Source of the DNA: Haplodiscus bocki
Taxonomy: Eukaryota
NCBI GenBank assembly: GCA_965655095.1
Contig: OZ296651.1
Coordinates: forward strand, 30,752,001 to 30,816,000
Length of the DNA: 64,000 nucleotides
Reading direction: 5' to 3'
The notes beneath the pieces were generated by a model. The model was not told the DNA's origin and searched no databases. It was given only the letters and a program-made list of their open reading frames with translations. Each line of letters starts with the position of its first letter. Positions within the stretch are counted from its first letter, which is position 1. The position numbers were made by a program, and so were the translations under genes. Positions 1 to 64,000 of the stretch are shown in pieces.

Positions 1-1072
1 AAAAATCAAAACGATCGATTGCTCTAAAAAGACAAGAAAACTGCCTATAAAATGTTTGGCAAGGTCAAGACATTGTGTATTTGGACAGAAGATTGAGAAA
101 AGCTAATGAACTGGGTACTTCTACTTTACATTGATACGGAAATCACCACAACAGAAGAGCATTCCAGAAGAAGAAGAACCGAAGAAATTTATCAACGCTA
201 AAAAAATCTAAATCAAAGGTTAACAGCTAGCCTGTGGCAAAAGTAAGGTAAAATTAAAACCTTGAAACTGTGATTAAACAGGCAAAACTTCTACAGCACT
301 GGAATCTATTCGAGGTCTAAAAGGAGACAACAACTTTGCAGGAACAAATATATCAGTTGCAAAATTGCCGTCAGCATCGTGTTACCTACTTTCTAAAACC
401 AAGACGAGATAAGGGTGCGCTAATACGGTTGAAGACTCAACTTCAAAAACTCTGCTTTTGGCAGATCTTGCTTTAAAGTAAGTTAACTTTATATGTTGTG
501 AATTTCGTTGTCAATAGTGGAAAGTTTGTGGTAGAAATTTCAGTCACTGAAGTCGGTTTTTTACCATGGCAAAATTACATTACATCCTAAACATCGATTA
601 TTTTTTCACTGAAAACACAATGACAATGACAAGAGTTCTACTTAGAATCATGAAATAAATTTTTATGGCAGTGAAGGCCATCCATGGCCTCATCATCACA
701 AAAAAAGACAAATGGCAATTTCACAACATTTTATCGGGACTCTTCCCAGAAACGATCTTTCCTCGGTTAAGGCATCGCAACAACTTTTATAATTGTTTTC
801 CCCAGAATACGATTTTTTATTTGACGTTTTTTTTTATTGCTGGTAACCCTCCCAGCTTGGGGGCTCTGAAAAGCATCGCTTGACTTTTGTTTTAGTAATA
901 AATGGTGGTATTGGAATTTATTAAGGTTTTTCAATAACGGAGCAAAGTCAAAGGCGTGATCACGAGTTCGTTTCAACAGTTTCAGCATAAATACTTCACC
1001 TTTGAGGAGTTTCAACACTACTTTAGAGATATCACTAACGTTTAAATCTTCCGAAGTAGTTTTCACAACACA

Positions 1073-1518
1073 TAAATTGGACGCTTAAAAAAAGTATTTA
1101 ACAAAATTAGTAAAACGTCAAAAAAACGATTGATTTACGACAAGCCATAAAATTAAAATTTTGTGACATGTCGTAAATCTCGGCTGTCAAGTTCCACAGG
1201 TTTCGCAGAGCTACTGTCGGGTTTTGACAATGGGTATAGTTTGACAAAACATCTATCTGTCGGGTTTCGACGGATGAGCAGAACAAAACCATAATCTCAC
1301 CAGATACGGAGAGTTTCACTTAACACTTTTTGCTGACAAGTGCTATAAAAGCTAAATGGGGAGTCGTCCACTTCCTTGAGTGCCCGAATTGTTTTTTTTC
1401 TGTCGCTACCTCTCTTCTAGAATTGAAAACCTTGTTCAATTCTCAACTTTGAAGTAAACTCTCAAGAAAGTCTACACAACCGTCTATTTTGTTTTCCCCA
1501 GTTCTGAGGAACACTATA
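1073..1518 (+). repeat. 5' LTR of Gypsy-1
   Basis: Colinear with 7106-7554 (shared TGTGACATG, AGCTACTGTCGG, GTCGGGT, GGAGTC, AGTTCTGAGGAAyACTATA). Ends in CTATA at 1518, followed by GTGGTG. Confidence 0.75.
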
Positions 1519-2379
1519 GTGGTGAAAAGGGCCAACAAAATCATCTTTCAAACAAATGTTATCTCTATAGCAATTCACTCTTTTCATCTGAAATCACTCA
1601 AGAGATTTCTTGGGCACCCGAAAATTTTCTTATCAACTTTGACAACTGCAAATAAAATCTGAAAACATCTTGGAGGCGCCAAATTGTCTCAGACCCAAAA
1701 GAACGAATAACTAGACATTGAAAACGTAAGTTTTGTTATATTCAGAATCTAAAAACAAATTTTTCACACTTTTGTAGTAGAAAATCTGTCTTCTACAGGA
1801 AAGCCTTCGATTCAAAGCTGTACATATCTGACATACGTAAAACCTGCTGAAAAAAGAGAAAATCACCAAAACCGGAGTTGCCGGGCAAAATCAAGCTAAA
1901 TTCTCCCTGTAATTAGCTAATAACTACAACTTCGATTTCTACTACTAAGGTTAGTTTGGTATCAATGTGAACGTCTTCCGAGCCACCAAAAAATTATAAA
2001 GATGACATTGGGGGAATTTCGACTTAAATTAGATTTATTTCATAAGATGCTCAGCGTCCTTGAGTAGACTTGTTTAAGATTAGTCGACCATTGAAAAACA
2101 AAAAACATCAAAACCAGAAGTAAATAAACAATTCTGGGATTCAACAAGGGGCCATACAAAGGAAAAAAGTGGGTTCCGCTGATTTCTTACAGTACTATTT
2201 TCGGTGTTTCGAGTTTTGAATTTACTGTAAAGACAAAAAAAGAAGTATAAAAAGAAAACAAAGTTTTGAAATAACGCAACACTAACAAGCAATACAAAAC
2301 AGTCCGAACTACCAACAGTTGTAAAACAAGTAGTTCGGCGTCGGTTTAGTAGAACTATAGCCACGGATGTTTCCAAGAG

Positions 2380-5300
2380 TTTTTTTACCGGAACCTGTCA
2401 CTGGCTCTAATGAAGTTGAAGGCTACTTAACGCACATTGAGCTTCTAGCGCATCTGCAAAAGTGGAGAAATGAAACGCACGAAGGAAATGAAGTCGGAAT
2501 AGATGAACGGCCGCACTGTTCCTGTTTTTGACTCCAGAAATCATCGATTGATTTTTACCGCACTTCTACAGTCGCGCAAAAATCGAGTTATGACGCAACA
2601 GTCCAAGCTTTCGGAAAGTAATATACTGAGAAACTAGTCGTTTTCTGGCGAAAATCTGCAAGAAGAATGCAACGTCCGGGGTTAATCTAATGGCCTTTTT
2701 GGGAGGTTTGCAGTGTTTGGCTATAGAAGCTAAAGAAATCAAATGAGATCTTGGACCCTTTGGTAGTGCGTGGATTCTTGGAGGGAATCCATAACAGTCA
2801 AATCAGAGGAGATTTGAGAAACGGCCTCGTAGACGCAGCGTAACAGCCAAAAAGGTTTTAGAAAAGACACTAAATCTTGAAACAGTTATCGCAATTGATG
2901 AGGAAAATAGAAAACCTGAAGTCCAAATTCTTCAGTTTGACAACACAGCGAGAAACTTTAACTCTGTGAAGAACCATGTTGAATTTTTGCCTTTCTCGTG
3001 GGATTCAAGCAGTGACAACCAAGGCTCGATCCGAGAAAGATAAAGCTTTGTAAGAGCTTCTCAGGAGAAAGTAACCAAAGCAGAGGAATTGGGGATAGGT
3101 TTAGATGTGATAGAGGGCGTACTGGTTACAAAAGAGGCAGATACTCAGCCCTAACTCCCAGATGATCATCTGAAAGCCGCGAACGGTCACAATCTCGAAT
3201 TTTCTGAATCTGATCGAGAAGTGGGTTTTCAAACTGTTAGCTGCCGGAAGTGCGTTGAACGTGGTCACTGAGCAAGAGAAGGCAAAAATTCTTAACAGTC
3301 TGGAAGTTGTCAACATTTTAGGAAAAGTTGGTTTTTTGTAAAATTGAAAAATGCTAATGTGGAGATGGCCAAACGTTCGCCCACCAAAAATAGGCCCTTG
3401 GTAAGAATGACAAAAGAAATGATGTCAACGGCAAGCGAGCATTGGAAGCAACGCTGCTGATAAAACTGATAAAAGGCAATTTGGCTGCTGCGTTGCTAGA
3501 TAGCGGCAGCAGTTTGTCAAAAGTTAGCTGGAAGTCCTTTCAATCACTGTGATTCAGTGGTGCATTGGAAGTCTTCAAGGGAAAAATTCTCACAGCGTAG
3601 AGTAACTGAAATCCCTTAGATCAAAAAGCAGAGCTCAAAGTTCAACTGGAAAAATTTGCAGCGGAGTTTCGGTTCGTTTTCTTTGTATTGACAGTAGACA
3701 TATTTCATTGTCTGTTGGTTTTGTATTTTCTGACCGAAATTGATTGCAAATTGTATGCCGTGGAAAAAAACTATTTTGCGGGAAGTCACCCCGAACGATA
3801 CCATTGAACTCAAGACTAACTAGTAGTGAGTCAACGTACCTAAAACTAGTTTTAAACGAAGCAGTTCCAACTAGGAGCGAAAGTTTACTGCGAGGCGAAT
3901 TAACAATTGAAGACGGTTCAAAAGTTCACAGCTACGGAGTAGGGGTAACTCCATTTTAACCATTCCATCAGTCAAATATGGGCAACACAATTCATAGGTA
4001 GAGATAACGAGGAAATTTGTTGAGTGCACTTTAAAAAGTTTCATAAATAAGATATTGCTACATACAAAAACTCCCGGGTCGGGATCTTGAAACTAATTGA
4101 GTTTGAATCAAACTTTTTCTCTACAAACAAAACCGACAAAACCGTCCACAAAGAAAAATTGAAATCCAAAAGCGTGTCAGAATTCGTGGCCAGCAGTTGT
4201 CTTTACCAGAACTGTATACAGTTAGCAACCTACGTCAGAAATTCAGAAAAGTCTTTTCGACAAGTCCGAATGACACAAGATTCGAAAATAAGATAGAGCA
4301 TCAAATCAAACTACAACCAGACGTGTAGCTTTTTCGTCGAGCCTATGGTAGCATGAGTTTTGACGAGGAAAGAGCAATGAAAACACTTTGAAAGGACAAT
4401 TCGGAGCGTATCTAAATACTCCAACATATTCCGACGGGGCTGCTCCAAGCATGTTGGTGCCCATAAAGAATGGGACATATCGTTCGGTTTCAGACTGCCG
4501 TGGACTTAATAGGCAAAAAGAAAAAAAACATGTTGGCCTCTTCCAAGAAATAAAGATGTGATCGATTCTTTAGGAGGAAATATGTTCTTCTCGAACTTTG
4601 ATTTAACGTCAGGTTATTTTGAAAAAGCCTCGAAAGAGGAGAACTACAACTTGACAGCTTTCATTACTCTAATGGGACTTTACAAGTAGAAACAACTACC
4701 AGTGGGACTGGCAACTGCACCTCTAGCATTCCAAAGCCTAATGGAATTGTTGCTCTGTGGTCTTTCTTACGAAGGTGCCCTGGTGTATTTGGATAACTTA
4801 ATTGTCTCCGGGAAAATTTTTGTGAAACATTTACTACGTTAAGAGTAGGTGTTTGTACACCTCGAGAAAAGCGGTCTGCAATAGGCTCCGAATGTGTTTT
4901 TTCCAGAATTGAATTCATTGTTAATTTCTGTGGGCTGTTGTTTTAGAAGAAGGAGTGGAAGTGGACCAACAGAAGTTGGAAACAGTAGAAAAAATGAAAT
5001 CACCAAGCAACTTGAAAGAAGTAAGAGCATGACTGGGTTTAGTTGGCTTCTGTAGAAAGAATACTCCAGTATTCGGCAAAGTTTCTGAACCTCCATACCA
5101 ACTACTGAAGAAGGAGAAGAAGTTTCTTTGGACAAAAGATTGCGAAGTTGACTTCCAAGAGTTGAAAAGGAAAATTCAATCAGCGCGCATCTTGGGCTAC
5201 CGAAACGACCACGACAGTTACACCTTAACCACAGATGCAACATTGTGGCATTGATGGCATTTTTTACTCTAAAGCAACAAGGAGTTGGTAGAAATAATGC

Positions 5301-5870
5301 ATTTGACGGCCAAACTCTGACCAAAAGTCGGAGGAACTACTCAGAAACAAAATGTGAGCCTTTCGCCATGGTGCACTTTACGAGTCAGTTCAAGACATAC
5401 CTACCGAGTCAGAAGTTTGTAAATGTCACGGACCATTGAGCATTTGTGTGGCTATATGGTTCAAAAGATACCGAAGGTATGAAAGCAAATTGGCTTGTAA
5501 AACTGGCATTTTAACTTCGAAATAAAACATAACGCAGGAAAAGACATACCTCATATCGATTGTCTGTCAGAAGGTAAAACCGGAAGGAGAGCGGGATAAT
5601 GAAGCTTGCGGCTTCTTTACCAAAAAGCGAGTCAGGATTCAAAAACGATACAACTAGTTCGTGGTAATTACTGCAAGACACAGACCAGAAAAGCATTGAA
5701 ATGTAGAAGAAACATGAAGAATACCTAGCTTAAGTCTTCTGTCGACTGAAAAACAAGCACAGACTTGAAGGCCGACAAATGACGGGGGATTCAAAGGATC
5801 TCGGGAAGTTATTGATTGTTTTTGGAAATTTATACAAAAATGATGTAATTCTCTACAGGAAGCGAGGAAT
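2380..5870 (+). pseudogene. gag-pol relic of Gypsy-1 (gag, CCHC knuckle, aspartic protease, RT, RNase H; integrase core apparently missing)
   Basis: FLPEPVTGSNEVEGYLTHIELLAHLQKW (gag), CRKCVERGH (~3243), LLDSGSS (~3493), FSNFDLTSGYF, LVYLDN (YxDD relic, 4786-4797), RRNYSETKCEPFAMVHF...VTDH (RNase H) and GKDIPHIDCLS. Many stops and frameshifts. Confidence 0.85.
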
Positions 5871-6234
5871 TGATAGAAGTGGACATTTCCAAAAGAAAGT
5901 AAAAATTGGGTTTCTCCATTGAGAAAAAACTTGTAGTAGGGAATAGGAACGACCTTTTCTAGTTGAAGGCAGGAAGTTTGGACGCCTTCAAAAACAAAGT
6001 TAGAAGTAAAAACAGGTTTCACGTTTTGTTTTTGATACAAAATTGGTCAAAATTGACTGTTCCGTTTCTTTTTACGGGGTTTTTGCTCGAAAATTTACAG
6101 GCAAGACACGTTTTTTTGTCGGTAACAAGTTTCAACCATAATGAACAAAAACTAGTGCAATTTTTAGGTTTTATGAACTCTCTGTTGTTTGAGTATACAT
6201 CCCAGACTTGGAGACACTGTTTACTACTTCCCTG

Positions 6235-6990
6235 ATGTCTTCGAAATCAAATCGGAGTTGCAGGCAGGTGTCTTCCGCGATGAAACTAAAGAGAGCAAAG
6301 GCCAAAAAGGTGCAGTTGTTGAGTCCCTTTATGCCTAATTGTTGGTTGAGAGGTCAAACAGAAAAAAGGCAGGTCTGTCAACAATCCGCGAACAAAGTGT
6401 TGCCTGACGAACGAGCGTAAGAGCCTAGTATATCAAAAAGAAGCCCTCCAACAGATTGTGTAGTCCTTTCAGAGGAAGTCAGAAGTGACCAAGGGTCAGC
6501 AGCTGCTTTAGAGAGACGCGGCTCATCAGAGCCAGCTTACACTCAAACAACATTTTAAAACATTCGTTAGTCTGACGGCAAAGTTGTAGGTGCAGGGTGA
6601 AATTACACTGCGGCGGCGGAAGAGATTGATCAGCAGGAGCGATCTCAAAGCTTGCTGGAACAGCTGAAAATGCAACAAGGCGCCGCTGCGACCCCACACA
6701 ATCATTTGATGACTCGCGACATTGCATATAAAATGGGCGAAGTTCTCACTTTGTACCAGCAGCTGCTGGTGCTTATTGACGCTCTCAAGGACTCAAATAC
6801 AAGGAAGTTCCGAAAGTTGAGCAGGTTTTGTCACCCAGAAAAACGTGGAACTCAGGAATTCTTTGTGCAGCTACACCATGCTCACTGACTTTTTACTGAC
6901 TCAGACGCCTGCAATGTTTTTGAAATCGAGGTTTGCGAAGCTGCAGGAGACGTTATGTGTTTGAAAGAAGTCTCAATTTCTGATCATTGT
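6235..6990 (+). pseudogene. Extra retroelement ORF with C-terminal DnaJ/J-domain (interrupted by stops)
   Basis: ORFs 6208 and 6652 are in the same frame. TLYQQLLVLIDALKDSNTRKFRKLSRFCHPEKRGTQEFFVQLHHAH*LFTDSDACNVF follows the J-domain pattern (YxxL...RKL...HPDK...F..L..AY..L.D). Confidence 0.7.
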
Positions 6991-7105
6991 TTTTGCCTGG
7001 GCGTTTGTTTGTTTTCCTCGCTGTCTCTTGCTTTGTTCTTGCTTTCTTATTTCGGTCTCTATTTTGTTGTGATGAGGCTGACTTCTCTCTTTCAGAAGGG
7101 AACAG

Positions 7106-7554
7106 TATAGGTTACCTGAAAAAGTTTTCCGGGAAAATAATTAAAATGTTAATAAAGACGAATAAATTACGATTGGCCTCAAAGTTTTAATCATGTGACA
7201 TGTTACATTTTTTGACTGTTGAGTTCAACAGCTTTCACAAAGCTACTGTCGGCTTGCGACAGTTGGTTTATTCTCACTGAACAGCTTTAGGTCGGGTCTC
7301 TGCGAATCAGCTGAACAATACCATGATCTCAGGATAATATCGAGTGTTTGCCTGACAGTAGTCGCTGAGAAGGTGTCTAGAGGCTAAGTGAGGAGTCAGC
7401 CATTTGCTTTGGTGCATGAATTTTCCAATTTTTTGTTTCAAACCGACCTCTTTTCTGGAGTTGAAAAACCCTATTATTTCCTCAACCTTGAAATGAACTC
7501 TCCAGGAAATCTCCGTAGACTTCCTCTTTTTCCCTAGTTCTGAGGAATACTATA
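7106..7554 (+). repeat. 3' LTR of Gypsy-1
   Basis: Begins TATAG right after the purine tract AGAAGGGAACAG (7094-7105) and ends CTATA, giving inverted TATAG...CTATA termini. Homologous to 1073-1518. Confidence 0.8.
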
Positions 7555-7612
7555 CCTGGCAAAATTTCTTCAATAGCGGCTTCAATCGTTTTTCGTAGAG
7601 TGTCAGTCAGAA

Positions 7613-7870
7613 CTAACATTCAAAGCAATACTCTAATCTGAATAAGAGATACTTAGCCACAAATTCCGAACTTTGGGTTGTAAGTGGGAGAGGCAACTCA
7701 GAGCAAACTTTGTGATAGCAGCCATCACATAGATTCAGTCCGCCAATCTCACCTTTTTTGGATGATCCATATCTGTTGTTTTCGCCACTTTCATCTTTGG
7801 CTGAAACCGTTGCAACGTTGGCAGGTCTACACATTGGGATGATCGTTTCAGTAGATCCAGTCAGTAGCAC
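7613..7870 (-). pseudogene. Possible PHD-finger-like ORF relic
   Basis: LCDGCYHKVC...LEYCFEC resembles the second half of a PHD finger. Short and degenerate. Confidence 0.3.
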
Positions 7871-8610
7871 TCCTGAAAAGCAATTTTTTTATCTGTTTGA
7901 TAAATTACTCAACAATCCGGCTGCAAACGGCAATGTGATGTATAAATTAACTCATCCGATGACTATTTAGCAAGTTTATCACAACAAGCGCCTAATGGAC
8001 GAACGTTTGAATGCCCTGTAACAATATCGCGAAATCGTAAAAGATATCTCACCTCTGTTGCGCCTTGTTAGTCAATTTTATCGCCATTAACTTCACTCCG
8101 TCATTTCGATACACGTTGCGTTGGCCCGTTCTGCTCGTGGATACCAGAAATTCTTGCTTCTAGCGTTTTAAATGCAAGTTGTTCGACGCACTCATGTGTT
8201 CGTGCCCCCAAGCTTTCATGGAAATATGATACTGAAATATGGTTTTGTTCGTACGCGTTAGAAAGTATTCAAATTTTCAAAACACAGAGCGATTGGATCA
8301 AAAATTCGGCTTATTGCAACCTTGTTCCAAATTTTCGCTAGTTCGGACATTCGGGATGCTATCAACTCAAATGACTGCAGAAGCCTGAAAATGTAACATC
8401 ACAATCACACGAAAACTTGGGGGGACGCACTTCTGATGAAACTCAAGCCTTTAGATTGCTTTTGCTTCTTTCTAATCGACGAATGTAAGTTTTCCTACAT
8501 ATTCTGTTAATTTGGGGGTTTTTCCAAGTGCTTCAATGTTCGAGTCACGGTAGGGATTATTTTTGTTCACTTCCGGGCCTGAAACTATTAATCTGTTTTA
8601 TTTTTTGCAG

Positions 8611-9618
8611 ATGGATGTGTCATGCGCAATTCATAAACAGCCGTCCAAATATTTTTGCTGCTCTTGTAATTCAAGGTTGTGCGATGAATGTTGGGTTAGC
8701 AACCATTCAGAACATTCTGTTCAGCTCGTTGCAATTTGGCGCAAACAGAAGTTGAAAGAAATTGTTAATGAGAAGGCGTTAGATAATGCTGTTGAAAAAT
8801 TAGAAACCCGTTGGCAGAACTTGAAAGGCTTATCCTTCAATTTAAAACTGCTTTCTTCGGATATTGACAACTTGCTTCTGGAAACTGCAGATATGTTGCA
8901 GAAGGTTCAGAAACTGAAAACACCGGATAATTGCAACTATCAAGATTTAAATGATGGTCAATTTCAAAAACTTCTAACCTGTTTTGAAAATGACTCGTCC
9001 GGTACAACAAACGAACCTTATTCAGTTGTTGAAAGCAGATTATTGCAGTTGTCGAAATTCGCCATTGGTTTAAAAAACAGTTATTCCAAAGACAATGCCT
9101 CGACAGATACCAACAATGGGGCAAAAAATAGAACTAACGTTAAAAAGACAGTGACTAAAAGTGCTCAGAAAATTACTCAACCTCTCAGTTCTCAAATGCT
9201 GGAGCTATCTTGGGATTTGGATCATCTTCGCACGGTCAAAACCGGAACTTCTCGGCCGTCTGAATTTCAAATTAAAAATGGGGCAAAATGGCACATTTCT
9301 GTCAGTCGTAATATGAAAGAAGGATCGAAAAATCTTCTGATGTATAGTTTCACCCTCAATTTTCTTATTCTGAACGCTAAGGAGTTTGCTGATATTTTTG
9401 GGAAAAATTTCAGCATCTGTTTCAAATTAGTTAATTTGAAAAATAAAGAGAAGTCACACACGCGAAATGTAAAGTGGAAGGCGCCCAATATTTCCGAGAA
9501 CTTTTCTTACAGTGTAACGGCTGAAAATATGATCGAATCTGGGCAATATCTGAATCCCGAAAACAACTATCTCTACAATGAGAGGCATCAGATCAACTGT
9601 GTAGTTATGAAGCTCTAA
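8611..9618 (+). CDS. B-box zinc finger / coiled-coil / MATH(TRAF)-like protein (RING-less TRIM-like)
   Basis: Uninterrupted ORF. CAIHKQPSKYFCCSCNSRLCDECWVSNHSEHSV is a B-box type 2, followed by a heptad-rich helix. C-terminal LELSWDL...SEFQIKNGAKWHISV...FSICFKLVN resembles a MATH domain. The ATG at 8611 directly follows a splice acceptor (TTTTTTGCAG), with a candidate GTAAGT donor at 8485. Confidence 0.8.
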   Translation: MDVSCAIHKQPSKYFCCSCNSRLCDECWVSNHSEHSVQLVAIWRKQKLKEIVNEKALDNAVEKLETRWQNLKGLSFNLKLLSSDIDNLLLETADMLQKVQKLKTPDNCNYQDLNDGQFQKLLTCFENDSSGTTNEPYSVVESRLLQLSKFAIGLKNSYSKDNASTDTNNGAKNRTNVKKTVTKSAQKITQPLSSQMLELSWDLDHLRTVKTGTSRPSEFQIKNGAKWHISVSRNMKEGSKNLLMYSFTLNFLILNAKEFADIFGKNFSICFKLVNLKNKEKSHTRNVKWKAPNISENFSYSVTAENMIESGQYLNPENNYLYNERHQINCVVMKL

Positions 9619-10208
9619 GCTTCCTGAACCTTTGCTGCAGCAAAATTCGTGTTATAGAAGACATTTCACTGTTTCCCATTTTTTTTGTATCAGACTTGCA
9701 TAGCTTTCGGTGTTTTTGTTGCATCGTAAATTTGACATTCCGCATGTTTATTAATTTGATAAGAAAACGTATTTTGTAGCAAATCGATTTTGATCTCTTG
9801 ATTTTGCATTTTAATTCGAATTGCGTGAACTGTAAAGAATCCCTTATACTCGTTTTTTTTCAGAAAATGTGAAACGCAGCGATGATTTTCAAAAACAGCG
9901 ATATGTTTGCATCAATATCTCTGCCGCATAAAAGTGGCTTCTTCAGTCGAGAATATCATTATCTTTTTCTAGTTGCACTGACAACAAGGATAACTACCCT
10001 CATCAAGGAAGTTTTCTTGTCCAATATCAAGTTCCGGATATCTTTCAACAGAACAACGCCATACACAGGACTGGGAAAGTTTTTGTTTTCACCGTGCTGG
10101 AAATATTTTTCAAACAAACCTTTCTTTCAACAAAGTACCTGTTCAAGCATTCTAGGACCTTCCTGCAAGCTAAAAACGTTCTCTACTGGTGTTTTTGTTC
10201 GTTACGAA

Positions 10209-10785
10209 ATGTACCACGTTGTTTCAATGATTGTCGGTACATCCATACGTAGAGAGAGCGTGGGCTCTCTTCCCTGGGTGCCCTTCGGGGGTACCCAGGA
10301 ACGTGAAGTCAAAGCCCAACGCAGTTTTTCTTTTCCCGTGGAGAAATTGTTCAAACCCGTCAGAGAAGAAACTTTTGTTTCGACAGATCGACATCTTATT
10401 TCGACCACGAGCATGCCCAATATATTTTTGAGAGATAACACCGTCTGTGAGAAAGAATTTTCAAAGCAAAAAATGTCAGAGAGTATTAGTTCCGAAAATT
10501 CTGATGATTTTATTGTCTTCGAATCTTCTCTGCTCGCAGAATCTGATCAAAACCAGGAATCAGAAAGCGAGGTTTCATCTTCGGAAGAATCTTCTGAAGA
10601 TGGAAGTTGTTCATCCGATGATGACGAAAACGGTTGGACAAGCGACTGCGAGCAGTTGTGTATCAGCTTGATGCAACATTCGTCCTCGGCTAAATCTACA
10701 AGTTCATTCACGAAAAAGGCTTCAGAGACTACTCATGATACGGAAAGCTCAGATGAAAACATACTTTCATTTAATCAACATGAAG
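10209..10785 (+). CDS. PPP1R15: PPP1R15 (GADD34/CReP)-like gene, coding exon 1 (start codon uncertain; in-frame ATGs also at 9882 and 9903)
   Basis: Acidic/Ser-rich ORF. A phase-1 donor AG|GTGAAT at 10786 joins in frame to the acceptor TTTTAG| at 10956. Confidence 0.65.
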
Positions 10786-10956
10786 GTGAATTAATTTCTT
10801 TTAAAAGCTCGGGAATAGTTGACACTATGTAAATTCTTAAATTCTTTTTTAGTCGCTCTATTTCTAAAACTCTAGTTCTTAAGATCCCTCTAGTGCATCA
10901 AAGAGCCGAGCCAGTCAGTGTAAAGCTTTGAAAATATTCACCTGACATGGTTTTAG

Positions 10957-11522
10957 ATTTCCGTCCCCAGAGGCAACCGATTCCTGCAGATAAGAATCTT
11001 TGCTGGAATTCTGAAAATGACAGTGGAATTGGCTCGGGAAGCAGCAATCCATCGGATTCTTCCACTGGTGATGAAGATGCAGCCTCCAAAGACATGAATC
11101 AAATCAGGAGCTGTACTCTAAGCAACGTTTTTTCACCCAATTCTCGAAAGTTAACCCGTAACATCAGTTGTCCCTCAATAATCTCTCGACCCATCACTCT
11201 ATCAGTTTTGCCTTTGGAAGCAACGTGGTGTAATGATACACTAGGCCCAGATTCACCTGTCTATCTTCGCTCAGATCCGAGCAATGAGTCTGATTGGGAA
11301 TCTGATACTGAGAGTGAGGACGTGGAGACACATTATCCCTCCCGAACAACCAAGTCTAAAGTGAAAGCAGCCGCTAATGCTAAGCTGTCTGATGACGCAT
11401 CTGCAACCGAATGGGACACTGGTCTTCTCAAGAATTGTTTCTGCTCATCCAAAACAATCCTCAAATGCAGTTTTTGCGTTGAGCTCAGAAAAACAAATTC
11501 CCATTCTACACATGAAAGAACA
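10957..11522 (+). CDS. PPP1R15: PPP1R15-like gene, coding exon 2
   Basis: PEST-like acidic segments (DSGIGSGSS, ESDWESDTESED). Ends ...HERT at a canonical phase-0 GTAAGT donor (11523). Confidence 0.7.
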
Positions 11523-13668
11523 GTAAGTTGTCTATCCTGGTTTTTGTATGCAATCTTTTATACGTTAGTGTTACTTTTTTTGACACAAGCGCTGAAATGC
11601 TTTCAGCTATTTTTACCAACAATTTCGGAACTTCAGGTGTCTCGTTTTGTTGCTAGTCTTCTTGCATCAGACCGGTTTGTGCTATTGTTCTCAGGTAGTC
11701 ATTTCGGCACTTTGCGTGACCTGAAGAGTTATTACTTTCACAAGTTAAATTACTGTTGAATTACTATAAATTAATGGTTGTAGGGAGAATCGAGGCGTGC
11801 AAACTATCTCAGAGCCACCATTCAAGTTCTAAGTGATAGTGTGGTCCAGTCAGTATATTTCGTTCATTCGCAATCAGTGTCAATGTTAAATAGAATTTAG
11901 TTTGTTGCTTTTCCAGGGCTGCCTTCGATTTCTTGAAGATTTACGAACTATTTAACATGAGCGATACCTAAAGAATATCAATTTATACGTAACAAATAAA
12001 TACAAATATTTCAAGCTAAGTCCGAGAATGGGCTCAAATTACGGGACGTTTTAAAATACCACTATAAGTAAAGCTTCAGAGCATTATTAAGTTGATCACT
12101 GTTTCAGGTCTGAAATGGTCACGTGAGTACTGTTAAAGTATTCTGAAATTCAATGCCTAGGAAATCAATTGTAAATATTCAAGTTGATTAATTTGCTCAA
12201 GCACTTTTGAAAATGTCTTCTGATGGAATGCAATTCCGTGTGTTTGCGGTACATGAGTAACGTTAGGCTTATGTATGAAAGACGACTGCGGTCGTCGTTT
12301 ATGGTAACTTTGTGGATTCGTTTGATGTTAATGCCATGTTGGCTATGATCAACTGTAATGGAAAGCATACGGATAAATCCATTGCAACAGGTTTCTAATG
12401 CATGATAATTTTGCATGGCACCACAGGGATTAGAAAGGAGTTTTGACTTGAAAAATGGAGTATGGAAGGTCGTGGATTTCCCTTCAAGATAGTTGGTATC
12501 TGGGACCGGAGAGTGTGCTTTTTACTCTTTCTAAATGAAAAAAAGAAAGTGTATTGGAAACTGGCTCATGCATAGTTTTATCCTGTCCAAAATTTGCATT
12601 TTGGGACGTCATCGGAGAGTCTAATTTAAACGGTCAAAAAGGGCCTTTTTTTTCAAACACCTTGGCTGGTGCTTGTTGATTTTCGCCTACTGAAAAGTGC
12701 AAAATTTTTGAATTTGAGTCTGACAATTGAACAACAGCGTTCTAAAGATAATGTTTCACATAAAAATGTTTTGAATGAGACAATGTGGGTAAGGTATTGG
12801 GTGTCTTTATTTAAAGAGTTATACTAAAAAATTGTGTTTATCAAAACTCAAAGTGCTTAATATGAGTAAACAAGGCATCGGAATGTCTTTCAAGTGGGAA
12901 CATACCGCTCGTCAATCATAAAAATGGCACTGAATTCGATCTCAAATTGTGAAAATTTTGGTTCAGATTATGAAAGTTGTTTACACTTATTTGACCGAAA
13001 TGAGACAACTTTCTGTTTGTTGTTTTAATTAGGGGTCACAAATAAGTCTTCATGATTCGCTAGTGAGATCAAAGTTTTTGAAGCGGTTTTGTTAACTAGT
13101 GTTACCGATTTTCAGAGCTATAAATTGTTCAGGCAATTTTTTTTGGGATACCTAGTTTTGTTCATTTTTGCGTTGTTCACTGTCTGAATTTTTCAGAAAT
13201 TGGGCTACAAAATTGCGATTCTTGGAAGACATGACTGAGCGATTAAATTTTGACTATTAGACACTGACAGTATCTAGTATGAATTGCACTTTTTGGGGCA
13301 AATTTTTGACAGGCAGATGGTGCAGTATTTCTACAAGTATCAATCCTTGATGTATCTGATCATGGTTCAAATATCTCAGGAGCTTTAGTTTCAGCTTTAT
13401 TTTTGACTTCAACTGACAAGTCAGAATGAGTTGCGAAGTTCCGGTTCACCTCTGTGTCAGATGTTTTTCGGTCCAGAGGCCGTAAAATTTATCCTGATTG
13501 TTTTTTGGCATCATTCTTATTGGTAGACGAAGAGTTACTGCTCGTTTTGGAGGAGAATCTCGTAATTTTCGGGTGTTCTTGCTGTTTTCACAGTAACCCT
13601 AACTCAGTGTTTTTTATTGCGGGCTTATGCCAAGGCATTTTTTGGCTCAGTTTCAGCTGATCTTTTAA

Positions 13669-14638
13669 TGTTATGCCCATCTCTGCCTTTACACAACCCT
13701 AAAATAAACCAAAATTGATGATTTTGAATCTACGTCTTCGCCCAGAATCGCTCCTAATGAACATCTTGGCAGTAATTCTAGTACCAAAGGCTTTCAATTC
13801 TTCAGGAAGTTTTCTGGGGAAAATCCATTGGGCGACCGAATAGTTAGCACTCCGTTGCGTTCTCATTTTTCTCGAAGTCCCTGGTCGGTTTCGGTGCAAA
13901 GAGTCCTGAGCAGAAACATTAGGTGTCGAAAAAGGTTCAGTTGCCCTTGACAATGCGTGTCGGTACCCTTTGTTCGCTCGCTACCAACAGCAAGAACGCG
14001 AGAAGATCGAAGAAAAGCAGATCGAATACAGTTAGATCTTCAAGTAAGTCAAGATATCTTACAAGAATCACTGAACCGTCTCCAACAGAAGAGAGAAACG
14101 TCTATTGTTGTGCCCGGAGCTCGGCCACAACGAAGGAAAAGCGAAAATTTCCTGGAAATTCCAAGAGTGATTTCTGCTCCAAAAACTGATTTCTGCAGTT
14201 TTTGTTGGACTTTTAACCATTTTTGCTTTGGAGGCCAGGACTGCGACACTACACCGCCAATTTTTGCCCATTTCCCAATTTTTGCCACCCCGAGAGCAGT
14301 TGGTAGTCTTAATTGGGCCCAGGAGAAGCCGCCGCTCACCCCCTAGGACGCCAAAACCATCAAAAGTAAGCTGTGTTGGGGCGTTTTTTGAAGAATCTGA
14401 TACCAGAGAGCTTAGTGCTCCAACTTTGAACAGTAGCAGCACCCGCTTTTGGATTGATCAGAGATCGGCTGCACAACCTGTGACGATTTACCAAATTGGG
14501 GGTATTTGGTCTTTTCGGCAAACAGAAATAGCTAAAAAACCACGAAAAAACCCCTTTTTGGAGATACCCGCAAAGGCAAGGTTTTCCGGATCCGAAATTA
14601 TGATCAGGGCCGAAAGTGTCTATCTGATCGTGGATTCA
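13669..14638 (+). repeat. Candidate 5' LTR of Gypsy-2
   Basis: Starts TGTTATG and ends TTCA, followed after 4 nt by PBS-like TGGTGACCC (14643). Only weak patchy similarity to 34500-34800. Confidence 0.4.
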
Positions 14639-15599
14639 AAATTGGTGACCCACCGTTGGCTCTTTTGCCACTTTTTGAGTCGATCGGTGAAAATTTGAAT
14701 TTTTTTCTTGAGTTTTCAGGAATTTAGCGTCATCCCAGAAAAAAGATGGAGAAGTCAAGAAAGCCGAAATTTTTCTCAAACTGTCGCTAGGCCTACAGTA
14801 ATCTGGGACAACGATCACATCTCTTTTCTTGGGTGAAGTAGAGGAGATTATCTGAAATTCCGAAAATTGAAAAGACGAAGTTGACGGGAATTCAATTTTT
14901 TCACAACCCCTGGTGTCCAAAAACGTGAGTTCCAAAGATGCCGATGTGGTAAATCTGGCGAAACCTCCAGGTAAACCAACAACTTTTGATAGCCGTTGTG
15001 TGCAAGAAAATCATTCAACGGACGTAGAAGAGAGGTAAGAGTGGCCTAGAACAACAGAGCAAGAAATTGGTTGGCGACCAGACGATTGGACGACCAGAGG
15101 CAAAAAAGGAGGAACATTATGACTTCATCCTCCTTGAAAATAGTCCGGGAATCGCCTTCAACACCCGCCACTAGATGATAATTTCATGTCAACAGGTGGA
15201 GTTGGACACGACAATCTGGACTTGCGCCGCCCTGGTAAAGCAGTTTGAACATGAGTAGTGAAATAGTCGCCTTTAGACGTAAGGACCACAAAGACCTTGC
15301 GAAATTCTTTTCGTTGTCCTGTCGAATCTTAGGATAACTTTGGCAAAGCTAGTAACTGTTGTTCCCAGGATGAGGACAGGCAGCTTGGGCGCTTGAATAG
15401 CCTCGACCAAGAGCTGGATAGAAAAATGCACCCTTTTCCCAAAGTGAGACAGGATAGGATAATCAAAAACAACAGCTGGTGGAAATCAGCCGTCATTTTG
15501 ATAGCAAAACTTGCAATATTAAGCGGACTCGATTTGCCGAATGTGAGGCCCTCAGAATCCAATGAAGCATAGACAATATGCAAGACGTTGTGACTATCT

Positions 15600-18500
15600 T
15601 GGAATCGACTGTAACTTTTGGAAAGTTCTTCCTTTCAAATACAGCAAAAAATGATCCAAGTGCTAGAGCGCGTCAAATGTTTTCAAGGAAACCAGCAGAA
15701 GGAACAGCGTCCAGTATCCACTGCAGGGTGTCAAGTAAGGATGGCTTTTGAAAGAATCAGAGTTTTGGCGCCATTACATAAGTTGAGTCAACCTTGTCTA
15801 CTCGAAGTTCTAAAATTTAAATGCGACCAAAATGTATGCCACCGCCACTGAAGGAGGGAGATAAGCACAGGTCTCCGTGACATCAGAAGGAACCGGAAAC
15901 TTGACCACCGATGTCTCATTTTTTTCTTGGGTACCAGACAGATGAAGTTGATTGGCGACCGTAGAAAAAACGTGGGAACTCAATTTGACATCTGATCAGG
16001 ATATGCGCCAAGTCTCAGAGCCTGCTGGAGCGTGCACGCACGCGATTGGCACCAACGTCACTAAATTGATGGTTGACAAGCTTTCAAAAACGATTTCCAA
16101 AAGCCTTCATGCTCTTGTGCAAAGGACCGACGTGATGTGGAGAGCCACAAATTTCAAGGAAAACGACAGTAGAAATGTCGAAGGATGTATCACTGTCATT
16201 AAGTTTATAACCAAAGCTTCTCAATCACCAGTGGAGGATCCTTATAAGGTGTGGCTAGTAATCAACTTCTTGAAAGGTGAAACGATAGGCTTCGTTTTCT
16301 ACAAAGCTCTGTCCAAGATTGGGGAACCGGAGCAAAACTTCCAGTTACTGTTACGAAGATTTGGACTGGGTGCTCAAGAGAGCCCAATTCAGGGGCTCCT
16401 TTGCCAACTGATAGCATAAGCTAAGAGAATCCAATATGCAGTAGTTTGATGAAATAGAAGGGTTGACGAGCGAGCGAAACGCGAAGGATTTTTCTGAAAT
16501 TCGTTGTTATGAAATCAAGCAAAACTTCATGGCGAGGCTAATGAACCGAGGCCTACCTCGGAGCCTTGCCTCGCAGAACGCAGAGGAAGGCTACGTAGAA
16601 TAACCTCCCACTGTAGGAGAATTGAGATATTTGGCCTAAGACAGGATGGGAATGGGAGAACAATACCATCAAGGGGCAGAGCCAAGACCCATACCCTACA
16701 ATCCGAACCAATTGACACTAGCAGCCCCTAGCCCCGCAGTACCAGTAGCAATTCCCCAGCCAACCTTGGAGCCACCCAAGTCTGTAGACAACATAGTTCG
16801 ATATCTGATCCGGGGGATGTCCCATGTCATGTTCCAATTGTTTCCAATTTAGACCCTATGCAATGGTTGTGAACTACCGCGAAGGTACGGCAACTTAACG
16901 CAACCTGTCATCATCGTGTCCAACCGAACCGAAATGAAACCACCCGAACGATGAACTTGAAGAATCCTTCAACTGTGAACCTCTTCTGTTCCAGATGTGG
17001 AGAAAGGCAACATTTGGATTCTAGTTGCACCGACAGTGCTAAGGATTATGCAGAGGCTACCTGAGCATGGTATCAAAATCAACTGGACCAAATCAGGCTT
17101 CGATCAAATGCAGAATCCCAACAAAATTATTAAATATTTTCCGTGATTAATCACAAAGTTCCAATGCAAAATTGCGCGATTTCCCGACGAGTTCAATTGT
17201 AGATAGATCCATCCACAAAAAGAGCGAGCTACCTTTACCTTGGACTTGTAACTATCCCATGTGCGCCAATTTGAACCCCGTTTCACCCGTCAGGAGCTGG
17301 CATGCAGTTTGAATTTACGTACTCAGCGAATCATATCGGGAGGAAAAGTTAAACCACCATGGAAAGTCGCTGGACCTTTGCTAGCGTGGTTATGCATCGT
17401 GAAAGAGACCTCAAAACGGAAGCTATGCTAGTGCAAGGTTATTTCAATGAAAAAAAGTTTTTGGCAAGTCGGAGGTTGTTACTTGAATTCGCGGGAGACC
17501 ACATTGATCAGAATGCAACATTTGTTTTGATTTTTTCAGTGCGACAACGGTCAGTGAATTTGTGTAGAATAATCGATGCTGTGGCTGGAGCCTCAGTAAT
17601 GACAATCTAAGCTCGGCTGAAAATAGCTTCGATTGACCAACGCAGCTTGTTACCCCAACATATCAATCGTTTAAAAGAAAACAGACTGGGCATTCACACC
17701 TTGGGAGTAGCGGAATGAGTGTTCTTCATGCAAGCAGGATTCATGTTGCAAGCTAGCTTTGTTGTGGTTGATGACTCTCTATCTAATAACTTCATTCTGG
17801 GAAAATCATTCCTGAGACAATACGACGTGTAGGTAGATTTGAAGTCAAAGAAACCCGTCATCGGTGATCCCCATCAAGATACTTGACAGCAGCTTTCATG
17901 AGGTATGTATTGGAGTGCCGACGTATCCCCTTAGAGTCACGGAAAAAAATTCAAACAATGGGAATCCAAAATAAAAAGAAAGTTGAAGATGAGGGGTCAT
18001 TCAGATTGGTTAAATGTATTTGAACTGGTCTCTGTCATCAAGAGTGAACCCCTTCCTCAATTGTTTTTCCTTTTAGCTGACACTGTAAAGATCGTGCAGC
18101 AGAAACAATCCATTTTCTGCTTCATGAGAAATGATACCCGTGAACCGAATGTTCGACAAGTTGATAATATCATTGGAGAAATTTTTGGAACGCAGCAAAG
18201 TGACTCAAAATTGAAATTTGAACCAAATTGTGAACGTGAATGAAAACAGACATGATGTGAAAGTGATTAATAGTGTTTCAATTAATTTATTATCTGAAAG
18301 TGAGTTCCTGTTCAGCTCTGAGTTGCTCCTAAATGATAATAGTGTTTATGAAGTGGACAAAACTGGATCGAGCGTTATCGGAGGCCATCCCAGCTCCGAT
18401 ATTACACCGGTAGGAAATGCTTGGGGATTTAAAGAAACAGGAGTGGATAATCTGGATGAAATATGAAGACAACTCCATGAGACATATAGGCGATCCAGGT

Positions 18501-19088
18501 AGATGTACTTTGTTGGAACACATAATAGAACTAAATCCTAATGCCAATCTGCTTCGAGAGGGAGCTAGACGAATTTCTCGTGATAAGGCAGAGAAACCCA
18601 ACCGAGAAATTTGCTCTTGTTGGCCATAGGCAAGATTGAACCATCTTACTCGCCCTGCGAAAGTGGAGTGATCATGGTAAAGAAATGCGCTTCTGTTTTG
18701 ACTTCTGACAACTTACTGATGTTACTGTCAAGACGTCTATATCTCTTGCCTTGGATCGACGGAAGTTCTGCCTATTGGGCAAAACTAAATATTTCACCAC
18801 CTCAGATCTAACCTCAGCTTTCTGTCCAGTTGCTTTGAAGACAAAATATCGACCAAAAACTGGTTTTGTGTGCAAGCTAGGCTTTCTGGAGTGGAAGAGA
18901 ATGCCCGTCGGCCTTTGCAATACAACTGCCTTCTTCCAGGGATCAATGAACTAACTTTATCATCAGCAGAAGAGCAAACTGGCAGCATGATTATCTGCTA
19001 CATTGATGATTTCATCCTTGCTATTGAAACGGTTGAGGAGCATTTCGTTCGATTGAGAGATGTTTTCGATTGTGTCAGAGACATAGGA
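15600..19088 (+). pseudogene. Gypsy-2 gag-protease-RT (5' part)
   Basis: CSRCGERQHLDSSC (CX2CX4HX4C, ~16987), IIDAVAGASVM protease relic, KYFTTSDLTSAF...EWKRMPVGLCN and CYIDDF (YIDD at 18999-19010). Confidence 0.85.
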
Positions 19089-19771
19089 CCTAGCGCTGGA
19101 GGCTAAGGTCAAAATAGGGCCGTTGTCTGAGAGTAGTCGGCTTTGAGTATTGACGATGCTGATTTTATAGTACACGAACATTCATAATTTACGTCCTATG
19201 TACAATCCTCAGTTCAATAATTCGAGCCAAGGTTTGAAGGACTTTTTTTCCATATATGCGCTATATTTTCCAAAAGGTGAGCACAACGACAAGAGCAGGA
19301 TCCTATATCAGGATTAGACCCTCGGCAAAAGTTAATCGGAGAATATTAAGACGTACTAAAGAAATGTTGGAAAAAACGATTTGAAGAGTAACACATTAAG
19401 TGTCAGAAGTGGCAACTGAGGGGTAGCCATGTATACATTAAGTTGCAAATAGAGTAGTAATCGGGAAAACAATTGCAATTCACATGCAGCACACGGGAGA
19501 AAAGGTTCATTTTAACGATCGTTTAAGAAATTTTTATTCAACAATGAGATTGACGAAACTGAAAATTATGAAAATGGGTTCTAAAAGCAATAATAAAAGC
19601 CCTGGAACAGAATTAAAAGAGTTCTAACAGTAGGGAAAACATTAAACTAGTGTTATTCTTTTCAGTTGTGCCACATTTCAGTGGGCTCATCCGATAAGAC
19701 AAAATCTGTCACTTTAGATATAGTAGACAGATGAAGATCAGATTAAATGTAAGTTACATCACTGGTCGATT

Positions 19772-20791
19772 CTATGGGTGAGGTGGCCTGGGGTTTTTCA
19801 AACTCTGCATTCTTGTTGTTAGGTCACAGTTGGGTTGTAGAGACACAATGTGGAACTCGTGCACTTCTTGAAAGGAGTCTCCTTCTGTTTTCGATGGCTT
19901 GAACCACCCAATAACCTTGAAGGCCTCGAACAAAAGCTTTCTAGTCTCTTCCGGTTCAAGAGTGTGCCTATTAATTTCCTTCACCAATTCGCCCAAACAC
20001 TTCTGAAAATTGAGGTTATTGAAGGTGTTTGGATCGTTCGGACGCAAATGTTCATGATTGTTTCTGACTAGTTTTGCGAACGAGACGGAGATAAAAGAAG
20101 ATTTCTGATGGTTTGTGCGATCAAGCTGAAGTTCGTCGCACTTAACATGGGTCCTGACACCCCAAGTACCGTAGCCGTCTTTCTCCACACAAGCGCAATG
20201 AGTTTTTTTGGCCACTTTCCGTCACAGAATGCCCCCTTACATAGGTCCAATGTTGGCATGACGAATTTTAGCTCGACGCTCGTCGACTTGAAATGAAAGA
20301 AACGGATGTCATTTTCACTTTCGATATGGAAGGGTGGCAGTTCTCGGAAGGAAATATCTTTAATATTTCCAACAGGCACTAGTGGTTCTGCAGTCGCAAT
20401 CAGGACCTTGTCCCTTTATCCTTGGTTAAAGAACAGCTACCACACATCCGGGAGTGATTTTGGTGTTGTAACGCGTAATCACACGACTCTCTTTCTCTTC
20501 ACTCCTGAAAAGGGCGACTACTTTGTTAGAAGTTGGGTGGCAAAATAGAAAAAATCCGTCGTAGCTAGACTGCTGCATTTTCATCTTTGCCGGTTTTTGT
20601 CCACCACTTGAAAACGTTGTCTTGAACTTTAGGGGCTCAGTGGATCGTTCACCATGCAAATACACCAGATGTAACTTCTGAAGTTCAGAATCAGCACCAG
20701 AAAGTAAATCTGGCAACAGCTTTAATTCATATTCAGCAATATGGGTTCGTTCTGCCTCCACGCTCAACGATGTAGGTAGTGAAGAGTTCAT
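19772..20791 (-). pseudogene. Helitron accessory ORF, Cys-cluster protein, possibly OB-fold/RPA-like (frameshifted)
   Basis: ORFs 20426-20815, 20068-20379 and 19772-20215 join into one ~340-codon frame with CKGAFCD...HCAC and a beta-rich end FKVIGWFKP...FHIVSLQP. The function is inferred only. Confidence 0.45.
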
Positions 20792-22099
20792 TTCAGAGAA
20801 GCTGAAAAGTGTCAACTAATGAAACAGGCACGCAAAAAGGCACTCCGGACTGCTTTCAGAACGAGGGGGAAGTTATTGACTGTGCTCTTTTTGGTAGCAA
20901 TTGTGAAGTGTTTTCAATACAAATATGTCGAAAAAAAACTTTTCAGACTAGGTTAGTGCATTCACTCCAGGCTTCAATTTATGTCGATATTACCTGGCCA
21001 AGTAGTGGAAAAAGTAATATCGTCAATTTCGTCACAAAGTTAATGTACTTTTTAACACAGTGTCTCTTGAACAGAGGGGTTAATTTGGTTGATGTGAATG
21101 GGCACATAAAAGTTTTTCAACTGAGTCGCAACACTTACCGTGGGAAGCCCATTGACAGTATCAGCAGTATGCGTGATTACTTCGCGGGAAAAAATCCGAG
21201 AAATCTATGAAGTCAATTCTGGTGGCACTTTCAGTCAATTATGAACGTTTTCTTTCGGATGTAATTTACGCTGATGGAGAAGAGCTGGTATTGTGTATAG
21301 GATTGTTTTCGCAGAATATTTGAAACTCAAATCAATGTAATTCAAAACTGTATGAAGAGCATTACAGGCAAAACATAGCCTCAGCGACATTTTGACAACG
21401 TTCAAAGTTCCTAAGGAAACCGAAATTTAAAGGCATAGCAAACTTTAAAAATTTCGGGATAGCTTAAGCTCCTCAGTTAAATGTACATCAACGAAGTTTT
21501 GAAAGGATGAAGCAGAAAATATCATTTCACTCTCAGGAGGAAAAATAGAAACTAAGTCTGTTTCATCAGAAATCAGTTGGGGAACAATACTAACTTGAAA
21601 CTGCGTGAAAAAGCCCGCGCTCAGCTTTATCAGGCAGCGCCCGGGCAACCGGCATATGAAGGATGTGACTTGTAAGTTATGATGAAGTTGTATTGACAAG
21701 TTCAGAAGAACACACTGTTGTCACGGGATTTCGAGCTTCAACTATTATAATAAGAGACTTCGTTTAAACACAATCAACGGAACATTATTTTACCAATTTA
21801 GTGGCAATTTAGCAAATTTTACAAAAGCATCAAATTTGTAGGGGTCCGAATTCACTGATGAACGAGAGCTTAATGACTTCAACGAATTAGGGACAAGCTT
21901 TTTCATTGGAAAAGAAAATTGAGTTCCCAGGTACCCACTTTCTTGCAACTTTACCCACAGTTGCTAGTCGAGTAAAGGGGGAAAAATTTATTTTTTGCAT
22001 CATTGGGAAAAAATGTTCGCGTATCAACTTGGTCACTTTTCTGGTAGTGGAGCAAAAAAGGTAGCACTTAACTTGAACCTTATTTTCCTCCATGGTACT

Positions 22100-25000
22100 T
22101 CCAAGAGATAGTTTTACCGGTAACAACTGCATGTAGACCAGCAATGCTGATTTTGCTTTCCTCAAAGCATCTCAGAAACAAGTCTAGTACTTCAGCCGCC
22201 GATCCTTGCCCGTTTCTGGCGTTGAAACTTGAGAAGAATTCGCATTCGCTGAGGATTTTCTCGAGATCTATACGTTCTTGCCTGTTTTTTTCCCGTTAGG
22301 TCACTGAAACCTGTCGCGAAGCACAGTACACCCCAAGGTCTAAGGTGGATCTGATTGGTCAAGTACGATTCGCTGCCTGAAATATGCTCACGTAGACGTC
22401 GCCGTAAGTCTGAAGTTTGCCCGACGTATGTACTTGTGACATCTTTAGTACTAACCAGAAGGTAAACAAATCCCACCTCACCTGGTGGTAATTCAATTTT
22501 TCGAGGTGTGAACGGCGAAAGGTTTGCTATGTGTAGTGAGCTTGATGGCTGATTGGAGGTAATATTGACGAGTCTTTCCGTGAATTCGTCCCACTGGGAG
22601 GACTGTTTGAGAAGTCTTCTTATTGCATCTAAAGTGACATGTTTATATCGCCCAAAAAGGTTATGTCACCCAAATTTTGAACTCGGCTTACCAGAACATA
22701 CAGCTGGTCTCTCTCCCAAAGGCATTATTCGCGTTCGAAACAATCAATTTTTGTGATAATTTTACCAATGGTTTCCCCCATAGCTTTATGTATAGTCATC
22801 GCCATGAAATTTTTCAACGGAAATTGAATATGTCTAATAGATGAACCATGGAAATTATTCACAAATCCAGATTGTTTATACAGTGAGACGTCGAACCAAC
22901 CATTATCATAAAACATGTACATTCCTCGGCTATTTTTCGGAGGCAACTTCCGGACACCAGGCGGGGCTACAATAACATCAATTTTTTTGTGGCCGTCGAA
23001 ATTTTTGAAAACACACATTTGACCTTGCGAAACGTTGAGTGCCGGCATGTTTACGGTTAACCTCAGCAAAGCATTTTCGTAGCAGTAAAGTTTTTCCGGT
23101 TCGAAACAAACTCGATTGAGAGCGTTTTTTATATAAGCAGGAGCAGCGTTCCAATTACTTGAGCAATTCACTTTCACTTCGTCTACACTTGGTATTTTCG
23201 TAACGACTTGGCCAGATGTTGATACTCTTTCAATTTGGGCATGAATTGCAGTCCATTCTGCCGCACGAGTTCCAGAAACTCGTACAGCATCAATTGGACT
23301 GCTATCAAAATCACAGAAATGGGAATTTTTGTCGAAAGCTTTCAAATTTTGTCCGATTTCGGACTCAAGAATTTTTCGGTACAGACAGCATTTCAAAAAA
23401 CTGACGACCAACGAAATTAGTCATCCTAACGCATTTTTTCCAGGCAAACATTCTCACGCTACTTAAAATGATAGGAGATGTCCAAATTAGACGACCTTGA
23501 GGAAGCGGAAGTTGTTTGGGATCGCCTGTTCCGACAATGAGAATCCCACCAAACGGTGCAAAACTTTCACTCGCTTTGAAGTATATAATCGATAACAGCG
23601 AATTTTTCAGCTGAAACCATACCAATCTCCTCGAAATACAATATGTCGATTCGTTTGATTAGGAATTGCTTGAAAATATCATTTTTCAGTTTTTGCATTC
23701 TCTTTTGCACAATAGTATTGACGTTTAAGGTACTACTAACCGGCAAACAGAATAGGTCTTGTATATGCATGGCTGCGAAAAGCATTGCCCGCTCACTACT
23801 CAATGATGTTACCAAGACGTTCAAACCCTGGCAAAAAGCATAAAGAAGAGCGTTAGTAATAAAGAAAGTTTTTCCAGAGCCAGACATTGCAACGACGAAT
23901 CGATGTTTGAAAGAATTGGCGGTAAAATTTCTGAATTCGTCAATAGTTTTCAAGGGCAAAATAACGAGCATTTGCTTTTCGTTGAAAACAACATTTGGCG
24001 ACTCAATAGGGCTACATTGAAGAGGCGTGTCCAAGTTGCAATCAAGAATCTGATTAACTGGAGGTTTTTCTGTGTCGAATACGAGTTCATGTATTTGTGT
24101 TGTAACATTTGATAATTTTTGTCTCACGGACTCCAAAAGTTCTTTCGTGCACTCTTCCTGCAAAGCAGCATAAACAATCGTGGGTGTTTCGAGAATGTCG
24201 TTATTGTTGCTCAAAGTGCTCAAAGCAACTTTAGCGTCAACGATCTGACGATCCTGAGAAATGTGTGATCCGGGAATATACACCACGCGTTTCAAAACGA
24301 AACGTTTTAAATTTGCATTTGTTTCTGAATCTGTAATTAAGTTAGCGTCTGAGACTAAACCTGCCTTCTCAAAAGCAGGGGGAAGGGTTCCACCCTGAAA
24401 AAAAGTCGAACTCTGTTTCAAACCTTCCGAACTGAAGCAGCAAACTAATCAGAAAGTTCGGAATGTGTCTAGGCAGTGTGTTAGGAAAAACTACAACCAA
24501 AGGCTTCGCTTCTGAAGTCCGTTCATCAACTAAATGGGAACAATAACCACTTCGGAATACATTTTGGTAATGGGTAGCAAACTGAGCGTATTTTTTACGA
24601 TTGGGACTTTGGTAACTTTCGGAGAGAAGTTCGAGAAATTTTTCAGTGCCGCCCGGTCTTAAGCGAATCAAATTTCCTTGTGGCGTCAATGCAAGAACTT
24701 GTCTCCAGATTCTCACTCAAAGGATTCTGCAATTTTGGAACTCTTATCTTTTTGAATGAGAAATATCGGAAATATAGTTCTGAGTCATTAACGAAATGTA
24801 ACTCAGGAGGTCTGAGCTCGAATAACGACACTTTGTCGATTGTTAGACTCGAATGGATATATTCCCGCAGAGTTTTGTCTTGGTTTTCACTGCACAATCG
24901 GTTTTGTGGTAAGTGTATAGTTTTTCTAAATCTGACGAAATTGTAGTCTTGATCGTTTTGACCGAACATATCAATGAAGCGGTTGTACTTTGTCCTGCGT

Positions 25001-28000
25001 TTGAAGCAACTTCGATTTTCAAGAGGCAAGGTATTCACGTGAACACAAGTTTACGCCGGAAAGACATATTTCAAGTCCAACATGCTCCAAATACATTCAG
25101 TTGACGACAAAATGCGGCAAACTTCAGAAGTTGAAGTGTTTTTTTTCTTTTTCAGCTGCAATTTTCGCTCCCGCAATTTTTATCTTTCTTTTTCTTAACG
25201 CTAACTGGGACAGACGCACTAGACTCACCATGAATCTTTACTGTAGCGTGTTCTTCCACGCCAGCTGCGTTTTTCGCTAAATATGTAGCAGACATTATGG
25301 CGTCACAAACAATTCATGCTACCTTGATTTAACGAGTAAGTTTTTGTCACAACCGGAGAGAATGTTTCACCGAAGTCCGCTGCGTAATAATAGTAACCCG
25401 CCTTCAACTCTTGCGCTACTTCACAATGACCTTCCAACAGATGAGCTAAATGCAAATTCCGTAAAATTTCCCACACATCCTCACAATATGGTCTGCTAAT
25501 CAACTTGAAAAATGTTTCAGATCACGACTCGTACACTTTGAACCTACAAATTTTCTGGCCACTGTTATCACATTTTTTGCGACATCTGTAGTTCCCGCGC
25601 TCGCACGAGTGCGTTAATGTTTCCGCTAAACTGTGCAAATCGTCGACATTCTCCTCTGAGTTTAACAATGTATTTGTGGGGTCAGCCAATTCGATTTTCA
25701 GTTCATGCAACAGTTGGCGAAAAGATCCGACAATTTTGTTTTTGATAATGGGATTGTTCTTGTCCTCGTATGTCCAAATACTTACATGAAGGTGAGGAGC
25801 ATTGCCTATTGATGTTTGAAATTCAAAACGCGGAAAAATGATTTTGACAGTTCCCAGAGGTTTATCTTTGGATATTTCCAAATACTTAATGAAAAAAGCA
25901 GCCGCCCTTCCCCACAAATGCACATATAAAGGCATGAATCCCTCTTTCAGGTTCCTTCTCTCAGCATCACTCATATTAACACTATTCCGCTCGATTAGTT
26001 TAAACAACGGTGCCTTGCCGAACATTCTGGACTGGTTTAACGTAAACGTCAGAAAAAAGGTTGGCTCCTCCGACCGTATAGCCGAAGCCAATTCATTTAC
26101 GATTTTACGACTGTCTTCTTCATTCATCCGTTCAATGGCCTGAGAACTTTTGAAATTCAAAGACCGGAGTTCCTGTGAACCTCTGTTCAGAACAAAGCGA
26201 GAATCAAAATTTTGAGCTTGGAAGTTGAGGAAACAGTCAAAAATAAAACTGAATAACGCGCGGGTCCGAAGATTTCAATAACGACAAATTTTTCAAGCGA
26301 CTACGAATGTGAGAAATTATGTCAGCAAAAATGAAGCGCTTCGTCACTGACGCTGGCGCGAATAAGGGTGACGGAATCGCGCTACAAATGGAATTTTTGA
26401 CAGTGAGGTAAGAAATGGAAGGTAAAAGCACTGCCTCGGGTAACGTTAACGGAACACTTTCGCCGGGACATTTGGCAGTGAAAGATGTGAGGAAACGCCA
26501 TTCATTTTTCCTGAAGTTTGTCGGGTTTCTTGGCCTATTAAGTAAGGAACATACTGCATTCAAAATGACGTGACTTCCCACTGTTTTAAGGTCTTCTGCT
26601 GAATGAATCTGTACTGCTTCGGCGCCAGCATCCGTTTCGGAAACGTCGACAATTTCAATTACCCCGGCGTCCGTGGGAACATCAGTTTCACTAGTGGAAG
26701 CTTCAACTTCACTGTCATCTCCCCCGGAATTGTCACCTATTTCATCGCTTTGCCTTTTCTGTCTCAGGACCTCATTTTTCCCTACATGTGGTGTAACAGT
26801 ACTTTTTCCATCTATTTCACTGAAGTGCTTCTTACAAAGGGCACTTTCACACCCCTCAAATGGACATCGCCATGCTGATTGCAGGTACAGAAGTCATCAA
26901 ACTGGCAAAAAAGATTTTTTAGGAAAATCACAAGTTAACCGCAGTGTATGAGCATCACAAAACACCATATCTTGGCCAAAAATACTGAAAACATCCTGCG
27001 ATCTTTCTTTCTCATTTAAACGAGACTCAAGCCTTTCATAAACGCAAATTTTCCAGTTGTTTTTAGGAAGAAAAGAACAATAAAATTGATGAGTAACTTT
27101 TTGAGATTTACCAACAGTATTAATGTTCCACCAATCCTCGCAAACTTTGTAACGAAAGTTTTCGAAGTGGAATCGTCACTTACTATGTACACCAGTTTGA
27201 ATGTCCTATCATTGGTTTCCATACAGTCATTTGGAGGGAGAAGAGAACAATTTCTGGAGCAGCAACGGATCACGCGACAAAGTCGTGCTCGTTAGCAATG
27301 TCTATATTGAGGTCAACAGGTTGTTGCTTATTTTGGACTTCTACACACTTCACATAAGGTAATCGATGAAGCGTCTGGAAAACCGTCGACTCTTCTAAGT
27401 CGCGTTCGTTTTTACGCAATGCGTCATTGAAACTCTGTTTGAACGATTTTCATTTTTTGCCAGAAACATTCACGAATTTTCGATGAGAAACGCTGTTTTC
27501 TTAGATGTCCCTGTATTATGTTACTCATAAAAAGAACCGAATTAGCTGTCAAATCAAAGATAGTTTTTGATTTTTCTGAACCTACTACGTAAGTTGTTGG
27601 TGGGGCCCCCCCAAAGATTTATCCATCACTTTTACACAAGGAAAATGTAGTTTATTTAAAGAGCACACCTCGTTGTTCGATGGCTTACTAAAAGAACCGG
27701 ACTCCTCCTCAGGTTCTTGAAATTGACAATCAGAGTGTTCTGTTGGTTCTTCATCAATGCTGTCATGTAATATCTCATTCTCGGAGCTTGCAACGTCCCC
27801 CTGGACTTCATCAACTTCGTCAATAATAGTCAGAGGCTCAACCGTCTGAAGGTTTCTGACGTAGCGTAAAAAACCAATTGTTTCAAGGGGCAAGAAGCTA
27901 GTGTGATCTTCGAAAACAACAGCTTTCTCAATCCAGTCGAAGTTTTTATTTTTCAAATTAGAATCACCTACGGCCTGAGATAGGTGACCATTATTCACAG

Positions 28001-29341
28001 TTTTTTTAAAACCAATTCATTATCTTTTCTCGTCTGAAGGTAGAATGATTCGTGTAGGACATTTTCATCGCTCACTTTATCAAACGAACGGCTTTCTGAT
28101 AAGAAACAGGTGTTTAAACCGGCGAAACAAGATTGCAGCTTTACCATTTTTTACGACGCAGTCGAGAAGTTTTCGCGAAAAGGTTCCATTGTCCTTGTGC
28201 TCAAAATCGCCGACGCGAAACCATCGGGCAAGGATTGAAATTTCTACCGGCCGGGTGCCTAAGTAAATGCAAGTATTGTTGGTCAATTTTGTTGTTGTGA
28301 TCCCTACAAGTTAACAAAAACACGCCATTGACATTAAATAGAAGTGCTGGCTTTTTTGATGGAGCTAAAGGGTCTTCTGGGAAATTGATTTCCGTTAATT
28401 CGTAGTCACAACGGATTCCTCGTAAATAAACCGTAAATAAATTGAATTGCGAAAATGTTGGAATGATTTTGCCTCAGTAATGTGTAAAATCGATCTGTCC
28501 ACACTCATCAATAAATTCCTCACATACAACGGGGCATTCAACACAGGAAAAAAATTCTTCGTTGACACAGTTCACCATCTTCGCAACAGGCATTTTTTGT
28601 CTGAAAGCGTTGAATTTTCTTAGCCTCTCTGATACATCAGTGAAAACTGGAACACTTACCAAGTCCATCCTACTCCAAAAAACCAAATTTTCACACGCTG
28701 TTTTGTTTAGCCACCTCGACCTCAACGGAAAGGGAATGTTTTGCCAAAAGTTACAAGTGATATCTTCATCGGTAAGCATTATCCAGAAAACTGCTGGCCC
28801 AGCAAATTTCAAAGTGGCAATTTTGTTGTACGGAGGGTTAGATGGGTTCTCAAATGCGCTACACAATTGACAGAGAGTGATAATGCTGGATGTTTTGCTG
28901 GGGCCAAATTTTTTGTCAATTGACAATAGTGGTTCTTGCTACAGTGTCAAACTGTAATGGGAAACTCTCAGTTGAAATACGATGACAACTGTAACAGGTC
29001 CTCTTATTGGGAATAATTAAAGACGCTACTTCTTCGGGGGGCGACAAAATGGAGACTTCGAATACGCCTGGGTCCGAGATGCGATCCTCGTTAGCATCAC
29101 ACCTTGAGCATTAGCCGGTAGCAGACAACAGGCGGTCACATGGTTGACATTTCTCACGACGTGGTCGTTTGCGACCCATGATATCAGCAGAAACTGAAAA
29201 CTCCGCGCATGCATGCCGAACACATAGTTATTGGATTGTCACTGTTGCAAATTTGTAGCCCACTTTTTTAGTTGACCTTCCGGAACCACAGGAGAGAGAT
29301 TAAACTTTAATGTAGTGTTTTTTTAACCGATAAGAGGCCAT
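22100..29341 (-). pseudogene. Rep (HUH)-PIF1 helicase-GIY-YIG polyprotein, frameshifted
   Basis: Rep motifs PTFFLTFTLN, RFEFQTSIGNAPHLHVSIW and YLAKN (YxxKY relic, ~25280). Helicase motifs AMSGSGKT, LYFEEIGMVS, PFGGILIVGTGDPKQLP, QFPLKNFMAMTIHKAMG and LYVLVSRV. C-terminal GFVYLLVS...TYVGQTSDLRRRLREH...RPWG. Confidence 0.88.
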
Positions 29342-29861
29342 TTTCGCAATCGACATTTTGGAAAAAAGCGGCAATTTAGAAGTTTACTTTCAGGATTACT
29401 GACTCAGGTCACTTTTAAAGTGAACCAAAGTTTGTTTTCAGGAAATATAAGGATCTTGTCCCTTCTAAACCAGCTGCTCTCTTACGTGTTCGTTTTCCTG
29501 CTGAGAACAAGTTTTGTTTAAGAGTGCGAAGTACATCATTTAAATTTCCCTGGGAACAATCAGTAAAACTTATCGGCCACTATTAGTAGACCGCACTACG
29601 ATTAAATACTGTTGGTTGAAGATGAAAAGAACAATCGGAATGAGCACAGTCAATTGATGGGGCAACAGGAAATTTGCAATTCATAAAGTAATAACAAAAC
29701 AACATATCAAAAACTCAAAATCTTGACAAAAAATTAATAAGTTAGTTAACTTCGGAAGTTGCTTGGCAGTTGTAACAAACAATTGGGTACAAATGGGAAA
29801 GAAATAATGGAAAATAGCTGCATACAGGCTTCCAAAATGTTGATGACAGATACTTAACCCT

Positions 29862-30454
29862 CTAAAGACGAGCTGAAAATCGAACATTGTTTGTCAAAAT
29901 CCGATCATTCAGCTTTACAGATTGAGGAAACAATGTAGTGTACTCAGGGAAATTTTCGTTAACTATGGATCTCAGTTGGCTCCGTCCAAACTTGCTGAGA
30001 TGTATTTGATCATCCCAAACGATGAACTTTCTGCTCAACTTGGAGCCAACACCCACAAACTTGTACACACCGGTTGCACTAAGCCGAAGAGCATTGTTGA
30101 GTTGTTTTATGGCAAAAATAACTTCGTTGATCGTTCGATGTGGGACTCCCAAAACAAATACATTACCGTAGTATTTCAAGTACTGGCTGGCCGCCAAGAT
30201 GTCAAATGTGATTTTGGGAATTGTTCTCTGCCAACGCATCCGTCCCTGTTTGGTCTACTTTGCAAGCTGTTTCCCCCTATCATCAGAATAAAATGAGAAT
30301 TATTTTGCAAGGGAAAATTGGAAACAATACTAGGCAAATCGTCCACTCTCGCCCCAGGAACACACACAATATCACAATAGTCGATAACCAATTTCCGTAA
30401 AAGAGAATCACCAACCAACACAATTTCGTTTCCGCGTTCAGTTGAGTAAATCAT
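29862..30454 (-). pseudogene. SGNH/GDSL hydrolase-like ORF (frameshifted)
   Basis: Block I IVLVGDSL, block II VPGA, block III LMIGGNSL and block V DDQIHLSKFG (DxxH), spread over ORFs 30176-30460 and 29862-30239. Confidence 0.8.
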
Positions 30455-31940
30455 TTCCAATTGGAAACCATTAGAGTTAAAAAAACATTATTCGGTCTGA
30501 AAAGGGACTCGTTACCTCTGCTTTTTTCCAAATACATGAAACACTCCCGCAAAAACTTGAGCAAAGTACGCTCTAACGACGATTTTAACTCATTGGAACA
30601 ACTTTAGTTGACGTTTCGCACCACTTTCCTTCCAATGATTTGACCGATTAGTAGAGACAAAGTCCAAGATTAGCACGCTTTTAATTGGAATTAAAATCGC
30701 AATTACACGTTGACACGGTTGATACTTACCCACATAAACCTTACCATACAATGTCCAAAGAAAGACGGCTAAAACGATAATTGAATTACTTTAGTACTGC
30801 TAAACATTACAGATTTCATACAAAAAAGCCCTACGGAGGGCACGAAGAAACAAAAGGCAAAGTTGCTCAAAGTTTTGGAAAAACAAATTTCAGTCAAAGC
30901 GCTTTCGTGTGAGATTGGAAACTTGATTAGAACCACTCATGAATACTGAAAGTCGTCAAAGTAAAAAAAAAACGAAATTTAAGAAAATCATTTCCAATGG
31001 AACTGAATGAAAACTGAGCGCATAATCTTTTTGACATACTACTTCTAAAGACTTCAAACATCACATACGCGTTGTAGCTTAACAGGGGAACTGTTTCCTA
31101 CTTCTGCAAGCGTTCCCTAAAGTGCCCCAGAAAAAAGTTATGGCCAGTTGAAACACAAGGACTCTGATGAAAATGTCCGGTGGGTCAAAATTCGTGGCCT
31201 GAAAAACGACAAAAAAATGAATTTTTTTTTGGAAAAACAAAAACTCACCAGCTAACTGCATCAATTGGGCTAAATATTGCAGAAAAGAATGGCCCGATAG
31301 CTATCCTACGAAAAAATTGCCGCCAGAAAGCATTTTATGATCAAAAACTGGAAAAAGTGTGGTTTTTTCCAAAAAAAATGGTCATAACTTTTTCCCACTT
31401 TGTTTTATGGAGTTTTTTCCTGCTAAACATTTGTTCACATATGGATGGGCAACAAGGGGTAATGGCACCGTGAAACCACTTTGATAAGTGGGTGCCGAGT
31501 TACGGGACCTTAAACTTGAAAAACACGTCTCAGACCCATTTTTTGACCTTTTTCAAATTATCATAAGTCAACGTCAGATTGTCGTACAGCAGCGTTCTAC
31601 AGCTCATTTTCCCCGCTGATTGACGTACTTTCCGCATGCAGCCACTTGCAATACTAGTTGTGTGGACGAAGTTGGACTTTGGGCCCAAAAACCGTCAAAA
31701 AATGGAAAATAGGCGAAATTGACGTCACAAAATGGCAAAATATCCAACATTTAGAAAAAATCCGGAAAAATGCCACAAGGGAATGCTGATTAGCTTGCTC
31801 ATACCTAGAAACGTGCAAATTTTCAGCCGATTCTATAGGCTCGTTTCGAAAATCGATTTTTTCCCACCCTTTTTTGTTACGTCTAATTTCCCACAGGGGC
31901 TGCCGCTACCGGGTCCCTCCCCGGGCGGCCTGAGAGGTTA

Positions 31941-33880
31941 GGAAGCATCCCGGACCACGAAAGATCACCGCGGAAAGCATGATGCCTGGAAAAAGACGCC
32001 GTATGGAAGCTACAGGAGTGGCAACGCCTCAGAATAAGGACCGACTGGCACTTTTTTGAGATCTGCCTTTTTCCATCGCCATTTCATCCTAGACTATGCC
32101 GCCATAGTTCATCCCATGGTAATTCTCTTGAAAATGTGTCAACTTGTAATGGTTGAGAGACGCTCAGCGAGCATTTGAGCGGATCATGGGACTTGTCAAA
32201 CCCAGTAGCATTAGCCTTGGCAGCATATGAACGATGTTTCCTGGACGCAGACGCAGGTAATGTTGGATTGTCAGACATTCTTGGTCAAGATCAAGTTTGG
32301 AGTACTAGGAAAGTGATCTTTCTGGTGTATTTTGGCAGCAAGTCTTTGAACCCTACTGAAATGAAGATTGGAACTCAAAATGGGAAAGGTTCGCAGGCGG
32401 TCACGTTTATCTAAAAGCTCACGTCGTATTTAACCCACGGATGCTCATTTCGAGAATCGATAATCAAGCTTCATGCTGGCTAAAGACACTTTCTCGATGA
32501 AGGAATCAGTTGATAGTGGATCGTCCTACTAAACGAATTTGAGATGGAGATTGAAGCTTGATCAATTACGAAGCTCGGGACTGCAGCTGGATAGAACTTA
32601 ACCAGAAGATCAATCACTACATTCGGCGGCAAAGGAAATCGCCCATATAGCGCACAAAAAATTGAACTCCGCTTCATTTTACAAGAAAAAATGACATGCT
32701 ACCTCCGTGCCTGAGTTGGGCAGCAAGAAGCTGGGTCGTTGCATCAAGTCTTAATCAGTGCCTGACTCAGTAAAAGTTCTGCCAACCAAGTCCCCCAAAA
32801 GCTTCATCGAAAAGTGGGTAAAGACAGGAAGTCCAGGAGCTCTGCCCCAAACCGGAGTTCACCATTTTTTGACAATATCCGTGGGAGCAAGAATCAACTG
32901 ACGAATTTTCGACAAAGAAATTTTGCCTTGTTCGAGCACCTGCTCTAGCGAAAGGATTTCAAAACCTTGATGTCATACTTACCAACATTTAGCAAGTTTC
33001 GAACATGCTCAGCTCAACATCACATCATCACAACTGTCCTAAAAAGAACACCATAGCAACGTCTATTCCATAAGCAATTCTCTTGAAGCGCGTCGAGCAG
33101 ACACCTAATCCAAGCGATACATCGACTGATGGCAAACATCTCACTGGAGGACTCAAGAATCAGTCCGGAAATGCATTTTAGACCAGTGTGAACGGAAATT
33201 ATTCGTCAATTTAAGATGACATCCTTTGTACAAGAAAGCCTTTCAAAGAATAGGCCAGATGCCGCTTCCAGCATCTAATAGTGATGTCTCAATTTTTTCA
33301 TTCGGACAAATCGAAAAATCCCTGACACTCGTGCTTGAGGCAGATAAAGGATTGTCAAGTCCTGAATACATCGCGGTGATTGGCCAGCGAAGTCAAGACT
33401 TGTATAGCCGACTGCCCGGCTTGCGAGGAAAAGGGACTTCGTAATGATGCCCTACGTTGAGGAATTAAAAACATCTTTCAGAATTTTCGTTGAATTATTG
33501 CAGATTGACAACCTCATAATTTGCAAAACCAAACCGGCCATACTGGAGTGAAGTGATCATTGAACACTTCACTGAGCCAATGAATACACTGCTGAAGCCA
33601 GAATACATTTTTTAATTCATTGGTGTGCACAAAATGGCGCGCTATGGTTTTTGCAATCTGATGATGGAACCCAGTTTACAGCGGATTTGACTCAAGAATT
33701 CATCTGATTGTCTCATGTAGTTTAAATCTTTCCAGCGCCAGCCACCCACAGAAGCAAGTTCTAGTGGAACGCCAGAATAGAACACTCCTCAGTTTACTCG
33801 CTGTGTACTGCAGTAGACGAATGAAGGAGTTGAATACCAACAGGGCTCAAAGTAGGTGCTGTTATTGAATAACACCGTTC
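31941..33880 (+). pseudogene. Gypsy-2 RT C-terminus, RNase H and integrase (3' part)
   Basis: KHPGPRKITAE (KYLG-like), FLDADAGNVGLSDILGQ...YFGSKSLNPTE (RNase H), and ELLQID, SDDGTQFT, VERQNRTLL (rve integrase). Confidence 0.8.
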
Positions 33881-34895
33881 TGTCAACTATACGGTATCAA
33901 TTGTTCATATCGAAAGTGAACTGGAAACTTAGACAAGGAATCTGTCGGACTGAGTGATGAGATCCAGTTTAAAAGTACATAAAACCACAGTCATGGCCTT
34001 GAAAGAGAAATAAGCATGATGAAAAGTGTCAAGAATGCTTATTCGTAAAAATTCTTGCGCAAGTTGACAAACTCAAACACCTTGGAACAGCGCGTATCTG
34101 AGATGGACGTCATGATGTTAACATCAGAATCCTGGTTGCTCAATCAACGAATGCTTTCAAAGAAACTTTTGCTGACAAGACAGTTTTTCACAATCTGTTA
34201 AAAGGTGTTAACTGACTCTAATCCCAATGGCAACCCATAATGGCGAGAACTGAATCTCTAATCCACAAACGGCTTGATTTCAAAATCAATGTTATGGAAG
34301 CGATTAAATATGCATTGACGACTTGCGAAATGAAAGGAATCCTTACCACGATTCGATTGAATCCTTACCACGTAGCTATGTTCCTTGGACATGTTAATCA
34401 TTAGCAGTGTCTTGAAGACCTGAACTCACCAAAGGAAAATTTGCTTGACAATGGGCACTATAATGCAAAACGTGTCACAATTCCGAAACAAAACTCTGCC
34501 AGATGACGCAAGACTGTTGTAGCCTGCAGTGACTACCAATGCCGAGAACTAGCTTGGCAACTAGAAGAGGAGAACATCCGCCAAAATTCTGATCATACTT
34601 GTAGTAGTCGACTACCAGTTGCTGACTGCGCGCGTCCCATCCACTCGTTGGATTGCTCGTGTTTTTTTTTGGACTGAACGCAATTCGGGACCCCCACTGC
34701 AGCCTTTGATTTTGCGGAAAAAGATTTTTCTGATAGTCGGAAGGTGAAAATATCAACGAATCGAAGTCTTATTAATATCATATTTTGATGAGAATTTACC
34801 GGCAATTTTGTTCCAAGTACGATCAGTGAAGCAAAGAGGAAATTGGTCATGTAAATAATGACAGCACTGGTCCGTGCATGATACATAGTCGTGAG

Positions 34896-35280
34896 TAGCG
34901 CTCGGCGGTTCTGGAAAAAGCTTTGGTTCGCTTCGATTCGGTTCGCAATCGAAAAAATCGGTTCGGTTCCAAGAGTTGGAACAAAAATTATTTATCCTAG
35001 AACTTTTTTCTTTGTAGCAAGCGTCAGCGTACAGCTTTCAGTTTTCCAAAATGAGTTCACTTCAATTTGAAGCACCGTTTTGTTTTTCTACAATGTAAAC
35101 TTACATCATTCTTGAATGGCTTTTGGTAATTTTCACTGGGCAATTACGATTACTATGTAAAAGTTCGGCAAAATCTCTGCTTGACCTATCACAAATTGGA
35201 ATAGTCGATTTTGATTCTGAACGTCGGTTTTGCCCGGTTTTTAATTTTATCGGATCGGTTCGGTTAACCGCCGAACATTA
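34896..35280. mobile_element. hAT-type MITE with 8 bp TSD
   Basis: TIRs TAGCGCTCGGCGGTT / AACCGCCGAACATTA, a perfect 8 bp duplication GTCGTGAG at 34888-34895 and 35281-35288, and subterminal TCGGT repeats. Confidence 0.85.
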
Positions 35281-35747
35281 GTCGTGAGGTACTCATTGAA
35301 GTTGAGCTGAGCTTCTGATAGCGAAGCGGAAGTGAAAAAGCATGGGAGCAACTTTGGAGCACTTTTGCTCTACACAGTTTTTATGTGTTTAATTTCGATG
35401 AAATTTCTTCAATTTTTGGAAACGAAGGGACACAAGTATCGATTAAAACGCTTTTTTGTCCTTTCTATATTTTCATTAGTTTTTCTTAGACTAAGTCTAT
35501 TTTGTATGCAAACGCGATATGGTCAGTTCTGATTTGTTTGTAAATGCCGCATTGTTTTTAAATGAGGGACTGGATTTGCATTAACGTGCTTCCAAAGTTG
35601 AATTTGAATTTTTGGTTAAACGCTGAAGCAAGTTGTTAGTGCTTTTTCAAGAAATATTTTCGCAGTTTCAAATTTGATCTTTTCACTTTTGCTTCGTCGG
35701 TTGCGCTGTCCGGAATCATCATGGCTCTTTATAAGAGGTCCTATTTT

Positions 35748-35915
35748 CAAGGGCGAATTAAGGGAAGGGCGAGGGAGTCCAAGGCACCTTTCCCATTTTT
35801 GAACTTTTTACTGCAAAATACCTGACATCATGGTAAATTTGTGCATTTTCCGTGGCCGCGCCTCCCCTCTATTTTGAGAGCAGCCCCCGTTCACAATTTT
35901 CTAAATAGTCCCCTG
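35748..35915. mobile_element. Small degenerate hAT-type MITE
   Basis: CAAGGGCGAATTA ... TAAATAGTCCCCTG imperfect TIRs. Flanks CCTATTTT / TTTATTTT resemble a decayed 8 bp TSD. Confidence 0.5.
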
Positions 35916-36349
35916 TTTATTTTATGAAGTACCTGATGCTTCTGATATTCAATTTTTTGGCCATCTTTAAAAATGTGTTGAGGAGTAGTTGGCATAATGT
36001 TAGAAGTCGTGAATCACAATCGAAAGGTTGTGTGTCCGATCCATCCTCTATCCTTGTTATGTAACTCGAGTAACTTAGTTTGCTTCAGGCTAGTAGCTAT
36101 TGAAAGTAAGAGTTGTCAATCATCAGTGGCTCAAAAAGAGGCGACGGATCGAGATCAATAGGTCAGCAGAAGCTCATGAAATTGGGATCTATCCGATACG
36201 ACGAGGACAACAAAATGATATGTTTCAGAAGATAAGATATTTGAAAACCAAACCAAGTGATCGTTATTTATTGTTCAGTCACTTATCTGAAGGTATTTTG
36301 GATTGCTTTTCTATAATTTAACCCTTTTAGTTACCTGCTAAATTTTCAG

Positions 36350-36688
36350 GTGTGGTTTCCGGAGTCTAATCGATTGGAAACTACGTATTTGTTGGATGAA
36401 AGCGACGAAGAAAACGACGAACCAGATGAAATTCATATTCTTTACTGTTACCCTCCCTTTTCCTATCAGCAGCAGTCTCTCTATTCGGGCTCCGCCTCTT
36501 CCTTCTCTAATTGTAATTCCTCTCCCACGAAAAGCAGAAGCAGTCGCAAGTCTCCTTGGGAAATGTTTGCAAGGGACAGACTAAGATTCCAACGAAAAAT
36601 CGCTCAGAGATACAAAGATCAGCTATCGGCTATTCTCGACACAGAACATCGTCTCAAAATCTACAATTCGCGTTTTAAAGAAACATAA
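36350..36688 (+). CDS. PPP1R15: PPP1R15-like gene, terminal exon (PP1/eIF2alpha-binding domain)
   Basis: Acceptor AATTTTCAG|GTG TGG TTT (phase 0). RKSPWEMFARDRLRFQRKI...LSAILDTEHR matches the PPP1R15/ICP34.5 signature RxGxWExxARDRxRFxRRI. Splicing gives R-T|V-W-F, an RVxF motif. Confidence 0.88.
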   Translation: MWFPESNRLETTYLLDESDEENDEPDEIHILYCYPPFSYQQQSLYSGSASSFSNCNSSPTKSRSSRKSPWEMFARDRLRFQRKIAQRYKDQLSAILDTEHRLKIYNSRFKET

Positions 36689-36919
36689 TTTTTCCGTAGA
36701 AGGAAAGTTGCCTAAATTTGATTGTAGAGTAAAGAAGTTAAGATTTAGTGTATTTTTATATTATTGTATGTAACCATGTTTCACCACCTCAGAAGGCTCT
36801 TAACTCTCTAAAAGTATTTCGTTCTTAAATTTTTCAAAACATCAACTCCATTAACCCAGACAATTTTTAATTTTACAAAATTCCGAAAAAAAGTGTTGAA
36901 AAAAGTCGAACATCTCCAA

Positions 36920-37922
36920 GACGCGAGACATAAAAACGCCGATTTAGAAGTGGAACAGAACGCCCGGATTTGAAAAGGAGACAAAACATGCGAATTTTAA
37001 AACAGGACAAAACCGGCGAATGTTAAAACTGGTCAAAATCGCCGTTTTCGAATACGAGACAAAACAGCTGACTTAGAAAACGAGACAATGTAGCCGATTT
37101 GCAATAATATTGGTTGCCAAAATTGTCAGTTTTTGCAAAGATGGAAACTCCTAACGATAAAAGCGGCTTGGTATGATCATCGAGAATTAGCCAGTAAATA
37201 ACCAATATAGTTACAAAATACCGTTAAACCTTAAATACGTCTTCCAAAACCAATTTATTTACAATTTTGAGGTGCATAACATTCACATCTTTCAACACGG
37301 GCACAAGTTATAATTTCCACAGTGTATCCAAAAAAATAGTTAGGTATATGTACAAAAATTACCATTATATGAAGTTTTGAATTTTTTTCGGGATTCTGAC
37401 TCTATAGCGAACAATTTTCCAGAAAAATCAAATGCCCGCAAAAAGCATTTACTGGAAAAAAATTCCGAAAGGGCTAGAACCAAAAAATTTTTTTTCTGAT
37501 ACACTCGTTTTACATATACCAGAAAAACGGGCATACCAAAAATTCAGAAATTGCATGCAAGGGAGTATCAAAAATTCAGAAAACGTATATGGAAGGGGAA
37601 CAACATATAATTTTATTTGCGCCCTTTTTTGGAAAAGCCGGATTTTTTATGCCGCAAAAGTTGAAGTGAATTGCATTCTGTAGTGGGACGTCAGTTTCTA
37701 GTGTTTTGGTTATATACTAGCTAGTTATGGATAATTCGACCCAGACATTTTCGTTACCAAAAAAACAGTTGACACTTTCTGAGTTCTTAGGAAACAAACG
37801 GCGGTTCAGTGTCGTTCTTACAATCTGCGATTTCGTCTCGTTGTTACAATTGGTGTTTTGTCTCATTTTAAAAGTCGGCTGTTTTGTCTCATTTACAATC
37901 GGAGGTTTTGTCTTGTTCCCTA
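36920..37922. repeat. Foldback/MITE-like element with inverted arrays of ~24 bp subrepeats
   Basis: GAGACAAAAC-type units recur at ~36920-37130 and inverted GTTTTGTCTC units at ~37800-37920. Confidence 0.6.
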
Positions 37923-39465
37923 TCTCCACAAATACGCATTCCGGCCAAGTGAACTTTGGACTTTCAATTTGGTCTGGTAACCCCCTTTCTCCGCGCGACC
38001 CTCTTTAAGGATTTTAGTTTTTCCGTTAGCGTCGCTTCGCGGCCATTCCGCCCTTCCGGCGGCCCGCTGCATGAAAGCTGGTAGTGACAACAGCCAGCGT
38101 AGTATCGTATTTTTACGAAAATGGCATGGGTACGTGATGGCTTCCGGTTGCCGCATCGTATGCGGCAAGCGTCTTAGAGAAAAATGTCTTTTGCCATAAA
38201 GTGAATTTCCATGAAATCTTTAATTTTTTGACGAGAAAAAAACGGCATTTTTCAACGGGGAACATAAAATTGCCGCTCCAATCCCTAATTCTGTTCGAGT
38301 TGGACAAATTAATTACAGAATTTGAAAATGTAGTGTGCTAATGAAAATGAGTGTTCGGAAAATGGATTCGGGAGATCGGTCGGGAGAAAATAAGGTCGGC
38401 TACTTCAAAGCAGCTTACTTCAAATCAGAAAATTCTTTCTATGGTTTGAAAGGAAAAACAACAACTTTAGTGAATTAGATTTTCTAAAAGAAAGACGTCA
38501 TTTTCATGAACGGAGTTGTCAATGGTCAGAAAGATTACCGTTAAAAGATAAATTCATAGGACATGAAAATTCGGTTTTTAAATTTTTGAAAAACGACTAA
38601 GTTTTGAAAATCTTGCAGCTGAAAATTTTACTCGCATATCATTTCGTGAAAATTTGGGTTGAAAATGTTTGTGCTTTATTTTTTTCCAGTTATGAGAATT
38701 GGGTTCCGAGTTTTGGCATGCTGCGTGGTCCTTTTTGTGAATTCATTTGCTATGTTGCTGAGATGTCCAGTTTGCAACTAATAACTAAAAAGGTTTATGT
38801 AATTTTGAATTTTTGCTTTGAAATGTTTTCTGAATTCTTTTCAGATCAGAGTGTGTTCTAGCGCAACTGATAATTTCTCAAGTTTAATTTAATAGTTCGA
38901 ACAATGTCGAGTTATTCTCTTTTCAGGTTGTCAGGCGGCTGCAAAGTCTAACCATAAGTTCTGTTCTGCTCTACCTTTTAGTGTTTCAGACTTGGTTTTT
39001 CACAGAATGCGAGCCACAGGCTTAATTCAGTGTTTCCCCCGCAGTTGTCAATAGAAACAGAAAGCTATGGTCAGTAAAGAGAGGGCTCTACATGGGTGTG
39101 GCCTTGAAAGTTAGATCATGTTGGCAAAGTTTTTATTAAATAATAAACAAGACGGCCGACTAGCACCGGCTTATTTTTCGCCCAACTACAAATATTTTGA
39201 TCAACTTTTGCAAACAGTTGAAAACGAGACTAATGCTTTGAATCTATTTTTCAAAGGTTTCTACAAACATCAATTCCACCACTGATTTCTATATTTTATC
39301 CAAAAGAGGGGTTTCACGATTTTCGGTTGATTTTTTGTCTCACAGTACCATAAAATTTCGTAGGGGAACCCTTCCTGGTTTCGGAAAAACTCCGGTATCG
39401 AAAATTTTCATGCATAAGAGGGAATATCACGATTTTCCGTCGTATTCATAAAGTTGAAAATTGTA

Positions 39466-39538
39466 GGTAAAGGCTGGGAATCGAACCCGTATCTACCGCT
39501 TCAGAACCCTGTTGTCCTACCCACTGTGCCATGGGAAC
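39466..39538 (-). ncRNA. tRNA-Gln(CUG)-derived Pol III unit, copy 1 (pseudo-tRNA)
   Basis: A box TGGCACAGTGG, B box GGTTCGATTCC, TTCTGAA anticodon loop and downstream T4. The anticodon stem does not pair. Confidence 0.6.
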
Positions 39539-39581
39539 ATTTGGAAATTCTGACAAATGTCAGTGAAATCATAAAAATATC

Positions 39582-39653
39582 TGACCGACTGAGATTCGAA
39601 CCCGGACCTACCGCTTCAGAACCCTGTTGTCCTACCCACTGTGCCATGGGAAC
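39582..39653 (-). ncRNA. tRNA-Gln(CUG)-derived Pol III unit, copy 2 (pseudo-tRNA)
   Basis: GTTCCCATGGCACAGTGGGTAGGAC...TTCTGAA...CCGGGTTCGAATCTC followed by T5. The period relative to copy 1 is 115 bp. Confidence 0.62.
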
Positions 39654-39696
39654 AATGGGAATTTTTGACAAATGTCAGTGAAATCATGAAAATTTA

Positions 39697-39766
39697 AGGC
39701 CCGACAGAGATTCCAACCCGGACTTACTGCTTGAGAAACGTTTGTCCTCACCGCACTGCCGAGACC
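39697..39766 (-). ncRNA. tRNA-derived unit, copy 3 (more diverged)
   Basis: Same layout with B box GGTTGGAATC and a degenerate A box, followed by T4. Confidence 0.45.
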
Positions 39767-40182
39767 ATTTATTTGAAAATAAAAATAGTTGGCAAAAACA
39801 CAGTGATAAAAAAATAGCACCTCACTATACTGAATGAATAATTTTCTTGCATATTTAATATGCGGCGAAAAATAATACGTTTTCGGCGTTAATAAAAATT
39901 CCGTGAAAAGTTCATTTAATCAAAAGAGCCGACAATTTTCAAAAATGTCCAAATATGCGAATACCTAAAATCGTTGAAATTGATAAAGTAGAATTTTTGA
40001 GGTGAATTAAAAGTGCTTTCCAGTGAAAGGTATTAAAAGAGTTAAAAACGTAGGTAAATGTTTGCCTGTACTAGGAGTCGAACACATACTATCGTAGTAA
40101 TCGAATCCCGGTAACAGTGGTATCTGTATCAATCTGTGGTGGTTTTTTGCGAGTTACACAATTGGTAATTTGAACCTGTACA

Positions 40183-43100
40183 ATGTTTCCCTGTTGTAAA
40201 TGTGATAAATTGTTGAGCTCAAAACGTGCCTTAAATGATCACAAGCGAAAGAAGCACAATTTGAAGCGATTGATCTGGCCAAAGTTTTCAAATGTGGTCA
40301 TTGTGAGGTTTCTTTCACAAAATCTTGCAATTTATTGCGCCATCTAAGGAACCAACAAAATTCATCGGGCAACTATCGATGTTTCTCTTTGGAACCTCTC
40401 AACATTGACTCAACACCAAGAACAGTATCATTGCGATGTATCTCTTGGTAGACCAAATATCAACGTCTCTATTTGCTCGATTTCACAACTGAAGCCGTTA
40501 ATTCTAAATTCCAAATTCATCGACTCAAGCTTGAGGACTCTGATGGTTTGCAACCGTTCAACTACATTATTTCTCAGAAAGATACAATCATTGCATTTGT
40601 GAATTCTTTATTGAGCGTGACCCAAACGTTAAACTCGGTCTAAGCATTGCAGTGAAACTGGAAAAGCCTTTGGAGAGCGAGGTAGTAGAAGCTTTTTTCA
40701 ATTCGGCCATGTCTCGAGTTTCTTCTCAGCTCACCGATGTCGAGTATTTGCAGCATGTGGATGCCTTGATGACACAGTTGATTGTATTCGCCACACGTGG
40801 TTCAGGATGGGTGGTGGGAACATTGGCACTGTTGGAAATCAAAACAGTCTCCTGTAGTAAAGTTACTGGCGGCTCATATTTAGAAACGCCACCAATTCTC
40901 AAACCACTGAATCGCTCGATTTTGAATGTTGTGAATAAACGTGATAACTTCTGCTTCTTGTATTGCGTTGCAGCTGCTCTAATCTCTTTCATCGGAAGAG
41001 CTAATAGTCCAAAGACCCGTTAGAAAAACATCGAGCGGCTGTCTTTCAACTCAAAGCTAATGCCGATGCCTCTGTCCGCCATTCCTTCTTCGGAATCGTT
41101 GCTCAATCAGTGTTTATCAGATGGAGAACTCCAGGATGGTGTCCGTGTATCACAGTAAGAATCGAAGAGGAAGACACAATGATCTTCTTGGCCTAATGAA
41201 TAACCAAAACAGTCATTATTGCCTGATTGAAAATTTCTCGAATCTTATTGATTTCCTAACTAGTTCCAGAATCAAGCGCGACCTTGAACGAAAGTCGCGC
41301 TTTTGCCGAAACTGCTTTCAACCGATAACTAAAAAGAACTTCAAGAAACACGTTTCCTTTTGCGAAAGTAACGCACCACTTGAGACTCGAATGCCTCTTG
41401 AATCACCAACAATTGAGTTCGTCAATTGGGAGAAAACACAAAAGTGTCCCTTTGCTGTTTATGCTGACCTTGAGGCAATCAATGTGGCTTCAGCAGAATT
41501 TCCTCAAACTAAATGTCGGACAAGGGAAATTGAAAGGCAGTATGCAGCCAGCTTTGGAGCAGTCCTGGTTGATTCTGGAAGTTAATTAAACTTTGCTTAT
41601 ATCTCCGTGACGTTTTGGAAAAAATCTTATCTTTACCACTACTGTTGACCTTATTCAAATTTTAACTTGGTTATGTTCAGTGTGATTTCGTTTCAGCGAG
41701 TGGAATTGTTAAACAAGGTTTCTACCGGGGATTGGACTGTATTGCAAAGTTGTTGGATATGTTGCGTGATTGGTTATTTTGGTGCTACGGTGAAAAACAG
41801 ATGTTCAGACGTTTAATGGTTTTCGGGGCAGCAGCGAAAGCGGATGTTGAACGTGGCAAATGTTTCGTGCTGCTTATGTGGCATGGATGTGGAATAAACA
41901 GTTCGAGTGATTCATCACTGTCATCTTTCGGGAACAATTTTTGGCGTTGCCCATTCAAAATGCAATCTGAGAGCCAGAACGACGAATTTCTAACCAGTTA
42001 TCGAGATACGATGCTCAGCATATTTTGAATCACCTGAATTTAAAGGTGGGTTAAGAACTGGCTGCAATTGCCAAAACTGATGAAACATACATTTCATTCA
42101 GCACCAATATACCTGTGGACACTTACAGAAAGCAATCGGGGCAACTGGTTAAATTTTATCAATCTCTTCGCTTCCTCGACAGCTATCAATTTGTTTCTCA
42201 AAGTCTAGAGAATCTTGCAAAGACACTGGAAAAAAGATGACTTCTTTTTACTCAAGCAATTCTTTCACAACGTTCCGGACCAAATTTTTCTCAAGCTCAC
42301 TCAGAATGGTTTTTTTCCTTACAGTTACCTCGACAGTTTCGAAAAGTTCTAAGAGTCTTTTCCAAATTATGGTGATGCTTGGAGAAATAGTCTCTCTGGT
42401 AAAATCGATATCACTTATTCTGACTATCAACATGCAGTCAGTCTTTGCAATGATTTTGGTTGCCAAAACCTGGGAGACTATCACGACGTTTATCTAAAAA
42501 CTAATGTGCTTCTTGTAGCTGATATCTTTGAAAAGTTTAGAAGTGTTTGCCTAAATGTTCACAGGCTGGATCCCTCTCATTTTTATTCGGCTCCGAATTT
42601 GAGCTGGGAATCTATGCTCATTTCCATAAGGGTTAAGTTGGGACTGTTGCAAGACATTGACATGCTATTATTTTTCGAGCGTGGCATTCGCGGTGGAATT
42701 AATGGAGTTGGAGAACTACGTCATTTCACAGCTGACAATGCTCATCTCGACAATCTTGATACGAGACGAAAAACAACGTTCGGCGCTTTTTACGATGTAA
42801 CATCACTTTACGCCGGCACAATGCAAAAAATGATGCCTTTAGATAACTACAGGTGGAACACAGAAATTACCATCGAGCAAATTTTGCAAGCTTCTGAAAA
42901 TTCAAGCGTTGGGTACTTTGTAGAAGTTGATCTGAAGTATCCCCAATATCTACACGATCTGCACAATGGACTGCCTTTAGCACCTGAAAATTTGATCATA
43001 CGGTCCCCATGGCTTTCACCTTTTGCCAAGTCTTTTGGAATTAAACCCAACAAAACGCCTAAACTGGTCGAGACGCTATTGGACAAGAAAAATTATGTCT

Positions 43101-44726
43101 GTCATTGCGAAAATTTGAAGTTTTATGTGAAACATGGTTCGTTCACCGATAAAATACATCGCGTGTTCGAGTTTGAGCAAAGCAAGGGGTTAGGTGTGTA
43201 CATAGGAATAAACACTGTTATGCGCAAACAAGCTAAGAATGACTTTGAAAAGAACTTTTACAAGTTGATGAGCAACGCATGTTTTGGGAAAACCATGGAA
43301 AACTTGAGAAAGTGATCGGTTATAAAGTTTGTGTCCAATCATCAGCAAGCAAAAAATTTGCTTAGAGAGCAACGTTCAAATCCTTTCCAAATTTTAGGCA
43401 GGATTTGGTTTCTGTGTCTTTCAGAAATTCGTATATGGTATGGACAAAGCCTACTCCTGTGGGAGCTGCCATTCTAGACTTGTCCAAATTGTCCTTGTAC
43501 AAGTTTCATTACGAGGAAAGATCCCTCGTTATTGGTCAGGTCAATTGAAAATAGCCTATAAAGACACCGACTCTCTGTTATTCTTGATTGAAACCCCCTG
43601 ATCTCTACAAAGATATGACGTCTTTCAAACACTTGCTTGATCTTTCAGATTACCCACAAGATCACTTTTTGCGCTATCCAACAAATAAGAAAGTTCCGCT
43701 AGGTGTGACAGATGAATTACAGGGCAAAGTTTTACGCGAAATTGTTTGTTTACGATCCAAACTCTATAGCATCGGGTACGTTGGTGGGTTGAAGCAGAGC
43801 GCCAGGGGCGTACAAAAGTCAGTTAAAATAATTTTACATCACGATTTGTTTAGACACTACCCATTTTTTTAGACACTGCCTATTCTCAAAAGACAAAGTT
43901 GTCCGAACAATGACACAGTTGGGTTCACACTGTCATCAATTTGTAGTCAATGAGATTGATAAAGTCGCAGTCAGCTCATTTGACGACAAACGCTTCCTTC
44001 TGGATAATGGTGTTTCTTCACCTGCTTATGGACACTAAAATTTGGAAGTACCTTCAGTGACACTACAGACCGACAATCAGGTCGCTGTTTCAAAATGTTT
44101 GAAATTCTTTGGTTTCTCCAACCACAGTCTTTGGGAAACTCTTCACACTTTTTCTTCTGTTTAGATTACTGAATTGGTTACGATTCTTCGTCAGTCTATA
44201 GTGACTCGACCTTTTTCACCAGTAGTTCCTCCTCTTCCATTACTGATCTGGACTCTGAGTTGTCGAATTACAGAGAGACAAGGGAACCTCGTGACTTTCT
44301 GCATGATATGCTGAAAACATTACCTTCTTCTTGTAAGTTGTGGCAAAATCAAGAATTTTCTTTGCGTAAAGTCAAACTTCTACGGCAGTAACATTTTCGT
44401 TGGTCTTTTATTACGTATGATAAGTGTTTGCGTTCTTCTTTTTTATCTGTTCGTTCAAATCAACGCTTTCCATTTTAGCATCGTACACAGATCCTGGTTT
44501 CAACCAGCCTCCTATATCGGATAGCGAACTATCCGACGTTGTTGACTGGGATCATCTATCTTCAATGGCTGACGATAATGATGACTCTTCTAGTCCAGGC
44601 CTAATATGTCCCTTCATTGACTGGGAAGCCGAAGAAAAAGACCCAGTAGATGTGCCAGCTTCCAATAGAGACAGGAAGCGAGCCTGCTTTAGCGAAGGCA
44701 GTGACACAGATGAAACCGTGGCCTAA
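40183..44726 (+). pseudogene. Protein-primed family B DNA polymerase with N-terminal C2H2 fingers; three predicted introns
   Basis: GSGW, NKRDNFCFLYC, VYADLEA (Exo I), HHCHLSG...AHSKCNL (endonuclease VII-like insert), FLDSYQF, GFFPYSY, RGIRGG, YDVTSLY (motif A), KLMSNACFGKTMEN (motif B), YKDTDS (motif C) and FDDKRF...AYGH. Scattered stops and frameshifts. Confidence 0.92.
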
Positions 44727-44799
44727 AAACTAGTAAACTTTGAACGTCTTCGCAACACAGTCTTGCCTTAAACTTTAAATTCATCAAAAATCGACAATA

Positions 44800-45362
44800 T
44801 TACCAGGTTCGATATTTAAATTGACGATATTTAACATGTTCGTTAAAGAAGCGTACTATATCAATTTCAGTGGTTTGCATTAAAGTGGGATTTTTTGCAG
44901 TTTTTTAGACGTTGAAGGGTTTCTTGAAGAAATAGTGTACTAGCTACAAGCAGTACAGACCACACCGGTTAGAATGAAGCTTTTGCAAAGGTAACTTGAT
45001 CGCTTGGAATCCTCCACATTTTCCGTATAACTTCCAGAATCTGCTGTAGAATTGATCGTAATAGCATAGAGGCCTGCCGAGGCAATCCCAAACAAAGATT
45101 CCAACGTGATCACCATTGTCGATTGCACGCAGTAAAATCTAATGCTCACCGCTTTTATTTGACGGCCAGGAGTTTATTAGTTGAAATTTTCTCAGTTGTG
45201 AAATTTTCAAGCTTGGTTCTTTTTTTTGTTGGGGCTGCTGGTTTTCTGTTTTTCCACGCAGTCTATCTTGCATTTAGGGAAATTGTCCGACCAGACGCCA
45301 CCAAAAATGTGCAATGTACTAGAACACTTTGTTGCATTTTTTGCAACTGTGGAATTATTCAT
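44800..45362 (-). pseudogene. Adenain-like cysteine protease (not captured by the ORF track)
   Basis: Manual translation gives IFGGVWSDNFP ... QLINSWPSNKSGEH*ILL ... FVWDCLG ... LQKLHSNRCGLYCL, i.e. the His/Asp/Gln/Cys layout of adenovirus-type proteases. Confidence 0.8.
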
Positions 45363-46725
45363 CGATTAATGTATTTTTGGAGATGTTTCGGGCAGAATCG
45401 ATAAACACTTGACTGAACCGCTCGCCAATTAGAAATATTTCAATTGCATATTCAAGAGGGTTGGAAAAATACAATTTCAATGTTAGACTCGATCCAGTGA
45501 GTTCGGGAAACAAGATTAAGCTGCTGCTAGCCTCTTCCGTTGATGTGAGATCGAAAACGAGGAAAAAATGATTGTCCTCGAAATCCTCCAATGTTATTCC
45601 GTTTCCATTTTTGTTAAACCCAAGAGCCGTAAATGCATTGTACTAAAGCTTAACATTGTTGCTCGTGTCTCTTGGTGTCCCAGCCAAGGGCACCCCGTTC
45701 CCGCGCTGCTTTTCTACACGCTGTAATTTGTTATGAAAAAGGCGAATAGTTTAAAGCTGTAGTTCGAAACAGTGAATGTTGACCATACACAAAGTTAACC
45801 TTCTGATTGGCTCCGTTCCAAACACGTTGTCTTTCACGAAACAATTTTGACCTGCTTGTATGATGAAACTTTTTTTCAAATTTTCAATGTAGGGGTAAGT
45901 AGCTGAACTCTTTACGAGAGCTTTTTCAATCGACAATTTCACACTGTCCGTAACCACTACTTTCCTTACAAAAAGAGAAGCTCTCTCAATAATTGCTTGC
46001 ACTTTACCATCAAGCGCCTTAGCTTCGTCATCGGTTCCCTACATAAAAAGCATCGTGTTATTGGGAGAACGGAAAAGTAGTAAATGAAGTGTGACGCCGG
46101 GCACCAAAAGTTCTTCGCAGTCAAAAAAGTCAATATGTAATGCTCCATAGAGCTCGGTCGTGCATTGTTTTTGGCGGTCAAAATCAGCGTAGAATTTATT
46201 GAACTGTTGATTTTGCTCACTTGTTTTTGCCAGGTAATCATTTCCCTGAAAGCTTGTCCAAGTTTGCTTTCCGTCGGTGTTAGCTGTAAGTTCGGTTTCG
46301 ATGAACGCCGCATGAAAATAACAGTTGTTGCTGTGTGAAATGAGTTTCCCGTTCAAATACAATTGAGCGTGAGAGAACAATGTGTAAAGCGTGTTGTTCG
46401 AAAAAACTATTGGATGCTCATTGACTTTGGCGTGGGTCTTCCCGTCCTCCGTTTAGACGCCAACTTTTACACTCAACAGAATACGATTCAAGTCAATCAA
46501 GTTTTTTGCTTCAGCTGTTACAAAACAGTCCAACTGGGGGCCTCTAATTCCTACATGTGGGAAAACCTCTTGATCGTAAGAACCTTCGTAATTGATTAAC
46601 ACGTTGGGCTTCTCAAAAAAATCTAGAGCGCTCTGAGTGACCGGGCTCGCAATTTCCATTTCACTTGTTGCTGCTGTTGGTAGGGCCAGATTGCTTGTTA
46701 TCGTCGTGGTTTTACTATGGAGCAA
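45355..46725 (-). pseudogene. Polinton major capsid protein (double jelly-roll), frameshifted
   Basis: SALDFF, IDLNRILL, FSHAQLYLNGKLIS, LYGALHIDFF...LLVPGV.L.L...RS, IERASLFVRKV, FGTEPIRRLTLCMV and FFLVFDLT...GSSLTLKLYF are typical Maverick MCP motifs. Confidence 0.85.
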
Positions 46726-47157
46726 ACTGAATTTCAGACAGAATATCTGACCGACTTTTCTTGGCGGGACTTGATTTAGAAATGATTTGTGTCGTTGTTG
46801 ATTCGGGCAATGATGCTGCTGAAATGTTCAGTCGCTTTCGATTTGTACTGCCGGTTGGCTCCGGTCTTCCGCTTCCGCGCCATCCGGCCGCCTGGCACCC
46901 GTCCGCCTCCGGAACGCGCCGCCCGCTGCGGTGCAACGCTCGCCCCGGCCGAGCGGCCTGAAAATCTCGGCGCCCAGGTCTTTACAGTTTTCTTGGTAGC
47001 AGTCTCCGCAAAATGTTTCAACATCTTGCCACTGGGTCTGATCTTGCCGGCCAAAACCTGACCAATTTCATGTATTGCCGCTTCCAACAAATTTCTTCCA
47101 AGTTGTTTAGCTACCGGCAGAATGTACCTCCGCACAACTGGAATTGCCACTCTTCCA
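46715..47157 (-). pseudogene. Basic core/DNA-condensing-like Polinton protein, N-terminus deleted
   Basis: GRVAIPVVRRYILPVAKQLGRNLLEAA...ETATKKTVK with an Arg/Lys-rich tail. It sits between the minor and major capsid genes, as is usual in Mavericks. Confidence 0.6.
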
Positions 47158-47983
47158 ACGCAGCCTGTGTGTCACCCAGGTTCTCATTTTGAACCAAGTC
47201 GCAATACAAAAACATTGTGCGACTTCCGCCTTTCAAGTCAACCGGCCACTGACCTGAGTTCTTTACAACTGCGATATCTCTTTGATTTTGCTGATCATCT
47301 TGGCAGTCGCCATCAAAGTTCTTTTTCGACTCCTGTCTCTGCTCGCCGTGTTGGCAGTCTATGACTGCTGTCAAGCCCAGTATATTTTTCAAATCCTGTG
47401 TTTTTGCTCGGATAACCATACCGTTTTGCTCCACATTCCCTCAAAACTTAACGTGAAGTTCTTGCTTCGCCGTATCAACCTTCCTCGGAATATTTGTTGA
47501 TCGCGATGTTGCATCTGTAGGGTTCTGAGTTGTTGGCGGGAGAAATTTTTCATTGTCGTTTCTTGTAGCACTTTTGACTATGGCCTCCATGATATCATCA
47601 ATGAATGAATAGCAACCTGGCTTCATATAGCGCACTTCTGCAGCAGTGAACGTCAATGCTGGTTTCACTGCTCCAAATTGCCGGGGCACTCTCTTTGACA
47701 CAACCCCTGGTCGTCTGCTTGGAATATTTTTGCTCGGTGATTGATAAGGCGGCGGCGACTTTGGGAGCGGGACAATTTTTGAAACGGTGATTTGGCCCTC
47801 AGTTATATTGCGAACGATTGCCGGCCAAAAAATCTCCAGCAAAGCCACCTGCCAATCCCCGGAGAGAGTCACAGGCGTGGGTAGGAGTGTTGTGAAACTT
47901 GACAGTTTGTTTCCTGGAAATGTTTCCGTGGACGCATTGGAAGTCAAGTTTAGCGTGAATTCAGCACTGCCAGAAGCAGTCAT
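47158..47983 (-). pseudogene. Polinton minor capsid (penton) protein, frameshifted and C-terminally truncated
   Basis: FTLNLTSNAS...FPGNKLSSFTTLLPTPVTLSGDWQVALLEI and MFLYCDLVQNENLGDTQAAL. Confidence 0.82.
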
Positions 47984-48073
47984 GTCTTGGGAAGATGAAA
48001 GTGTCTGATTTTGGCAGATTGTTGATGTTACGCGGTTTGGTAATTTCAGTCACGTGCGCTCTTATATTCTTGT

Positions 48074-49253
48074 TCAATTTGTGACAAATTTCACAAGTTC
48101 AGGGTCATAAAATTTACCTTGTATGATTTCGTCGTTTACGTCCTTTACAACGTACGTCGGCGGATTTTTTGGAGGTGTGTGTGAAATTGTAAAAAGCTCT
48201 TCAGTGAACTGTATCATGTAACAACGATGAACTGTGTCAATTTTCTTTCGAATGCGAAATGACTTTGAACTTTAGTCGTTGTGCTGGGACAGTATTGCAA
48301 AGAGAGATTAAGTAGGGAACGTCTGTTTGAGACACTTCGATTGGAGCCAACTTAGTCATACGATTGATTCTATTGTTAATGATTGAGACAAACTTTTCAA
48401 GTTGGTCAATATATCGATTTGTCACGCTCATGTAAGTATTTGAAAATGATAGTTTTCAAGGTTCTTATGTATCTCTCAGCCACAGCAGATTTTGTCTCGC
48501 TTCTCGTAGAGTAAATTTTTTTACGATTCCCTTTGCAAAACTTTGCGAATTCACCAGCAAACTCTTTACCTTCATCAGCGCATATCTTCTCGTTTGGTTT
48601 TGGTTTTTTTGTTTGCACAAATTTTTAGAGCATTTTGTTGCTTATTAGTTGAAATATTTTTTTCAGCGCTTTTGAACATGCTTTAGATGTCTTAGACTTG
48701 ACGTCCACGACGCATAGAAAGCGACTCAAAGTGTTGACCGGCACAAACAGATACCTAACTTCCAAATTTTCTCTGGAAACTTGCTGCATATCAGCCAAGT
48801 CAATAGACCAAACCTCATTCAGTCGATAACTGATAACTTTAAGTCTCGGAAAACGTTCTCGGTAAGTTTAAACTTCGTGTAAGTTTCATTCGAGTTCAAT
48901 TAGCGATTAACATGTCTGACCGAGCAGTTCGTTGCCCTGGCTAAATTTATTGGACTACCAAACGCCGTTGCCTTTTCTGGGTTTGTATAGGCATCGTGAA
49001 TCTTGGTATATGCAACCGCGAACGGCTCATCATCTTCAATCATAACTCGTCTTCTTGAACATTTTGAACATAGAAAGTTGTCATTATAATCAGTTTTTTT
49101 CCAACCCTGAACAAGTGAAGTGAACCCAACCACACACGTGGCACCACACCGTAGGGTTTTGTTTTGATCCTTTACCCAACCGCTTTTGGCAGCACCCGCA
49201 GAACCATTTCTTTGGCGCCATTTTTCGAACAGTTGATTCAGAGATTCAGCCAA
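48074..49253 (-). pseudogene. Retroviral-like (rve) integrase of the Polinton
   Basis: YTNPEKATAFGS, EVWSIDLADM, ICADEGKEF, KSAVAERYIRTLK, FTEELFTI and PPTYVVKD...IQGKFYDPEL. An in-frame Cys-containing N-terminal extension precedes the ATG at 49043. Confidence 0.9.
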
Positions 49254-49843
49254 CTGCTGGGGGCTTCAGTGTCGAGTTTGAGACATTTGCTTGGGTATTC
49301 TCCGTACGCTGTCCGGTTTTGGATTCTAGAACTCGTCTTTCTAGCGTAAGTGTTTGCCAGCAGAAATTGCGGCAGAGCAATTATCTCAACCAAATTGACA
49401 AATTGTTGGGGCAGTTGTTTATTCACTTGGAGAGCAGTTAGGAAGTCATTTATACCTATTGATGTATTTTGTTCATCGAGGAAAATGTTTTGATTTATCT
49501 CGTCAACGGTGACGCGTTTGTTTTTTTGGATGGCCTTCAACATTTGTCTTGACCGTTCAATTTTTCCTCCAGCTATTCCCGATGGAAGTAGGCCGGCTAA
49601 AACTTTGTCTGGTGTATTGTTCTGTTGATACTCAGTGCTTGCTTGTGACGTCGATGTTTCTTTACTTGGTTTCTTCTGATCCTGAAACCCTGAGTTCAAA
49701 TTGATCTGAGCAATCAATGCTTGTTCCTTGTCGATGGGCAGATTCGTGTTCCCTTCACTTTCGCTGTTTAAAGAGGTTGATGCTGGTACCTGAGCGAGGA
49801 ATTGCGGCTTGTTTTTCACAATAAACCAGACGTTTGCTTTCAT
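49238..49843 (-). CDS. Polinton hypothetical protein (201 aa)
   Basis: Intact ATG-initiated ORF packed between conserved Polinton genes and overlapping the integrase frame. Confidence 0.6.
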   Translation of the reverse strand: MKANVWFIVKNKPQFLAQVPASTSLNSESEGNTNLPIDKEQALIAQINLNSGFQDQKKPSKETSTSQASTEYQQNNTPDKVLAGLLPSGIAGGKIERSRQMLKAIQKNKRVTVDEINQNIFLDEQNTSIGINDFLTALQVNKQLPQQFVNLVEIIALPQFLLANTYARKTSSRIQNRTAYGEYPSKCLKLDTEAPSSWLNL

Positions 49844-49905
49844 GTATTGGTTGATTTTTCAGAAAGCTGTACTCGTCGTTAGTTATTAGAATAAACTCTT
49901 TAAGG

Positions 49906-50244
49906 CTACCGTTTGATGTCATGGTAAGACTTTAAATGACTTAGCACCGACGGAAGAATGAATTTCAATAAACGTAAACCTCTAGAAGCGAGCAGCTGAC
50001 GCTTACGTTTGAGTGAAATGTTTTTTTTTGAACACAGAGTCGCTATAATCCTCTTTTCTCGTGAAAGTGTTGATATTTTTGGTTGCATTTTTTTCTCTAG
50101 TTTGACATTTCCTTTTATCAAGTTAAAGATGCAGTCGCAGAATAGTTTAATTACTTCTTCGGAACAGTTCAAATTGAAACATCTTTTCAGTGTGAGAGGA
50201 AATTTAATGTACAAATCAACTGTACAAAAATTTCGTAAACTCAT
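49906..50244 (-). CDS. Conserved small basic Polinton/Maverick protein
   Basis: KLFCDCIFNLIKGNVKL...KRKRQLLASRGLRLL resembles the small protein usually found downstream of the Maverick ATPase. Confidence 0.6.
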   Translation of the reverse strand: MSLRNFCTVDLYIKFPLTLKRCFNLNCSEEVIKLFCDCIFNLIKGNVKLEKKMQPKISTLSREKRIIATLCSKKNISLKRKRQLLASRGLRLLKFILPSVLSHLKSYHDIKR

Positions 50245-50917
50245 TGCCTAAGTTCAGGTATAGTTTATCTGTTGGACAGTAGAACAACGAAGGCTCGTCA
50301 CCGGAACACTTGGAAGAATACCTCAGTGTTTTACTACTTCTCACGTCTAAATCAATCATCAAATGACCAAAGGGTTTGCGAGTAGCTTTTTTATATGCTT
50401 CCATTGTGAGGTGTCGCTCACCTAATTGACGTCCTAAAATACCAACCTGTCCTGAATCTCTTGGGCTATTGAAGAGGATAATCTGCGTGACATTCAAGTC
50501 GATTGTTTTTGAACTTTTTGTCTGTTGAAATAGATTGTGTCTTAAAACCACCAAATGGATGTTGCGATGTCGACCGGCAATAACTAGTGCTAGAAATTTT
50601 TTGCTTTTCGCCTCTTCTTCGAGTAAGTCATCGAGAACTAACAAGATCCGTTTCTTCTGCGCATCAGCTTTTTCTTAAGACTTTCATTCTAATCCTTGAA
50701 TAAATTCAATATCAACATGTGTGGACTCGCAATTCATTAAAATAGTTCCATAATGTTCTTGATAATGATTATAAAAGTAGATAATTTTGTCAAAGCTAGG
50801 TGAAAATATTTTTGCCTGATTGACTATTAAACGCCCACTCAGTCTGGTTTTCCCCGATCCCGCAGGACCCACAACAGAAACAAAGCAGTGAGGTTGAGTA
50901 CTTATTCGCTTGTTCAT
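50216..50917 (-). pseudogene. FtsK/A32-like packaging ATPase (one frameshift near 50680)
   Basis: Walker A VVGPAGSGKT, Walker B LLVLDDL, GRHRNI arginine-finger region, IILFNSPRD and PFGHLMIDL. Confidence 0.9.
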
Positions 50918-51727
50918 CACTTTGTAGTGGGTAAAATATGACCTAAGCAAGCTGACAAGAGAGCAAGTATCCCTGATGCGAATCTCTTGTTCGCCTCGCA
51001 AAATGTGTCGAAAGTTATACAAAAAATGACAAGAATCAAAATAACTAAGTGATGAATTAATATTACGAGTAAAGGGCGATCGAGCTTTAAATCGTCACCG
51101 CCGCAAAGGTTTACACAAAATGGTGGTCGCTCCTGATTATTTTCATCACAAACTAGGCGATCGATGTTACACTGAGAAATGTTTGCGAAATCAGGTTCAT
51201 CCACCACCTGTTGTTCTTGATCTACACAAAGTTCACTGTAATAACCACTGGAACATTTCGATTCAACGTCTTGCATGGCAAACAAATTGTTCGCCGGAAA
51301 CCCTGCCTGTGCTGGAGAAACCCAACCGTTTTCCACCACTTCGAATAAATTGAAATGGTTAGAACAGTAAGTTATCGAAATAATCAGGCTTCAAAAATTT
51401 CATAAACGTCCAAAATAAATTTCCCGAAAAATCACCCTATAGGATGCTGTTTTTCAAATATTTTTCAGTGGTTAAGGTATAAACATAACCAGGTCCCACG
51501 TTGTTGACACTCCTCATATAAACATAGGCATCATGAAAGATTACATGCTTTCGTGAAATTTTTGAAAACTTCAAGTAGTTGTGTAGAAGGCTGTCGCCTG
51601 CTCCAATATTGCCACCAAAAGATGCCCTTGAATTAACTTCATTCAAAACTGTTGTTTTGTCTACATAGAGACAAACTGCAAGAAAAGCTTTTTTAGATGT
51701 TGTTTTTTGGGAACCAGTATGTTACTT

Positions 51728-52423
51728 TCACAAAGTTTTCGCAAATGTCCTTCGAAGAAAACATTTAAGTAACCAAGCTTGAATTAGGAGAAGCGTCTGT
51801 CTCAGAACAAAACTTTTACAAAAATGATGTATCAATAATTGTGTTCTCATCATAAACAAAAAAAGCTGCGAAGCGTAGTTGTTGCCTTCTTGAGCCGTCG
51901 AAGCGATGATTTGGAGTGGCTGAATCATCCATTCGAAGCACGTGCATTGAGCATTTGTTACCCCCAAATCAATATTCAATGTCCGGCTGTGCTCAGAGAC
52001 GTAAAGTAGCCCAAATCCTTTTTCAAGAAGATCAATGTATGACAATATGCTGTCTTTGAAAGGTGCATCTGAGCTTTCAAGCTCGAGCAGACGTTGAAAA
52101 AAAACAATGCTTTCTCTGACCCAACGGATGCTCCCAGTGAATTGTGTTTTTCGTACTCCCACACACTTTTGAATTTGCAACAAAGTCCTTTTGCGGTCTT
52201 CTGATTCATGAGGGATTTCATCTTCTCGCCTCTTACTGGAATGGAATTGGCGGTTGATTCGTTTGTTTCTGCTGAGAAAGTTTTCCGGATATGAGACTGT
52301 CATCAATTTTACATGCGCATTGTTTGTTGTCGACAGAACTTGAAGAATAGTCTGCTTCAGAAAAGTTTCCGCTTCAGCACAATCAGGAAGATAAAGCAGG
52401 TTATGATGATGGTTCGAGGGCAT
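51728..52423 (-). CDS. Hypothetical protein, probably a Polinton accessory gene
   Basis: 231-aa ATG ORF on the same strand as, and upstream of, the ATPase block. No recognisable motif. Confidence 0.35.
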   Translation of the reverse strand: MPSNHHHNLLYLPDCAEAETFLKQTILQVLSTTNNAHVKLMTVSYPENFLSRNKRINRQFHSSKRREDEIPHESEDRKRTLLQIQKCVGVRKTQFTGSIRWVRESIVFFQRLLELESSDAPFKDSILSYIDLLEKGFGLLYVSEHSRTLNIDLGVTNAQCTCFEWMIQPLQIIASTAQEGNNYASQLFLFMMRTQLLIHHFCKSFVLRQTLLLIQAWLLKCFLRRTFAKTL

Positions 52424-55400
52424 CGTTTGGCAAATTTCTTCTAATTACCCACAGCTGAATTCATTCTGAAGGTGTTCTCGGCTTAAATATTGAGCGTTGT
52501 GCGAGCACATGAGAATTTGTAGAGCATTGCACAGACTGGGAGGCATCGAATCAGGAAACGTATTTCGTGTGGTTTCAGAAAGCTTCTCAGAAGTGGTAGT
52601 TTTGTCCGTATGAAATAGGAGCAACCAAAAGTTCGACGGAACTTTCTGAAAACAGTTCTCATTTGTTTCAACTAGCGAATATTTTCAGCAACTGATTGTG
52701 GTATTAATTATTTTAAAAATGAAGCGTCTCGCAGTTGTTATCTCACCCACCTCTTAACAGGGAATTTTCCTTTCGGTTTCTAGGAACTTTCCATCAAAAT
52801 GGAAGAAAAGCATACTTGGCACAGTCACGATCTTTGATAAGTCCCTGTTTGCAACTGGTCCACGTGAGTGTGCCAAGTGTGCTACCAATCTGAAATGTAT
52901 GAACGGGATACTGCTGTTACCGTTGTTCCTAGGTTTTCGTTTTGGATTGAATTCAACACTTATCGAATGCTCGAGAAAAAAATTTTTACGACGTTGGTGC
53001 TTCATGCTTTCGAAAGTTTGTTTAGCATCATGTAATCTTTTTTCAGGAGGTCCAATGCATTATTTCCAATCTCTGAATCTACAAAGTCTCGAAAGTGAAA
53101 TATTTCACTCTTTGTAGAACCAGTTTTCACAGTTTGACTGATGAACAAATAAGTGTCAAAAGAATCGAAGCGATGTTTCAGAAACGACATTCAGTGTACT
53201 CAGTCAACAAAATTCGGCTTCAGATGGTTTTGTACTTTGACCTTTTTGACTTAGAAAATATTAGGTTTGGGAGTCAAAAATTGCAGCAAACCCCCCCTTC
53301 ATTTACTACTATTATCCAATAGTTTCTGAGTTTTTACTCGAAACAATAATTTGAAATTTTGGGCTGCTCAAGAAAGACTTTGCTTCGCCGTTTCCATGCT
53401 TTTTATTATCTAAACCGGAAATTTGTCATATTATTTGGGCATTCTTTTTGATAACCAAGTTTATTTTTACCAAAATCATTCCAAATAAGTGTTCGTAGAT
53501 TTCTTGACGCTTTTTCCATCCAATCTGGTTACTGAGAAAAATCTTTCTAAGGGACCTGAACCAGCTGCTAACGCAGAATCTGTTTTGGAGCTTCAGGTGA
53601 GATCCATTCCCTCAAAATACTCGATTTTCTCAAATATCCGAAAAATACTTGACTGCTGACTGCGTGTATTTCATGTAGTTTAAAATAATAACAACGCTGC
53701 TTGGTATAGCGGTACTGATAAAGCTAGTAAAGGTGCCAATGCATTGGCTATGACTAAAAATTGGACTTAAAATACTTTGCAATCACGTTGGGGCCGCATT
53801 TTCATGCAGCGTATATTTCAGCATACAATTCCACAGATAAATTCAAGTCTAACATTGAAATATGTTGTGTACGCGTTTTAATACAAAATTGCAAAATTTC
53901 TTGAATGTGCTGCATTTGAGCGTATACTTCAGCACATTTTGTGGTTCGCGCTCACATTTAAAGATCATCGATTAATTTCTGGAGGGTACGCTGAAGAGAT
54001 GATTTGTACCTTGAGAAAAATGGGCGTAACTGTTTAGACAATTCAACTTGACTGAATTTGACGTTGAGTTAAATCAATTCCATGGAAAGCGAGAAAGTTA
54101 TACATGCGACTTATTTAACAATTCATCATCCTATATTCATTTGACGACTGGCTGGCAAATGAAATGAACTGAATGTTAGCTGCAGATTGCGTGATGCGTT
54201 CGTTAGATTTTAAGCATGACATTGTAGTGACAAAATAGTTGCAAACATGTTTGCAACATAATTTTGCAGAAGCAGCACGGCTGTGCAGCGAAGATACCAG
54301 GCATAAGATGGACGTGCTTTTCTGTTTCGCCACATTGCTATTTCGTCATATTGCATCATATAACAAAAGCGATGTTTTTGAAGTCAACGGAAAACATTTT
54401 CAAACAACTGCTCGAGACATGCATCTTATATAGTAAGGGTCTAAAAGTTGTCTCGGCATCGTACCACGGTAAGAAATGCAAACTACCGTTTTTATTTTGG
54501 ATATTCGAAGAAACTGTAGTTACTAGAAGTTTTTGAGTTAAATTTAAGTTTTCGGGAAAAAAATTGCTCAAAAAATGATCAATTTTTCTTTAAAAGTGAA
54601 GTGGGACAACTTTCGACACGTCCTATATGCCGTAGGTTTCAAATCTGAAAGCTAAAAGTAGAAGAATTCCACACATTTTAATTGATGTAATGTATACGCT
54701 AGCTGCTAAGACCCTAGTGCAACTTGACACTATTTTTTTCTATAAATTCGTCGGTTCCTTCTGAAATTATTGAGTTTCGGTCACTGAATCCGGGCGAGAA
54801 TCATGGCAAGCAAAATGAACGGTATTTGTTTTTCAAAATCGAGTCCAATTGTTGGCTAGTTTCCTTATATACTATAATATTGAGTAATTTGTTCAATAAG
54901 ACTGGTGGGAGGCGAGGCGCTCGGACGGAAAAGGCAATAATGATACGAGGCACTGAAAATACATTCCAGAAAAATGCTTCTTTGAACGATCCTGAACTGT
55001 GGGATATCAAGTTTATTAGAAATCTTTGATAAGTAACTCCTTATAGTTGATGAAAGAGTTGCACTGATTATGATTACGATCGCATTGAATAAAGATAGAA
55101 TTGTCATACCTACATTTCGCATTAGTGACTCTACTGGTAGGTCGAAATATTGAGTGCTGGTGTTTTTTGAATCCAGTGAATGTTCGAATATAGGCATTTT
55201 GTGAGTTTTCAAAGGAATATGCGATGCCTGGTAATTATTTTAGAGAATTTAGACGTTCTCGTTAAAAGCAAAATTTACTCTTAGAAACAAAATGATCAGA
55301 TCCGTTTTGATAAGGAATACAGATTTTAAACAGAGCTAATTAATTGGTCAGGACTAGTACACCTCTGCATAGAAAAAAATTTCTCCAAGATTGGCTCGAG

Positions 55401-57428
55401 CTGAGACTTCGATGCGTCTTCTGGACCTTTGAATTTGAACTTTTAGACGTTTTCATTCCATTGCCACCTTCCGTCCTCCCGAGCTGCATCGAGGTTTTTA
55501 TGTTGGCTTGATGCCTTTTCTCCATCGAATCAGTAGCACATTCTGAAATCTTGGCACTAAAGTGAATGAATGATAAAGCGAGATAGCGAAAGAAGAATGA
55601 AATTCAGAGCCATTAATGTTCATTCAGGCTAAAGATGAAAATCATAGTGTGATGTTCATTCCGGCTGATATAGTTGTGCGTCTTAAATTTGCTTTATTTC
55701 TATTTAATGGATGCTAAGTAATTCAATTCACTCTCAAATAGTCGAAATTTCCCTCAATTTCTTTCGTATTTCGGTCATTTCAATTCAGTCTAAAAATACC
55801 AGTCGTTTTAGGCGAAATTGGCTCAATTCCAATCGATCCAATTTTCATAGAGTTGCTCTAATTGGAGCTTCTGAAGCTACGTATTGCAACATATGTAAAA
55901 ATCAAGAAGTTTATATCCCTTTTCATATTCAGGAAATTTTTTGGAGGAAAGCAATTACCAATATTTTTCGTAGTATCCAACTTTTGCAAATTCCTTTTTT
56001 TTCGAAGGAACAAAAATTTCGTGATACAATCTATTGAGGTGATACCAAAAAGTTTTTCCAAAAGAGAAAACCAAGAAAATTGAATTGCTGAATTTCCCAG
56101 GCAGTGTTTAACCTACCTTTACATTTTTTTGGCAGAAAAGATCGGCATAACAAACTTTTTCGACTTCTCTAAGCTTTACGGGCAGCTCCGACTTCACACG
56201 ATCTCGGGCTTGTTGGCTTCTGCAATTGTTGTGATGCCAGTTAATGGGACTAAATCCTGATTCTGGTGAAATAAATTGGGGTTGAAATTATACCAAGCCA
56301 TTCTGATCTCATATTTGTACAGACGGGAATTTCGACACTTGTTTCGAATTTCTGGTATTTTGACCTGTAATTCCTGGGAGAACATGCGTATTCAAGAGAA
56401 TTGTATGTAATTGGTGCTATTATACCACCAATTAACATTCCAAAAATCCGTTCACCCGTTCCGCGCGTCGAGTAACAATTTGCAATTTGGGTCTGCCATG
56501 ATCTTCCCCAAGTTCATTTCCTCCCACATTCAGTTCATCCTGCATAATTTTAACCCAAATTTGATTAACACTTTTTAATCAAAGCGTCAAAATTGTTTCT
56601 CTGATGAAAATGTCTTGGCCTAATCATCGATAATTGCCGTGCACCAAAGACTCACAATTCAAAATTTTCGGGCATTATATTTCCTATCGTATAAAGCCTA
56701 ATTTCACTGCAAAATTTTCTCGCCATCCTGAAAACTGATGTTTTTAGTTGTATTTCCAACTGTTCATTTGCAAATAGGATTGACGTTAAAAGCGCTTCTG
56801 CCTGCTGTCAGTCTTAGGTAGGCATTTGATATATTTAGTTTATTTCGATTTTATTCTGATGAATGTATGACCTTCTGGAAATTGAAACAAGATGCACGGC
56901 TACCTTCGTGATATTTTCCACCTTTCAACTATTAGGGAAAAAGTTTTAAATTTAGCCGTTTATAAGATTTCTACAGAATGATTTCATTTTTTCCAAAATT
57001 AAAGCTTATCATTTTGAAAGTCAGAAAGTAAATTTTCGTCGAAAAAAAGCCTTTCAAGGAACTATCAACATTTTAAATTTTACACCTTGTCCACATTTTG
57101 AAAAAAAAATCGAGTCATTTCTCAAAAACAGACTGTGTTTTCAAAGTTACCTATTTTCTATTTTTTCGGGAAATGCCACTATTTCATTCGCATTTTAAGG
57201 CAAATTTTCTATGATGAGCAAAGTTTTCTGCCTAATCGGTGGATTAGATTGTCAGAATAACCTCAGTGTTTTACCTATTGATTCAAATAAATTGTTGGAT
57301 TAGTCATCTCGAAAATCTATCAAGAGTTTGTAGGACTTATTCCTATAAAATTCCTATGAAATTTGAGAAAAATCTAATTTTACGAAGAACTTATAGTGTT
57401 ACTCGGCTTTGGTTTTTGTTGACGTCTT

Positions 57429-57860
57429 TTGGTACATTTTGCGACCTCATCCAAAACGAATTTCGTGCGACATTTGAAAAATGCGAAGTCATTTTTCAAA
57501 ATTCAGCACAGCTGCGTGGGAGTATAGAACGCACCGTACGGACCATCATAGTAGCGGTGAGTGCGCAAATCAAAAACTTCCTTGTGTCTCAGTCAGTAAT
57601 TAATGAAAATATCATAGTGTAAATCCCCGGAAAATTTTGATTTCTTTTATCCCAATTTGCGTGAAAACGGAATAAGGGTTAAAGGGGACCCTATGGTTAT
57701 CCAATTTTTCCGAATTTTATCCGTCTTGGGCGACTGTTTTCTTGACACTTTTTGGTACGACATTTTGCGACGTCGCCGGAGATGAGATGGTGCGTGGGAG
57801 TACCGAAAGAACCATACGGAACATCATAATAGCAGTGAGAGCGCGCAGTTGAAAAATCTC
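57429..57860 (+). repeat. Two diverged direct repeats
   Basis: TTGGTAC..ACATTTTGCGAC...TGCGTGGGAGTA...ACCrTACGGAmCATCATA.TAGC occurs at ~57430-57580 and ~57750-57860. Confidence 0.7.
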
Positions 57861-59429
57861 CCGCAGTCATCAGGTTTGGGCGGCTATTTTCTTCATTAAT
57901 AATCAGGAGGAAAGTTCAGAATGATTCAGGTCCAGGAGGTACCAACAACGAGCACAGAAGGTATATATACTCGCTCCAAAAACATAAGTTCTTTGCTTCC
58001 AGTTGTCTCTTTTGCTGTATTGATTTTGTGAGCTAAGAAAAAAGCCACAGGACTCACGCTGATGTTTAAAGGTGACCATTTAGAGCTAATTAAGTTGATT
58101 TGATGGTCAAGTGAACATACGGATATTGATTACCGATTGCTCTTTCACTAAATCTTTTCATGCTCCTTTTGTTGCATCAACAGACGTTTTATTTTTCGGC
58201 TTTGGAGTCACTGTTATCACGCTGAATGAATAAAGAATTGGGTAATTATTGCGTACGACTTGATAAACTCACTCGCCTCCTTCATTCGGTAGGATTGTCA
58301 TGACGCTATAGCCAAAACACAATCGCTGAGTACACTCTCGTTTTATTGGATCGCTTTTTCCATTGGCATGTTCCGTTCTTTCGTCAATGATCTCAGGTTT
58401 TTGAGTTTTGACAGGCCGAGACACGGTTCACCAGCTCCATTGTGTTTAAAATTTGGTTCTATGAAGTTTTGAACGTCAAAAATGGTCCAAATCATGTTCA
58501 GTCGTGAAACTGGCAAGCAGTATGAAAAGCACGCGGCGAGAGGCTGATTTTCTTCCAAGAATCTGGCGGAGAGTAATTAATAAAAGTTAATGTATAATCT
58601 TGAAATAGCAGCTAAACATTAAATCACTTCAAAATTCAATCTTTTTGAGCGGCAAAAAATTTTCTGAAGCGGGTACAAGTATTTTTTCTCATGGTGTACC
58701 GTTCCATACATTTTTCTGATTTTCCGTTCATAACCCTTTGCGTTAACCGCAAAAATTTCCTATCACGCACGTTCTGATAATTGATATCAAAGCTGAGATA
58801 GTTGATGGTATAAAAACATGCCTTGAGTTTTCTTTCCGACATCCAAGTTGATGAAATGTAACGTCGACTTGTAACTCGCGGTAGACGTGTCAAACTTTGC
58901 TGACGTCTGCTTTCCTTGCTTATTTTGTGGAGTTGTAAATATTATACGTATACATGTAATAATTTAGACGAAAACTTCACTCTCGATTAACCAGCACTCG
59001 ATTATCTGCCATGAATATGAAATTGCGATCTAACAAAGTTGTAAAATTTTCAATCTCGAATATTTGCCATAACCATCCAATTTGTTTAGTTACAAAATTT
59101 TAAATTTCAGCATTTTTTCAAGCGGCAATCAATTATTCGCCGTAAAATTCACCTTTCTGAACTTGTAAAAGTGTAAAGTTCCTTACGTAACTGCAACTTT
59201 CTTCTTTCAAGGCCCCAATGTTCAGATTCCATTTTGTGAAAAGTTGGTTTCTCATAGAGAAATTTTGTGCTCACTTCCTATCATTGATTACCTGTTGAAC
59301 GAAAGAACGAGGTGAAGTCGCGTTGCCATATTTTCCGCCAAAGGGGTGCGGTAATGATTGATAGGCCAAATAACAAATGACTTTTACAGACAGCCCATTT
59401 TTGACCAAGAAAGTTTTCGGCGAAGTCTT

Positions 59430-61630
59430 TGATGGAAGAATTCAAGCCGGCAGCTTTAGATAAGTTTGAGTTTGAAAATCGGCAAAATAACTATTGACAG
59501 GATTCTTTTGAATTTTCGACTTGTCATGATTCCAACCTAAGGAAGAAAATTGGAGATTGTTCAAGCTAAGAGTCAAGTATTAGCATAGCACCGTCAATTC
59601 AGACCTTGATTGAGGAATTCAAAGCTTTACTTTTTGAGAAGGATGAGTTGCATTATCGAGATATGTCAATACTGAAAGCACTGATCAGGATTTCGATTCC
59701 AGTGTAGGAAACAGTTTTTATTGTTTCCAAATACAAATAGTGCTCTTCAAGTAAAAGGCTATCGGTTGACACCGTTATGGAAACAGGTGGAGCTGAAGAA
59801 ATTTAGGTCTGAGTATGTCGAGACTCATAGCACTTTGTGGCCTTTCGGGTCCATCGGGATCCCTTTGCACGGAAAAAATTGATGATTTCTTAATGGAATA
59901 TTCCAACACAAGTAGAAAGCATTAGATTGAGATTCTGAAGGAACAAATCAAGTTAATAGTTTTGGAGAAAGACGAGATTGAAAATCGAGATGAGTCCATA
60001 TTAGAATTTTTTGTTGGCATTTTTGGACTTATCAGGATTCCAACGCAAGGAAATGAATCGATCTTTTTCGCAACTAATACTGCTCAGAAAACAGAAACCT
60101 TCCGATTGCGACGTTGTTGGATGAAATCAGGCCTGTAGTTATGGAGAAATATGAGTTTCAACATAAAGTAAGTCAATATTTTTAGCACTGTTGCCTTTTT
60201 CAGACTGTCAGGAATCCAATTGAAGCAACAAAGGCAATCATCCATGAATCCACCAAGAAAGTTCGCCCAAAAAGTAGTCCACCAAAAAGAGCTTTGAAAG
60301 AAAGATTGAGACTTTGAAGCAAGAAATCAGGTCAGTAGTTATGGAGAAATCTGAAATGGAAAATCGTCAGAATGTCAAAACTCTTGGCAGTTCTTTGGCA
60401 TTTTTGAGCTCAAATTTCCAAGGCAAGGCTAAAAAACTCTTTCAATCCAAAATTACTCTACGACTGAAGAATTGTCGACTGAGACCTTGACGAAAGAAAT
60501 CTAGTTTGTGGTTAGGCAGTAATATGAAATTTAGAACCGAAATAAGTCCGCGATGAAAATTTTTGGATTTCTGGGTCCTTTCTGCTACCTATTAGCAATT
60601 CGAACAAACGAAGAGAATCGGTTGTTTTTCAACCTCACACTCTATTACAAGTAGAAAGTTTTCCATCGAGACCTTGATAAAAAATCAATCCTGTTGTTTT
60701 TGTGCAAAATCGTTTTGAATATGGAGACCTGTCAATTATAGGACTGATTTTTGGTGTTTTCGAGCTATCAGCATTCCGACGCCAGGAACAAAAGCGAATT
60801 TGTTTCAAGTGCTTGAGCCTCAACATGTTCAAAGCAGTTGTTTGAGAATTCGATGAGAGGAATCAAGCCAATTGTTACCCAAGTATAAGTGTCTGAAAAT
60901 CGAGAATTTTTTCTGAACTATTGGCCCATTTTGGCATTTCCGCTGTATCAGGATTAAGATGCGAGGAACAAAGCCATTGATTTTTCAATCGAACACAAGT
61001 TCCTCTACAACTTTATGATTCCTCTACAAGTATGAAAGCTTGGATTGCGACCTTGATGAAAGGAATCAAGCCTGTAGTTACGGAAAAATAGGAGTCTCAA
61101 TACGAGAATTCACTTTTAATAGCATTTATTGGAAATGTCGGACAATTAGGGTTCTGGTGCAGAAAACAAAATGATTGTTCGAACGAATACTTTTTCACAA
61201 ATGTAGCTTTCAATTGAGTTTTTGACGGAAGGAAACAAGCCGGTAGTTAAGGAGTAATTTTCTAATGCATTTCGAGACAAATTGATATAAGTAACACTTT
61301 TTGGATTTTTCGGACTATTAGCATCCGACGCGAGGAAGTTATTCGTTGTTTTTTTGGTTTCTTTGGCGTCCATATGTTTAAAACTGTTGGTTGAGAACTT
61401 GAAGGAAGAAATCAACCCAATATTTCTGGAGAGATCAAAAGTTTGAAAATCGTGATTTTTTATTTTAAAATTGATGGCACTTTCTCGTATTTCCAGTATC
61501 AGGATTTTGATGCATTGAACAAAAACTCAATGAATATTCTATCGAATAGTCTTCCACAAGGTGAAAACCTTCGACAAAAACCTAGATGAAAAAACTGAAC
61601 AATGTATTTTTGGAGAAAATTTAGTTTCAA
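59430..61630 (+). repeat. Degenerate tandem repeat, ~180 bp unit, roughly a dozen copies
   Basis: GAAATCAAGCC.GTAGTTATGGAGAAAT...GAAAATCG...ATCAGGATTC...GAGACCTTGATGAAA recurs at about 59440, 59615, 59945, 60123, 60323, 60496, 60680, 60860, 61063, 61232, 61408 and 61590. Confidence 0.75.
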
Positions 61631-64000
61631 CCACAGGTACTTTCATAACTAATGGCGCTTTTTAGCTTTCTCTCAATGTGGAGATCACTGAACAGTATGT
61701 TCCAGCGGAAAAGTTTTCGAATTCCATTTTTCTAATCCGGAGAAATTAGGACAGCAAAGAAAATTGATACCAAAAAGCTGAGAAAATTCAATTATTTTCA
61801 TCTATATTTGATTTTTTAAGAGGTTTATAGTATAAACTTTTCTATCGGCTAAAAAAATCGAAAAATTTTCCCAATTTTTCAAAAAATGCTGGGAAAGGAG
61901 GATTTGTTCCAGATACGCCTGAAAACGAATGATTTTCGGTGAAGAGAGACCCCATTTATCGAAAACTTTTGAATTTGGGCGAAAATTATTATTTTTTTGA
62001 TATTAAAGAACGTGTGTACCAGTATCTCAATATGTTAAAACTTTGGCCGATAGCACGATTAGAACCGGCTTCATAACCGTGGCGCCACCCCGCTTATGTT
62101 TTTTGCAAGCCGCCAACGATTCTGCGGACAGTCTGCGAGTCATGGGCAATTTCAGGAAAAGGAAAACGAAACTTCGACGAATGAATTGAATATTTTCCTT
62201 TCAAAAATTTTTCCGCTGATATTGACAAGCTGTTTTTTCAGAAGAAGTTTCCTAATCCTTTTGATTCTATAACTACTGGCTGGATTTGTACCAAGTTACC
62301 AATCGGCAGTTTTTTGTCCTGAGAAGGCCATTCGATAATTATACGTTACGTTCCATACATGGGACACTGCATTGACCGAAATTGTCAAAAAGTGAATTGT
62401 CGTTTTTTCTAATTTTCAAACTCAATCTCCTCAAACTACTGTCAGGATTTACTCCATCAAGGTCTCAATTTACATGTTCTCCTTGGCCATCTTGGTTTTT
62501 TTTAGCTAAAGAATTGAGGCAATGCGATCGAGTTAAAACTCAATCCACCGTATGTCGATGACGGATCCCCGCTTTTTCATCAACAAGTTCGATTGCTTTA
62601 GCTTTTGCAAAACTTGACAAAGTTATCCTTTTTTGAACGGCAAATTTCCCATTATAAAAGTTTTCACAGGACAGAGTTGGAATTTGTTCAGGACGTGTCG
62701 CGACCTGTCAAAACACTTCACGTGGCGTAATATGGAACTTCTTTTGAAAGAAATACACTACGCTGGCACATGTCAAACTCATTTGGGAGATCAGCCAAGT
62801 AAACACTGGAGAGATGATTTTTCTTCAGTTTTGTCTTTATAGTGTTTCCTTAAGAGTAGTGATCAAACCGGTTCCATGCTGCAGAAATTCGATTTTAGCG
62901 GCCCTGGGAATGGCAAGGTTTAACTTTCATTGTTTTAGGGCGAAAATTTTTGACTGGTAATGGGAAATTGAACATGCTTTCAATTGCTTTGTTCGTTTGA
63001 AGTGTTTTTTTTTGGTGACTACTGGTCCAACGAGCCACCCACTACTGATTCAACTACTATCTGCCCTGAGTCTCAGACAATAGGCCTGGACTGTCTTTTT
63101 CCTTTTTATCGCGAAATTTGTGTTTCAAAAATTGAAGATGGTTTTACTTCTGTCGTTGGTTCCAGGTGTTTCACTGGATAACTACTTATCGGAATGTTGC
63201 CATTTAGAGCTGAATCAACTAGTAACGACCAGGAACTTCTAAAAAGCACCCAGAATGGTCTCTTTACTTTTGCTGCGAAATGTATCAACTTGTGTTCAGA
63301 AACTCGAAGATGCTTTTACCTGTATTGTTACGACTCCGTAAAGATTTGATTTTACGAAGTAGTTTTAGCGTTACTCTTTTCGTTTTTGGACGGTTTTTTC
63401 GTAATTTTACTGCCTCATCCGAAATAAATTTATTAGATCGACATTTGAAAACATTCTGTTTTTTTTTCAAATTGCAGCAAAGCTTAGTGGGAGTTTAAGA
63501 GATACCATATGGACCGCCATGTTAGAGAGCGCGGAAACCAAACATTTGGAATTTTATTCTTGCTCCTCAAGTGAATTTTCTTTACTTATAAAAGACCTTG
63601 AAATTTTTTTCACCCTTTTGCGGGAAAATGGAACGAAGTTCAAGGACGAACCCTATGCTCGAACATAGAGGCGGTGACTCAGCGCAAAATCACAGAAAAA
63701 CGAACAGTCTATTTCGTCTGAACGTATTCATTCTGAGGAGCACTAGTAACGGAAATGACCGGGGAAGTTGAGAATGTTTGGAGTTTTCGATTTTAATCTG
63801 GGCTTGTATCGTGGCAAGGGCCTGACTTTCGGCTAGCTGGAAGAACAAAGAATTGTAAAAAGAATTTTGAATATACTGAAAAAATTCCGGCTTTGGGACA
63901 GGGGTTAGGTAGGATTTATTAGGTAGTTTGAGTAATTGTGTATACCTGTAGAAAACGGCAAGTGTTTTTACTTTCAATTCGTGGGAAAACAAATAAGGGT

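Follow-up and report, generated by a model that had tools for sequence, protein, structure and literature searches.

The window, by which we mean the whole 64,000-nucleotide (64-kb) stretch of DNA analysed, lies within the 1.5-Gb genome that was searched and contains the remains of a member of an envelope-carrying Ty3/gypsy family. This copy is dead and has an internal deletion, and all its parts are on the + strand. Its 5' LTR (1057..1518) has an approximate start, with sister copies matching from about 1084, and ends at 1518; directly after it comes a primer-binding-site-like tract starting TGGTG (1520..1531), a start also seen after the LTRs of a younger lineage described below. A gag relic is assigned by position to 2340..3300, where sister copies align at about 70% and the Pfam scan of the window copy gave no match. 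The pol relic begins with a translated motif, LLDSGSS (3493..3513), which has no Pfam match and which we take to be that of an aspartic protease; it continues with a reverse transcriptase (4552..4891; RVT_1, E = 1.4e-8) and an RNase H spread across two frames (5129..5509; RT_RNaseH, E = 1.5e-11; RT_RNaseH_2, E = 6.5e-5). No integrase was detected in the window copy by the Pfam scan. A deletion junction lies at 5865..5885; its flanks are separated by about 4.2-4.6 kb in sister copies of full length, according to which the missing 4.3 kb or so held the integrase, a gB-type env and the first of two accessory genes that combine a coil with a J-domain (J1).

The second such gene, J2, which in the family frame has 270 codons, survives as a relic at 6177..6980. 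A map of shared stops and a comparison copy by copy show that the relic contains six stops and shifts frame near 6400, 6590 and 6970. Its J-domain (6751..6909) has HPE at 6832-6840 and a TGA stop at 6886; with stops read as X it matches Pfam DnaJ at E = 0.0022 and 18.5 bits, which for this copy alone is below the curated cut-off of 27.8 bits. A polypurine tract, recognized in the sequence at 7094..7102, precedes the 3' LTR (7106..7554), which was delimited by LTR alignment and has the ends TATAG ... CTATA; a similar purine tract ahead of TATA was found in two of the seven sister copies tested with a strict pattern (L031 and L038). The Ty3/gypsy assignment is based on the reverse transcriptase, RNase H, LTRs and primer-binding-site- and polypurine-like tracts of the window copy, and on the integrase that follows RNase H in sister copies. 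The copy is a fossil: its LTRs are 69% identical over 425 columns (1103-1518 against 7134-7554), its frame has changed, it carries six stops, and HPE replaces HPD.

A sequence-only reading had located HPEKRG at position 6832 and had placed the J-domain between the pol relic and the purine tract, inside the LTR pair, and both placements were borne out. The J-domain pattern that it saw from 6748 to about 6925 is also matched by the DnaJ profile when the frame from the window is searched, with the qualifications on score and stop given above. The single frame of about 250 codons that it described was not upheld: because the window copy shifts frame near 6400 and 6590, most of 6235-6590 had been read off-frame.

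Elsewhere in the window, a 354-codon intronless ORF 1 kb past the 3' LTR (8554-9618, +) has a coil and a Cys/His start that we take to be B-box-like, and a short ORF (36317-36688, +) presumably resembles the PP1-binding end of GADD34-like proteins. Two further relics we assume to be Helitron-like, with helicase-like and GIY-YIG-like frames (22192-28016, -), and Polinton/adintovirus-like, with pPolB-like, ATPase-like and capsid-like frames (40544-52444).

Family structure and decay of the window lineage

Searching the genome with the window J frame gave 131 matches from the 129 candidates scored out of 233, where matches are not to be equated with copies. An LTR match adjoins J2 at every one of the 29 non-self loci returned, of which 27 are distinct. 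Among the 20 of the 27 distinct loci for which 10-kb regions were examined, J2 is present in every one, and 15 of them also have J1, some 1 kb further upstream. DnaJ matches at E <= 0.01 were obtained for 16 of 17 aligned J2 copies (best E = 3.4e-11, 43.5 bits) and for 10 of 12 J1 rows (best 40.5 bits), and the profile of this old lineage matches solved J-domains at E = 3.5e-5. The window J-domain match is not a chance one, and it belongs to an element family rather than to a one-off insertion. The proposal that a J-domain gene is carried lineage-wide between pol and the 3' LTR is thus supported by the sister copies.

Three frames after pol, of 675, 240 and 270 codons, are delimited by stops that most of the 23 copies aligned have in common; the only shared stop within J1 is a CGA/TGA site. 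Stop codons make up 1.2-2.3% of codons in the family frames against 5.6-6.9% off-frame. J1 and J2 are paralogous from end to end (P = 98.7 in hhalign, with 95.8 for the N-terminal parts and 0.3 for a reversed control), and the genes are tandemly duplicated within the element. The family layout is LTR-gag-pol-env(gB)-J1-J2-LTR. The J genes therefore come after env and not instead of it, and the earlier idea of a J ORF standing in for env is not supported. The env ORF of 675 codons has hydrophobic peaks at columns 19 (signal-like) and 594 (transmembrane-like) and a basic site at 295; three of eight env pieces match the gB-class family PF24664 (best E = 2.5e-7). The old env profile matched none of the gB envs of young families in this genome (best E = 0.037), and the env had no sequence match in the PDB. 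As the profile missed other gB envs, the gB call for the old env rests on PF24664 and on layout.

Every copy of the window lineage that we examined is old and decayed. LTR pairs are 68-84% identical in 10 of 14 sister copies tested, the other four giving no match, and terminal branches measure about 0.16 changes per site (0.22 for the window copy). The dN/dS among old copies, 0.64-0.67 against 0.70-1.15 in off-frame controls, appears to reflect mostly decay after insertion. No intact close kin was found in searches with the integrase, J1 and J2 or in a protein collection: with the integrase, 17 matches belonged to the family (16 interrupted by stops, the other being the query's own place) before identity dropped to 36-39%, those with J1 and J2 gave no cluster of near-identical copies, and the five matches in the protein collection, all 52-100% identical, included none.

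Of 30 old copies, 17 have D and 8 have E as the third residue of the HPx motif, and HPD is the commonest triplet in both genes (8/23 in J2, 5/17 in J1). On the tree, the E copies need seven changes, no fewer than in shuffles (363/500). HPE as a subfamily trait was rejected, the E copies being unclustered on a star-like tree. Because these copies do not cluster, HPE is most likely recurrent decay of HPD, as the sequence-only reading had suggested; given that the HPE rate is high for the genome and the tree star-like, it may also derive from an early polymorphism.

A young J-bearing lineage and its J-less relatives

A genome-wide DnaJ search, in which 150 of 666 candidates were scored, returned blocks of equal-scoring matches in open frames of 320-430 codons. 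Most of the 20 matches that were fetched sit in gypsy elements; the exceptions are a host-like TM2+J gene (L093) and a tandem array (L096:5976-9499), in which repeats about 2.7 kb apart each have a 267-codon coil+J frame. In the pol of this young lineage a Macro domain lies after RNase H and ahead of integrase (L086:2-2770, E = 2.5e-5; L088:3-2945, E = 7.4e-6; L081:1-2763, E = 0.009); pol is followed by an env of 780-860 codons and then by the J ORF. The env is F-type, with Baculo_F matched in one of four envs scanned (E = 1.8e-7) and the four mutually 47-60% identical. LTR pairs are 94-100% identical in 10 of 10 cases, and the lineage has recently been active. Target duplications of 4 bases are visible in three of ten young copies, and two young copies (L083, L089) lack most of env and still have an open J gene. 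Both lineages have TATA-type inverted LTR ends rather than TG...CA (window 7106-7554; L086, L088, L092).

DnaJ is matched above the cut-off in five young families (33-53 bits), whose J ORFs are 24-54% identical to each other, and 35 of 40 young loci retain HPD. Three pairs were informative for dN/dS of the J ORF and gave 0.048, 0.245 and 0.405; the members of another pair were too similar, and pairs between families were saturated. The young J gene is intact, and these ratios place it under purifying selection. A splice-acceptor-like TTTCAG stands at the start of the J ORF, in the same phase, in five of five young families; a sixth locus tested (L092) has no search motif at that place and does show the TTTCAG site. 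No splice donor in phase with an upstream ATG was found in five leaders.

In the whole-protein model of the young lineage (pLDDT 68), a disordered linker joins a beta domain to a helix of 105 residues, after which comes a J-domain. The protein is predicted to start with a small KOW/Tudor-like barrel, which a proline-rich linker connects to a coil of about 100 residues; the J-domain and a tail rich in Cys follow. The J-domain model has the four-helix J fold, aligning with the J-domain of ERdj5 at a VIA Z of 9.0 (rmsd 1.9 over 71 residues). Modelled alone, the N-terminal domain forms a barrel of the SH3-like type (pLDDT 83), which matches Spt5 KOW best (Z 7.7, rmsd 2.9 over 60 residues) and Tudor domains at Z 6.5-6.9; an SH3-like fold class is likely, KOW and Tudor being nearly tied and all matches under Z 8. 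The barrel and J-fold models are of the young lineage only. The layout of class A and B proteins (N-terminal J-domain, G/F-rich region, C-terminal client domain) was not found, the J-domain being C-terminal after the coil, and we take the element J proteins to be class C-like. A complex prediction for one old J2 domain with a host Hsp70 and ATP scored 0.00, which says nothing on binding because the Hsp70 has an ER-retention-like end and no alignments were supplied.

On a reverse transcriptase tree of sequences from this genome only, an abundant sub-branch is sister to the J-bearing families and carries env and a short barrel ORF. In 16 of its 17 loci this ORF has neither coil nor HPD; the remaining locus gave no match. 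Its LTR pairs are 97.4-100% identical in five of five cases, the LTRs being 1.3-1.6 kb long, and the short barrel ORF (for example L168:2217-2624 and L169:1838-2287) has pN of 0.02-0.09 against pS of 0.2-0.3 in most of the pairs printed, as under purifying selection. The tail of the short ORF can be aligned, though weakly, with the end of the J genes (E = 6e-4), and J has likely been lost in this sub-branch. Since an abundant and active sub-branch does without it, the J-domain is accessory and not required in cis.

Other env families in the genome have no J and carry different extra genes. One multi-copy family (L142:2560-3785, also L136-L150) has a 721-codon gB-type env, a 159-codon ORF and a 256-codon ORF with a coil and a TRAF-like MATH domain (Pfam E = 1e-17), possibly an immune-signalling decoy; another gB-env family (L124:3618-4703, also L121-L129) has after env a 362-codon ORF with a coil and no Pfam family.

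Origin and possible role of the J genes

In J-domain trees, old J1 and J2 form one group (support 95/87) and the young J-domains another (98/87). The element J-domains fall together opposite 13 host-like J-domains, with weak support (60/80; 85), and among these 13 no host J groups with them as a possible donor. The N-termini of old and young proteins align at E of about 0.03, which is not significant, and the two envs have no similarity; the integrases are about 30% identical and the LTR ends are similar. Further barrel-coil-J proteins came from a profile search against 1.84 billion representatives. Two of these were compared with this genome and match it at only 41-45%, so that the gene family must be present in other assemblies. 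No genomic context for them was found in collections of viral contigs or metagenome contigs, and an Atlas search gave only scores under 0.9.

That a fragment of a host DNAJ gene was inserted once, or is a functionless passenger, could be argued from the broken state of the window copy and its score under the Pfam cut-off. Against this are dozens of copies at a fixed position, the tandem duplication, dN/dS down to 0.05 and the absence of any host J that groups with the element J-domains among the 13 host-like ones. We consider this explanation extremely improbable: the single insertion that the sequence-only reading had named as its own counter-case is ruled out by the LTR-adjacent copies, the J1/J2 paralogy and dN/dS, and family members do have the ORF. 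Its other counter-case, a frame that DnaJ fails to match, did not come about either.

HPD-dependent stimulation of Hsc70/Hsp70 is established J-domain biology. As purifying selection has kept the J gene of the young family intact, the elements likely turn the host chaperone to their own use, and by analogy we think it probable, if well short of certain, that the coil+J proteins encoded after env act as T-antigen-like adaptors that aim host Hsp70 at a chosen client. The J protein would be made from a spliced mRNA; its barrel would bind the client and its coil would dimerise; the J-domain, through HPD, would stimulate cytosolic Hsc70, and the client would be remodelled or dismantled, as with polyomavirus T antigen. 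Points against this reading are that no splice donor was found, that helix II is less basic in young J-domains than in host ones, that every window-lineage copy examined is decayed, and that the barrel is modelled for the young lineage, with whose N-termini those of the old one align so poorly.

The client could instead be the element's own RNP or capsid, with Hsp70 brought in for assembly, transport, egress or uncoating. The J gene comes after env in both lineages, and the best matches of the barrel are KOW domains, which bind RNA and RNP machines. A baculovirus precedent is Ac51, which has a J-domain and a coil and promotes nucleocapsid egress (PMC12172431). This reading is opposed by the very abundant sub-branch that has env, LTR pairs of high identity and a barrel ORF without coil or HPD, and by the other env families without J; supply of J in trans from sister families is possible. 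We therefore regard a role in the element's own particle as unlikely. A particle-assembly role had been among the first suggestions for the window gene, and what is weakened is its need in cis, as an active young sub-branch has env and neither coil nor J.

An active branch can do without J, and the other extra domains of these elements, such as Macro in Pol and the coil+MATH protein encoded after env in a different family, are of host-modulating types. On this context we favour as client a host complex for restriction or silencing over the element's own particle. If Hsp70 is indeed recruited, the chance that its client is a host complex restricting the element may be put at somewhat under even.

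Alternatively, the J protein might be a decoy that ties up Hsc70, or that competes with host J proteins loading small-RNA silencing complexes, with no productive client cycle. RISC loading depends on Hsc70 and Hsp90. Helix II is weakly basic in several families: the mean number of K and R in the 13 residues before HPx is 4.4 in host proteins, 3.7 in old J2 and 2.5 in the young lineage, with a single K or R in three of 18 young rows. HPE in 8 of 30 old copies also exceeds the mean C-to-A rate of 5.4%, and 20% is reached by only 8 of 207 C columns. The barrel, however, is conserved and under purifying selection even after loss of J, which fits a targeting module and disfavours a decoy, and HPD is kept across very divergent families. 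We consider a decoy quite improbable, and a T-antigen-like adaptor remains the reading that we prefer.

The most far-reaching form of the adaptor reading supposes that the envelope-carrying gypsy elements of this animal group resemble complex retroviruses, that an ancient barrel-coil-J gene predates the split between gB-env and F-env elements and that its T-antigen-like product sets Hsc70 on an RNA-silencing or restriction complex, beside a macrodomain and a TRAF-like decoy in neighbouring families. Taken as a whole this is a tentative proposal, and we would sooner doubt than assume it.

Relation to known systems

Errantiviruses in the wide sense share the gag-pol-env arrangement between LTRs, and a survey by Chary and Hayashi (PMC13524379) distinguishes two env classes, gB-type and F-type, to which the window lineage (PF24664) and the young lineage (Baculo_F) respectively correspond. 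Unlike those elements, the ones described here have one or two coil+J genes added after env; 'dnaj' occurs 0 times in the main text and seven supplements of that survey. Papers on the GDSL and DEDDy ORF3s of bdelloids (PMC5408684) and the aORFs of plants (PMC7264820) describe captured or additional genes that LTR retrotransposons carry downstream of pol, ahead of the 3' LTR, and that are typically expressed from spliced messages; neither paper mentions DnaJ in the portions accessible; the element J genes, in contrast, come on top of env. In the same way, no retroelement J genes are described in the portions available of PMC8616336, 10.1101/2022.06.16.496473 and PMC5794183.

Virus-encoded J-domains are known from DNA viruses, and T antigen has an Rb-binding motif beside its J-domain. 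The likeness to polyomavirus large and small T antigen is that of a virus-encoded J-domain joined to a client-binding part, which sets Hsp70 on a host complex (PMC7356129). The only homology found lies in the J-domain; T antigen is from a DNA virus and has its J-domain at the N-terminus, whereas here an LTR retroelement encodes a J-domain at the C-terminus, after barrel and coil. Ac51/BJDP (PMC12172431) is likewise a viral accessory protein of about 300 residues with a J-domain and a coiled coil, in an order (N-terminal J, middle RRM, C-terminal coil) that is reversed in the barrel-coil-J proteins. The Foldseek match to it is at rank 45 (E = 0.05, 91 columns, TM 0.20), for which the modelled J-domain alone can account, and we treat Ac51/BJDP as an analogue.

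Our literature search, the scope of which lay outside subscription journals and repeat catalogues and included sources available in part, found no report of a J-domain in an LTR retroelement, and env-carrying gypsy elements with accessory genes of the Hsp70 co-chaperone type are new among those that we found reported. The J gene occurs with two env classes, duplicated in one and probably lost in a branch of the other, a pattern that shows accessory genes of invertebrate retroelements evolving like those of complex retroviruses. Families with and without J in one genome offer a ready natural comparison, and the client of the barrel would reveal either a host anti-retroelement defence or a chaperone-dependent step of the element cycle. 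If the product is indeed a T-antigen-like machine that acts on Hsc70, its gene would be the first example of a retroelement gene that hijacks a chaperone.

Follow-up and report, generated by a model that had tools for sequence, protein, structure and literature searches.

Do two stretches of open reading frame that lie 24.8 kb apart in the genome of Haplodiscus bocki encode one protein, with a docking motif assembled across an intron full of transposons? This question is raised by a window (the whole stretch of DNA analysed here, 64,000 nucleotides in length) in which a sequence-only reading had recognized a PPP1R15 gene. PPP1R15 is a regulatory subunit which docks protein phosphatase 1 (PP1) and steers the enzyme to phosphorylated eIF2-alpha. 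Family scans (PP1c_bdg, PDB) and comparative gene structure support this identity, and the window very probably holds the single PPP1R15 gene of the genome (eIF2-alpha phosphatase targeting subunit, GADD34/CReP family), with three coding exons and a predicted removal of intron 2. Its parts are:

9863-10785, forward strand: exon 1 (first coding exon), ending AAG/GTGAAT in phase 1
10786-10956, forward strand: intron 1, 171 nt, GTGAAT...TTTTAG, phase 1, predicted from sequence and frame arithmetic
10957-11522, forward strand: exon 2, acidic and serine-rich, with a conserved block ESDWESDTESED-ETHYPSR and a cysteine-rich end
11523-36349, forward strand: intron 2, 24,827 nt without any N, GTAAGT...TTTTCAG, phase 0, between x and V of [KR]-x-V-x-F
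36350-36688, forward strand: exon 3, 112 codons plus stop, with V-W-F at 36350-36358

The coding parts of these exons (9903-10785, 10957-11522 and 36350-36688, forward strand) measure 883, 566 and 339 nt. By sequence and frame arithmetic their sum is divisible by three and gives a model of 595 codons, interrupted in phase 1 after exon 1 and in phase 0 after exon 2. At the 5′ end, an acceptor (TTTTTTTCAG, at 9862) lies directly upstream of exon 1, and a start-stop mini-uORF (ATG TGA) is found at 9867-9872 within the exon. The start codon is likely ATG 9903, since the open reading frame of L002, a locus in a related genome, begins at the equivalent residue (53% identity over 301 aa). L002 has an acceptor and a mini-uORF at the matching spot, and the first 60 N-terminal residues are well conserved between the two. 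Members of the PPP1R15 family carry a membrane-binding amphipathic helix at the N-terminus. The in-frame ATG at 9882, considered as an alternative start, is unconserved. A look-up of exon 1 in the ESM Atlas gave no match.

The claimed splice junction, HERT/GTAAGT joined in phase 0 to TTTTCAG/VWF, was confirmed in the sequence with respect to donor, acceptor and both frames. The donor at 11522/11523 reads ...CAT GAA AGA ACA/GTAAGT, a perfect GTAAGT, and the acceptor at 36349/36350 reads AAATTTTCAG/GTG TGG TTT, with TTTTCAG directly preceding V-W-F. The frame of exon 3 is closed upstream by a TAA at 36314-36316, and the only phase-0 AG before V-W-F is that at 36349. Exon 2 closes with ...THERT, and it is from here that R-T of the RVxF motif comes; the junction is flanked by ...GAAAGAACA at the end of exon 2 and GTGTGGTTT at the start of exon 3. 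Exon 3 is translated as VWFPESNRLETTYLL...SPWEMFARDRLRFQRKI... up to the stop codon. Since intron 2 cuts between R-T and V-W-F, a complete RTVWF exists in the spliced mRNA only. The four sequencing runs containing this stretch, all from one study, are genomic DNA; their contigs of 2.2-3.2 kb cross 34995-37850 unbroken, with no loose end at 36350.

The identity of the gene is carried mainly by exon 3. By itself it scores 29.9 bits against Pfam PF10488 (PP1c_bdg; gathering cut-off 26.1 bits) over profile positions 187-228, the only part of the profile that is also covered by P0004, a natural full-length relative. In a six-frame scan of the whole 1.5 Gb genome, exon 3 was the sole PP1c_bdg site. 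PDB entries for PPP1R15B (4V0U, E 4.6e-6), DP71L (9nb9, E 3e-4) and PPP1R15A all match it. The core R-x-x-P-W-E-x-x-A-R-D-R-x-R-F-x-x-K-I lies at 36539-36667, and all eight nearly invariant residues of domain alignment A1 are kept. The vertebrate PPP1R15A (GADD34) and PPP1R15B (CReP) and the single insect dPPP1R15 have the corresponding R-x-x-P-W-E-x-x-A-R-D-R-x-R-F-x-x-[RK]-I in common with the window gene, in which counterparts of R578, W582, F592, R595 and I596 of GADD34 are present. Specifically, R66, W70, F80 and I84 of exon 3 align with R578, W582, F592 and I596 of GADD34 and with R658, W662, F672 and I676 of CReP; the Arg enters a pocket of PP1, and Trp, Phe and Ile face actin (PMC10743859). 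Further likenesses to the family are an RVxF-type motif upstream of the core, an acidic serine-rich middle part and a mini-uORF shortly upstream of the start codon. Compared with L002, dN/dS was 0.17 both over the exons as a whole and in exon 3a, synonymous sites being saturated; this ratio averages over a long divergence, so that a recent loss of function is compatible with it.

The pattern [RK]-x(0,1)-[VI]-{P}-[FW], searched N-terminal to the core, is matched by R-T of exon 2 together with V-W-F of exon 3, as predicted from the separate exons. In alignment A1, V-W-F stands opposite V-R-F, V-S-F, V-K-F and V-Q-F of the named orthologs. The x residue is W in the window gene and L002, and R in P0004 and in L003, a locus in a second related genome; a W at this position presumably falls outside the narrower published RVxF consensus. 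At the Phi-Phi motif, which follows RVxF at a short distance (V564-H565 of GADD34), exon 3 has T-Y-L-L where orthologs have V-Y and V-H; it offers an aromatic residue, but a T where the first hydrophobic one would stand. PPP1R15 proteins dephosphorylate eIF2-alpha-P and bind both PP1 and G-actin; the product of the window gene is predicted to bind PP1. RVxF and the Arg/Trp core lie about 43 residues further apart than in human GADD34. In place of the well-conserved W-[SD]-F-A-Y-R-x-A-R-K-G stretch that leads from the docking motif to the P-W-E core in PPP1R15, the window gene, L002, L003 and P0004 have a longer acidic serine-rich linker. The viral PPP1R15 mimics (ASFV DP71L, HSV ICP34.5) share the P-W-E...R-F-Q-R-R-I core with exon 3. 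Unlike them, the window gene is cellular and intron-bearing, comprises 595 codons and has a long N-terminal half which is conserved in related genomes.

The link between exons 2 and 3, and with it the split of the motif into R-T and V-W-F, is supported by comparative gene structure. Homologous exons flank the identical phase-0 site in L002 (HERT/gtaagt, 321 nt, tttttcag/VWFPES) and L003 (HQRT/gtaaga, 56 nt, ttctag/VRFPST). The identity of exon 2 with P0002 is 65% and that with P0003 is 43%; each of these two stops at H-[EQ]-R-T followed by GT. Homology to the two related genomes ends exactly at the donor and restarts exactly at the acceptor, which is more than chance would give. P0004, from a third relative, is an uninterrupted 523-aa open reading frame which reads straight through ...HKRT-VRFPS...; exon 2 of the window matches residues 213-399 of this frame, and exon 3 follows on from 400/402, leaving no gap between them. 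That exons 1-2 and the open reading frame at 36350 stem from different genes could be suspected from the 24.8 kb between them. However, the pieces are adjacent in two genomes, with order and phase kept, and fused in the reading frame of the third, and this comparison already refutes a chance juxtaposition, barring an assembly error in all three relatives; its probability is close to nil. Together with the splice signals, the comparison suggests that the 24.8 kb intron would be removed in H. bocki.

The position of this intron had been proposed to be ancient, on the premise that vertebrate PPP1R15 genes are interrupted at the RVxF motif as well. The latter is in print for hamster Ppp1r15b (PMC5429092, methods note). 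A search from the Lottia C-terminus returned molluscs, beetles and crustaceans and no vertebrate, and so the vertebrate position rests on PMC5429092. Beyond vertebrates, a phase-0 [KR]x/VxF intron was mapped in the bug Nesidiocoris, the beetle Sitophilus and the fly Anastrepha, and also in the molluscs Lottia and Liolophura. Altogether, the position is shown in eight other species. Among the arthropods mapped, the intron is absent in a soldier fly and a shrimp; at least two losses have occurred. The position of intron 2 dates back to the protostome ancestor at least and, given the statement on hamster, probably to the bilaterian one. The split of RVxF is an old family trait which was already in print, and no peculiarity of the window gene.

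What sets the window gene apart is length, as the intron at this site measures 24.8 kb compared with tens to hundreds of bases elsewhere; that of Anastrepha has 9.7 kb. At least 57% of intron 2 is multi-copy DNA, with the following elements:

12519-13457, no strand assigned: high-copy repeat of about 940 nt, genome copies 71-75% identical, 4161 first-look candidates
15952-19087, forward strand: 5′ part of a decayed retroelement, with a CCHC knuckle at 16873-17061 and a frameshifted reverse transcriptase (RT) at 18709-19103
19088-31958, reverse strand (open reading frames): multi-copy element of 12.9 kb inserted in the RT gene, with a Walker-A and an HxH-type Rep-like open reading frame
31959-33865, forward strand: 3′ part of the retroelement, with RNase H at 32157-32411 (weak) and an integrase-like ...HPQKQVLVERQNRTL... 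at 33665-33865
34889-35287, no strand assigned: MITE, about 390 nt long, whose 18-nt terminal inverted repeats are imperfect and flanked by the direct repeat TAGTCGTGAG

The nested arrangement that had been described stood, in that a retroelement pol is split by the 12.9 kb element; the names given to the two elements fared less well. The retroelement shows RT, RNase H and integrase-like parts in this order on the forward strand (RVT_1, E 7e-6 and 7e-3 at profile positions 60-135 and 141-181; RT_RNaseH, weak at E 0.048; integrase-like motif recognized by eye), and its 5′ part is essentially single-copy as DNA. Neither a repeat search nor blastn found a pair of LTRs, so the label "Gypsy" is not established. 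For the 12.9 kb element, full-length copies with 86-88% identity occur on C1 and C9, and its last 1 kb (30920-31958) is the unit of a tandem array elsewhere; its identification as a Helitron is weak, as the Pfam match to Helitron_like_N reached E 0.19 only, and PIF1 gave no match at E 1. Two MITEs had been claimed, of which a single one shows a target-site duplication along with terminal inverted repeats. For this one, over 200 candidates with 71-78% identity were found, and depth spikes coincide with it in genomic reads; the inverted-repeat search found no terminal inverted repeats in the 940-nt repeat.

On the most probable reading, transposon insertions made an ancestral intron of less than 350 bases grow to 24.8 kb. 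A retroelement inserted into the short intron, the 12.9 kb multi-copy element then entered its RT gene, and smaller repeats were added too. The length of intron 2 is a local accident. As in transposon-driven intron expansion known from large animal genomes, nested insertions account for most of the growth, and nothing is unusual here except that the target intron bisects a short linear docking motif.

Such an intron might have crippled the gene, with transcripts of exons 1-2 ending at intronic polyadenylation or cryptic splice sites and exon 3 left as a relic. Long transposon-filled introns hold many cryptic signals, and the retroelement lies in sense orientation. Against this, the splice signals are intact, and exon 3 is open with all conserved residues kept, although copies of the inserted element differ by 12-14%. 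The locus is moreover the only one with PP1c_bdg in the genome, in a family which according to review PMC10743859 is essential in both flies and mice, and Anastrepha tolerates its long intron at the same site; we regard a crippled gene as highly improbable. Quite unlikely, too, is a model that is right but incomplete, in which a transposon-derived cassette exon or alternative last exons yield isoforms without V-x-F and the PP1/actin-binding core. Nothing direct speaks for such isoforms, which are conceivable through the size of the intron and its position inside the docking motif; the relatives' introns of 56 and 321 nt are too small for such exons, and P0004 has the direct join. A related idea, which we consider unlikely, is that the intron owes its retention since the bilaterian ancestor to use, beyond mere inheritance. 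For example, intronic polyadenylation or alternative last exons could give isoforms with the substrate- and membrane-binding half that are unable to dock PP1. If this were true, the 24.8 kb intron would be a natural experiment on a switch that tolerates or exploits transposon-borne signals.

The three-exon PPP1R15 model is correct and of modest interest, the gene being otherwise ordinary. Neither the annotation nor the age of the intron changes the understanding of the pathway. The evolutionary addition is small: a phase-0 intron within the docking motif is common to molluscs, insects, the lineage of the window and, according to PMC5429092, a mammal. For annotation the corrected model matters, because gene callers based on open reading frames or short introns would report two unrelated fragments here, and the only eIF2-alpha phosphatase subunit of the genome would escape them.

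The coding sequence of PPP1R15, a gene of the GADD34/CReP family, is divided in Haplodiscus bocki by a predicted intron of 24,827 nt without a single N (intron 2, 11523-36349), which interrupts RTVWF, the PP1-docking RVxF motif. The sequence-only reading had linked the exon ending in H-E-R-T to the distant V-W-F frame, and donor, acceptor and frame fit this junction. Exon 2 closes at 11522 with CAT GAA AGA ACA (H-E-R-T), followed by GTAAGT, and the acceptor AAATTTTCAG ends at 36349 directly before GTG TGG TTT (V-W-F). This AG is the only one in phase 0 ahead of V-W-F, in a frame of 112 codons which is delimited by an upstream stop (TAA, 36314-36316) and terminates with TAA at 36686-36688. The exons upstream of intron 2 were defined as follows.

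Upstream part of the PPP1R15 gene model
9903-10785, + strand: coding exon 1, beginning with ATG at 9903 (from sequence and frame)
between 10785 and 10957, + strand: intron 1, 171 nt, GT..AG
10957-11522, + strand: exon 2 (from sequence and frame)

Together with exon 3, the exons sum to 1,788 nt, corresponding to 595 codons and a stop, with introns in phase 1 and then phase 0. The only four sequencing runs holding this stretch are genomic, and their contigs cross the acceptor at 36350 unbroken.

Comparative support for joining exon 2 to exon 3 is strong. Two ORFs called on other assemblies are related to exon 2, and each ends in H-[EQ]-R-T followed by GT. The first, on L002 (a 401 kb ENA contig, exon 2 identity 65%), reads CAC GAA CGA ACT, then GTAAGT, 321 nt of intron, and TTTTTCAG before GTC TGG TTT CCA GAG (V-W-F-P-E). 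The second, on L003 (a 1.6 kb metagenome contig, 43%), reads CAG AGA ACT, then GTAAGA, 56 nt of intron, and TTCTAG before GTG CGG TTT CCG (V-R-F-P). The third relative, P0004, is an uninterrupted ORF of 523 aa on a 1.8 kb JGI contig; its 90% cluster includes one member from a run that we take to be a Tara Oceans metatranscriptome. Exon 2 aligns with P0004 residues 213-399 (ending THERT versus THKRT) and exon 3 from residue 400/402 onwards, with no residue missing between the two parts. Exon 1 matches an L002 ORF over its full length (53% identity), and the pairwise dN/dS against L002 is 0.17, synonymous sites being saturated.

All searches for family identity were run with single exons rather than with the joined protein. 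Exon 3 by itself matches Pfam PP1c_bdg (PF10488) with 29.9 bits (cut-off 26.1, profile positions 187-228), and a six-frame search of the entire 1.5 Gb assembly with this profile returned the exon 3 locus as its sole match; the gene is therefore single-copy. Among solved structures, the top match of exon 3 is the PPP1R15B chain of 4V0U, a complex with PP1 and G-actin (E 4.6e-6), with ASFV DP71L and PPP1R15A also among the best. Exon 3 keeps all eight residues that are nearly invariant in the domain alignment, and the core S-R-K-S-P-W-E-M-F-A-R-D-R-L-R-F-Q-R-K-I holds counterparts of GADD34 R578, W582, F592, R595 and I596, whose roles in PP1 and actin contacts have been summarised (PMC10743859).

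The spliced mRNA would encode a protein of about 595 residues with a lineage-conserved N-terminal half. Its C-terminal 115 residues comprise RTVWF, then a Y/L pair where a Phi-Phi motif would be expected, and a putative Arg/Trp/Phe/Ile helix. This part most likely docks PP1 and, with G-actin, would direct it to phospho-eIF2-alpha, as judged from family homology. Two features set this gene apart from the named orthologs. At its x position the motif has W, as in L002; L003 and P0004 have R there. The stretch W-x-F-A-Y-R-x-A-R-K-G, conserved in all aligned orthologs, is absent from this lineage and replaced by a longer acidic, Ser-rich linker (36380-36545, exon 3 residues 11-65; P0004 405-460). 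This linker separates the RVxF/Phi-Phi motifs from the P-W-E core and exceeds the corresponding segment of molluscs, insects and GADD34 by 40-45 residues. In L002, the closest relative, the counterpart of exon 3 carries an extra interruption of ~737 nt (11073-11810; S-S-R-R, gttggg...ttag, S-P-W-E-M-F) with usable GT..AG ends in phase 2; it may be an intron of recent origin or inserted DNA whose splice sites are coincidental.

Upstream of the first coding exon, the acceptor TTTTTTTCAG followed by AAAATG is common to the window (9850-9905) and L002 (7840-7900), and the gene must have a 5' UTR exon upstream of it. A tiny uORF follows this acceptor at once (ATG TGA in the window, ATG TTT TGA in L002), 30-50 nt upstream of the conserved start codon; fly and mammal PPP1R15 mRNAs are known for uORF control (PMC10743859). 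On the same strand, a B-box zinc finger ORF (351 aa, 8563-9618, Pfam E 2.7e-8) ends 245 nt before this acceptor.

The size of intron 2 has an ordinary cause. At least 14.2 kb of it (57%) is DNA that is multi-copy in this genome.

Multi-copy components of intron 2
12519-13457: high-copy repeat, 940 nt; a first look gives thousands of candidate copies (71-75% identity)
19088-31958: multi-copy element, 12.9 kb, with full-length copies (86-88% identity) on two other chromosome-scale contigs
34889-35287: MITE, 390 nt, with imperfect 18-nt inverted termini and the flanking direct repeat TAGTCGTGAG

A search for inverted termini in the 940-nt repeat found none. In a decayed retroelement on the + strand, a CCHC knuckle precedes two RT pieces with frameshifts (RVT_1, E 7e-6 and 7e-3) that end at ~19088, and a weak RNase H and an integrase-like stretch of the same retroelement lie 3' of the 12.9 kb element. 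The nested arrangement proposed earlier is thus correct. The Gypsy label is not established, because the LTRs sought were not found and the retroelement region has a single copy at the DNA level; the Helitron label of the 12.9 kb element is only weakly supported (Helitron_like_N, E 0.19). The final kilobase of this element (30920-31958) forms, elsewhere in the genome, head-to-tail arrays with a period of ~1.43 kb, for example at ~92.70 Mb and ~187.14 Mb of another H. bocki contig (C1). The last ~40 nt of intron 2 (36305-36349) resemble the 56-nt intron of L003 (780-823), sharing TTTTAGTTAC and CTAAATT, and the closer relative L002 shows no such similarity. Coincidence in AT-rich DNA could account for the match with L003, as could conservation of a branch-point region.

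Exon junctions were mapped in named orthologs for which the locus was also retrieved, and the RVxF-splitting intron is in phase 0 in all five species mapped with it.

Junctions at the RVxF motif
Lottia gigantea (mollusc): K-K / V-R-F, phase 0
Liolophura sinensis (mollusc, chiton): K-K / V-S-F, phase 0
Nesidiocoris tenuis (bug): K-K / V-K-F, phase 0
Sitophilus oryzae (beetle): K-L / V-Q-F, phase 0
Anastrepha ludens (fly, L011): K-K / V-R-F, phase 0, intron ~9.7 kb at 853-10604

This intron is absent from Hermetia illucens, where the coding sequence is intronless, and from the shrimp Halocaridina rubra, which has a single intron of 159 nt near the N-terminus. For hamster Ppp1r15b, an intron at the RVxF motif was stated by Crespillo-Casado et al. 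(PMC5429092), and mouse Ppp1r15a is reported to have its PP1-binding domain in exon 3 (PMC7756897). The earlier statement of a vertebrate intron at this site thus proves right. Since the Anastrepha ludens intron occupies the same site, great length there is not peculiar to the window. The intron lies at an ancient position, and a split motif is a long-standing trait of the family that the literature already mentions, not a peculiarity of this gene.

The split gene is thus confirmed as an observation and its interpretation is supported, with modest interest. The family is already known; ORF callers would split PPP1R15 here, and the correction of the gene model is sound.

Follow-up and report, generated by a model that had tools for sequence, protein, structure and literature searches.

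A decayed Helitron-like element of Haplodiscus bocki whose giant transposase ends in an SLX1/UPF0213-type GIY-YIG domain

Results

The 64,000-nucleotide stretch of Haplodiscus bocki DNA analyzed here (hereafter, the window) most probably, at roughly 80%, holds a solitary, dead, full-length copy of an autonomous Helitron-like element from a three-gene family, whose giant transposase would have mobilized it by the mechanism proposed below, with a C-terminal GIY-YIG nuclease supplying a cut beyond that of Rep. As intact copies and aligned relatives show, the fusion of Rep, helicase, and GIY-YIG domains is genuine and conserved over a deep lineage. The layout, with an SLX1-type GIY-YIG in place of the usual AP endonuclease, is real, old, and barely described.

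Table 1. Coordinates of the element and its parts within the window.
Feature	Position	Strand	Length	Basis
Helitron-like element, autonomous type, full-length but decayed	19088..31958	(-)	12.87 kb	blastn
3' terminal sequence ...GACAACGGCCCTATTTTGACCTTAGCCTCCAGCGCTAGGT	19088..19135	(-)		conserved in the L001 and L005 copies
Third (downstream) gene, pseudogene, 2 frameshifts and 1 stop	19772..20791	(-)		homologs at L001-L009
Giant transposase, pseudogene	22101..29179	(-)	~2,360 aa if intact	colinear tblastn to P0013 residues 1-2361
Linker (22679-22489) and SLX1/UPF0213-type GIY-YIG (core 22488-22248)	22104..22679	(-)		Pfam, family profile
PIF1-like SF1B helicase domain	22680..24000	(-)		Pfam PIF1 on intact relatives
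HUH Rep endonuclease domain	25150..26608	(-)		invariant residues in the alignment of giants
N-terminal region, conserved Cys/His clusters, no assigned function	26610..29179	(-)	~850 aa	alignment of giants
SGNH (GDSL-type) hydrolase, upstream gene, pseudogene, 6 frameshifts and 1 stop	29734..30511	(-)		tblastn, alignment
5' terminal region	30920..31958	(-)	~1,040 bp	retained in short non-autonomous units of L005

The gene that a first-pass annotation, made from the letters of this DNA, had placed at 22100-29341 is real, but the element to which it belongs is considerably wider (Table 1). By blastn, the whole element is 86.7% identical to positions 737-13620 of locus L001 and 7226-20109 of locus L005; the flanks of these two copies are unlike those in the window, and homology ends exactly at the element boundaries. 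At the 62 sites that distinguish L001 from L005, the window matches the former 33 times and the latter 25 times, and by this count shows no special kinship to either.

The 5' end of the element reads GT/GGTCCGG..., and its 3' end ...CCAGCGCTAGGT. A GT dinucleotide is present at both junctions, which leaves the end position ambiguous by 2 bp; with a slash marking each junction, the flanks are ...TTTCGT/GG... on one side and ...AGGT/CCTATG on the other, and no paralogous empty site for this insertion was found in the window or the compared loci. Both ends are common to non-autonomous derivatives, and the element has no long terminal repeats. The derivatives, six short units of 1.43 kb at L005, consist of the 5' ~1,040 bp joined to the last 40-48 bp, and the 5' terminal region is likely to be the cis-acting left end. 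It includes a hairpin bearing a GGGGAGGGACCC box ~35-45 nt from the end, and the box is kept at the starts of unrelated elements. The 3' end is 95.8-100% identical, mostly 100%, to that of the L001 and L005 copies, whether short or full-length. On folding, no hairpin at the element ends beats shuffled sequence, and the 3' end gives a small non-significant hairpin rather than the classical 3' hairpin. Likewise, comparison of the first 60 with the last 500 nt in one family revealed no terminal inverted repeats of at least 8 nt. With neither of these two features detected, the Helitron model may not hold in every detail for these elements.

These boundaries also bear on whether a Helitron remnant has simply come to lie beside decayed host genes (SLX1-like, esterase, and ssDNA-binding) without forming one element with them. 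Three broken reading frames in the window, two of them without a Pfam match, might be read in this way. However, the same 12.9 kb, its ends and gene order unchanged, recurs at other loci between different flanking sequences, and intact copies encode the nuclease and Rep-helicase in a single ORF, which makes a chance neighborhood extremely improbable.

Compared with the intact 2,361-aa relative P0013, the transposase gene of the window carries 20 frameshifting indels and 8 in-frame stops over 7.08 kb, far more than the one frameshift recognized in the first-pass annotation. All three genes of this copy are pseudogenes, and nothing functions in it, as it is dead. Because the window fragments are too broken for domain tests, intact natural relatives were used instead; all comparisons involved natural copies only. 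In the window, the stretch between helicase and GIY-YIG is broken by an in-frame stop (TAA, 22727) and by 2 inserted bp at 22648. The TAA is common to the window and L001. A programmed stop was rejected, as this codon encodes Tyr in L005, L003, and all intact ORFs; the common TAA may stem from coincidence or from reversion. Introns were likewise rejected as the source of the frame changes, since each intact relative reads through as one ORF.

The domains that had been read from the broken gene are nevertheless all present. In the long N-terminal region, the window contains a CxxC...CxxC cluster at 28996-28861 and seven Cys/His residues at 26959-26834; the Cys/His columns are kept in at least 16 of 19 divergent giant relatives (described below), and Pfam gave no match to this region, intact relatives included. 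The HUH motif of Rep, NAPHLHVSIW, is intact at about 25794-25786, and the Tyr motif (YxxxY; SATYLAKN at 25283-25269) retains its first Tyr, with the second mutated to Asn. Across the 19 aligned giants, H1131, H1133, and Y1304 are invariant, and Y1308 is nearly so. The Rep domain as a whole is strongly divergent, matching Pfam Helitron_like_N at E<1e-3 in only 5 of these proteins; its language-model features match Helitron_like_N clusters at 0.95. Walker A (SGSGKT) of the helicase lies at 23890-23867 and the later motifs of the PIF1 series extend to about 22680. On residues 1763-1897 of intact P0013, Pfam PIF1 scores E 1.3e-12, and significance was reached only on intact relatives. [quoted passage not shown]

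The GIY-YIG match in question covers 22665-22195 (E 2.9e-8), with SLX1 as the best solved relative. The strongest matches of a family profile searched against PDB were SLX1 chains, with E values from 4.5e-16 to 4e-13; UPF0213 followed (2e-8 and 3e-6), and no other nuclease among solved structures was matched. With SLX1 and bacterial UPF0213/YhbQ, the domain shares the core pattern Y...YxG...R..QHN.G...RPW...GF...FE..W, and its catalytic residues (Y, Y, R, H, N, and E) are kept across 22 divergent members. These comparisons support its assignment to the SLX1/UPF0213 branch. It differs from those proteins in forming the tail of a transposase rather than a free repair protein, and in lacking the C-terminal RING/PHD zinc finger of SLX1: the giant proteins terminate 50-70 aa past the GIY-YIG core, and no conserved Cys/His columns follow it. 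Structure-selective cleavage should therefore not be assumed for a domain that has neither the SLX1 zinc finger nor a known partner. In the window copy, a frameshift at 22294, replacement of the invariant Asn by Ile, and deletion of the catalytic Glu codon indicate that the domain is disabled.

Whether GIY-YIG is truly part of the transposase had been left to intact copies, and these are clear. P0013, P0014, and P0015 are uninterrupted fused ORFs of 2,361-2,376 aa, the fusion to Rep-helicase is also found in intact P0003, P0004, P0006, and P0007, and uninterrupted PIF1+GIY-YIG ORFs besides P0013-P0015 occur at 32-63% identity. A profile spanning the end of the helicase, the linker, and GIY-YIG, searched against cluster representatives, matched 2,988 of them at E<=1e-3, 617 at E<=1e-10, and 98 at E<=1e-30. 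Among the best 150 matches are 19 proteins longer than 2,000 aa; the match is C-terminal in 17 of these giants. An end-to-end alignment of the 19, which are 23-43% identical to P0013, has invariant residues in the HUH, Tyr, Walker A, and GIY-YIG motifs; Pfam detected GIY-YIG in all 19, PIF1 in 17, and Exo_endo_phos (AP endonuclease) in none. By its HUH and paired Tyr motifs N-terminal to the helicase, its PIF1 domain, and its ends shared with non-autonomous derivatives, the family falls among RepHel elements.

The co-oriented three-gene system that the first-pass annotation had proposed recurs in independent copies: the order SGNH, transposase, third gene is kept in L001, L003, L005, L006, and L007, and the third gene is present also in L004, L008, and L009. 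Both neighbors exist as claimed; the support for the OB-fold label of one of them is a weak language-model similarity. The lesions of the upstream gene were scored against intact ORFs of 260 aa at L001 and L005. Pfam (intact relatives) and PDB profile searches with it were blank; its alignment conserves the GDS, G, GxN, and DxxH blocks, and an AF2 model (pLDDT 74) gave a best Foldseek match at E 4e-7 and probability 1.00, with GDSL/SGNH-type esterases, acetyltransferases, and PAF acetylhydrolases making up nearly all of the top 50. By motifs and fold, its product is a predicted SGNH/GDSL hydrolase. No copy of this gene turned up at L004, L009, and L010, the loci most distant from the window family.

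The third gene, in contrast, lies 3' of the transposase gene at L001-L009, even where the transposases are merely 29-32% identical. It encodes a conserved protein of 330-360 aa with an invariant C-x4-C-x9-C-x-C cluster, which we take to resemble the RPA70 zinc motif. Pfam and PDB profile searches with this protein were blank, and its AF2 model, from a 7-sequence alignment, reached a pLDDT of 31. Its language-model neighbors are POT1, CTC1, MEIOB, CDC24, and Ssb-like OB clusters (0.91-0.94, below the recognition threshold), in line with which it may be an OB-fold ssDNA binder. RPA/Ssb-like OB genes are known Helitron companions according to the HELIANO account (PMC11417382).

Comparisons among intact families give saturated synonymous sites (pS 0.74-0.90), against a pN of 0.14-0.46 in every gene and domain and of 0.20-0.31 in linker plus GIY-YIG. 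In the comparison of the window with L005, dN/dS is 0.24 for the transposase, 0.20 for the third gene, and 0.75 for SGNH, which in this comparison appears to be under relaxed constraint. The architecture is shown to be conserved deeply under purifying selection.

These values matter for the idea that GIY-YIG, SGNH, and the third gene are passengers captured from the host and have no role in transposition. Capture of host fragments is common in Helitron-like elements; the HELIANO account lists some 20 recurrent extra domains and words the GIY-YIG of the moss HLE2 family HelenSM92 (Sphagnum magellanicum) as "captured and transposed" (PMC11417382). That SGNH was missing at the most distant loci and has a dN/dS of 0.75 in one comparison would also fit a passenger. 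However, all 19 giants have GIY-YIG in frame and at the same position, after a conserved linker, with catalytic residues invariant or nearly so; its pN stays far under a saturated pS, and 617 cluster representatives match at the intermediate threshold. The third gene, too, accompanies transposases at no more than 29-32% identity. Such retention of GIY-YIG and the third gene therefore points to selection on the element itself, and we regard passenger status for the set as very unlikely.

Discussion

The element resembles Helentrons and HLE2 in its giant single ORF, in which an HUH Rep precedes a PIF1-like helicase and the C-terminal slot is likewise taken by an extra endonuclease, as well as in having an accessory gene of ssDNA-binding type and short non-autonomous derivatives with both ends. 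It differs in that the endonuclease is GIY-YIG rather than Exo_endo_phos and that Rep barely matches Pfam Helitron_like_N. OTU, often carried by Helentrons, was detected in 1 of the 19 giants and weakly at L004. HLE2 elements possess terminal inverted repeats of 12-16 nt, whereas none were found in the family examined here, and they insert between T and T, whereas the window copy lies elsewhere, between TTTCGT and CCTATG. DUF6570, the HLE2 marker according to the HELIANO account (PMC11417382), was matched by none of the 19 giants at E<=1e-3.

The first-pass annotation had put this system forward as undescribed, which is too strong, since GIY-YIG in a moss HLE2, texim SGNH genes, and RPA/OB companions have already been published (PMC11417382, PMC4021074). 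HelenSM92 is the sole published Helitron-like family that we found reported with GIY-YIG beside RepHel. In the portion of the report considered here, it receives a one-sentence account as a TT-inserting HLE2 with terminal inverted repeats, silent on fusion, SLX1 type, lineage depth, and conservation (PMC11417382), and our comparison with it is one by description. The same holds for the fish texim genes, SGNH genes that sit just 5' of Helitron coding regions in the same orientation and are reported to be related to PAF acetylhydrolase (PMC4021074). In our element, SGNH is likewise directly 5' of and co-oriented with the Helitron ORF, with PAF acetylhydrolases among its best structural matches; the texim association has been reported in fish only (PMC4021074), and is here met in Haplodiscus bocki.

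From position and analogy, we propose the following mechanism. As in other Helitrons, Rep would cut the conserved ends (...CTAG/GT/GG(T/C/G)C...), and the helicase would peel one strand off for rolling-circle transfer. The third protein would coat ssDNA, and SGNH would act as an esterase on an unspecified substrate. GIY-YIG, filling the slot held by the AP endonuclease in Helentrons, would most likely supply a cut beyond Rep, either a target or second-strand nick or the cleavage of a branched or flap junction. Endonuclease swapping in retroelements offers a parallel: Penelope-like elements are reverse-transcriptase elements with a C-terminal GIY-YIG that is presumed to nick the target. They, too, are mobile elements with an enzyme ending in a GIY-YIG nuclease, but they are retroelements rather than rolling-circle elements, and in the PDB search the present domain fell with SLX1/UPF0213. 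A role of GIY-YIG in transposition is thus suggested by its place in the protein together with the Helentron and Penelope-like precedents.

A more specific proposal is that GIY-YIG, instead of being a general second-strand or flap nuclease, is a sequence-specific one that cuts the conserved joint between elements arranged end to end and thereby directs new copies into the joints of resident arrays. Many different elements at related loci are indeed joined via CTAGGT/GG(T/C/G)C, i.e., CTAGGTGG(T/C/G)C, and the autonomous copy of L005 is embedded in such an array. Yet the window copy is solitary and has GT alone in common with the array joint, and the full joint is therefore not required for insertion. 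Moreover, Rep alone could give the specificity, no sequence-reading module follows GIY-YIG here, and we know of none in SLX1/UPF0213-type domains. Joint targeting by the nuclease thus seems unlikely to us. The contribution of the window to this question is one solitary, decayed copy, from which it follows that insertion outside arrays does occur.

Returning to the proposed Rep-initiated mechanism with a second cut by GIY-YIG, a broader reading would make RepHel-GIY-YIG a third major eukaryotic Helitron-like group outside HLE1 and HLE2, with its own ends (...CTAG/GT/GG(T/C/G)C... and a 5' GGGGAGGGNCCC hairpin box) and with the SLX1-type nuclease as an essential second activity that cleaves the target or a branched junction. 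We offer this combined reading tentatively, as a possibility of rather low probability; if true, the nuclease would explain the habit of end-to-end stacking.

Helitron-like elements are thought to need Rep and helicase only. To our knowledge, the AP endonuclease of Helentrons is the one known extra nuclease, and no role has ever been assigned to it. A large and old lineage in which an unrelated SLX1-type GIY-YIG replaces it, with catalytic residues kept, argues for a genuine functional need of a second nuclease activity in this rolling-circle branch, and GIY-YIG provides a compact conserved domain for testing it. Where relatives are named at all, they are called "predicted GIY-YIG superfamily endonuclease" only. 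Because their Rep mostly escapes Pfam Helitron_like_N and the naming goes no further, standard pipelines probably under-count these elements in marine animal genomes.

A decayed copy of a 12.87-kb Helitron-like element

Six-frame translation of window positions 21500-30000 placed the coding sense on the minus strand and revealed a shattered reading frame, the pieces of which comprise the features listed in the first-pass annotation: a Cys/His-rich N-terminal region at the start, the Rep motifs (HUH, NAPHLHVSIW; Tyr, SATYLAKN), Walker A (SGSGKT) with later SF1 helicase motifs, and a GIY-YIG module (GFVYLLVS...TYVGQTSDLRRRLREH...RPW). Of the three domain profiles named there, only GIY-YIG was confirmed when the window's broken pieces were searched with Pfam (E 2.9e-8), while PIF1 stayed below threshold and Helitron_like_N was absent. 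The closest solved structure to the nuclease piece was SLX1 (E 0.0019), and language-model features placed the Rep piece with Helitron_like_N clusters (0.95). The remnant is colinear with the intact full-length transposase P0013 over a stretch that agrees with the coordinates first assigned to the gene.

When the GIY-YIG piece was used in a word search, two short proteins came up; one is encoded on contig L001, which carries the window element at 86.7% identity. A second copy, in L005, is 99.5% identical to that of L001 and about 88% identical to that of the window. Since homology between these copies ends at the same two points in three different flanks, these points represent the ends of a 12.87-kb element, which starts with GT/GGTCCGG... 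and finishes with ...CCAGCGCTAGGT; neither a significant 3' hairpin nor terminal inverted repeats were found at its ends. The L005 copy retains three intact co-oriented genes, with products of 260 aa, 2,361 aa (P0013), and 345 aa. The window copy is solitary, with no further copy or derivative found in the window, and is flanked by ...TTTCGT and CCTATG..., the exact cut being ambiguous by two bases because GT occurs on both sides.

Counted against L005, the lesions of the window copy far exceed the one frameshift initially described: the transposase has 20 frameshifting indels and 8 in-frame stops, the upstream SGNH gene 6 and 1, and the downstream third gene 2 and 1, respectively. Furthermore, the second catalytic Tyr of Rep is replaced by Asn, an invariant Asn of the GIY-YIG domain by Ile, and the codon of its catalytic Glu is deleted; a frameshift splits the nuclease domain, and an in-frame TAA and a 2-bp insertion lie between helicase and nuclease (see table). 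Between window and L005, the transposase has a dN/dS of 0.24 and the third gene one of 0.20, and therefore much of the 12% divergence arose in active lineages; for the SGNH gene, the value is 0.75.

It is worth noting that the TAA is common to the window and L001. It falls on codon 2156, exactly where the helicase gives way to the linker plus GIY-YIG; the codon encodes Tyr in the intact L005, in locus L003, and in all full-length ORFs. This could be a coincidence, a reversion in L005, or gene conversion.

Locations of the element, its lesions, and neighboring features
Feature	Location	Strand	Remark
Element, window copy	window 31958-19088	-	
Element, L001 copy	L001 737-13620		
Transposase remnant	window 29179-22104	-	colinear with P0013
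Frameshift in nuclease domain	window 22294		
2-bp insertion	window 22648		
In-frame TAA at 22727	window 22727-22725	-	codon 2156, TAT to TAA
Same nonsense change	L001 9977-9979		codon 2156, TAT to TAA
1.43-kb units	L005 1487-7227 and 20108-22979		seamless, non-autonomous
SET-domain ORF	L010 16760-17521		
477-aa ORF	L004 5841-7271		weak OTU protease match, E 0.002
Polinton/Maverick-like remnants	window 40500-52500		
Protein-primed family B DNA polymerase	window 42353-43312	+	Pfam DNA_pol_B_2, E 2.7e-12
A32-like packaging ATPase	window 50219-50674	-	E 1.1e-5
Three long open frames	window 8554-11756	+	354, 319, and 275 aa

The nuclease is fused to the Rep-helicase

The nuclease is truly fused to the Rep-helicase, and intact natural copies, in which the domain might have proved to be separate, carry it in the same protein. 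ORFs that run without a break from PIF1 into GIY-YIG have identities of 63% (P0003), 62% (P0004), 35% (P0007), and 32% (P0006), and the full-length ORFs P0013, P0014, and P0015 span 2,361, 2,368, and 2,376 aa. Profile A1, covering the end of the helicase, the linker, and GIY-YIG, was run over 1.84 billion cluster representatives; 2,988 of them matched at E<=1e-3, with 617 remaining at <=1e-10 and 98 at <=1e-30. Among the best 150 matches, nearly all start at the helicase end and 19 exceed 2,000 aa. These giants align over their whole length with P0013 (23-43% identity), and the match lies at the extreme C-terminus in 17 of them, and about 350-500 residues before the protein end in P0118 and P0146. 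All 19 have the HUH histidines, the first catalytic Tyr, Walker A, and the GIY-YIG residues without exception; the second catalytic Tyr is almost as constant, and a number of Cys/His clusters persist. Pfam assigned GIY-YIG to 19/19, PIF1 to 17/19, and Helitron_like_N to 5/19, as well as a clear OTU domain to one giant and Peptidase_C48 (Ulp1/C48 protease) to another; Exo_endo_phos and DUF6570 were found in 0/19.

The Helitron-like lineage to which the decayed window copy belongs is real, large, and scarcely described. The system, put forward initially as a candidate undescribed one, is not wholly undescribed: one sentence in the HELIANO study mentions, for the moss HelenSM92 family, a GIY-YIG domain that was "captured and transposed", and the study counts AP endonuclease, OTU, RPA, Ssb-like OB, and others among the recurrent domains (PMC11417382). 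Full-text literature searches found no other link between GIY-YIG and Helitron-like elements. Furthermore, the SGNH genes of fish known as "texim" are immediate 5' neighbours of Helitron coding regions, with a role in transposition left open by the authors (PMC4021074), and the SGNH gene is likewise upstream of the transposase here.

An SLX1-type domain under purifying selection

In 22 divergent members, the GIY Tyr, YIG Tyr, Arg, His-Asn, and catalytic Glu are invariant or nearly so, as is the Pro of the RPW motif, the Arg and Trp of which are mostly kept. Compared with all solved structures, the profile of these members matched SLX1 chains (E 4.5e-16 to 4e-13) and bacterial UPF0213 proteins (E 2e-8 and 3e-6) and nothing else; as a name for the domain branch, "SLX1-type" is therefore warranted. 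However, SLX1 has a zinc finger after the nuclease, whereas the proteins of this lineage finish 50-70 aa past the core and lack it, and so are not orthologues of SLX1. Comparison of intact families shows saturation at synonymous sites (pS 0.74-0.90), and non-synonymous differences in the linker plus GIY-YIG amount to 0.20-0.31, similar to the rest of the protein, which indicates purifying selection on this region.

If these elements move as the studied Helitrons do, cleavage at the conserved ends would fall to Rep and unwinding of one strand to the helicase. GIY-YIG takes the place held in Helentrons by an AP endonuclease, and its most plausible contribution is a cut beyond the capability of Rep, which might be a target or second-strand nick or cleavage of a branched intermediate. 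That it is a mere passenger is unlikely, because its conservation is too deep.

Shared termini and arrays

Around the autonomous L005 copy, 1.43-kb derivatives are arrayed head to tail, each retaining the first 1,040 bp and last 40-48 bp of the element; the interior holds about 340 bp of other sequence, and such units occur on both sides of the intact copy. Many unrelated elements across the fetched loci are joined via ...CTAGGT|GG(T/C/G)C..., a joint that is invariant between clearly different families in L001, L003, L004, L005, L006, and L007. About 35-45 nt in from their 5' ends, these elements also have a GGGGAGGGNCCC box in common, located in a hairpin, and this is probably the recognition site for Rep that they share. 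It is possible that GIY-YIG acts sequence-specifically at the array joint, but this is weakened by the solitary window copy, the insertion site of which has only GT in common with the joint.

Companion genes

The upstream gene retains four SGNH blocks (GDS, G, GxN, DxxH), and structural comparison of its model (pLDDT 74) points to GDSL esterases and PAF acetylhydrolases (E 4e-7, probability 1.00). The gene occurs at loci L001, L003, L005, L006, L007, and L008; at the most distant loci examined, none was found. The third gene adjoins transposases down to 29-32% identity (L004, L009). Owing to this recurrence across loci, the co-oriented three-gene set proposed initially is a real conserved complement of the subfamily, but the OB-fold assigned to the third product is unproven: language-model neighbours point to a putative OB-fold ssDNA binder, Pfam and PDB searches were blank, and the protein has an invariant Cys cluster. 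At L010, the most distant locus examined, neither an SGNH gene nor a third-gene homologue was found; a SET-domain ORF lies directly 3' of the RepHel-GIY-YIG gene there (P0106 locus). A 477-aa ORF lies upstream of the distant RepHel-GIY-YIG gene in L004.

Other features in the window

Several broken ORFs lie between the polymerase and ATPase of the Polinton/Maverick-like remnants. Pfam recognised a B-box zinc finger in the first of the three long frames (354 aa; zf-B_box, E 2.7e-8). The frames may belong to a TRIM-like gene of the host or to a gene carried by a retroelement.
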